NCBI GenBank assembly: GCA_044345405.1 | Contig: JBIJBE010000031.1 | Coordinates: 1 to 42,963 of the forward strand | DNA length: 42,963 bases | From: Bdellovibrionota bacterium | GTDB lineage: Bacteria > Bdellovibrionota_C > UBA2361 > OMII01 | Reading direction: 5' to 3' | Part shown: positions 1 to 42,963 of the stretch, piece after piece | How positions within the stretch are numbered: the first letter of the stretch is position 1 | Layout of the letters: the number at the start of each line of letters is the position of its first letter | Translations under genes and position numbers: made by a program | The notes under the pieces: model-generated | The model's database searches: none | Told to the model about the DNA's origin: nothing | The model's input: only the letters and a program-made list of their open reading frames with translations

Positions 1-70
<70 letters not shown>

Positions 71-118
71 GTAAAAGCCATTTCTTACAGTAAGTTACAG
101 ACTACGACCCGCAGCCTC

Positions 119-209
119 GGAGGGCGCGCATTCCTGCGCGCCGAGAGGTTACGTCCGGCGAAGGGGGCTCGATGCGCACATGCCTAGCGACCAGGAATGG
201 TCGCCCTCC
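119..209. repeat. REPIN-like pair of inverted GGAG-tagged REP palindromes, both empty alleles
   Basis: 119-142 = GGAG-GGCGCGC-ATTCCT-GCGCGCC on +; 187-209 on - reads GGAG-GGCGACC-ATTCCT-GGTCGC; lies just downstream of the miaA stop; same family as the copies at 20886-40830. Confidence 0.8.
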
Positions 210-232
210 GATTGCGCAACCCGTAACTGGCA

Positions 233-1279
233 TTATTGCTTAACACACACATACCAAACCTCCGTCCGCTCCAACGGCGTCCGTAGGCGCTCCTGAACGC
301 GGGCGATGAGTTCCCCCTCGCCGAGCTCCATCGCCCGGAATCCCTTCGTCTCAGCGAGGGCTCGCTTTGATTCAGTGGTAAATCCAACGTTCTCTCGGGC
401 TGGCTCGTCGTCGCTCGGTCGAACGATCCATCCCCGCTTCGCGGGCTCGTTTCGCAAAAAGGTCATCTGCCGCTTCGCGAATCGACGGGTGTGCAGCGCG
501 ATCTCTTCCGCCACACGCTCAAGAGGGATATCGCCCGCGATATACTCACACGCCTGCTTGTATCCTATCGTCTCAAGCACAGGGACCTTGCCATATCTGT
601 CGAGCAGTGCGCGCGTCTCCTCGATTACTCCACCCTCAATCATCGCGGATGAACGACGATTAATTCGCTCGTATAACTCATCACGCTCCCGGCAGATAAC
701 GATCATTAACGCCGCGACATCGCGATCGCCAAACTTGTGGGCCTCAAAAAACTCAGAGGGTTTCTTTCCCGTAACGCGAAATATCTCAATCGCGCGCGAA
801 ACACGTTGCGTATCGTTGACGTGGAGCCTCGCGGCTGTCGCGGGATCCACTCGTGTTAATTCATCGTACTGCTCCTCACGAGAGAGACCCGCGACGGCCG
901 CGCGCACGTGAGCTGGAGTCGCGGGAACCTCGGCGATGCCGTGCAAGAGGATCGTGAGATACATGCCGGACCCTCCAACGAGCACCGGCACCTTTCCTCT
1001 CGTCGAGATATCCTTGAGCGCCGCCACCGCGTGCTCACGATACTCACCTGCGTTCATTGGCTTGTCGGGAGTGACGAGATCAAGGAGATGATGAGGGATT
1101 CCTTGACGCTCAGCGATCGTCGCTTTGGCGGAGCCGATATCGGCTCCCGCGTACACCTGAACAGAGTCTACGTTAACGACCTCGCCGTTCAGATCTCGCG
1201 CAAGAGTGATACCGAGAGCCGTCTTTCCTGATGCCGTTGGCCCGCATACGGCGATCGCTTGAAGCGGCGTTGATGCCAT
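233..1279 (-). CDS. miaA: tRNA dimethylallyltransferase
   Basis: GPTASGKT P-loop, DSVQVY, DIGSAK, PHHLLD, GGSGMY, KRQ motifs; follows mutL with a TAATG stop/start overlap. Confidence 0.97.
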   Translation of the reverse strand: MASTPLQAIAVCGPTASGKTALGITLARDLNGEVVNVDSVQVYAGADIGSAKATIAERQGIPHHLLDLVTPDKPMNAGEYREHAVAALKDISTRGKVPVLVGGSGMYLTILLHGIAEVPATPAHVRAAVAGLSREEQYDELTRVDPATAARLHVNDTQRVSRAIEIFRVTGKKPSEFFEAHKFGDRDVAALMIVICRERDELYERINRRSSAMIEGGVIEETRALLDRYGKVPVLETIGYKQACEYIAGDIPLERVAEEIALHTRRFAKRQMTFLRNEPAKRGWIVRPSDDEPARENVGFTTESKRALAETKGFRAMELGEGELIARVQERLRTPLERTEVWYVCVKQ

Positions 1280-3177
1280 TACCTATCCCTACCGAACCAT
1301 CGCTCAACGGCGTCCCGTGAGAATTCGGCTACAACAGGCCGTCCGTGAGGACACGCTCCCGCCGTCTCAGCCGCGTCGAGCTGCTGAAGTAGCGCATACG
1401 CCTCGGAGCGATTGATAAGATCCCCTCCTCGTACACTCGCGTGACACGCCAGCCTCGCCGTCAGGTGATCGATCCGCTCATCGAGTCGCTCACGCCATCC
1501 AGCCATCACAGGCTCCGCGGCGATATCCTTAATAACCCCGATGGCGTCGAGATGAGAGAGCACTCCTGGAACTCCGTGCACCTCCACCGTCTCCGCGTCG
1601 ACCTGCGCGATCTCAAAGGCGAGCTCCTTAAGAGCCTCCTCTTGCTCAAGCAACCCTACCACCTGCTCAGGGGTTAACCGGACGCGCTCAGGAATAAGAA
1701 GCTTCTGCACGGTAAGGGCTCTCTTCGCGCGAGCCTCACGGATCTTGTTGTAGTTCACCCGCTCATGCGCCGCGTGCATATCCACAACCACAAGCCGATT
1801 ATCGATCTCACACACGAGGTAGCAACCAAGGAGCTGTCCGATATACCGCAAATCTTGATACCTAAAGTCTCTGTTCGCGACGACCTTCGTCGCGTTCTCA
1901 TACGCGATCGGAGGAGCGGATGCGACAAAGAACGAAGGCTGAAAGGTCCTAGGAGCGAGATCCTCAGCCACGTTCGACGCCGCCGACCCAGCCGCCACCG
2001 GAGCCGCCTGAGGAACCTTCGCGACCGGGGCCGGAATCGGCCATTCAAAGCGGGAAACAGGGGTCGGCTGAGGCGGGGCCATCACCGGCGTTGGGGGCAC
2101 ACTCGGAGCAACGAACGCGGCGCGAGGAAAGTCAGGCAGAGCGGTAGATGACACCTCGTGGTGTGAAGCGACAACAGGCGCCGGGGCCGACATGAGTGGA
2201 CGCTTTATCGAGCGAACACCCGCAAGCACCGCTCCGCGCACAACCGCGAAGACCTGATCGGGGTGACGGAAGCGCACCTCGCTCTTCTGCGGGTGAACGT
2301 TCACATCGACATACTCAGGTGGCATCGTGAGTGAGAGGTAGCCGATCGGAAACTCTCTATCTTTGAGCATAGAGTCGTATCCCTCGCGCGCCGCGCGAAG
2401 GATGATCTTGTCAGAGACGAGGCGTCCATTGATGAGGATAACGAAACCCGACGCGTCCGAGAGCGCTTGGCCTGGATGTCCGATCATTCCCTGCACCTTA
2501 ACCCCACCCTCTCGCAGAGAGATCGGAGTGAGATCTCCTGGAAACACGTGCGCGCCACGAGCTTGGATCGAATCAACGAGCGGAAGGTTGAGGATCTCAT
2601 CACCGTCCGACACAAGACGATACCGAACGTGCGGACGAGAGAGGGCCGAGTGCGCCACCCAGGATCGAACGCGGGATACCTCAGAGCGAGGGGATTTCAG
2701 GAACTTTCGACGAGCAGGAGTATTGAAGAAGAGGTGCTCGACCTCCATCTCTGTTCCCTCGTTCCAGGCGACCGCTTGCACATCAACGAGCTTGCCACCT
2801 CGGAAGGTTACCGCGGTGCCGATACTGGCGTCTTTGGAGCGTGTCGTGAGCTTAATCTTCGACACCGCGGCGATCGAGGCGAGCGCCTCTCCCCGAAATC
2901 CCATGGTGGTAAGGGTATTGAGATCCTCGATCGAGGTTACCTTCGAGGTCGCGTGTCGCTCAAACGCGAGGAGCGCCTCATCGCGGGTCATGCCACACCC
3001 GTTGTCACGAACGCGAATCCGATTGTGACCACCGGACTCCAGCGCGATAAAGATATCGGTAGCTCCCGCGTCGACCGCGTTGTCGACAAGCTCGCGGACC
3101 ACAGAGGCGGGACGCTCCACAACCTCACCAGCTGCGATCTGATTGATAACTACATCAGAGAGTACCTTGATCTTCAT
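1279..3177 (-). CDS. mutL: DNA mismatch repair protein MutL
   Basis: NQIAAGEVVERP, ELVDNAVDA, GFRGEALASI, DVNVHPQKSEV; C-terminal endonuclease motifs DMHAAHER, ACH, CPHGRP; ATG at 3177 overlaps the degP stop (ATGA). Confidence 0.97.
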   Translation of the reverse strand: MKIKVLSDVVINQIAAGEVVERPASVVRELVDNAVDAGATDIFIALESGGHNRIRVRDNGCGMTRDEALLAFERHATSKVTSIEDLNTLTTMGFRGEALASIAAVSKIKLTTRSKDASIGTAVTFRGGKLVDVQAVAWNEGTEMEVEHLFFNTPARRKFLKSPRSEVSRVRSWVAHSALSRPHVRYRLVSDGDEILNLPLVDSIQARGAHVFPGDLTPISLREGGVKVQGMIGHPGQALSDASGFVILINGRLVSDKIILRAAREGYDSMLKDREFPIGYLSLTMPPEYVDVNVHPQKSEVRFRHPDQVFAVVRGAVLAGVRSIKRPLMSAPAPVVASHHEVSSTALPDFPRAAFVAPSVPPTPVMAPPQPTPVSRFEWPIPAPVAKVPQAAPVAAGSAASNVAEDLAPRTFQPSFFVASAPPIAYENATKVVANRDFRYQDLRYIGQLLGCYLVCEIDNRLVVVDMHAAHERVNYNKIREARAKRALTVQKLLIPERVRLTPEQVVGLLEQEEALKELAFEIAQVDAETVEVHGVPGVLSHLDAIGVIKDIAAEPVMAGWRERLDERIDHLTARLACHASVRGGDLINRSEAYALLQQLDAAETAGACPHGRPVVAEFSRDAVERWFGRDR

Positions 3178-4259
3178 TCCCACCTCGGAACGACTTTGAC
3201 TTCACGTTCACGTCCGTACATACCACCTTTCCGGAGCACGACCGTAACACTTTGTGAGCGGTCGGACCGCCGAATGGCGTCCTCGACCTCATCTCGATTT
3301 CGAACCTTAGCGCCATTAACCTTGTAGATGAGATCAGCGCTCTCGATATCTTCACGGTAACCCCGCACAAAGGCGTTGGTGGGAAGTGGTCGCTCAATTG
3401 GGGAGATTCCGGCCAACGCAGCGACTCCGTCACGTGCGACACGCAGAACCATCGGACCTTGGTCGGTATCCACGAGCTGCCATCCCATGCGAGGACGACT
3501 TACCTTGCCACTTGAGAGAAGCTCTGGAAGAACCCGTCGAATGTTGTTGATAGGAACCGCGAAACCGATACCGGCCGAAGAACCGGACTGGCTCAAGATA
3601 GCCGTGTTAATCCCGATTAACCGACCATCGCTATCAAGCAAAGGACCACCCGAGTTACCAGGGTTAATAGCGGCGTCCGTTTGAATGAGATCGCGAAGGG
3701 CCGTCCCGTTACCGGTCTTCATCGTTCTATCGAGCGAGGAGACGATACCTGAGGTCAAGCTGCGGTAGAGTCCGAAGGGATTACCGATAGCGAACACCCG
3801 CTGCCCGATCTCAAGCTTCGAGGAGTCACCAAAGGGAACCGCGACCACTTCCCGCACCGAATCGGAGAGCTTGAGCACCGCGATGTCATTCTCTTGATCG
3901 TATCCCACAAGGGTCGCCTTACTGCTCTCCCCTGACGAAAGCATGATCTCAACGGTCCCCCCCGACTGGAGAGCCCCCTGCACGACGTGGAGATTTGTGA
4001 CGACGAGCTTCTTGTCCGCGTCAATAATAGTTCCGCTCCCCGTTCCCTCCTGAGGTTTGATGTCGTCGAAGAAGGTGAAGGGATCAATCACGTAGCTGCG
4101 GGTCGTGATGAACACGACCGCTCGATTAACACGCTTGTAGAGATCTATAGTTTTCTGCTCTTCGGCGGTGCGCGAAGGCAGATTAGGAACTTGAGCGTTC
4201 ACCACACCCGCTCCCATCCCCCACACCACGAAGACGACAAGCAAGGTTAGGTACCTCAC
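3174..4259 (-). CDS. HtrA/DegP-family serine protease with one PDZ-like domain
   Basis: Signal peptide; GSG, TNLHVV, DIAVLK, IQTDAAINPGNSGGPL catalytic motifs. Confidence 0.93.
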   Translation of the reverse strand: MRYLTLLVVFVVWGMGAGVVNAQVPNLPSRTAEEQKTIDLYKRVNRAVVFITTRSYVIDPFTFFDDIKPQEGTGSGTIIDADKKLVVTNLHVVQGALQSGGTVEIMLSSGESSKATLVGYDQENDIAVLKLSDSVREVVAVPFGDSSKLEIGQRVFAIGNPFGLYRSLTSGIVSSLDRTMKTGNGTALRDLIQTDAAINPGNSGGPLLDSDGRLIGINTAILSQSGSSAGIGFAVPINNIRRVLPELLSSGKVSRPRMGWQLVDTDQGPMVLRVARDGVAALAGISPIERPLPTNAFVRGYREDIESADLIYKVNGAKVRNRDEVEDAIRRSDRSQSVTVVLRKGGMYGREREVKVVPRWE

Positions 4260-6442
4260 GCGTCCTCCCTCTCGGTGTCGAGCTCTCCCGGACCGGAGAG
4301 GTGTCGCACTCGCTCCACCTTAATAACCCCGGGAACCATCTCGATCGCTCGCTTAATCTTTTGGAGCTGCTTCGCGTCGGCGATCGTCAGCTCGAAGCTA
4401 ATGACCGCCTTGCCACGTTCGGTTTTAATCTGCGCGCTCGCGATGTTCACGCCGATCGTTGTGATCGCCTGCGTTACAGACGCGAGCAATCCAAGCTGAT
4501 CCTGAGAGTGCACCGTAATGCGAACACGACGGGGAGCGCGAACACCCGTGTCCCACTCGACATCGATCTGCCGCATCACATCGCTGCTCAAAACGAAGGG
4601 GCATTCAGCGTTGTGGACCGTCACGCCACGACCACGGGTGATGAATCCAACGATCCGGTCACCTGGAAGAGGCTCACAACACTTCGCGAAACGAACAAGG
4701 ATATCATCGAGGCCCGAGACCCGAACACCAACTCGGTCGCGACTTACCGCGGCGGCGCGTTGGAAGATGCGCTGGAGTGGTGACGGTTGCGACTCAAGCT
4801 TGGCGACAACGGATTTGTCCTCAGGCAGAAGTTTCGCGATTACCTTCGCGGAGCTGATCTTGCCGTAGCCGATCCCCGCGAAGAGATCCCCCACCGCCTT
4901 AAGTCCCATGTCCTCAGCTACCGATTGAAGACTTCCATCCTTCTCAAGCTTCTTTAAACTGAGCTTTACTTTACGGAGATCCTTGGTGAGGAGATCCATG
5001 CCCAGGACGAGCGAACGGGCGTGTTCCTCCGCCTTAAGGAACGCGCGAACACGTTGCTTCGCCTTCGAGGTCTTGACGAATCGAAGCCAATCCTTGCTCG
5101 GAACGTGGGTCTTTGAGGTAACAACCTCGACCGTATCCCCATTTGAGAGGGTGTGATCGAGCGGCACCATCTGCCCGTTGACGCGGGCGCCGACCGTTCG
5201 GTGTCCCACGTCCGTATGCACAGCGTAGGCGAAATCGACCGGCGTGGCGCCGTACGCGAGCCGAATGAGATCGCCCCGAGGCGTGAAGATGAACACCTCC
5301 TCAGGATAGAGCTCTCCCTTTACAGACTGCAGGAACTCATCTGGGTTCTTCAGATATTGCTGCGTCTCAACGAGCTCTTTCACCCACTGAAGATCGAACG
5401 CGGGGGCGCCATCGCCCTCCTTGTAACGCCAGTGCGCGGCGATACCTTCCTCAGCGATGCGGTGCATCTCAGGGGTTCGGATCTGGATCTCGATGCGCTG
5501 CCCCTCAGGACCGATCACTGACGTATGCAGCGATTGGTACATGTTCGGTTTCGGCATCGCGATAAAATCTTTGAAGCGCCCTGGGATCGGCTTCCACGCG
5601 GAGTGAACTACACCGAGCGATTCGTAGCAGGCCCGCACGGTGGGAACGATCACTCGGAACCCGAGGATATCGTACACATCCTCGAAGGAGAGTTTGTCCT
5701 TATCCATCTTCTGCCAGATGGAGTAGTAGTGTTTTCCACGCCCCTTTACTGATGCCGAGATACCGGCCTCAGCCAGGGTCTTCTGAATCTCAATAGTCGC
5801 CTTGTCGACGTACGCCTCACGCTCCGGAGCGGACTTCTTGATATGCGCCTCAATCTGATCATACAGCTCAGGCCGTAGATACAAGAGACAGAGATCCTCA
5901 AGCTCCGACTTGAGCCAATGAATACCGAGGCGATTCGCGAGCGGCGCGTAGATCTCACGAGTCTCCGTCGCGATGCGTTGCTGCTTATCCTCAGAGAAGT
6001 ATTTGAGGGTACGCATATTGTGCAAACGGTCGCACAACTTAACCAACACCACTCGGATATCTTTCGCCATCGCGAGAAGCATCTTGCGGAAGTTCTCCGC
6101 CTGTTTCTCTTCACGGGACTCGAATTCTATTCTCGTAAGTTTGGTGACGCCCTCAACGATATCGGCGACACCCGGCCCGAACTCGCGTTGAATGTCCTCA
6201 CGAGTGACCTCACTATCCTCGATCGTATCGTGGAGCAACGAGGCGACGACCGATGGCTCATCAAGTTTGAGTTTACAAACGAGGAGCGCGGTTTCCTCAA
6301 TGTGATTGAAATATGGATCTCCCGACGCTCGAATCTGCCCCTTGTGGCACTCAAACGCGAACTCATACGCCTTCTTGAGCGTATCGAGGTCGGGATTAGG
6401 GTGGTATTTCTTTAGTGCGTCCGCGAGCTGCTCAAACGACAT
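4256..6442 (-). CDS. spoT: Bifunctional (p)ppGpp synthetase/hydrolase (Rel/SpoT)
   Basis: HD motif LLHDTIED, DRLHNMRTL, YQSLHT, EIQIRT; TGS, CC and ACT domains; adjacent to rpoZ. Confidence 0.95.
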   Translation of the reverse strand: MSFEQLADALKKYHPNPDLDTLKKAYEFAFECHKGQIRASGDPYFNHIEETALLVCKLKLDEPSVVASLLHDTIEDSEVTREDIQREFGPGVADIVEGVTKLTRIEFESREEKQAENFRKMLLAMAKDIRVVLVKLCDRLHNMRTLKYFSEDKQQRIATETREIYAPLANRLGIHWLKSELEDLCLLYLRPELYDQIEAHIKKSAPEREAYVDKATIEIQKTLAEAGISASVKGRGKHYYSIWQKMDKDKLSFEDVYDILGFRVIVPTVRACYESLGVVHSAWKPIPGRFKDFIAMPKPNMYQSLHTSVIGPEGQRIEIQIRTPEMHRIAEEGIAAHWRYKEGDGAPAFDLQWVKELVETQQYLKNPDEFLQSVKGELYPEEVFIFTPRGDLIRLAYGATPVDFAYAVHTDVGHRTVGARVNGQMVPLDHTLSNGDTVEVVTSKTHVPSKDWLRFVKTSKAKQRVRAFLKAEEHARSLVLGMDLLTKDLRKVKLSLKKLEKDGSLQSVAEDMGLKAVGDLFAGIGYGKISSAKVIAKLLPEDKSVVAKLESQPSPLQRIFQRAAAVSRDRVGVRVSGLDDILVRFAKCCEPLPGDRIVGFITRGRGVTVHNAECPFVLSSDVMRQIDVEWDTGVRAPRRVRITVHSQDQLGLLASVTQAITTIGVNIASAQIKTERGKAVISFELTIADAKQLQKIKRAIEMVPGVIKVERVRHLSGPGELDTEREDA

Positions 6443-6496
6443 AGCGGGACACCACCTACGATCTTCTCATTAAACCTTCAGATTTCGAAAAACGAT

Positions 6497-6886
6497 CTAC
6501 TCCTCGTCGTCGTCATCAGCGGCCACTGGACCGGTCTTGGCGAGTGACTCACGAAGGAAATCTGTCGAACGAGTGTCTCCACCGTTACCGAAGAGACCTG
6601 CGCCGATATCTGGACGACGCTCACGCTCAGCCGCGGCCGCGATACGAGCCTCTTCAGCCTCTCGAGCCTTCTCAGCTTCGTATTGAACCGTCTCCTCGGG
6701 AGTCATGAAACGAACCTTTCCGTCAGCGATCTCGCGAAGCGCTGTCACAACGGACTTGTTTCGGCGGTCTGTCGTCTGTGGCGAAGAACCCTGCAAGAGC
6801 TGCTTCGTGCGCTTCGACGCGAGCTGCACGAGTGAGAAACGGTTATTCTCTTGGACGAGACAATCTTCTACGGTAATGCGGGCCAT
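6497..6886 (-). CDS. rpoZ: RNA polymerase omega subunit with a charged C-terminal tail
   Basis: [35 protein letters not shown]. Confidence 0.95.
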
Positions 6887-7267
6887 ATCTTACAAACTCC
6901 CTCTCGGACACAATCAGATGAGAGACGCCAAAAAAAAAGAAGCGCTCAAACATCCGCCAAACTCTACCTTACGCAACCGGTAGGAGGCGTGAAGAGATAG
7001 AAATATCTTTAGCTATCGCAACAGGTTATCAAAGGGCATCGGCCCTGTAAATAACCAGGTATCGCGGCCCGACCCTGACCATGGACGCCATAGAGACCCT
7101 CCGACGGGGTCGAGCCTATTAAGCTAACCACCTGTCATAACATCATCTTTCACCAAGCGTGGCCGCAACGAGCCGGAATCTTCGCTGGGGGTTTCCCTCG
7201 GGGCTACCGTGAAAAGCGGTGGATTCCTAACCGGAGTTACGTACAATACGGCCGAGGCCGCTACGTT

Positions 7268-7799
7268 ATGGGACACGACCCCCTTTTTTCACATTCACGC
7301 GCGGAGCTCACTGGAGCTCCCAGCGAGCTCAAGCTCCCCAAACTCTCTCCCGAGCGGAAGGGAACCCTTGAGTCTATTCACGCGCGTATCGACGCATTCG
7401 CGGAACACCTCTTCACGGCGCACACCATTTTTTCTGAGACACAGAAACGGGAGCCCGGATCCCTTGAGGCTAAGGCGGCTATCTTTAACGCGAAGCAACA
7501 CGTGCAATCCGCGTTGCATGAACTCGCTTCAACCATGCACCTGATCGATCTCAATCCTGGTCAGGTTTCACACATCGCCACACACCTTCACCGAGCCTCA
7601 CACCAACTTACCCGGATCAAGGCGCTCACGGAGCTCGTTCTTCGCACCGATCGGACGACGCACTATCCAAAGGCTTTGGACATTCTCGCGCTCGCGTGCC
7701 CTCGCGCTTCCTATGACCTTGAAAGCTCACTCGGGGAACCCCTCAAGCGAGCGCTCAGGGCGCCGCGGGACTCGGAGGGAGAAAACCCTCCACCCGCGC

Positions 7800-7810
<11 letters not shown>
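7268..7810 (+). CDS. Hypothetical protein, probably helical
   Basis: 180-aa ATG ORF filling the gap between rpoZ and carB; 11-bp convergent overlap with the carB end; no recognised motif. Confidence 0.6.
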
Positions 7811-11063
<3,253 letters not shown>

Positions 11064-11064
11064 C

Positions 11065-12258
11065 TTACGCTCCTGCCCCTACGACGAGATCAAAAAATCG
11101 CTTGAAGAGGTACCGTGAATCGTGCGGCCCCGGCGAAGCCTCGGGATGGTATTGCACCGAGAACGCCTTGAGCGCCTTCGATTCAAGTCCCTCAACGGTG
11201 TTGTCATTAAGATTAATGTGGGAGACCTTCACCTTATCGGAGAGCCCCTCTTTTTTGACGGCGAAGCCGTGGTTCTGCACGGTGATCTCAACTTTTCCGG
11301 TGGTCTCATCTCGCACCGGGTGGTTTCCACCACGGTGACCGAACTTCAACTTGTAGGTCGTACCACCGAATGCCTGTCCGAGAATTTGATGTCCGAGACA
11401 GATCCCGAACATCGGAACCTTTCCGAGCAGCTCCTTGGCCGGCTTCACAACGTAACCCAGGGTCGCTGGGTCGCCCGGTCCGTTCGAGAGGAACACTCCG
11501 TCAGGTCTAAGCGCGATGATATCATCCGCGCTCGTACCAGCGGGCACAACCGTCACACGGAAACCAACATCGACAAGGAGTCGGAGGATGTTCGTCTTCA
11601 CACCGCAATCAACCGCCACTACATGGGGCCGGGACACGAGCTGCTCCTGCGAAAGCTTTCGAGAGTTTCCGTGCGCGAGGCTCCACGAGAGGTGATCCCA
11701 GGTGTAGGTCTCTTTGCACGCGACGTGCTTGACGTAATCCTTTCCTTCCATGGAGCCGAGCGCCTTCGCTCGATCAACCAGTTCATCAGGCTTCACACCT
11801 TCGCCACCAGCCATCACCGACATCTGCGCGCCGTGGTCGCGGAGATGCGACACAATCACGCGGGTATCGATCCCTTCAAGTCCCATAACACCGCTGCGAG
11901 CGAGGTAGCTTTGCAGCGATACGGTCGAACGGAAATTTGAAGGTGTCTTGTGAGCGGCCCGAACGACCAACCCCTCGGTGAATATCTGTGAGGACTCAAC
12001 ATCCTCTTCGTTGCATCCAACGTTACCGATGTGCGGGTAGGTGAAGCACATGATCTGACCGGCATAGCTTGGGTCGGTCAGGATCTCTTGGTAGCCGTAC
12101 ATCGATGTGTTGAACACCGCCTCGCCAGTTACCGGATCCGAGGATCCGCGCAACGCCCCGAAACACTTCCCCTTGAAGATCGTCCCGTCCGCGAATGCCA
12201 GGTACCCTACCTCGCCTCTCGCCTCAGGTGCCCCTGTGTGTGGTCGCTCGTTCTTCAT
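11065..12258 (-). CDS. carA: Carbamoyl-phosphate synthase small subunit
   Basis: [45 protein letters not shown]. Confidence 0.98.
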
Positions 12259-12271
12259 AGTGTGTTCTCTC

Positions 12272-13612
12272 TTATTTTGAATTCGCGGCTACCGTCGCTC
12301 CCAACTCCGACACCAAACGTCCATCGCTCACGACGTGCCGGCCGCCCACAAAGGTGTGTACCGCCTGACCGGTCAGAGTGCGCCCAACAAACGGGCTGTT
12401 CTTTGACTTCGAACGGATCTCATCCGAGGAGAAGGTCCACGAGTGAGACGGGTCGACAACGATGACGTCAGCGTCACGACCGATCTTCAAGGTTCCGTAA
12501 TCGAGACCGAAGGAGCGACACGGACCGGAGCAGAGCAGGTCCACCATCCGCGTGCGAGAGATCACGCCATGAGCGGTCATCTCCATCAGAAGCGGCAAGC
12601 TCGTTTGAAGTCCAAGGATTCCGACCGTTGCTCGCGAAAACTCAACCAGCTTGCTATCAGCGTGATGCGGAGCGTGATCGCTCGCGATAGCGTCGATCGT
12701 TCCGTCCTTAAGGCCTTCGATCAAACCATCGATATCCTCGTTCCCCTTAAGAGGAGGCATCATCTTGTAGGAGGTGTCGTAGGTCTCAACGCAACACTCA
12801 CTGAGAAGCAAGTGATGAGGCGCAACCTCACAGGTGATGTTAATACCATCGTTCTTCGCGCGGCGAATAAGCTCAACACCACGCGCGGTGGAGACGTGAC
12901 AGATATGAACTTTACCTTTGGTGAATCGCGCAAGCTCGATATCGCGGGCGATCATCACGTCCTCAGCCACACCAGGGAAACCCTTCAAGCCTAAGCGCAG
13001 TGAGAGGGGCGACTCATTCATGCAGCCACCACAGCTCAAATTTCGATCCTCTTCGTGGCACGAAAGCGGCAACCCAAGCATCAAGCACCACTCAAGAGCC
13101 CGACGCATCAAGCCAGCGTCAGCGACCGGATCGCCATCGTCTGAGAACGCCACGCACCCAGCCTTCGCGAGCTCGTGGTACGGGGCGAGCTGTTGTCCCT
13201 TTCGCTCCATCGAGATGGCGCCGATCGGAAGAACGCGCGAAGCACCAGCGGCCTTCGCCTTTTCAAGGATAAATCGTGTCACCTCAGGTGAATCGTTCGC
13301 CGGTTTGGTGTTCGGCATACAACAAATCGAGGTGTATCCACCAAGCGCGGCGGCTTCAGCGCCCGTTTGGATCGTCTCCTTCCACTCCTCTCCCGGCTCC
13401 CGAAGATGGACGTGAAGATCAACACACCCAGGCATCACCCATTGGCCCTTAGCGTCGATGTGGTCAGCCTCTACTTTCGACGTCAAGACACCGGGCTTCT
13501 CAATAGCGGCGACCTTTCCATCCTCAATGAGGAGATCGAAATCACCGTCACGAGCTGACGCGGCGTCGATCAGCTTTCCACCATGAATAACGACTGGCTT
13601 AACACTAGCCAT
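12272..13612 (-). CDS. pyrC: Dihydroorotase
   Basis: [29 protein letters not shown]; start placed at ATG 13612 (MASVKP), overlapping the pyrB end, rather than 13648. Confidence 0.95.
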
Positions 13613-14588
13613 GAGCAACCTCCTCAATGGACTCAACGGTACGGGCAAGGAGGTAGAGAACCGCCATGCGCACAGCTACTCCGTTTGTGACCTGTTGTCG
13701 GATTAATGAACGGGGACCATCGGCGACATCGCTCGTGATCTCAGTTCCCCGATTCATCGGACCGGGATGAATAACGATACTGTTCGGGGCGACCTTCGAG
13801 AGGAGCCGCTCACTGATGCAGTACTCACGGCTATACTCGTCGAGATTTGGAACGAAGTGCTCCTCTTGGCGCTCAAGCTGCATACGGAGCGCGACCACCA
13901 CGTCGAGACCCTCAAGACCGGGCTCGAGCTTATCGAACACCTGCACCTTCCCATCGCCGAACGTCCCGCGAGCGAAGTCCTCAGGCACCAAGGTGTTTGG
14001 ACCGATCAGTCGAACCTCATTACCGAGCGCGAGGTGGGCCCACACACTGCTGCGCGCCACACGCGAGTGGCGCACATCGCCTACGTAGCCGACCTTGAGC
14101 CCCTCGATACCACGGCCTTTGAAGTGTTGACGCATCGTCAGGAGATCGAGGAGCGCTTGGGTTGGATGTTCGTGCTGACCATCACCGGCGTTCACGACAG
14201 ATGTGTTCGCCAGGCATCGCGCGGCGAAGTGTGGAGCTCCGCTCTCCGAGTGTCTCATAACGAGAACATCGGGCTTCATTGATTCAAGTGTGCGTACGGT
14301 ATCAAGGAGCGTCTCCCCCTTCTTGACCGAACTCGACCCGATACTAACGTTAATCGTATCGGCAGAGAGACGCTTACCAGCTATGTCGAAGCTGGCGAGC
14401 GTCCGAGTGCTCGGTTCAAAGAAGATATTGACGATTGTTTTTCCGCGGAGAGTTGGAACTTTTTTGATGTCCCGCTCGGAAACCTCTACAAACGAGTGTG
14501 CCGTGTCGAGGTACCGATAAATTTCACTCTTCGAAAGCCCTTGTATTCCCAACAGGTGGTCGACCATCGAGTCGTGAGTTAATCCCAC
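13605..14588 (-). CDS. pyrB: Aspartate carbamoyltransferase catalytic subunit
   Basis: [32 protein letters not shown]; alternative start ATG 14567. Confidence 0.97.
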
Positions 14589-14754
14589 TGGCGCGAACTT
14601 TACAAGAGCTTACCAGCTCATTATTTTCAGAAAATTACGAACCAGCGAATGATCCTGCGAAAGGAACACGATCAGTGGCAACCGTCAGGAAAAAGACCAC
14701 CGCCGCCCTCCCCTACAGAATGCGGGGGAACCTTCAGAACACCTGTTGATAGCC

Positions 14755-15324
14755 CTACCGTTCCTCTCGATCGATGAGGTAGGCGCCATCCCGGTACCCC
14801 ATCTCACTGAGCCGTACGCGTACCAATTGGTTACGCTGGCACGGAACGACCTTCCCTACGTAGTCGGCCTGGATCGGTAACTCGCGGTAGCCGCGGTCGC
14901 ACAGAACAGCCAACTCTACCCGCCGGGGACGGCCGAAATCGATAACAGCGTCGAGCGCCGACCGGATCGTTCGTCCGGTAAAAAGAACGTCGTCCACCAG
15001 GACGATTCGGGAGCCCGCGATCCGGAACGGAAGGTCGGTTCCCCGCAGGGTCGGTTGAGACTGTGAGGCGGATAGGTCGTCACGGTAGAGGGTGATGTCG
15101 ATAATGCCGTAAGATACCTCGACACCCTCAATACGCTGGATCTCCTGCTGGAGCCGCTTACCGAGGTACTCACCTCCGGTACGGATACCGACGATCGCCA
15201 GGTGCTTTATGTCACGGTCCTTCTCAAGGATCTCGTAACTCATCCGGGAGATAGCTCGCGAGATGGTCTCTTCATCCATGACGACCTGCCACTCTCGCGG
15301 TACCGGCTTAAACTTCTCTGTCAT
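14755..15324 (-). CDS. pyrR: Bifunctional pyr operon regulator / uracil phosphoribosyltransferase
   Basis: DITLYRDD, VLVDDVLFTGRTIR, DRGYRELPIQADYVGK; heads the pyr-car cluster. Confidence 0.96.
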   Translation of the reverse strand: MTEKFKPVPREWQVVMDEETISRAISRMSYEILEKDRDIKHLAIVGIRTGGEYLGKRLQQEIQRIEGVEVSYGIIDITLYRDDLSASQSQPTLRGTDLPFRIAGSRIVLVDDVLFTGRTIRSALDAVIDFGRPRRVELAVLCDRGYRELPIQADYVGKVVPCQRNQLVRVRLSEMGYRDGAYLIDREER

Positions 15325-15336
15325 ACGTCGACTTCC

Positions 15337-15771
15337 TTACTCCTCGACCCCTACTTCCGCTGAGGGGGTAAAATCAAATGTGTAGAGGGTGAAACTTCGT
15401 CCCAAAAGGGAAACATAAAGGGGCTCTTGATAGTGTAGCCACATTTTTACCCGGCCACCAATCCTCTGTATACCGATATCTCTGGGCTCCTTCTCGATCC
15501 CATGAACGCGGATGACCTCCAGCCACTCCCGACGAAGCTCCTCATCAGACCACACTGCGGCGTTTTGTAGTACCTGCGCACAGTTACTCTTAATATCGAA
15601 GTAATAGTAGTAGAACGGCACTACCTTGTAACCTAAAAACAACACGAGCGCGGTCAGCCCCAAGCGAACTAAGGGGTCCCCCTTCTCCCTTCCCTTTGGG
15701 ACGGCGGGAACCGCTTGAACCGGGGACTCAACCGATGCCTGAACCGTGGTGTCTCGGACCTCTCCACTCAT
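15337..15771 (-). CDS. Single-pass membrane protein, resembling DUF4845-type proteins
   Basis: One hydrophobic helix followed by KVVPFYYYYF and a small alpha/beta domain; family resemblance by eye only. Confidence 0.6.
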   Translation of the reverse strand: MSGEVRDTTVQASVESPVQAVPAVPKGREKGDPLVRLGLTALVLFLGYKVVPFYYYYFDIKSNCAQVLQNAAVWSDEELRREWLEVIRVHGIEKEPRDIGIQRIGGRVKMWLHYQEPLYVSLLGRSFTLYTFDFTPSAEVGVEE

Positions 15772-15919
15772 AGGTTTCTCTTATAGCGCCCCTCCAAATT
15801 ACACCAGACAGAAGTTTCGGCCTAGAGGCCCCGACTGCTCGTAATTATGTTCTCTCCGTGCCCATCCGGAGTATAGTCCCCACGGGGCCTTTGGCTGGTC
15901 CTTTATCCACGCCGTGCGT

Positions 15920-16207
15920 ATGCGATACCGACGACACCTCACCACAATGACCATGTGCGCCCTCCTCTTTCTCGTGATCGGAACGGGTAACGTAGTCATG
16001 GGATATCGCAAAGGGGTCTACTTCGATGAAGCGGTACAAGCGGTCCACCAAAAACGGGTCGAGATGGGAACGTTCGACCCAGTGCTGCTCGAGCGACTTG
16101 AGTCGAAGCAGAGCTTCTACCGGATCGTGTCGATGGGAGGGATGGGGCTGCTGTGTGTGGCTGCCGTTCTGTTAGGGGTGGATGTCGCACGGCATCGACG
16201 ACCGTAA
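15920..16207 (+). CDS. Small membrane protein with two TM segments
   Basis: Two hydrophobic segments flanking a polar loop; divergent from the 15771 gene. Confidence 0.6.
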   Translation: MRYRRHLTTMTMCALLFLVIGTGNVVMGYRKGVYFDEAVQAVHQKRVEMGTFDPVLLERLESKQSFYRIVSMGGMGLLCVAAVLLGVDVARHRRP

Positions 16208-16238
16208 GGGAGATCTCAAGTAACCCCAGGACGTGCCG

Positions 16239-17999
16239 CTACAAGATCTTATATCCGAAGGTAGCTCGACCTGACCGGAGCTCATCCCGCAGAGCATACC
16301 CGCAGAGCCCTCGCCCCTCCTTCAACAATCTCTCATTCCATACGACCACGGGCACGTACAGACTTTGAAATTCAGAGGACTCGTGCACCCGCTTCATCGA
16401 ACTCGCGTAAAAATCATGGGTCTCTAAGGTCTTCTCAGGACGCGCAAGTTCACAGTAGTCCCCCATCAAAAAGAGGAACGGAGGTCGTTGCCGAAGAAAA
16501 ACGTCCCTCTCGAAAGCGGAGTGACTCTTGATAAAAGATTTTCGATCAGTTGAGGCGTGCGCCATCTCAACGTTGTTCAGCCCCAAAAGATCATTAATCG
16601 GTCCGTTGTAGGAATACCCAACGCCCCCTACGGTTAACGCGCCAACCACGGGAAGAACGGGGTATCCCGCGAACACGTCGTTCAGATCATTTCCAACCAA
16701 CCTTCCCTTCGTGGTGATTCCGAACTCGTGCTCGAGACCGAAGGGCGTGCGAAAGTCCTCCCACCGCGCGCCAGGCTGCGGTGATTGCGCACAGAGAAAT
16801 CCTACCGCAACGAGAGACACAACCACGCTTCGGATCATCGGAGGAATAAAGATCGGAAGAATCCTCTCGGCAAGAAGTAAGGCTCCTACCAGGAGAGCTA
16901 TCCAATACGGTTGCAGGAATCGCCACCAGGTAAAGTGATCCCCGCCCACCCAGAGAGGTACGAACGCTCCAGCGGCGAGGATTGGAGCCCACACGATAAA
17001 GGCTACCGGATACCATCGGGGACGCCCGATAAGACGCGCCAGACAAACCACAACGGTGGTCGCCACACTCACGCCTACTACAAAGACCGCCACGTTCGAC
17101 GCGTATGGAAACTGCACGGCGAAACTCGTGAGATAGCGCCATCCCTCAGTCATATTAAACCACCGGTCGCCGTCCACCTTGGCGTAGTAGGTATTCGGGA
17201 AAGGATAGCCAAAATAGAACCAGCGGAACGAGTAGAGCGCGCAAACGCTCGCGGCGAACATACCCGCGCACCTCGCGATGAAACGGGAAGCCCTGCCCAT
17301 GACAGGTCCACGACTCCATACCGCGACAGAAAATATCACGACCCCAACCGCTCCGAGCAGAGTTCCCTCGGGACGGCACCAGGGAAGGAGAACGATGGTG
17401 GCGTATGAGACGTTCCGAAAGATAGCCCTATCAGACACCGCGTAACAGGTCGTAGCGCAGGCCAACGTCGTCAGGAGAGCTCCCCACAATCCTGTCTCCA
17501 AGAGACTCACCACATTCCACACAATAAAGGGAGGGTTGCGAGCAATCCACCACAATAGAATCGCGGTAGTGCACGAAGAGATACCTACCGTTCCGATGAG
17601 ATACGCGAACCTAGAGCGCGTCTTCGCGTCCCTTGCACTCGCGACGTAGGTGACGGTAAACACTGAGGCCCAAAGAGAGAGAGCCACCAAGACGATATTC
17701 AACGCGAGGAGCACTCGCTCAGGAAACCTTGAGAACTGCGCGACACCAACACATACCGCTAACCACAAAAGGGAGCTGATCCCTTCGACCCGCTCAGAAC
17801 CGACATTCCACACGACCCCATGACCCGCGATGATGTGGCGCGCGTAGCGAAAGTAAATATTTGAGTCATCGATACCGACGTTTTCACCGATCAGGAGGTT
17901 AAGCCCGGACTCGGTCATGAAATTCACGCCGAGCAACAAGACAGCGGCGATCACCAACCACCACACATAGAGTTCTATCCGAAACCGGCTCTCACGCAT
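16239..17999 (-). CDS. Polytopic membrane glycosyltransferase, GT-C / AftB-like
   Basis: DD motif in DDSNIYFRYARHIIAGHGVVWN..RVEG.SS.LW; LET, RPEG, PNTYYAK, GGD, DLLGL motifs; many TM helices. Confidence 0.75.
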   Translation of the reverse strand: MRESRFRIELYVWWLVIAAVLLLGVNFMTESGLNLLIGENVGIDDSNIYFRYARHIIAGHGVVWNVGSERVEGISSLLWLAVCVGVAQFSRFPERVLLALNIVLVALSLWASVFTVTYVASARDAKTRSRFAYLIGTVGISSCTTAILLWWIARNPPFIVWNVVSLLETGLWGALLTTLACATTCYAVSDRAIFRNVSYATIVLLPWCRPEGTLLGAVGVVIFSVAVWSRGPVMGRASRFIARCAGMFAASVCALYSFRWFYFGYPFPNTYYAKVDGDRWFNMTEGWRYLTSFAVQFPYASNVAVFVVGVSVATTVVVCLARLIGRPRWYPVAFIVWAPILAAGAFVPLWVGGDHFTWWRFLQPYWIALLVGALLLAERILPIFIPPMIRSVVVSLVAVGFLCAQSPQPGARWEDFRTPFGLEHEFGITTKGRLVGNDLNDVFAGYPVLPVVGALTVGGVGYSYNGPINDLLGLNNVEMAHASTDRKSFIKSHSAFERDVFLRQRPPFLFLMGDYCELARPEKTLETHDFYASSMKRVHESSEFQSLYVPVVVWNERLLKEGRGLCGYALRDELRSGRATFGYKIL

Positions 18000-18076
18000 C
18001 GCTCCTCCTCGACAGGGATATAGTGACGTGGAGGCACGCGGGAGACAACACGATCATTGGGGTTGACTATATGCTC

Positions 18077-18772
18077 TCAGGACTCGACATCCTCAGACGC
18101 TGTGACCGAGAGCGCGGAACGGGTCGTAGCGCTCGCCTTGAGGAGCCCTTCCATCCCCGATTCGACGAGCCCATTCGGCAGGGTCGCGGGGAGCGCCCTC
18201 TCAATTTTTTTGATGTCATCTTTTTCAAGTTCGTACGGCATCTTCGCGAAGAATACCTGAGTCGCGAGTATCACGGTCGCGACTGAGCACACCATCAGAA
18301 AGGCCGCGGATTTGAAAACGCGTATGAGGGTCAGACCGACACTCGCTATCATCGTCGTAAGGAGGATCCCCCCTACCGATTCCCTCCAGGTTGGAGCGAC
18401 GTCGTGAAGGGTCTTCGGATCAGCTATGAGTAACACCACAACGAGCCCGGCAGTACCAAGCAGAAGCGAGTATATCGCTCGAAAGAGCCCCGCCGGTCCT
18501 TTGAGCGCTCGAAGTATCGCTCGAAAGAGCACCCATGCGATCGCGAGCCCGAGCATGATTCCCCACCCTCCGAGGATCTGCACGGGAGGTTTCGAAAGAA
18601 GTGAATGAGAGGAAACCGAAAGGTCAGCATAGGGTAATCCGAGCGGAAGCGCGGCCCCAAAAAACGATGCGAGCTGTGATATATTGAGCACCTTACTGAC
18701 AGCTATAGCGCCGATGATTGCGCATACCGGTACCACCGTTATGTACCATGGCAGAGAGAGAAATTCGGTCAT
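18077..18772 (-). CDS. Hypothetical integral membrane protein
   Basis: 231-aa ATG ORF with about 5-6 hydrophobic helices. Confidence 0.7.
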   Translation of the reverse strand: MTEFLSLPWYITVVPVCAIIGAIAVSKVLNISQLASFFGAALPLGLPYADLSVSSHSLLSKPPVQILGGWGIMLGLAIAWVLFRAILRALKGPAGLFRAIYSLLLGTAGLVVVLLIADPKTLHDVAPTWRESVGGILLTTMIASVGLTLIRVFKSAAFLMVCSVATVILATQVFFAKMPYELEKDDIKKIERALPATLPNGLVESGMEGLLKASATTRSALSVTASEDVES

Positions 18773-19037
18773 GAGGTTCTACGTTTTGGTTGCTAGTCGA
18801 CACCGCTACACCACGAGAAACAACACACCACTATGGGGGCTCGGAAGCTTCGATACACCGCCACACCACTACCTATAGTATCGGGCGAGGAGCCAAGAGC
18901 CCTGAAGGAGTTTAGCCCTTGGATATGGGGTTTATTGGGGTTGGATAGGAAAAACGGGGGGTTGGAGGTTAAAACGGGGGTTCAATTCCCCTATTCCCTT
19001 CTCGCCGTCCCCTTGGGGAAACAACAAAATGGGACTT

Positions 19038-19394
19038 TTAGACAAAGAGGCTCGGTAGCACCCGCACGAATTTCGACCGCGGCATCACCTCTCCGAGTCC
19101 AAGCTCCACAGCCTCTCCCGCTACCTCTTCGTGTACATGGGAGAAGAAACTCACCACCCGCCATCCCTGGGCTACGAGCTTCGCCACAGGTTCGCCGAGA
19201 TCGCTTTTCTGTATGCCGGTTTTCTCAAGATCGATCATGAGCGTGCCCGGCGCCGTCATCTCGCCGATCGCTTGCTCAAGCGCTTGGAGCGAACGAGCGA
19301 CCTTCACCTGCCCCTGAGCGGCAGCAGCGGCCTCCTTCACCTTGGAGATAAACATAAGATCACTAGAGACAAGGATACCGATCGACATGATCAC
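19038..19394 (-). CDS. Atypical stand-alone receiver-like protein
   Basis: CheY-like size and pattern (ILVSSDL, LMIDL, FFSHV); directly downstream of the response regulator. Confidence 0.65.
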   Translation of the reverse strand: MIMSIGILVSSDLMFISKVKEAAAAAQGQVKVARSLQALEQAIGEMTAPGTLMIDLEKTGIQKSDLGEPVAKLVAQGWRVVSFFSHVHEEVAGEAVELGLGEVMPRSKFVRVLPSLFV

Positions 19395-19412
19395 CTATTC
19401 AATGCAAAAACC

Positions 19413-20819
19413 TTACTCAATACCAAAACTCTGCGCCTTCGCGATCAGGTTCGAGCGCGAGATACCGAGCTGCCGAGCGGCCTCGCTCTTATTCCCTTCG
19501 CACCGCTTCAAGGTCGCGACGATCATATCCCGCTCAACGCTCTCAAGCACATCCTTGAGTTTTCCCTCTTGAGGGAACTCTACATCCCCTTCCGCGGTTG
19601 AACCGCTTGCGACAACCGCCGGAGAGAGACACGCCCGAGTAATAACCGAGTCCTTCCCCGCCATCACGTACGCGCGTTGAAGCTCGTTCTCAAGTTGTCG
19701 GATATTTCCGGGCCAGGAGAAGGACTCAAGCGCCGACATCGCCTCAGGAGCGATCTCTTTCAGCGCCTTGCCACTCTTCTCTGAAACCTTCTTCAAGAAG
19801 AACTCAACGAGGAGCGGAACGTCCCCTCTCCGCTCACGAAGCGGTGGGAGGGAAAGATTGACGACATTGAGTCGGTAGTAGAGGTCCTCACGGAAGGTAC
19901 CCGCTTTGACCATCTCCTCAAGATTCCGATTCGTCGCCGCGATAACACGCACATCGACCCGTATCTGCTTCGTTCCGCCAACCGGCATGAAGGTGCCGTC
20001 CTGCAAAACACGGAGCAACTTAACTTGGAGCGCCGGGCTCATCTCACCTAATTCATCCAGAAAGAACGTACCGCCATCGGCGACCTCAAAGAGACCCTGC
20101 TTATCTCGTAACGCTCCCGTGAAGGCGCCCTTCACGTGACCGAAGAGCTCAGACTCAAGGAGGTTCTCATTAAACGCCGAGCAATTCGCGACGACGAACG
20201 GTTTATCTTTACGTGGTCCATTCGTGTGGAGAGCAGTAGCGACCAACTCCTTTCCAGTACCGGACTCGCCGGTGACAAGTACCGGGACATCGGAATCAGC
20301 GACCTTGGTCATCACCTCATACAACGAGGTCATCGCTGGACTTCGCCCGATGATGTTCGCGAAGGAGAAGCTCTCCGACATCCGCGCTTGCAGACGTCGG
20401 TTCTCGACCTTTGTCTCTCGCAGCTCACCGTAGATAGATCGCACTCGGAGCGCGGCGTGAACCCTGGCGATCAACTCCTGCGAGTTGTACGGCTTGCAAA
20501 TGTAATCGTCCGCTCCCTGATTGAGCCCGTGAATGATATCCTCAAGCTCATCCTTTCCGGTAAGGAGCACGATCGGGACGTACCGAAGATCGGGATCACC
20601 CTTCAGGATCTTCGCCACCTGATACCCGTTCGGCTCAGGCATCATGACATCAAGAAGGATAAGGTCGGGACTCTCAGCGCGAGCCTTCTCAAGGGTCTCG
20701 GTCCCTGACGAGGCGGTAACCACGGAGTAGCCACGGAGCAAAAGGAGCTGCTCAAGGGCGTACAACCCATCTGGCTCATCATCAACGGCGAGGATCTTTA
20801 CGTTACGGTCTTCGGACAT
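19413..20819 (-). CDS. Sigma-54-dependent response regulator (NtrC family)
   Basis: Receiver (VDDE, LLDVMMP); AAA+ GESGTGKE, GAFTGA, FLDELGE, FREDLYYRL; Fis-type HTH. Confidence 0.95.
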   Translation of the reverse strand: MSEDRNVKILAVDDEPDGLYALEQLLLLRGYSVVTASSGTETLEKARAESPDLILLDVMMPEPNGYQVAKILKGDPDLRYVPIVLLTGKDELEDIIHGLNQGADDYICKPYNSQELIARVHAALRVRSIYGELRETKVENRRLQARMSESFSFANIIGRSPAMTSLYEVMTKVADSDVPVLVTGESGTGKELVATALHTNGPRKDKPFVVANCSAFNENLLESELFGHVKGAFTGALRDKQGLFEVADGGTFFLDELGEMSPALQVKLLRVLQDGTFMPVGGTKQIRVDVRVIAATNRNLEEMVKAGTFREDLYYRLNVVNLSLPPLRERRGDVPLLVEFFLKKVSEKSGKALKEIAPEAMSALESFSWPGNIRQLENELQRAYVMAGKDSVITRACLSPAVVASGSTAEGDVEFPQEGKLKDVLESVERDMIVATLKRCEGNKSEAARQLGISRSNLIAKAQSFGIE

Positions 20820-20885
20820 GGGTAAAACATTAGCTTGAAGTGGTTAGCGCGGAAAGACCTCCGATTCACCCGAACTGGCACATCC

Positions 20886-21035
20886 GGAGGGCGACGAGCC
20901 TGCCTCGACGTAGCGTAGCGAAGGTGGGTCCTGGTCGCCGCAACATTTCCTCGTAGCGGACGGTATTCGCCTCACGCAACACGGCGGTCAGGATCCCACT
21001 TCGCTCCGCTACGAGGGACAAGCTGACCGCCCTCC
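20886..21035. repeat. REPIN-like unit; both REPs carry a hairpin insert
   Basis: Left REP 20886-20939 (insert 20899-20928), right REP 20983-21035 (insert 20994-21022); 20921-21035 matches 25700-25814. Confidence 0.9.
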
Positions 21036-21076
21036 GATGTCACGGGTCGCAAGCCGAGTAACGACCACGGCCGGTA

Positions 21077-24000
21077 TCACCTCCCTCCCTCCGTCCGCAC
21101 AACCCCCTGCGGCCGCACCAACGAGAACCCCTTCGGCAACTTAAACAGCTCAGTGGTCCGACCACCTTTTGAAAGAAGTCGACGGGACACCATACGGGTA
21201 GCTCGGTCTGCCCAGAAGATACCAGAGACCTGTTCATTCGTTTCAGTGGTGAAGGTTCCGTTGCCGATCGTAGCGCCTCGCTCGACGAAGAACCGAGGGA
21301 AGGCGAAGCTTCCCGCCATCGTGGTGATCTTTACCTGCCTGCCTCGTCGCTCTGTTCCACCAATGACGGCAACGAGTGGTACGGTGGAATTCGGACGATC
21401 AACAACAAAACCGCGGACGAAGGAGTTATACTTACTTTCGAACCTCCGTTGACCGCTCGTGTCGTATCCGACGACTCGGGTTCGGTTATCAACTCCCCGT
21501 GTTGTGAAGAGAAGCTCATCTACGCCATCGCCATCGGTGTCGCCGCAGCCGATCACGTTGCAGCTTCCTAATCCACTCAAGACTACCTCTCGAGTTGAGG
21601 AATCACCGAGGCTCTTAAAGTGTAGTGCCCGCGTCTCGCTCTTAAAGACGGCGAAGGAGGCGCCTTTGTTGGCGGCGAAATTACAGCCGGACACGAGGGT
21701 ATCACCGGCGGCTCCAACTGAGACGTTCACGGCTTTGCCGGTCGTTGAGAGCTCTACATTCCATTCGAGATTTCCGTCTCGTACTCCAACAGCGGCGACG
21801 TCACTCACGCCGTCGTCATCGTAATCGGCGATTGCGGGATACCGTCCGGCAATAGTACGCGTTGTCCATGCTCCACTTGATGAGCGCCGCGTCTTAACCC
21901 GAACCTCATTCCGCGCTCTTCGCCACGTCGTGATCGCGGTATCCCCCACCCCGGTGAAGTCAAGAGGGGCGGCTGCAACGATGACGACCTTTACCGGGGC
22001 GGATGGCGCGCTTCTATCAACCTCAGACGCGACGTTCACGGTTGAAATCTCCCGGTACCCCGGAGCGAGCGCGGGAAGGGTAAATGTCCACGCTCCCGCC
22101 CCACTTCCGCTCGATGATGTAATCGGAACCTTTCCAACAACGATACCGTCTACATGGACCTCAACGGTGTATCCGACCGCTCCAGTACCAGAGAGAACAA
22201 CGTTGCGTCCACGCACGACGATGTTGGGTCCCTGAGGTTGGTCGCCAGGGCGCCCGAAGTCGATGTCAGGAGGCGGCGGCGCGGCGAGGGTTGGAGTGTA
22301 GGTGGGAGTAACGGTCGGAGTAGAGGTAGGGGTCGGTGTCACCGTAGGGGTAGGCGTAGGCGTTGGAGAAGTTCCGCTCAACGAACCGACGACCTCTCCA
22401 GCCGATCCCCCACCACGATTCCATGTCGCCAGCATCTGGCTGTGACTTCCTGTGCTGTTCACTACAGATATACTGCGGGGAGAACCGGTTGAACTTACCG
22501 ATACCGGAGAGGACCACACTGCATACGGTGAAGTTGACTCGGTATACTTAACCGTACCACCCTCGATAAACCACGAAACCAACCCCGAGGTAGTCCCGTA
22601 GATGCCAGTAGCTTGAGAGGATACAGTCCCGCTCACGATAGAGGTCGCGGCGCTCCAGGTTGCGGAGCTACTGGTGTAGCTCTTCATCATGACATCGTTG
22701 TTCGTATCAATGTAGGCAAGGTGTGCCGTGCCGTCCTCTCCAGCAATCAGAGATGCCTCAGACCCCGCTACCTGGTTTGCCACCGGGATACGCCGGATGG
22801 TTGAGAGACCGCCCGACCCACCGACATAGAGCGTTTTGCTTGAGTCCGTCGTTAATGCATACACCTGCTTTGTGACCCCTGTCCCAAGGGAGCCCCATGC
22901 ACTACCGTTCCACACGGCTACATAGCTCGCCGCGCTACCACCTGCGCTGGTGAAAGATCCCCCCACGTAGAGATTATCATCGCTATCGATCGTCAAAGCA
23001 TTTGCGGGTGAGCTTAGCCCTGTGCCAAGCGCAGACCACGATGTACCGTTCCACTTCGCGACCCTGTTAGCTGGACTTCCCCCGGCGGTTGTAAAGTCAC
23101 CCACAACGTAGAGGTTTCCGGTCGAATCGAATGCGAGATCATTTCCGCTAAAGTTGAGCCCCGCCCCAAGACCAGACCACAACGTCCCGTTCCACTTAGC
23201 GATGCGCGAAGCGGATACCCCACCTGCCGTGCTAAACGATCCTGTAGCATAGAGGTTTCCATCTCGATCGAGAGCAAGCGAATTCGGATTAGCGTTAAGG
23301 CCGGCCCCCAGAGCAGACCAGGTGCTCCCATCCCACTTGGCTATTCTGCTCACTGGCACTTCACCTGCGGAAGAAAAATTCCCTCCTGCGTAAAGGTGCC
23401 CATCTGCGTCGAGAATCATAGCTGTCACGTTACCGCCGAGCCCGTCTCCAAGCGCAGACCACGACGTTCCGTTCCACTTCGCTATATTCCACACCAATGT
23501 TCCGCCCGCGCTCGAAAACCAACCTCCCGCATAGACGTTGCCATGTGCATCAGCGGCCAAGGCACTCACAGAGTCCAAAAGGCCGACCCCCGTTCCTAAA
23601 GCAGACCATGATGTGCCGTTCCACTTGGCGATGTGATTAACTGCGACTCCTCCCGCTGTTGTAAAACTCCCACCTGCGTAGAGGTTGCCGCTTGCGTCAG
23701 AAGTGACGGCATACACTGTACCGTTCAATCCCGCATCGAGCCCAGACCATGAGGTACCGTCCCACGAGGCTATGTAGTTGGTAGTGATTGCACCGATCGT
23801 ACCGAATTGCCCCCCTGCATACAGCTTACCGCTGGTGGTAACAGCAAGAGCGCTTATGACGCTATTCGTCGACGTGCTCAGGCCCGTCCACGTGCTTCCA
23901 TCCCATTTAGCGATGGAGCGAGCTGCTACATCGCCGGCAGTGTAAAACATTCCACCCGCATAAAGGTTACCATCTGCGTCAACCGCCAAGGCTTCTACCC

Positions 24001-25549
24001 CGTTCACGTCCATCCCGACACCAAGAGCTGACCACGCACTACCATCCCATTTCGCGATGAGGTTTGCCGCCGTTCCTCCGGCGGTAGTAAAATATCCCCC
24101 CGCATACAGATTCCCATCACGGTCAAGGGTGAGGGCATATACTGCCTCATCCATACCCGTGCCCACCGCTGACCACGCAGCGCCATCCCACTTCGCTATC
24201 CGGTCAATCGATGTTCCTCCCGCGGTCGTAAACCGCCCACCAGCGTAGAGATTTCCACTGGCATCAACGATCATAGCCAATACGGAGTTATTCATCCCCG
24301 TCCCAAGCGCGGACCACGAGGATCCGTTCCACGTGGCGATTCGGTTAACCGTGACCCCGCCTGCAGTTGTAAAAGCACCTGCCACATAGACGTTACCACC
24401 TGGCCCAAAGGCGATCTCATGTACACTGCTATTCACCCCCGTCCCCAGGGCTGACCACGAAGTTCCATCCCACTTCGCTATACGGTTGGCGGGAACGCCG
24501 CCTGCCGTCGTAAAACTACCACCCGCATAGACGTTACCGCTCGCATCAACGGCTAGCTCCCACACGCTATCATTCACTCCACTGCCCAGTGCGGACCACG
24601 ACGTACCGTTCCACTTAGCGATACGATTAACCGTTACTCCAGCAGCGGCTGTAAAAGTACCACCGACATAGAGATTGCCACTAGCGTCAAGAGCCAGAGC
24701 ATAAACATGGGAACTGAGACCAGCCGACGCAAAGCTTAGCGTTGCATACTCCCCGCCCGCTCCCACGACATTCCAAGCTGTGCCATCGAATTCATACGTC
24801 ACAACATTCGTGCCACTGTCGCCAGACACGGCGGCGAGCATTTTCTCCCCAGAGATTGGCACCATGGCAACGCTTGAAACCGAAGGAGAGGGTTTACCCA
24901 TCGAGGTTGCGGCGTTAAATGAAAGTGCTTGATCGCCTCTGTTCGTAGTGCGGCGTGCCGTAAGGTGGTACCGATCTCCTACATTCCCAAGATCCTTAAA
25001 CGCCGCGGTCCACACCTTTCCGCTCGTGTCGCACACAACGTGCGGACGGATATAGGCATCACTCGCGGACGTCCCATCCAGTACCGTTTCTTCACTATCA
25101 AAAGATACGCTCGTCCCCGACAAAGTTCCCCTCCGCATCACAACGTCGTAGGTGTTCGACTCTGAAACGAGGAAGAAGTACGAGGTGCTACCAAGCACCT
25201 TGTGCGTCACTGAGAAGTTCGGCGTGTTATACGCAAGAGTCCCGCGTGAGGTCCACGTTGCGCCATCAGGTGACGACGCATACTCGATCGCGGTGCCGTT
25301 GTACCAAAATACCCAGTGCGTGTTTGACGAGGAGTCAAAGAAGCTTTTGCGAGCGCCCTCGGTGGTGGAGTTTGTTGAGTTTGATTGCCCTACTATGGAG
25401 GTCTGCGCATGCGAGACATGCGGAGACAACAAAGCGATTATGAACACCAGCGTGAGAGGAAGCGACACCAAGAGCGCACAGGGGCTCTTGCGGGTGCGAG
25501 GCACACCGTTTATTGCACAACCGTTTGTCGACACCGCTTCGTGATCCAT
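21077..25549 (-). CDS. Large secreted beta-propeller repeat protein, paralog A
   Basis: Signal peptide ending SHA-QTS; 14 blade repeats (VxALxxDxxGNLYAGGxFTTAGGxxxNRIAKWxGxxWSALGxG); Pro/Thr linker; Ig-like segment; C-terminal DYDDDG/DTDGDG domain. Confidence 0.9.
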   Translation of the reverse strand: MDHEAVSTNGCAINGVPRTRKSPCALLVSLPLTLVFIIALLSPHVSHAQTSIVGQSNSTNSTTEGARKSFFDSSSNTHWVFWYNGTAIEYASSPDGATWTSRGTLAYNTPNFSVTHKVLGSTSYFFLVSESNTYDVVMRRGTLSGTSVSFDSEETVLDGTSASDAYIRPHVVCDTSGKVWTAAFKDLGNVGDRYHLTARRTTNRGDQALSFNAATSMGKPSPSVSSVAMVPISGEKMLAAVSGDSGTNVVTYEFDGTAWNVVGAGGEYATLSFASAGLSSHVYALALDASGNLYVGGTFTAAAGVTVNRIAKWNGTSWSALGSGVNDSVWELAVDASGNVYAGGSFTTAGGVPANRIAKWDGTSWSALGTGVNSSVHEIAFGPGGNVYVAGAFTTAGGVTVNRIATWNGSSWSALGTGMNNSVLAMIVDASGNLYAGGRFTTAGGTSIDRIAKWDGAAWSAVGTGMDEAVYALTLDRDGNLYAGGYFTTAGGTAANLIAKWDGSAWSALGVGMDVNGVEALAVDADGNLYAGGMFYTAGDVAARSIAKWDGSTWTGLSTSTNSVISALAVTTSGKLYAGGQFGTIGAITTNYIASWDGTSWSGLDAGLNGTVYAVTSDASGNLYAGGSFTTAGGVAVNHIAKWNGTSWSALGTGVGLLDSVSALAADAHGNVYAGGWFSSAGGTLVWNIAKWNGTSWSALGDGLGGNVTAMILDADGHLYAGGNFSSAGEVPVSRIAKWDGSTWSALGAGLNANPNSLALDRDGNLYATGSFSTAGGVSASRIAKWNGTLWSGLGAGLNFSGNDLAFDSTGNLYVVGDFTTAGGSPANRVAKWNGTSWSALGTGLSSPANALTIDSDDNLYVGGSFTSAGGSAASYVAVWNGSAWGSLGTGVTKQVYALTTDSSKTLYVGGSGGLSTIRRIPVANQVAGSEASLIAGEDGTAHLAYIDTNNDVMMKSYTSSSATWSAATSIVSGTVSSQATGIYGTTSGLVSWFIEGGTVKYTESTSPYAVWSSPVSVSSTGSPRSISVVNSTGSHSQMLATWNRGGGSAGEVVGSLSGTSPTPTPTPTVTPTPTSTPTVTPTYTPTLAAPPPPDIDFGRPGDQPQGPNIVVRGRNVVLSGTGAVGYTVEVHVDGIVVGKVPITSSSGSGAGAWTFTLPALAPGYREISTVNVASEVDRSAPSAPVKVVIVAAAPLDFTGVGDTAITTWRRARNEVRVKTRRSSSGAWTTRTIAGRYPAIADYDDDGVSDVAAVGVRDGNLEWNVELSTTGKAVNVSVGAAGDTLVSGCNFAANKGASFAVFKSETRALHFKSLGDSSTREVVLSGLGSCNVIGCGDTDGDGVDELLFTTRGVDNRTRVVGYDTSGQRRFESKYNSFVRGFVVDRPNSTVPLVAVIGGTERRGRQVKITTMAGSFAFPRFFVERGATIGNGTFTTETNEQVSGIFWADRATRMVSRRLLSKGGRTTELFKLPKGFSLVRPQGVVRTEGGR

Positions 25550-25665
25550 TCACAGCGGATGTCGGCATTCTTGCGAAATAGCTAAAGAGAAGCAGACACC
25601 TATTGGATAAGGGGTTATAATTGTGGATGATATTTTTTCAGGGTGCGGCCCGATTTAGCACATCG

Positions 25666-25814
25666 GGAGGGCGACCAGCTTGCACGCCGTAGCGTAGCAA
25701 AGGTGGGTCCTGGTCGCCGCAACATTTCCTCGTAGCGGACGGTATTCGCCTCACGCAACACGGCGGTCAGGATCCCACTTCGCTCCGCTACGAGGGACAA
25801 GCTGACCGCCCTCC
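25666..25814. repeat. REPIN-like unit; both REPs carry a hairpin insert
   Basis: Left REP 25666-25718 (insert 25679-25707), right REP 25762-25814 (insert 25773-25801). Confidence 0.9.
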
Positions 25815-25836
25815 CGAAACGCGGGACAGGCGACGC

Positions 25837-28800
25837 TCATCTTTCCCTCTTCGTAGTGCGGACGATCCCCTGCGGCCTCACCAACGAGAACCCCCTCGGT
25901 AACTTGAACAGCTCCGTAGTCTCGGCACCTCTCGAAAGAAGTCTACGGGACACCATGCGATTTTTGCGGTCTGCCCAGAAGATACCAGAGACCTGTTCAT
26001 TCGTTTCGGTGGTGAAGGTTCCGTTGCCGATCGTAGCTCCTCGCTCGACGAAGAACCGAGGGAAGGCGAAGCTTCCCGCCATCGTGGTGATCTTTACCTG
26101 CCTGCCCCGTCGCTCTGTTCCACCAATGACGGCAACGAGTGGTACGGTGGAATTCGGACGATCAACCACAAAGCCGCGAACAAATGAATTGTACTTACTC
26201 TCAAATCTTCGCTGCCCGGTCGTATCGTATCCGACAACTCGGGTTCGGTTATCAGATCCCCGTGTTGTGAAGAGAAGCTCATCTACGCCATCGCCATCGG
26301 TGTCGCCGCAGCCGATCACGTTGCAACTTCCTAACTTATGTAGCGTAACGGCGCGAGCCGTTGCGTCCCCGGCACTCTGATACTGCAACGTCCGCTGCCC
26401 ACTCGAAAACACCGCAAGAGATGCGCCTTTACCCGAAACGAAATTGCACCCAGAGAGGATCGTATCACCGGCTTTTCCAAGGGTGGTTGTCATCGCTTTT
26501 TCCGCGCTGGACCGGTGTAGCGTCCACTCTAAAGCGCCTTCATGCACCCTCACGGCTCCGAGATCGCTCACGCCATCATCATCGTAGTCGGCAACGACAG
26601 GATGCCTACCGCGAATAGTTTTCGTCGTCCACTCGGCGCTTGAGGCGCGACGGATCTTAAATAGTATCGAGTCGCTCGCCTTTCGCCACGCCGTAATTGC
26701 AGTGTCTCCCACTCCCTCAAAGTCGAGCGGAGCAGCAGCAACAACAACGACTTTGACAGGAGCCGATGGCGCACTTCGATTCACGTCGGAAGCGACATAG
26801 GTGGTAGCGATCTCCCGCTCTCCTGGCGCAAGAGATGGAAGGGTGTAGCTCCACGTTCCGGTTCCATCACCATTCGAGGCGATGATAGGCACCGTCGCGA
26901 CAACGATACCATCAACCTGAATCTCGACCTTGTAGCCAATCAGTCCCGTACCCGAGACGACGACGTCACGTCCGCGCACCACGACCGTTGGACCAGCACG
27001 CACATCGCCAGGGTTGCCGAAGTCTATGTCGGGCGGTGGTGGAGATGGGATGGTAGGAGTAGCGGTTGGGGTTGACGTTGAAGTGAATGTCGGAGTTACC
27101 GTAGGTGTCACAGTCGGAGTTGCGGTCGGAGATAATCCGCTCAAAGACGCGACTACCTCCCCTGCCGAACCGCCAACCGCGTTCCATATCGCAAGGGTTA
27201 GGCTGTGGGATCCCGAACTCGCGTGCACCGAGATACCTGTCGGCGTGCCGACTGCGCTCACGGTTGTTGGAGCTGACCACACCGAGTACGGCGCGCTCGC
27301 TTCCGTGTACTTAACGGCGCCCCCTTCAATAAACCAGGAGACCAACGCAGAGTTCGTTCCATAGATGCCAGCGGCTTGAGACGAGACCGGCCCAGCAACG
27401 ACGGATGTAGCAGCGCTCCACGTTCCAGGTGAGCCGGTATAGCTCTTCATCTTCACACTATTGTTTGTATCGATGTAGAACAGATGCGCAGCACCACCAT
27501 CGCCTGGAACGAGAGATGCGGTGGATCCATATTGTTGATTACCCACCGCACTTTGTTGGATGAAAGATAGAGCAGAAGACCCACCCACATAGAGGTTTCC
27601 GTGAAGGTCAAACGTAAGGGCGTTAAGCCCATATCCGGCCGAACCATACGGGGCCCACGAACTCCCATCCCACTTCGCAACACCAGAAGCCGCGATACCT
27701 CCAGCAGTTGTAAAACTCCCTCCTGCGTACAGCGCACCGGCGGCATCGAGCGTCAGCGCCTGCACACCACTATCCATCCCGGTCGACATCGTTGTCCAGG
27801 ACGCGCCATCCCATTTCGCGATACGGTTGGCAGTTATGCCACCGGCTGTGGTGAAGCTGCCTCCAGCGTAGAGATTTCCGCTGCCATCTACCTTGAGCGC
27901 ATACACAGGGCCGTTCATACCTGTCGAGAGTGTCGACCACGAACTACCGTTCCACTTGGCTACTCGGGTAGCCCCCGCGCCACCTGCCGTGGTGAAAGTA
28001 CCCCCGGCATAAAGATTTCCACTTCCGTCAAAAGCCACGGCACACACAGTGTCATTAACCCCACTCCCAAGAGCGGACCACGCACTGCCGTCCCACTTAG
28101 CTATGCGGTTAGCAGCTCCACTACCCGCAGAAGTGAAGCCGCCACCAGCATAGACATTTCCGCTCCCATCAGAGGTCAAGGTAAAGATACCATTATTCAC
28201 ACCAGCCCCAAGGGCTGACCACGTGGTCCCATTCCATTTAGCGATCCGATTAGCCGCAACCCCGCCGGCTGTAGTGAAATCCCCTCCAGCAAAGAGGTTA
28301 CCACTGGAGTCAAGGTGCAAGGCGTACACATTTCCATTCATCCCCGTCGACAGGGGGGACCAAGAGGTTCCGTTCCATCGAGCGATGTAGGTAGCGGGGC
28401 CTCCACCGATAGTTGTAAAATTTCCTCCCGCATAGAGGTTACCGCTCGTATCCCCAGCCACGGCAAACACTTCGCCATCCAGTCCTGTTCCAAATGAGCG
28501 CCACGAGTTCCCGTTCCATGAAGCAACGCCGTTACATTGTTTAGTGCCCGCGCTTACCATTGCGCCGCCGGCAAAGATAGTTCCACTTGCGTCAGTGGTC
28601 AGGGCTAAAACAGCACCATTGACCTCCTCTGCAAGGGCAGACCAGGAAGTGCCGTTCCATTTGGCCATGCCGTTCGCCGACGCACCACCTGCTGTGGTAA
28701 AATAACCCGCTGCATAGAGGTTGCCGCTCGCGTCAACAGCTAGGGCATGCACAATACTATTCACCCCACTCCCAAGCGGAGCCCAAGACGCGCCGTTCCA

Positions 28801-30306
28801 CTTAGCGATCCTGTTCGCTGAAGCACCACCGGCTGAGGTAAAATAACCCGCTGCATAGAGGTTGCCGCTCGCGTCAACGACCAAGGAAGACACCATACCA
28901 TCCATTCCACTCCCAAGCGCAGACCACGAGGAGCCATTCCACTTCGCTATGAAGTCAACATCAACTCCTCCCGCTGAAAAAAAGGCACCCCCCGCATACA
29001 GGTTCCCGCTCGCATCAAAAGCCAGAGCGCGCACAGAACTATCCATCCCACTCCCAAGCGCAGCCCACGACGTTCCGTTCCAGGTGGCGATTCTGTTCGC
29101 CGAAGCACCATCTGCTGTTGTAAAGTCACCCCCTGCATAGAGGATGCCGCTCGCGTTCAATTTCAGCGCGCGTACGGTGCCATTCACTCCAGCGCCAAGC
29201 GCGGACCACGATGCGCCGTTCCACTTGGCGATTCTGTTCGCCGAAACCCCACCCGCCGTTGTAAAGCTCCCTCCCACATAGAGGTTTCCGGCAGCGTCGA
29301 CGGCCAGAGCGCGCACAACGCCACTAACTCCGGCGCCAAGCGCAGACCACGAGGCTCCATTCCACTTGGCAACATTGCTAGCCGTCTCACCGCCTGCGTC
29401 GATAAAACTACCACCAACGTACATGTTTCCACTGGCATCGACAGCCACAGCGTTTACGACACCATCCACCCCCGTCGTTCCACCACCACCGACAACAGAG
29501 GCAAAGCTTAGAGTCCCATAGTCTCCCCCGGAACCTGCAAAGTTCCAATTAGTTCCATCAAACTCATAGGTGATCACATTGCTGCCACTCTCCCCTGAAA
29601 CAGCAGCAAGCATCTTCTCACCAGTAGTGGGAGCCATGCTAACACTTGAAACTACAACCGAAGGCTTGCCCATCGAAGCTGCGGCGTTGAACGAGAGCGC
29701 TTGATCGCCTGCATTCGCAGTCCGCCGTGCCGTCAGATGGTACCGATCACCTACGTTCCCAAGATCCTTAAACGCCGCAGTCCACACCTTTCCGTTGGTG
29801 TCGCAGACAACGTGCGGGCGGATGTAGGCATCGTTCACAGATGTCCCATCGAGTACGGTTGCTTCACTCTCAAACGTGATGCTCGTCCCAGAGATAGTTC
29901 CCCTCCGCATCACAACGTCGTAGGTGTTCGCCTCCGAGACGAGAAAGACGTAGGACCTAGTGCCAATAAGCTTGTGCGTTACCGAGAAGTTTGGCGTGTT
30001 GTATGCAAGCGTGCCGCGTGAGGTCCACGTTGAACCATCGGGTGATGATGCATACTCAACAGCGGTGCCGTTGTACCAGAATACCCAGTGCGTGTTTGAC
30101 GTGGAGTCGAAGAAGCTTTTGCGAGCACCCTCCGTGGTGGAATTTGTTGAGGTGGATTGCCCCACTACGGAGGTCTGCGCGGAGGCAGTGGAGGTAAGAA
30201 AAGATATAAGGACGAACATAGCGGCAAGAACCGCGGACACACGGCCAGTGAGGGACCACCGCCCCCCTGACTTACATAGTGATGTGCAGAAACCGTTCGT
30301 CGCCAC
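25837..30306 (-). CDS. Large secreted beta-propeller repeat protein, paralog B (start uncertain)
   Basis: Same architecture as A; GTG start at 30306; the homologous ATG at 30330 is followed by in-frame TAA TGA. Confidence 0.85.
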   Translation of the reverse strand: MATNGFCTSLCKSGGRWSLTGRVSAVLAAMFVLISFLTSTASAQTSVVGQSTSTNSTTEGARKSFFDSTSNTHWVFWYNGTAVEYASSPDGSTWTSRGTLAYNTPNFSVTHKLIGTRSYVFLVSEANTYDVVMRRGTISGTSITFESEATVLDGTSVNDAYIRPHVVCDTNGKVWTAAFKDLGNVGDRYHLTARRTANAGDQALSFNAAASMGKPSVVVSSVSMAPTTGEKMLAAVSGESGSNVITYEFDGTNWNFAGSGGDYGTLSFASVVGGGGTTGVDGVVNAVAVDASGNMYVGGSFIDAGGETASNVAKWNGASWSALGAGVSGVVRALAVDAAGNLYVGGSFTTAGGVSANRIAKWNGASWSALGAGVNGTVRALKLNASGILYAGGDFTTADGASANRIATWNGTSWAALGSGMDSSVRALAFDASGNLYAGGAFFSAGGVDVDFIAKWNGSSWSALGSGMDGMVSSLVVDASGNLYAAGYFTSAGGASANRIAKWNGASWAPLGSGVNSIVHALAVDASGNLYAAGYFTTAGGASANGMAKWNGTSWSALAEEVNGAVLALTTDASGTIFAGGAMVSAGTKQCNGVASWNGNSWRSFGTGLDGEVFAVAGDTSGNLYAGGNFTTIGGGPATYIARWNGTSWSPLSTGMNGNVYALHLDSSGNLFAGGDFTTAGGVAANRIAKWNGTTWSALGAGVNNGIFTLTSDGSGNVYAGGGFTSAGSGAANRIAKWDGSAWSALGSGVNDTVCAVAFDGSGNLYAGGTFTTAGGAGATRVAKWNGSSWSTLSTGMNGPVYALKVDGSGNLYAGGSFTTAGGITANRIAKWDGASWTTMSTGMDSGVQALTLDAAGALYAGGSFTTAGGIAASGVAKWDGSSWAPYGSAGYGLNALTFDLHGNLYVGGSSALSFIQQSAVGNQQYGSTASLVPGDGGAAHLFYIDTNNSVKMKSYTGSPGTWSAATSVVAGPVSSQAAGIYGTNSALVSWFIEGGAVKYTEASAPYSVWSAPTTVSAVGTPTGISVHASSGSHSLTLAIWNAVGGSAGEVVASLSGLSPTATPTVTPTVTPTFTSTSTPTATPTIPSPPPPDIDFGNPGDVRAGPTVVVRGRDVVVSGTGLIGYKVEIQVDGIVVATVPIIASNGDGTGTWSYTLPSLAPGEREIATTYVASDVNRSAPSAPVKVVVVAAAPLDFEGVGDTAITAWRKASDSILFKIRRASSAEWTTKTIRGRHPVVADYDDDGVSDLGAVRVHEGALEWTLHRSSAEKAMTTTLGKAGDTILSGCNFVSGKGASLAVFSSGQRTLQYQSAGDATARAVTLHKLGSCNVIGCGDTDGDGVDELLFTTRGSDNRTRVVGYDTTGQRRFESKYNSFVRGFVVDRPNSTVPLVAVIGGTERRGRQVKITTMAGSFAFPRFFVERGATIGNGTFTTETNEQVSGIFWADRKNRMVSRRLLSRGAETTELFKLPRGFSLVRPQGIVRTTKRER

Positions 30307-30465
30307 GGGCCTATATCATTACCGATTCATCCACCTCGTAGATCGGTAGTTCAACCTAAGATCTTTAGGAATTCAGGGATGTAGGGGATAAGAACCAAAG
30401 ATTACTCAAGATAATTGTGGGCATCCATGCGGTAGACGAAGTTCATTTGCGTTGCGCGATTTTTC

Positions 30466-30518
30466 GGCGGTCAGGATCCCACTTCGCTCCGCTACGAGGG
30501 ACAAGCTGACCGCCCTCC
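30466..30518 (-). repeat. Solo REP with hairpin insert
   Basis: Identical to 20983-21035 and 25762-25814; insert at 30477-30505. Confidence 0.9.
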
Positions 30519-30528
30519 CAGGTCACGG

Positions 30529-30563
30529 GTCGCCCTCGCGAAACGCGCAATAGGCGAGGCGAC
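30529..30563. other. Stem-loop just downstream of the paralog C stop
   Basis: GTCGCCCTCGC...GCGAGGCGAC inverted repeat with one bulge; no U-tract. Confidence 0.4.
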
Positions 30564-30570
30564 ACTTCGC

Positions 30571-33500
30571 TCATCTTTTGCTCGTCGTCGTCCGCACGAT
30601 CCCCTGCGGCCTCACCAACGAGAACCCCCTCGGCAACTTGAACAGCTCCGTAGTCTCGGCACCTCTCGAAAGAAGTCTACGAGACACCATACGGGTAGCT
30701 AGGTTTGCCCAGAAGATTCCGGAGACCTGCTGATTGTTTTCGGTAGTAAACGTTCCGTTACCGATCGTTGCGCCTCGCTCGACGAAGAACCTCGGGAACG
30801 CGAAGCTTCCCGCCATCGTGGTGATCTTTACCTGCCTGCCTCGTCGCTCTGTTCCACCAATCACCGCAACGAGTGGTACGGTGGAATTCGGACGATCAAC
30901 CACAAAGCCGCGAACAAATGAATTGTACTTACTCTCAAACCTTCGCTGACCGGTCGTATCGTATCCGACGACTCGGGTTCGGTTATCAGCTCCCCGTGTT
31001 GTGAAGAGAAGTTCATCAACGCCATCGCCATCCGTGTCGCCGCATCCGATCACGTTGCAGCTTCCTAATCCACTCAAGACAACCTCCTGAGTTGCGGAAT
31101 CACCGAGGCTCCTAAAGTGCAGTGCCCGCGTCTCACTCTTGAAGACGGCGAAGGAGGCGCCTTTGTTGGCGGCGAAATTACAGCCGGACACGAGGGTATC
31201 ACCGGCGGCTCCAACTGAGAGGTCCAGGGCTTTGCCGGTCGTTGAGAGCTCTACATTCCATTCGAGATTTCCGTCTCGTACTCCAACAGCGGCAACGTCA
31301 CTCACGCCGTCGTCATCGTAATCCGCTATCGCGGGATACCGTCCGGCAATAGTACGCGTTGTCCATGCCCCACTTGATGAGCGCCGCGTCTTAACCCGAA
31401 CCTCATTCCGCGCTCTTCGCCACGTCGTGATCGCGGTATCCCCCACCCCGGTGAAGTCAAGAGGGGCGGCTGCAACGATGACGACCTTTACCGGGGCGGA
31501 TGGCGCGCTTCTATCAACCTCAGACGCGACGTTCACGGTTGAAATCTCCCGGTACCCCGGAGCGAGCGCCGGAAGGGTAAATGTCCACGCTCCGGTCGAT
31601 GATGTGATTGGAATCCGTCCAACCACGATACCATCCACCTGAACCTCTACGGTGTAGCCGACCGCTCCAGTACCAGAGAGAACAACGTTGCGTCCACGCA
31701 CGACGATGTTGGGGCCCTGAGGTTGGTCGCCGGGCTGTCCGAAATCGATATCGGGAGGGGGAGGCGCGGGAACCGTTGGAGTGTATGTCGGAGTGACGGT
31801 GGGCGTGACTGTCGGGGTAGAAGTCACAGTCGCGGTGGCAGTCATAGTAGGAGTCGATGTTGGCGTGGCGGTCATGGTAGGGGTCGGTGTTGGCGTCGCT
31901 GGCATCAGACTTAACGCCGAAGCTACCTCCCCTGCAGATCCTCCAACCCGATTCCACACCGCCACCATGTCGCTTGTGGTGCCAGAGGTGAGAGGCGCAG
32001 ATATATTCTTTGCAGTCGCGTCGGAACTTACAGATGTTGGAGGATACCAGGAGGTGTACGGCCAATTCGCCTCGGTGTGCTTCACCGTTCCGTCCTCGAG
32101 GAACCACGACACCATGGCGGAGCTCAGCTCGTACATTCCCGTGGCGTGAGAGGTAACGTTTCCGGTAACCACCGGCGTTGCAGCGCTCCACGTACTGGTG
32201 CTGCCTGAGTAGCTCTTCAACATCAGATCGTTATTCGTATCGATGTAGGTGAGGTGCGCGGTACCCTCGCTACCTGAAACAAGGGAGGCACTTGTACCCG
32301 CGAGCTGATTATTCACCGGCGCGGGGCGTATCACCTTAAGCCCTGAGTCACCCCCGCCGTTACCCCCAATAGCATAGAGGTTGCCGCTTGCATCGCTCGT
32401 AAGAGAGCTGAACCAGGTTGCCCCGTCAGCCACCGTTCCGAGGGCAGACCATGAGCTACCATCCCACTTTGCAAGGCCGTCAGCGGCAGTACCACCCGCC
32501 GTCGTAAAACTTCCCGTAGCGTAGAGGTTTCCACCTGCGTCAACCGTAAGAAAGGATACGCTCCCATTCATGCCGGTGGACAGGGATGACCACGACGTCC
32601 CATTCCACCGAGCGATATTGGCAGCAGCTACCCCACCGGCGGAGGTGAAGGTTCCGCCAACATAGAGGGTACCACTCGCATCAACCACCATCGGCTGCAC
32701 GCCACCATCAACCCCTCCACCAACGGTAGACCACGTTGAGCCGTTCCATTGAGCGAAACCATTAACAGTGACCCCATCAGCCGTCGTAAACCCACCCGTC
32801 GCATACAACGTGCCACCTCCGTCGACGGCGAGCCCGATTACATAATCATTCATTCCCGTTCCGAGGGGGGACCACGAGGTACCGTTCCACTTCGCTATTC
32901 TGTCAGCCGCAACACCACCCGCCTCTGTAAAATCCCCTCCCGCATAAACGTTCCCACCTGCGTCAACGGCCAGAGCAGAGACAATGCTTGTGTCTACGGT
33001 TCCTATTCCCGATCCAAGCGCAGACCAGGCTGTACCGTCCCAGCGGGCGATGTTGTTGACAGCCACCCCACCGGCAGACGAGAAAGAACCTCCAACGTAG
33101 AGGTTGCCACTCGCATCGAATGCGAGGGCATAGACGGTCCCATCAACCCCTGTTCCCAAAGCACTCCACGACGAGCCGTTCCATTTCGCTATCCCGTTAG
33201 CCCTCAATCCACCCGCGGCGCCGATGTACCCTCCGGCATACAAGTTCCCAGTTGCATCAACGAGCAGCGCTGAGACGTAGTTTATCTCCTTTACTCCAAT
33301 CGGTTGCCACTCCGTCCCGCTCCAGGTAGCGACGTTTCTAACTACAATGCCATTCAAAGTTGTTTCGAAGTTGCCCCCTACGTGAAGATTACCGGCACCG
33401 TCACAAACGAGGGCATTAACCCACAAACCTATCCCCCCCAAGAGGGACGACCACGACGTGCCGTTCCATTTCGCTATGTATTGAGCCGGGATGCCTCCGG

Positions 33501-35115
33501 CCGAAAGAAACCGGCCTCCCGCATAGAGGTTATCACTCGCGTCAACGGCCAGGGCTCTTACCTCACTGTTGACACCACTCCCCAGCGCTGACCACGACGT
33601 TCCGTTCCACTTGGCTATTCTGTTAACGGTAACTCCACCGGCAGTAGTAAAATTGCCTCCTGCATAAACGTTACCGCCTCCATCAATGGCCAGGGCAAAC
33701 ACGGTTAGGCCTGCGCCGGTGCCGAGAGATGACCACGAGGTACCGTTCCATTTCGCGATCTTGTTCCTGGTCGCACCACCTGCGGTGTTAAAGGTTCCTC
33801 CCACATAGACGTTCCCACTTCCGTCGATTGCTACGGCATTCACAGTTCCGCTCGTACCCGAACCGAGCGCCGACCACGACGATCCATCCCATTTCGCTAC
33901 CCGATTCGCACTTAGCCCGCCCGCTGTCGTGAAATCACCACCAACATACAGGTTGCCGCTCGAGTCGAATTTGAGAGCATTTACAGTTCCATTCAATCCC
34001 TCTCCAAGCGCAGACCATGACGTACCGTCCCACTTCGCTATTCTGTTTGCGGCCACTCCGCCGGCGGTAGTGAAGCCGCCCCCCGCGTAGAGATTACCGC
34101 TGGAGTCTACAGCCAGAGCGTCCACCGAGACATTTATCCCCGAGCCAAGCGTCGACCACGCGGAGCCGTTCCATTTCGCAATGTTCTGAGCTGGAATGTC
34201 ACCAGCCTTTGAGAAAAAGCCGGCTACGTAGAGGTTGCCGGCACCATCAACAGCGACCGCATCGACAAAGCCAGTTACTCCGGGAGTCGCAGAGGCGAAG
34301 GTCATGGCACTGTACTCTCCCCCCCCTCCGGCGAGGCTCCACGCTGTGCCATCGAACTCGTAGGCGACAACGTTCGTGCCACTCTCACCGGAGGCCGCCG
34401 CCAGCATCTTCTCCCCAGTAGTAGGCACCATCGCTATGGTGCTGACTGAAATAGATGGCTTTCCCATCGAGGTTGCTGCGTCAAACGAGATAGTGTGGTT
34501 TCCAGCGGCCGCGGTGCGACGGGCAGTAAGGTGGTATCGATCGCCTACGCTCGCACGATCCTTAAACGCCGCAGTCCAAACCTTTCCATTGAGATCGAGT
34601 GCAACGTGGGGACGAATGTAGGCATCGTTCACTGAGGTTCCGTCGAATACCGTGACGTCGCTCTCAAAGGCGATGCTCGTACCCGAGATCGTTCCCCGCC
34701 GCATCACGACGTCGTAGGTGTTCGCCTCTGACACCAAGAAGATGTAGGAAGTGCCGCCTATATTCCTATACGCCACCGAGAAGTTCGGACTGTTGTACGC
34801 AAGCGTGCCGCGTGAGGTCCACGTCGAACCATCGGGTGACGACGCATACTCAACTGCGGTCCCGTTGTACCAAAATACCCAGTGCGTGTTTGACGAGGAG
34901 TCAAAGAAGCTTTTGCGAGCACCCTCGGTGGTGGAATTTGTTGAGGTGGATGCTCCGACTACGGAGGTCTGCGCATACGAAGCGCACGGGAGGATCCACG
35001 CGATTGCGAACACAAGGAAAAGAGCGAGCGACACCGAGAGCGCATACGCGCTCTTGAGGGTACGGGGCACACCCTTCATGGGACGACCGTTTGTCGACAC
35101 CGCTTCGTGATCCAT
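30571..35115 (-). CDS. Large secreted beta-propeller repeat protein, paralog C
   Basis: Same architecture; shares its N-terminus (MDHEAVSTNG) and upstream DNA with A; longest Pro/Thr linker. Confidence 0.9.
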   Translation of the reverse strand: MDHEAVSTNGRPMKGVPRTLKSAYALSVSLALFLVFAIAWILPCASYAQTSVVGASTSTNSTTEGARKSFFDSSSNTHWVFWYNGTAVEYASSPDGSTWTSRGTLAYNSPNFSVAYRNIGGTSYIFLVSEANTYDVVMRRGTISGTSIAFESDVTVFDGTSVNDAYIRPHVALDLNGKVWTAAFKDRASVGDRYHLTARRTAAAGNHTISFDAATSMGKPSISVSTIAMVPTTGEKMLAAASGESGTNVVAYEFDGTAWSLAGGGGEYSAMTFASATPGVTGFVDAVAVDGAGNLYVAGFFSKAGDIPAQNIAKWNGSAWSTLGSGINVSVDALAVDSSGNLYAGGGFTTAGGVAANRIAKWDGTSWSALGEGLNGTVNALKFDSSGNLYVGGDFTTAGGLSANRVAKWDGSSWSALGSGTSGTVNAVAIDGSGNVYVGGTFNTAGGATRNKIAKWNGTSWSSLGTGAGLTVFALAIDGGGNVYAGGNFTTAGGVTVNRIAKWNGTSWSALGSGVNSEVRALAVDASDNLYAGGRFLSAGGIPAQYIAKWNGTSWSSLLGGIGLWVNALVCDGAGNLHVGGNFETTLNGIVVRNVATWSGTEWQPIGVKEINYVSALLVDATGNLYAGGYIGAAGGLRANGIAKWNGSSWSALGTGVDGTVYALAFDASGNLYVGGSFSSAGGVAVNNIARWDGTAWSALGSGIGTVDTSIVSALAVDAGGNVYAGGDFTEAGGVAADRIAKWNGTSWSPLGTGMNDYVIGLAVDGGGTLYATGGFTTADGVTVNGFAQWNGSTWSTVGGGVDGGVQPMVVDASGTLYVGGTFTSAGGVAAANIARWNGTSWSSLSTGMNGSVSFLTVDAGGNLYATGSFTTAGGTAADGLAKWDGSSWSALGTVADGATWFSSLTSDASGNLYAIGGNGGGDSGLKVIRPAPVNNQLAGTSASLVSGSEGTAHLTYIDTNNDLMLKSYSGSTSTWSAATPVVTGNVTSHATGMYELSSAMVSWFLEDGTVKHTEANWPYTSWYPPTSVSSDATAKNISAPLTSGTTSDMVAVWNRVGGSAGEVASALSLMPATPTPTPTMTATPTSTPTMTATATVTSTPTVTPTVTPTYTPTVPAPPPPDIDFGQPGDQPQGPNIVVRGRNVVLSGTGAVGYTVEVQVDGIVVGRIPITSSTGAWTFTLPALAPGYREISTVNVASEVDRSAPSAPVKVVIVAAAPLDFTGVGDTAITTWRRARNEVRVKTRRSSSGAWTTRTIAGRYPAIADYDDDGVSDVAAVGVRDGNLEWNVELSTTGKALDLSVGAAGDTLVSGCNFAANKGASFAVFKSETRALHFRSLGDSATQEVVLSGLGSCNVIGCGDTDGDGVDELLFTTRGADNRTRVVGYDTTGQRRFESKYNSFVRGFVVDRPNSTVPLVAVIGGTERRGRQVKITTMAGSFAFPRFFVERGATIGNGTFTTENNQQVSGIFWANLATRMVSRRLLSRGAETTELFKLPRGFSLVRPQGIVRTTTSKR

Positions 35116-35231
35116 TCACAACGGAGGTCGGCGTTTTTACGAAATACCTAAAGAGAAGCAGACACCTAGCGGATAAGGGGCTAGAATTGTGGAGGATATT
35201 GTTTCGGGTTACGCCTCGAATTGGCACACAG

Positions 35232-35351
35232 GGAGGGCGACCAGCTTGCACGCCGTAGCGTAGCGAAGGCGGGTCCCCGGTCGCCGAAATCTCACGGAAT
35301 GTAACCGGTCTGCACAACACGAATCACGGCGGTCGGGGACGACCGCCCTCC
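35232..35351. repeat. REPIN-like unit; left REP filled, right REP empty
   Basis: Left REP 35232-35285 (insert 35245-35273); right REP 35328-35351 on - reads GGAG-GGCGGTC-GTCCCC-GACCGCC. Confidence 0.9.
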
Positions 35352-35380
35352 CTTTAAACGAAATGAGGTCGCTACCCACC

Positions 35381-38300
35381 TCACCTCGCTCCTTCCGTCC
35401 TCACAACCCCCTGCGGTCGCAATAACGAATACCCCTTCGGCAACTTAAACAGCTCAGTACTCCTCTCCCCTCTTGCGAGACGTCTACGGGACACCATGCG
35501 ATTTTTGCGGTTCGCCCAGAAGATGCCGGACACCTGTTGATTATTATCGGTCGTAAAAGTTCCGTTGCCGATAGTCGCTCCTCGCTCCACAAAGAATCGG
35601 GGGAAGGCGAAGCTCCCTGCCATCGTCGTAATCTTTACCTGCCTGCCGCGACGTTCCGCTCCACCGATCACCGCAACGAGCGGCACCGATGAGTTCGGAC
35701 GATCCACGACGAAACCACGAACGAAGGAGTTATACTTACTTTCGAAGCGCCGCTGCCCCGTAGTGTCATATCCTACAACTCGAATTCGGTTATCCGCTCC
35801 CCGCGTTGTAAACAAGAGCTCATCAACACCATCTCCATCGGTGTCGCCGCAGCCGATAACGTTACAGCTGCCCAAGCCTCTCAAGACAACCTGTCGGGGT
35901 GTGGAATCCCCGAGACTCATAAATTTTAGCGTTCGCGTTTCACTCTTAAAGACGGCGAACGATGCTCCCTTATTGGCGGCGAGATTACAACCGGACACGA
36001 TCGCATCGCCGACAGATCCGACCGAAGCTTTTTCACGTTCGCCGGTCGTTGAGAGGATGACATTCCATTCGAGCGAACCGTCTTGGGCTCCAACGGCAGC
36101 GATGTCGCTCACGCCATCATCGTCATAATCAGAGATTGCGGGATATCGTCCGCTCATCGTTTGCGTTGTCCACGCCATGCTTGATGCGCGACGGATCTTA
36201 AAACGGATGTCCTTGCCGACTCTTCGCCATGCCGTAATTGCGGTGTCACCAACCCCCGTGAAGTCGAGAGGAGCTGGGGCAACGATGACCACCTTAACCG
36301 AGGTGGACGGTGCGCTTCGATTGGTCTCCGACGCGACGGTGACCGTTGTAATCTCTCGCTCACCGGGGGCAAGTGCGGGAAGGATAAAGGTCCAGGCGCC
36401 CGTAGCCCCACCACTTGATGACATAATCGGAACGCTTCCAACCACGATGCCGTCCACCTGAACCTCAACGGCATACCCAACCGTTCCCGTTCCCGAGACG
36501 ACAACGTTACGTCCGCGCACCACGACATTGGGGCCATTAGGCGAGTCTCCCGGTTTTCCGAAATCGACATCGGGTGGTGGAGGCGCAGGAAGTGTTGGAG
36601 TGGAGGTCGGAGTCTCTGTTGGAGTTGACGTCGGCGTCACCGTGAACGTTGGCGTGAAGGTCGGCGTCGCAGTTGGCGCAATACCACTCAACGATGCCAC
36701 CACCTCACCTGCAGATGCGCCGACCGCATTCCAACTCGCGAGAGTTTGGCTATGCGTCCCCGAACTCGCGTGCACCGAGATACCTGTCGGTGTGCCGACT
36801 GCGCTCACGGTTGTTGGAGCGGACCACACGGAGTACGGTGCGCTTGCTTCGGTGTACTTCACCGTACCGCCCGCTATGAACCACGATACCAACGCAGAGT
36901 TGGTTCCGTAGATGCCAGCAGCTTGAGACGTAACAGGCCCCGTGGCAACCAAGGTCGAAGCGCTCCACGTTCCAGGAGAGCCTGAGTAGGTCTTCATCCT
37001 TACCGACTTGCTAGTGAGGTCGATGTAGAGGAGGTGCGCAGTGCCACTGTCTCCCACCACAAGAGATGCTATCGTTCCGTGTTCTTGGTTGCTTACGGCT
37101 ATTTGCTTTATCAGAGATAGTCCGACTGGATTGCCCGCATAAAGATCGCCGTTTGCATCAAGCGAGAGGGCATCCACACCCCAGGAACTCCCAACACCAG
37201 ACCATGCGCTACCGTCCCACCTAGCTAAGTTGTACGTCGAAATTCCGCCTATGTTACTGAAGGCTCCCCCGGCATACAGGGCTCCACTTGAATCAATCGC
37301 AAGCGCACTTACGCTTCCATCAGTCCCGGTTCCCAGAGCAGACCACGAACTACCATTCCACTTCGCTATTCTGTTAACGGTGACACCACTCGCTGTTGTG
37401 AAACTTCCTCCCGCATAGAGGCTGCCGCTGGCATCTAGTTTTAAGGCATACACGGGGCCGTCCATACCGGTCGAGAGTGTCGACCACGAAGCACCGTTCC
37501 ACTTAGCTATTCGACTCGCCGCCGCACCGCCCGCTGTTGTAAAACCGCCACCAGTATACAGCGTGCCACTAGCATCAATAATCACAGCGGATACAAAGTC
37601 ATTGACCCCACTCCCGAGCGCAGACCATCCACTGCCGTTCCACGTAGCGATCCGGTTAGCCGCTCCACCCCCCGCAGTGGTGAAGGAACCACCAGCATAG
37701 ACGTTTCCGCTGCCATCACAGCCCAAGGCCAATACAGCACTATTCATGCCCGTTCCAAGCGCAGACCACGACGTGCCATTCCACTTAGCGACTCGATTAA
37801 CCGTAATCCCGCCAGCGGTCGTGAATTCTCCTCCTGCGTAGAGATTGCCACTTGCGTCCAAGGCCAAGGCTGTAACAACCCCGTTCATGCCCGTCGACAG
37901 CGTCGACCAAGACACGCCGTTCCATCGTGCGATATAATTCGCCACCCCACCGCCTGCCGTCGTGAAGCTGCCTCCCACATAGAGATTTCCAGTTGCGTCA
38001 GCGGTAGCAGCGTACACGGCGCCGTTAAACCCAGTCCCGAGAGAAGACCACGACGAACCGTTCCACGATGCCACGCTGTAGGCAAATATATCGCCAGCGG
38101 ACCAGAAATATCCTCCCGCAAAGATACGTCCGCTTGCGTCCGCAGTCACGGCCTCCACTGATCCATCCACCTGTTCCACCAGGGCAGACCACGACGTGCC
38201 GTTCCATTTTGCCATATAAGATGCCGCAACTCCGCCCGCACTCGTAAACCAACCACCCGCATAGAGGTTGCCACTCGCATCAAAAGCCAGGGCCTTCACC

Positions 38301-39856
38301 ATATTATTCAGGCCACTCCCCAGCGCTGACCACGACGTGCCGTTCCACTTGGCTGTATATCCTGCGCCGACACCGCCGCCTCCTGCATAGAGGTTCCCAC
38401 TTCCGTCGAACGTCAACGCATAAACGGTACTAGTGGTCCCTGACCCGAGGGCGGACCACGCCGTACCGTTCCATTTCGCTATCCTGTTAGCGGTGACACC
38501 ACCTGCTGCCGTAAAGCTTCCTCCCGCATAGAGATTGCCACTGGCGTCAAAGGTGAGAGCTCGGACTGAGCCACCCATCCCGATCCCCAGCGCTGACCAC
38601 GAAGCGCCGTCCCACTTAGCTACTCGGTTTACGGTCACGCCCCCTGCCGTCGTAAAGCCACCACCAGCATACAGGTTTCCGCTGGCATCAAACTTCAGCG
38701 CGAATACCGTGCCACTGACGCCCGAGGCGAGCGGTGACCAAGCTGTACCGTCCCATTTCGCTATCCTGTTAGCAGCTACACCACCAGCAGTCGTGAAGGA
38801 GCCACCCGCATAGAGGTTTCCACTTGCATCAACGGCGAGAGCGTACACCTGGTTGTTCACCCCCGCGCCGAGGGATGACCACGACGTGCCGTTCCACTTT
38901 GCTACATTGTTGGCCGAAGCTCCGCCTGCGAATTCAAAATAGCCGCCGACATACAGGTTACCACTTCCGTCAACAGCGACCGCGATCACGCTACCGTCCA
39001 CGCCCGTCAATCCCCAGTTCGCATTCCCAAACGCGAGAGCGCCATACTCTCCCCCAGAGCCTATAAAGCGCCACGTAGTCCCATCGAACTCATAGGTGAC
39101 CACATTTGGACCACTATCAGCGGAAACAGCCGCAAGCATCTTATCGCCAGAGGTTGGCACTATAGAAACATTCGAAACTGTCACTGAGGGCTTTCCCATC
39201 GATGTCGCAGCGCTGAATGAAATGGCTTGAGAGCCGTTGCTCATGGTGCGACGCGCTGTGAGGTGATAGCGGTCGCCAACGTTTCCAAGATCCTTAAACG
39301 CCGCGGTCCACACCTTTCCATTCAGATCGAGTGCAACGTGCGGACGAATGTAGGCATCGTTCGCTGAGGTTCCGTCGAATACCGTGACGTCGCTCTCAAA
39401 GGTGATGTTCGTACCCGAGATCGTTCCCCGCCGCATCACGACGTCGTAGGTGTTCGCCTCTGACACCAAGAAGATGTAGGAAGTGCCGCCTATATTCCTA
39501 TACGCCACCGAGAAGTTCGGAGTGTTGTAGGCAAGCGTGCCGCGTGAGGTCCACGTTGAACCATCGGGTGATGATGCATACTCAACAGCGGTGCCGTTGT
39601 ACCAGAATACCCAGTGGGTGTTTGACGTAGTGTCGATGAAGCTCTTGCGAGCACCCTCGGTGGTGGAACTTGTTGAGGTTGAGGAACCAACCACTGAGGT
39701 TTGAGCCTCCGCCATGGAAGCAAGAAAAGAGAGCACGAGGACTAGAATAGCGACTACGGTCGATACACGAGCAGCTAAGGGACGGATATCCCGGTCAAAG
39801 AGCACAGGTACAAAGCGCCCGATCGTTCTCACAAACGAGCTCGTGTGGTGATCCAT
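35381..39856 (-). CDS. Large secreted beta-propeller repeat protein, paralog D
   Basis: Same architecture; signal peptide ending AEA-QTS; repeat 5 carries a short loop deletion. Confidence 0.9.
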   Translation of the reverse strand: MDHHTSSFVRTIGRFVPVLFDRDIRPLAARVSTVVAILVLVLSFLASMAEAQTSVVGSSTSTSSTTEGARKSFIDTTSNTHWVFWYNGTAVEYASSPDGSTWTSRGTLAYNTPNFSVAYRNIGGTSYIFLVSEANTYDVVMRRGTISGTNITFESDVTVFDGTSANDAYIRPHVALDLNGKVWTAAFKDLGNVGDRYHLTARRTMSNGSQAISFSAATSMGKPSVTVSNVSIVPTSGDKMLAAVSADSGPNVVTYEFDGTTWRFIGSGGEYGALAFGNANWGLTGVDGSVIAVAVDGSGNLYVGGYFEFAGGASANNVAKWNGTSWSSLGAGVNNQVYALAVDASGNLYAGGSFTTAGGVAANRIAKWDGTAWSPLASGVSGTVFALKFDASGNLYAGGGFTTAGGVTVNRVAKWDGASWSALGIGMGGSVRALTFDASGNLYAGGSFTAAGGVTANRIAKWNGTAWSALGSGTTSTVYALTFDGSGNLYAGGGGVGAGYTAKWNGTSWSALGSGLNNMVKALAFDASGNLYAGGWFTSAGGVAASYMAKWNGTSWSALVEQVDGSVEAVTADASGRIFAGGYFWSAGDIFAYSVASWNGSSWSSLGTGFNGAVYAATADATGNLYVGGSFTTAGGGVANYIARWNGVSWSTLSTGMNGVVTALALDASGNLYAGGEFTTAGGITVNRVAKWNGTSWSALGTGMNSAVLALGCDGSGNVYAGGSFTTAGGGAANRIATWNGSGWSALGSGVNDFVSAVIIDASGTLYTGGGFTTAGGAAASRIAKWNGASWSTLSTGMDGPVYALKLDASGSLYAGGSFTTASGVTVNRIAKWNGSSWSALGTGTDGSVSALAIDSSGALYAGGAFSNIGGISTYNLARWDGSAWSGVGSSWGVDALSLDANGDLYAGNPVGLSLIKQIAVSNQEHGTIASLVVGDSGTAHLLYIDLTSKSVRMKTYSGSPGTWSASTLVATGPVTSQAAGIYGTNSALVSWFIAGGTVKYTEASAPYSVWSAPTTVSAVGTPTGISVHASSGTHSQTLASWNAVGASAGEVVASLSGIAPTATPTFTPTFTVTPTSTPTETPTSTPTLPAPPPPDVDFGKPGDSPNGPNVVVRGRNVVVSGTGTVGYAVEVQVDGIVVGSVPIMSSSGGATGAWTFILPALAPGEREITTVTVASETNRSAPSTSVKVVIVAPAPLDFTGVGDTAITAWRRVGKDIRFKIRRASSMAWTTQTMSGRYPAISDYDDDGVSDIAAVGAQDGSLEWNVILSTTGEREKASVGSVGDAIVSGCNLAANKGASFAVFKSETRTLKFMSLGDSTPRQVVLRGLGSCNVIGCGDTDGDGVDELLFTTRGADNRIRVVGYDTTGQRRFESKYNSFVRGFVVDRPNSSVPLVAVIGGAERRGRQVKITTMAGSFAFPRFFVERGATIGNGTFTTDNNQQVSGIFWANRKNRMVSRRRLARGERSTELFKLPKGYSLLRPQGVVRTEGAR

Positions 39857-40026
39857 TCACCAAGAAGATCGACTAACTACCCCACTACCTTGAGGGAAAT
39901 GGGGGATACCGCAGGCGTGGGCGAAGGATTATTCACCACAGATATCCCTAACCTGCTGATTGCAGGTTTCCCGCGCTCCTTCGCAATGGCTCCCCGTAGC
40001 GCGGGGAGCTCTGGAGCTCTCATGAT

Positions 40027-40530
40027 TCAAGGGATGGTGACTTTAAGCGAGAGCTCCTCCAAAAAGCAGTTCTCACTGCTACTCGGAACTCGTCTAACCT
40101 CGCACCTCAAACCACCCTCAATGAGAGCGGCGGCGACCCGCTCAGTCGCCTGAATGCGAACGGTGTGGTCAAACGGCAACATCGAGAGATCGAGCGGGCC
40201 GGAGATAGAACCATCAGCGCAGATCTGCGCGAATTTCCATCCCACGGATTCATGGCGAAATATCGAATTGAACGTCACCGACGATCTCCCCTCACTCGTC
40301 GCGGCATGAAGGCGACCGATCATATTCTGGAAGAGCGTTCCCGACCTCTCGGCTACCGCCTGCTCGAGGCGTTCAGGGGTGTGTCGGGCGAGCTGTTGCT
40401 CGTACCACTCACGACGCGCCTCCTCTTTGAGATTCTGGAAGTGATCGCGTTGGGCTGCGAGCGCTGGCAACGTGCTCTCGTCGAGCTTAAGAGGCGCGGA
40501 GGATTGAGCGGCTGAGGGGTGAGCGTTCAT
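40027..40530 (-). CDS. Hypothetical protein
   Basis: ATG at 40530 preceded by GGAGA; co-oriented upstream of the paralog array; no recognised motif. Confidence 0.6.
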   Translation of the reverse strand: MNAHPSAAQSSAPLKLDESTLPALAAQRDHFQNLKEEARREWYEQQLARHTPERLEQAVAERSGTLFQNMIGRLHAATSEGRSSVTFNSIFRHESVGWKFAQICADGSISGPLDLSMLPFDHTVRIQATERVAAALIEGGLRCEVRRVPSSSENCFLEELSLKVTIP

Positions 40531-40650
40531 GGTGTCTCCAGGTGTAAGTATGGGTAAGGGTGCCACTGGGAGCGACGTTAATCAAAGGGTTTGCGGGGTG
40601 GTGGGACAGGTGCGGACAGCAGCGAACTCAAGAGCACTGAGCTAATAATC

Positions 40651-40830
40651 GGAGGGCGACCATTCCTCCCCCGTCGCTAAAGCTATGGGGGACAGGTCGG
40701 TCGCCGAAAGGTTGCGTGTCACAAACGACCTTCACCTCACGCAACGCGGCTTGTGCCCCATAGCTTTAGCGTCGGGGCACGGTCAGGATCCCACTTCGCT
40801 TCGCTACGAGGGACAAGCTGACCGCCCTCC
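40651..40830. repeat. REPIN-like unit with three hairpin inserts
   Basis: Left REP 40651-40705 (insert 40667-40696, minus); right REP 40748-40830 (inserts 40750-40779 plus and 40789-40817 minus). Confidence 0.9.
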
Positions 40831-40869
40831 GAGGTCACGGGTCTACGAAATGGGGTACATGCCACAAAC

Positions 40870-40897
40870 AAAAAAAGGCCGCCCTCTCGGACGACCT
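40870..40897 (-). terminator. Intrinsic terminator downstream of the rho fragment
   Basis: Minus strand AGGTCGTCC-GAGA-GGGCGGCCT followed by a T run. Confidence 0.8.
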
Positions 40898-40920
40898 CTT
40901 TTCGCGAAGAAGGGAATTCC

Positions 40921-41526
40921 CTACCCCTTCATCTTATCCAAGAACTCCTTGTTGCTCTTGGTTCCGTCCATCTTGCTGACGAGGAACTCCATAGCCTCAA
41001 CGGAGTTGAGTGGGTTGAGCACCCGTCGGAGCGCCCAGACCTTCTGCATGACGTCGTTCTCAAGGAGGAGGTCCTCTTTACGAGTTCCCGACGCCTTGAT
41101 GTCCATTGCAGGGTAGACACGTCGCTCGGCGAGCTTACGATCGAGCACGATCTCGCTGTTACCGGTTCCTTTGAATTCCTCGAAGATAACTTCATCCATT
41201 CGGCTTCCGGTCTCGATGAGCGCGGTACCGATGATGGTGAGGCTTCCGCCCTCTTCAACGTTACGAGCTGCACCGAAGAAACGCTTCGGCTTGTGGAGCG
41301 CGTTAGCGTCAACACCTCCGGAGAGGATCTTGCCGCTTGGTGGAACGACAGTGTTGTACGCGCGCGCGAGACGGGTAATAGAATCCAGAAGGATCACTAC
41401 GTCACGCTTGTGCTCAACGAGACGCTTCGCCTTCTCGATCACCATATCCGCGACCTGTACGTGGCGCTGAGCTGGCTCGTCGAAGGTTGAGCTCACAACC
41501 TCGCCCTTTACGGAGCGGGCCATGTC
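40921..41526 (-). pseudogene. rho: 5'-truncated transcription termination factor Rho (C-terminal ~200 aa only)
   Basis: [55 protein letters not shown]; upstream codons read [15 protein letters not shown] instead of the expected LIDERPEEVT. Confidence 0.85.
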
Positions 41527-41607
41527 CAAGCGTTGAGAGAATCTGTCAGGAAGTACGAGCTATCTGCGGATAGAGTAAGAGCCTACCCAAAAAGCGAGGC
41601 GCTGATT

Positions 41608-42138
41608 ATGCCGGTTATTCCCTTCAAAGAGAAAACCCCGGTGGTCAGCGCCTCAGCTTTTGTTGCGCCTGATGCCTGGATAATCGGCGATACAACCGTA
41701 GGCGAAAACGTCTCGATATTTTTCAATGCCGTGCTTCGAGGGGACATCCAACCCATTCGAGTAGGTCGCGGCACTAATCTCCAAGAACACACCCTTGTCC
41801 ACACCAGTCACGGCATGTCCCCTGCCCTTATCGGTGAAGATGTAACCGTCGGACACCGAGCTATCATCCACGGATGCTCGATCGGCGATCGGTGTCTTAT
41901 AGGCATGGGAGCGACCGTTCTCGACAACGCGGAGATCGGAGAGGAGTGCATCATCGGCGCGCACACCCTTGTGCCAAAAGGGATGAAGATATCGCCTCGA
42001 AGTTTGGTTATTGGCACGCCGGGTAAGGTGGTGCGAACTCTTACTGAGGATGAGATTAAGAGCCTCACCGAATCCGCGCGTGGATATCAAACTCTCGGCG
42101 CGACGTATGGCTCTATCTTCCCTCGGCTTGGGACTTAG
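41608..42138 (+). CDS. Gamma-carbonic anhydrase family protein (YrdA/PaaY-like)
   Basis: Hexapeptide repeats, LRGD, N.QE..VH, VTVGHRAIIHG, IGMGA; ATG 41608 preferred over TTG 41533. Confidence 0.92.
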   Translation: MPVIPFKEKTPVVSASAFVAPDAWIIGDTTVGENVSIFFNAVLRGDIQPIRVGRGTNLQEHTLVHTSHGMSPALIGEDVTVGHRAIIHGCSIGDRCLIGMGATVLDNAEIGEECIIGAHTLVPKGMKISPRSLVIGTPGKVVRTLTEDEIKSLTESARGYQTLGATYGSIFPRLGT

Positions 42139-42280
42139 GAATTACGACAACCTCAGCACCATCCTGGTATCTAGTGAGGAGCACCATCTGAGTACGCTCT
42201 GAAACCACTCCTGAATACCCCACATCTGTCCTGCCCGCATCTAACACACCCCCTCCCCTATCCCTCCCGAATCAGCCTGT

Positions 42281-42963
42281 ATGCTCAGGCGCTACACGTG
42301 GGAGACGGCAAAGGAGAAGCTCCAGCACTACAGGAGACGAACACCGGAAGCATCGGTGCTCTACCAGATCGTCTACCACTCCAGGGACGACCTCCAGTTC
42401 CAGTGGGAATCCAGGTTCCAGCACCAGTATGGGTGTTTACGGGACGAGGTGTTGAAGACCTTCGATGAATATCTCAACTGCGGGATCCTCGCTCACGGGG
42501 CTGCTAGAGTATACTGTGATGGGTGTAAATACTCCCTCCTTATCGCCTTCTCCTGCAAGCGCCGTGGGGTGTGCCCATCCTGCGGAGCTAAGCGGGCAGT
42601 GAAGTTCGCCGAGCATATCTACAACGAAGTGATCGAGGACGTACCCCATCGCCACACCGTCTTCACCATCCCCAAACGCTTGCGAGTCTTCTTTAAGTAC
42701 GACCGAAAACTCAATACAATCCTCTTCCGTGCCGCGTGGGGAGCACTGTCTCAGGCACTCGGCATTGACGAGCGTGAACTCGCCGCTATCTTCACCGTAC
42801 AAACAGCCGGCGAGGCACTCAACTATCATCCGCACCTTCACGGACTTCTTGCTGACGGATATTGGAAAGATGGTGTTTTCTGCGGATTCGGGGAGGTAGA
42901 ACTTAAAGCACTTGAGGAAGCCTTCGCTGAGCGGGTGCTCGCGCAGCTCCATAGGCGAGAGCT
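42281..42963 (+). mobile_element. IS91/ISCR-family rolling-circle (HUH) transposase, cut by the window end
   Basis: My translation from ATG 42281: YLNCG..HG.ARVYCDGC..FSCKRRGVCPSCG (Zn-binding region), HTVFTIPKRLR, QTAGEALNYHPHLHGL (HUH); open to the window end and absent from the ORF track. Confidence 0.93.

Follow-up and report, generated by a model that had tools for sequence, protein, structure and literature searches.

A CYTG-tagged hairpin nested in the REP palindromes of a Bdellovibrionota genome, a probable miniature mobile relative of Ssn nuclease/hairpin-repeat systems

What is the 29-30-nt hairpin that interrupts the REP palindromes of a Bdellovibrionota contig, and what spreads it? 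The question arises from a stretch of 42,963 nt (hereafter the window; contig C65 of the genome under study, G000), in which a first-pass annotation had reported nine copies of a tagged hairpin. The proposed pattern, CYTG-N5-7-RTAGC-N3-4-GC, matches the window nine times, always at those nine copies, compared with a mean of 0.44 and a maximum of 3 in 200 dinucleotide-preserving shuffles. All nine are likewise recovered by nhmmer with a profile of 54 seeds from across the genome (E 4.5e-5 to 9). The host of each copy is a GGAG-tagged REP.

Seven of the nine copies occupy the REP loop on the tag strand, mostly with the junction AG-insert-TCCT (as exceptions, the copy at 35245 has TCCCC and that at 20899 a mismatched arm). 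Copy 1 (20899-20928, CYTG on the + strand; pattern match, and nhmmer at C65 20900, E 0.28) lies in a GGAG-REP at 20886..20939 (+) that reads directly as GGAG, arm GGCGACG, AG-insert-TCCT and arm GGTCGCC. The partner REP of the same REPIN (20983..21035, -; arm GGCGGTC, tag CTCC on the + strand) contains copy 2 (20994-21022, CYTG on the - strand). Copies 3 (25679-25707, in the GGAG-REP 25666..25718, +), 4 (25773-25801, in the GGAG-REP 25762..25814, -) and 5 (30477-30505, in the single GGAG-REP 30466..30518, -) are supported, as is copy 2, by the pattern, by nhmmer and by alignment A1. Copy 6 (35245-35273, in the GGAG-REP 35232..35285, +; right loop remainder TCCCC; pattern and nhmmer) shares its REPIN with an empty partner REP (35328..35351, -; GGCGGTC-GGGGAC-GACCGCC-CTCC), identified by reading and in alignment A1. 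Copy 7 (40667-40696, CYTG on the - strand; pattern and nhmmer) has the opposite polarity: it lies on the other strand of the loop of a GGAG-REP (40651..40705, +) that reads ATTCC-insert-TC, and this filled form is shared with a REPIN of a relative, G020. A final GGAG-REP (40748..40830, -; pattern and nhmmer) carries two inserts, of which copy 8 (40750-40779, +; alignment A1) splits the stem arm as GG-insert-CGGTC and copy 9 (40789-40817, -; pattern and nhmmer) fills the loop. The reference for the unfilled state is a REPIN of two empty GGAG-REPs at 123..209 (123-142 and 186-209; loops ATTCCT and AGGAAT), with two matches compared with 0.03 expected.

Alignments against empty paralogues and the relative's REPIN demonstrate that the inserts are discrete indels of 29-30 nt without target duplication. 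In alignment A1, the loop insert is a 29-nt gap relative to the empty REP of G020, and the arm insert of copy 8 corresponds to a clean gap of 30 nt in each of the five other REPIN copies. The proposal of a tagged module separate from the REP is thus upheld, as is its presence at several different positions (the tag-strand loop, the opposite-strand loop and the stem arm). The further proposal that removing the insert restores the REP needs a qualification: the indel is clean relative to empty copies, but its removal from tag-strand copies leaves AG+TCCT and not the usual ATTCCT. An AT-insert-TCCT junction is found in two of the 34 tag-strand copies in the genome (C26 74378 and C33 22585). The second REP family of this genome (REP-2) is filled at TC/CT in G000 and empty in G020, where its loops read TCCT and AGGA.

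These fillings do not trace to a single ancestral event. The inner subfamily TCCCCC-GAAGC-CTTG is present in both loop polarities, and within one REPIN spacer family the fillings differ between G000 and G020. Comparison across relatives also shows that copies have been gained or lost between species: a free copy at C83 59899 is missing from the orthologous spacer in all three relatives inspected and a copy at C21 51365 from that in all five, the spacers of free copies being too diverged for base-exact empty sites. Public assemblies support the sequence in part. One contig from a lake-water run (X1) spans 40651-40706, including the insert of copy 7, with no indels listed; contigs from four such runs (of those listed, 24 are DNA and none RNA) match the window genes at 99-100% but give nothing on polymorphism because they are broken at REPs. 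Loose contig ends resembling empty REPs have flanks too short for assignment to a locus.

G000 as a whole contains about 85 copies of this long type and 17 of a shorter type. Roughly two thirds of the copies lie in GGAG-REPs, at no fewer than three positions (one stem arm and two places in the loop, on opposite strands); the remainder are free or sit in other palindromes or in REP-2. Sites were sorted by hand over the 86 listed matches, because extension of the stem by AG/CT misled an automatic host-stem classifier, which mislabelled REPs. This sorting placed 34 copies in the tag-strand loop, 16 in the opposite-strand loop, three in the stem arm, five in REP-2, three in other palindromes, six in arrays behind GIY-YIG genes and 17 in free or other sites, with one odd match and one probably false. 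The first-pass annotation had placed every copy inside a REP, which is correct for the nine in the window but not genome-wide, where about 31 of 85 lie outside GGAG-REPs. Similarly, its suggestion that REPs are targeted describes about two thirds of the copies, but not those in REP-2, other palindromes, free spacers and the tandem arrays behind a gene. A T-run follows the hairpin at a few places (e.g., C5 1338 and C45 89392). The unit was rejected as an intrinsic terminator, as most of the G000 copies have no T-run and sit within REP loops in either polarity. A generic scan for CYTG plus any hairpin returned 593 matches, mostly spurious, and was dropped; at C62 27200-27700, where a flank resembles a T-arm, aragorn found no tRNA.

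Each 29-30-nt unit contains one hairpin, composed of the CYTG tag, a 6-bp C-rich/G-rich stem, the core GWAGC-N3-4-GCGWA and a closing stem; the conserved core spans 26 nt. As isolated DNA strands, these sequences fold weakly (z from -0.19 to -3.58, with z <= -2 in five of 14 folds); it is therefore covariation, and not stability, that supports a hairpin. Of the 126 cross-phylum matches listed, 100 have a Watson-Crick pair at the unconstrained stem position and 55 have CTTG or CCTG as their tag. The loop in the same 126 is CTTG in 75, TTTA in 49, CTTA in two and TTTG in none, a covariation that presumably fits two-residue DNA mini-loops. The CYTG hairpin may also resemble that of an IS608-type transposase, a likeness on which nothing here depends. 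Purine-purine oppositions are confined to one strand of the hairpin. Rfam searches found no family matching the hairpin itself: the gathering search of the window gave no matches, and E-value searches of hairpin loci returned nothing beyond genes close by (tRNA, 5S, tmRNA and RNase P) and weak matches due to chance.

The family is not private to G000. A strict tagged-hairpin pattern, which has 43 matches in G000 and 0-1 in a reversed-pattern control, is present in 25 of 41 genomes of the same order. A stricter pattern occurs in at least 122 stretches from many phyla, and the 26-nt core and its tag are conserved from Alphaproteobacteria to Patescibacteria. The surroundings vary widely. Host palindromes in other genomes are quite different from those of G000, and in G032, another genome of the order, the eight copies inspected all belong to one larger repeat. 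In Bacteroidota-type loci (L060, L068, L070 and L076), the hairpin stands just after tRNA genes and is followed by a T-run. At two further loci (L089 and L119), it lies inside RNase P RNA genes, replacing part of the 5' region, and the two hairpins are on opposite strands relative to the RNA. Such sites contradict the view that the hairpin is dedicated to REPs. That the core and tag are conserved, and tolerated in RNase P RNA genes, is unusual for non-coding repeat DNA.

The gene most closely associated with the hairpin encodes a small GIY-YIG nuclease, a candidate that had been offered as an alternative and that proves to be physically linked to the hairpin in G000, its relatives and Alphaproteobacteria. 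A PF01541 search of G000 returned two small ORFs (E 3.7e-14 and 2.2e-12), each of 79 residues from Met and both outside the window (C36:31721-31960 and C56:345-106). Both genes have the hairpin on their 3' side, 0-5 nt past the stop codon, where CACACTTCGCCC and tandem copies follow it. In six close homologues, one of which is interrupted by a contig end, the 3' hairpin is clear at L171, L172, L174 and L175 and partial at L177. At three alphaproteobacterial loci, the hairpin instead lies 5-22 nt upstream of a homologous GIY-YIG ORF; none of the loci inspected in these three groups has it on both sides of the gene. GIY-YIG genes are the only genes found abutting the hairpin, and a GIY-YIG start falls within the 60-nt flanks of three of the 126 cross-phylum matches listed. 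Across genomes of the order, co-distribution is loose: with this query, G011 (15 hairpins, 84% complete) and G032 (13 hairpins, 95% complete) have no GIY-YIG match, and G030 has four GIY-YIG matches and no hairpins by the strict pattern. The best solved relative of the G000 nuclease is the UPF0213 protein BH0048 (1zg2, E 1.2e-5), and an NCBIfam search with the nuclease returned no families.

The closest known system is that of the Ssn nucleases with their SRM/NTS hairpin repeats. According to Chenal et al. (2025, Nat Commun 16:2388; PMC11893778), Ssn proteins are 94-residue single-domain GIY-YIG enzymes. They recognise just one strand of a tagged hairpin repeat, bind it only when it is single-stranded DNA, and cleave a few nucleotides 5' of the repeat; SRM/NTS repeats flank the Ssn genes. 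Cleavage and an effect on transformation are demonstrated there, and mobility is raised as a hypothesis only. The two systems have in common a GIY-YIG protein with one domain and some 80-95 residues, a genome-dispersed hairpin repeat that is short and oriented, has a conserved 4-nt 5' tag and abuts the nuclease gene, and a wide phylogenetic spread. Mutation of SsnA Y6, Y17 or E64 abolished cleavage in the same work, and the G000 nuclease has Tyr5, Tyr17 and Glu63 at similar residue numbers, a likeness of position and not of alignment. The systems also differ. The tag here is CYTG and the core GWAGC...GCGWA, whereas the Ssn tag is HGTC; the hairpin is on one side of the gene, whereas Ssn genes are flanked by repeats; and the accessible text of PMC11893778 does not describe solo hairpins inserted in other repeats, as seen here. 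The published SRM sequence, HGTCWY...RNCYNB, overlaps none of 87 catalogued hairpins (it has 30 matches in G000 vs 16 in a reversed-genome control). A search for hairpin words in 12 of the 14 supplement files of that paper found none, and a literature text search for them found nothing.

The hairpin occurs in many phyla, with a tiny GIY-YIG gene beside it in two distant lineages, and is therefore probably a mobile and very small relative of the Ssn nuclease/hairpin-repeat systems. With confidence a little better than even, we read the unit, by analogy with Ssn and SRM/NTS, as the repeat that a small single-domain GIY-YIG nuclease recognises, its copies in REPs having been multiplied together with their host. 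The hairpin would belong to a widespread family of tagged single-strand DNA hairpins, and solo hairpins would be gene-less derivatives of nuclease-linked ones. The nuclease may bind and nick the hairpin strand, and the nick may drive copying of the hairpin. As a discrete mobile module of 29-30 nt, the unit would land without target duplication in hairpin-forming DNA, typically inside the loop of a palindrome, two bases past the stem; the single-strand exposure of loops could underlie the preference for palindromes. Once inside a REP, it may be multiplied further by REP/REPIN copying or by REPIN-to-REPIN conversion. Much of the copy number in REPs can be hitch-hiking of this kind on REPIN amplification, and copy-count enrichment therefore overstates targeting. 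The scheme leaves the pasting step without an enzyme, because no GIY-YIG enzyme is known to join DNA. The misfit with the SRM sequence, the one-sided flanking of the gene, the loose co-distribution, the three GIY-YIG starts near 126 cross-phylum matches and the weak folding of isolated copies also count against it.

Could the hairpin spread with no dedicated enzyme at all? Template switching during replication, or gene conversion, at DNA that forms hairpins would then move it, its abundance in REPs would reflect co-amplification with REPINs, and the nuclease gene would be a passenger or a favoured landing place. The imperfect AG...TCCT junction is common to 32 of the 34 tag-strand copies, as expected of a few founders multiplied with REPs, and this shared junction, with its imprecise fill of ATTCCT, counts against the nuclease-based explanation that we prefer. 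The REPINs at 20870-21060 and 25650-25835 barely differ from end to end, whereas the paralogous genes on their flanks share 77-83% identity, and the G032 copies within one larger repeat occur in a genome with no GIY-YIG match. We nonetheless regard enzyme-free spread as unlikely. Near-identical 26-nt cores with the same 5' tag recur in distant phyla and call for a sequence-specific reader. Insertions with exact boundaries occur at several unrelated sites, and the same nuclease family adjoins the hairpin in two distant lineages.

It is less probable again that the hairpin represents a second REP class, which a RAYT or other HUH Y1 transposase with a preference for REP loops as targets would excise and paste in single-stranded form. 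Its architecture is indeed REP-like, with a 5' tetranucleotide and an imperfect palindrome in many extragenic copies, as in REP/REPIN-RAYT systems (TnpA-REP; Bertels & Rainey 2011, PMC3116915; PMC3733652). The accessible text of Di Nocera et al. (2013; PMC3733652) also mentions in passing, for Thermomicrobium roseum, REPs nested in other small palindromes, a nesting like that seen here. Landing in loops without target duplication is expected of single-strand transposition, and G000 encodes seven RAYT-like PF01797 (Y1_Tnp) ORFs of 324-336 residues. However, all seven are flanked by their own, different repeat arrays (220 nt inspected on each side), with no CYTG hairpin within 220 nt, and the RAYT/HUH link that had been suggested was thus not found. 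The tag differs from both GTAG and CGTC, and it is GIY-YIG genes alone that were found abutting the hairpin. IS200/IS605-type elements use two distinct ends, for which a single 26-nt hairpin leaves no room. Miniature elements derived from them (PATE-like) have two different subterminal hairpins and a TnpA in the genome; this identity was rejected, given a single hairpin per unit and, in the PF01797 search of G000, long RAYT-like Y1 ORFs only and no short TnpA.

Other repeats offer partial parallels. The 21-27-nt SDR repeats of cyanobacteria, reportedly described by Elhai and co-workers in 2008, are said to behave as mobile units and to be often nested in other repeats, as are the hairpins here. 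REP-targeting insertion sequences make target duplications and are full-length elements with their own transposases, whereas the guest here measures 29-30 nt and makes no duplication. They resemble it in using REP palindromes as landing sites (IS1397 and others; Tobes & Pareja 2006, cited in PMC3116915; PMC3733652). Set against the REP/RAYT systems in the accessible text of these papers, the hairpin flanks no RAYT and has a different tag (PMC3116915, PMC3733652), and it is a guest in REPs, whereas the REP/REPIN systems consist of the REP itself (PMC3116915).

Least probable, and in our judgement very unlikely, is a functional RNA or terminator module that selection maintains and that is not mobile as DNA (it would end transcripts, stabilise them or bind a protein): the T-runs after tRNA-adjacent hairpins, the position just past the GIY-YIG stop codon, the replaced RNase P 5' regions and the one-stranded purine-purine oppositions favour it, but both polarities occur within one REPIN spacer, the two RNase P genes carry the hairpin on opposite strands, most G000 copies lack a T-run, no Rfam family matches, the CTTG/TTTA loops presumably suit DNA, and clean indels at many sites are left unexplained.

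Returning to the nuclease-linked repeat, a bolder form of this reading is that the hairpin ranks among the smallest mobile units known, moved in many phyla via an Ssn-like GIY-YIG single-stranded DNA nuclease into hairpin loops without duplication. We put this forward tentatively, as possible but rather doubtful. It would enter these loops two bases in, and the hosts would be REPs of both families, other palindromes and, in RNase P RNA genes, the hairpin region at the 5' end. The Ssn paper left open, in its accessible text, how the repeats multiply, and only raised the mobility of gene plus repeat (PMC11893778). In several contexts, G000 provides natural examples of both filled and empty sites whose boundaries are exact, together with a nuclease-linked hairpin, and the question of mobility thus becomes directly testable. 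It also presents two interacting repeat systems, in which one would land in the loops of the other and then be multiplied with its host, and such nesting of repeat in repeat bears on how REP/BIME-like mosaics are built. If the bolder reading is true, Ssn/SRM systems would be more than a 'nuclease plus binding repeats': they would represent single-strand mobile elements of a new class, relying on a non-HUH enzyme.

The first-pass annotation had placed nine copies of the 29–30-nt CYTG-tagged hairpin in the window, and all are present: its pattern returns exactly these nine, as against a mean of 0.44 matches (maximum 3) in 200 dinucleotide-preserving shuffles of the window. The unit is built of a four-base tag (CTTG or CCTG) and 25–26 further bases, in which a 6-bp C-rich/G-rich stem can enclose a conserved core of G-W-A-G-C, three to four bases and G-C-G-W-A. 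Isolated copies fold weakly in a DNA energy model, with no difference between the two strands. In the window the copies lie in GGAG-tagged REPs (GGAG-GGCGRYC-loop-GRYCGCC), mostly paired as REPINs (inverted REP pairs), which occupy the intergenic spacers of a tandem array of four paralogous genes and border that array on either side. The four genes (21077–39856, minus strand; 1489–1514 codons; beta-propeller repeats with Rax2, Reg_prop, DUF5122, and SBBP matches) are 77–83% identical at their 3′ ends, and a REP or REPIN occupies each spacer. Empty GGAG-tagged REPs, those without an insert, lie at 123–142, 186–209, and 35328–35351. At the loop/3′-arm junction, the REP at 40662–40705 and all empty REPs read CCTG plus arm (ATT-CCTG-GTCGCC), and the host REP thus bears a copy of its guest's tag beside its own stem.

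Filled and empty sites together define a discrete, oriented module with exact boundaries, found at several sites, in most cases two bases inside the loop of a hairpin. In the closest relative sampled (G020), a REPIN with the spacer family common to the window REPINs has an empty right REP, GGCGGTC-AGGAAT-GACCGCC, and a single 29-nt block separates the window copies from it in an alignment of REPIN copies from both genomes. The stem-arm insert at 40750–40779 likewise forms a 30-nt block with clean edges that none of the five other aligned REPIN copies contains; its filled state must be derived because the insert splits an arm that is intact in 274 REPs with 6-nt loops. A second GGAG-tagged REP family (GGAG-GGCCYGTS-TCCT-...), which forms REPINs, occurs in the whole assembly (G000; contig positions C48 19619, C48 61930, C61 44308, C76 20907, and C60 57536) and in G020 (locus L020:2740–2840). 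Its REPs in G020 hold no insert (loops TCCT and AGGA); those in G000 are filled exactly between TC and CT. The spacer orthologous to window 40638–40870 carries an empty second-family REP in G020 and a GGCGRYC-type REPIN in G000. Hairpins with the CYTG strand opposite to the host's GGAG strand read AG/insert/GAAT or AGG/insert/AAT, so that AGGAAT is filled exactly. Of the 34 tag-strand copies in G000, 32 read AG/insert/TCCT and only two AT/insert/TCCT; most thus differ from ATTCCT by the same single base. In each of the three loop contexts, two loop bases precede the insert, and no target duplication is visible.

Across the G000 assembly (3.59 Mb, 85 contigs, 55% G+C), GGAGGGCG starts occur at 598 places, 274 of which make a REP with a 6-nt loop and ∼75 a REP with a loop of 26–37 nt. 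A profile built from 54 seeds matches the long-type hairpin 87 times at E ≤ 10 (86 usable). Contexts were sorted by hand; an automatic classifier had mislabelled REPs. REP loops hold 34 copies on the tag strand and 16 on the opposite strand, three copies lie within a REP stem arm, one lies beside a REP in an odd arrangement, and five are in the second REP family (GGAG-GGCCYGTS...). Three more are in other palindromes, six in tandem arrays behind two small genes, and 17 free or part of other repeats; one match is probably false. Three copies may be counted twice, since C52:767–1726 repeats the end of the window (40567–41526) at 98% identity, including three hairpins; the C52 segment reflects either genuine duplication or another strain in the bin (contamination 3.5%). 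A short type of 24 nt (CCTG-TCCCGAGC-N4-YCGAGGGA) contributes 17 further copies in G000 (control 0), 16 of them in the opposite-strand position of REP loops.

Descent of all filled copies from a single ancestral event, an outcome that the first-pass annotation had held against its own reading, does not fit these data. Insertion sites differ in strand and position, one inner hairpin subfamily is found free and in both loop polarities in G000, and one REPIN spacer family is differently filled: an opposite-strand insert sits on the left REP in G020 and at window 40651–40705, and a tag-strand insert at 20886 and 25666. Several insertion events are therefore needed. Much of the copy number is nonetheless likely hitch-hiking, because the REPINs at 20870–21060 and 25650–25835 are almost identical beside paralogous genes that are only 77–83% identical, and the common AG junction points to few founders. 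Two free copies, at C83 59899 and C21 51365, are absent from the orthologous spacers of all three and all five relatives inspected, respectively; divergence of these spacers is too great for empty sites to be placed to the exact base.

The observation holds and extends further than first thought. Its reading as a minimal, non-autonomous tagged hairpin with another repeat as landing site was right in kind, but the hairpin is neither tied to REPs nor private to G000. By a strict pattern, 25 of the 41 genomes searched in the order carry it, with 43 matches in G000 (reversed-pattern control, 0–1). In G032, from another family of the order, the host of all eight inspected copies (L026–L033) is the loop of a palindrome quite unlike the REPs, GGACTGGCT...AGCCAGTCC, which together with a second hairpin behind it forms a larger repeat. 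G039 has two copies in another palindrome and others 3′ of a tRNA gene. At one such locus (L043, G039:C12:76450–76743), the tRNA gene is followed by tandem units of spacer, hairpin, and a copy of the tRNA 3′ end, which resemble serial integration beside a tRNA.

A stricter pattern, for which we estimate a chance expectation below one in the whole collection, finds at least 122 stretches from Alphaproteobacteria, Verrucomicrobiota, Acidobacteriota, Patescibacteria, Bacteroidota, Planctomycetota, Elusimicrobiota, Omnitrophota, and other phyla. The pattern leaves one stem pair unconstrained, and in 100 of the 126 matches listed this pair is Watson-Crick; in 55, CTTG or CCTG stands directly 5′ of the stem. 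The loop in these 126 is CTTG in 75, TTTA in 49, CTTA in two, and TTTG in none; the first and last loop bases thus co-vary. Such CTTG/TTTA-type loops would, in DNA, close up into two-residue mini-loops. Nesting in local palindromes recurs at L058, L064, L066, L067, L104, and L106, and some cross-phylum copies come after tRNA or tmRNA genes. At L089:42–146 and L119:39–146, from a Sphingorhabdus MAG and a Geobacter MAG, the hairpin lies inside RNase P RNA genes (bacterial class A), in the first 100 positions of the model, on opposite strands relative to the RNA.

Along with this conservation and covariation across phyla, the hairpin adjoins a small GIY-YIG gene. The first-pass annotation had proposed a search for small nuclease genes by the hairpin, and such ORFs were found in G000, its relatives, and Alphaproteobacteria. 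PF01541 matches three places in G000, UvrC and two 79-residue ORFs. Behind both small genes a hairpin lies 0–5 nt 3′ of the stop codon, its CYTG strand antisense to the gene, followed by CACACTTCGCCC and tandem copies of a hairpin-containing unit of 84 nt (C56:1–105, C82:43–240) or 106 nt (C36:31967–32102); two of these arrays reach contig ends, and their lengths are those within the contig only. Homologues occur in 22 of the 41 genomes. Four of the six closest (MKYVYIL... type) share the 3′ hairpin arrangement (L171, L172, L174, L175), one has only the trailing motif (L177), and a contig end truncates the sixth (L173). In a second clade (MHYVYILNS...), different hairpins lie upstream. At three alphaproteobacterial loci, a homologous ORF on the hairpin's strand lies 5–22 nt downstream of the hairpin, which is preceded by GCGAAGG. 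Some findings weaken the link: the G000 protein as query gave no match in G011 (15 hairpins) or G032 (13 hairpins), G030 has four GIY-YIG matches and no hairpin by the strict pattern, and only three of the 126 cross-phylum matches listed have a GIY-YIG gene start within their 60-nt flanks.

RAYT/HUH enzymes, the class favoured at first, show no such link. G000 encodes seven Y1_Tnp/RAYT-like ORFs of 324–336 residues (C18:70847–71821, C43:42658–43668, C52:37915–36929, C26:119351–120325, C67:31267–32241, C69:10334–9360, and C22:3672–2698). Short direct repeats peculiar to each ORF form an array upstream of it, with an inverted copy downstream, and none of the seven is flanked by a GGAG-tagged REP or a CYTG hairpin.

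The closest parallel in architecture is to Ssn, described by Chenal et al. 2025 (PMC11893778): single-domain GIY-YIG proteins (cd10448; 94 residues in Neisseria meningitidis) that bind a tagged hairpin repeat (NTS, or SRM in general) on one of its strands, only as ssDNA, with cleavage a few bases to its 5′ side. Genes of Ssn homologues have an SRM nearby in 71% and on both sides in 42%, and the authors liken NTS-ssnA-NTS to an insertion sequence but do not demonstrate mobility. The architecture is the same in the present system; however, the published SRM search sequence, a defining test, overlaps none of the 87 G000 hairpins, and the hairpin words were not found in 12 of the paper's 14 supplement files. 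By the published repeat definition, the hairpin system is not an Ssn/SRM member; it probably works like one. One paragraph in Di Nocera et al. 2013 (PMC3733652) describes REPs that lie inside other small palindromes. A literature search found no paper with the hairpin core within searchable text.

We propose that the GIY-YIG nuclease recognises the CYTG strand as ssDNA and nicks beside the hairpin. The nick or freed end could then lead host repair or replication to copy the hairpin into other single-stranded, loop-exposed DNA, and REP/REPIN amplification or conversion between REPIN copies would multiply the filled forms. We know of no enzyme for the joining step, the weakest point of this mechanism. 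For Ssn/SRM-like systems, this hairpin family provides evidence of mobility and of nesting inside REPs.
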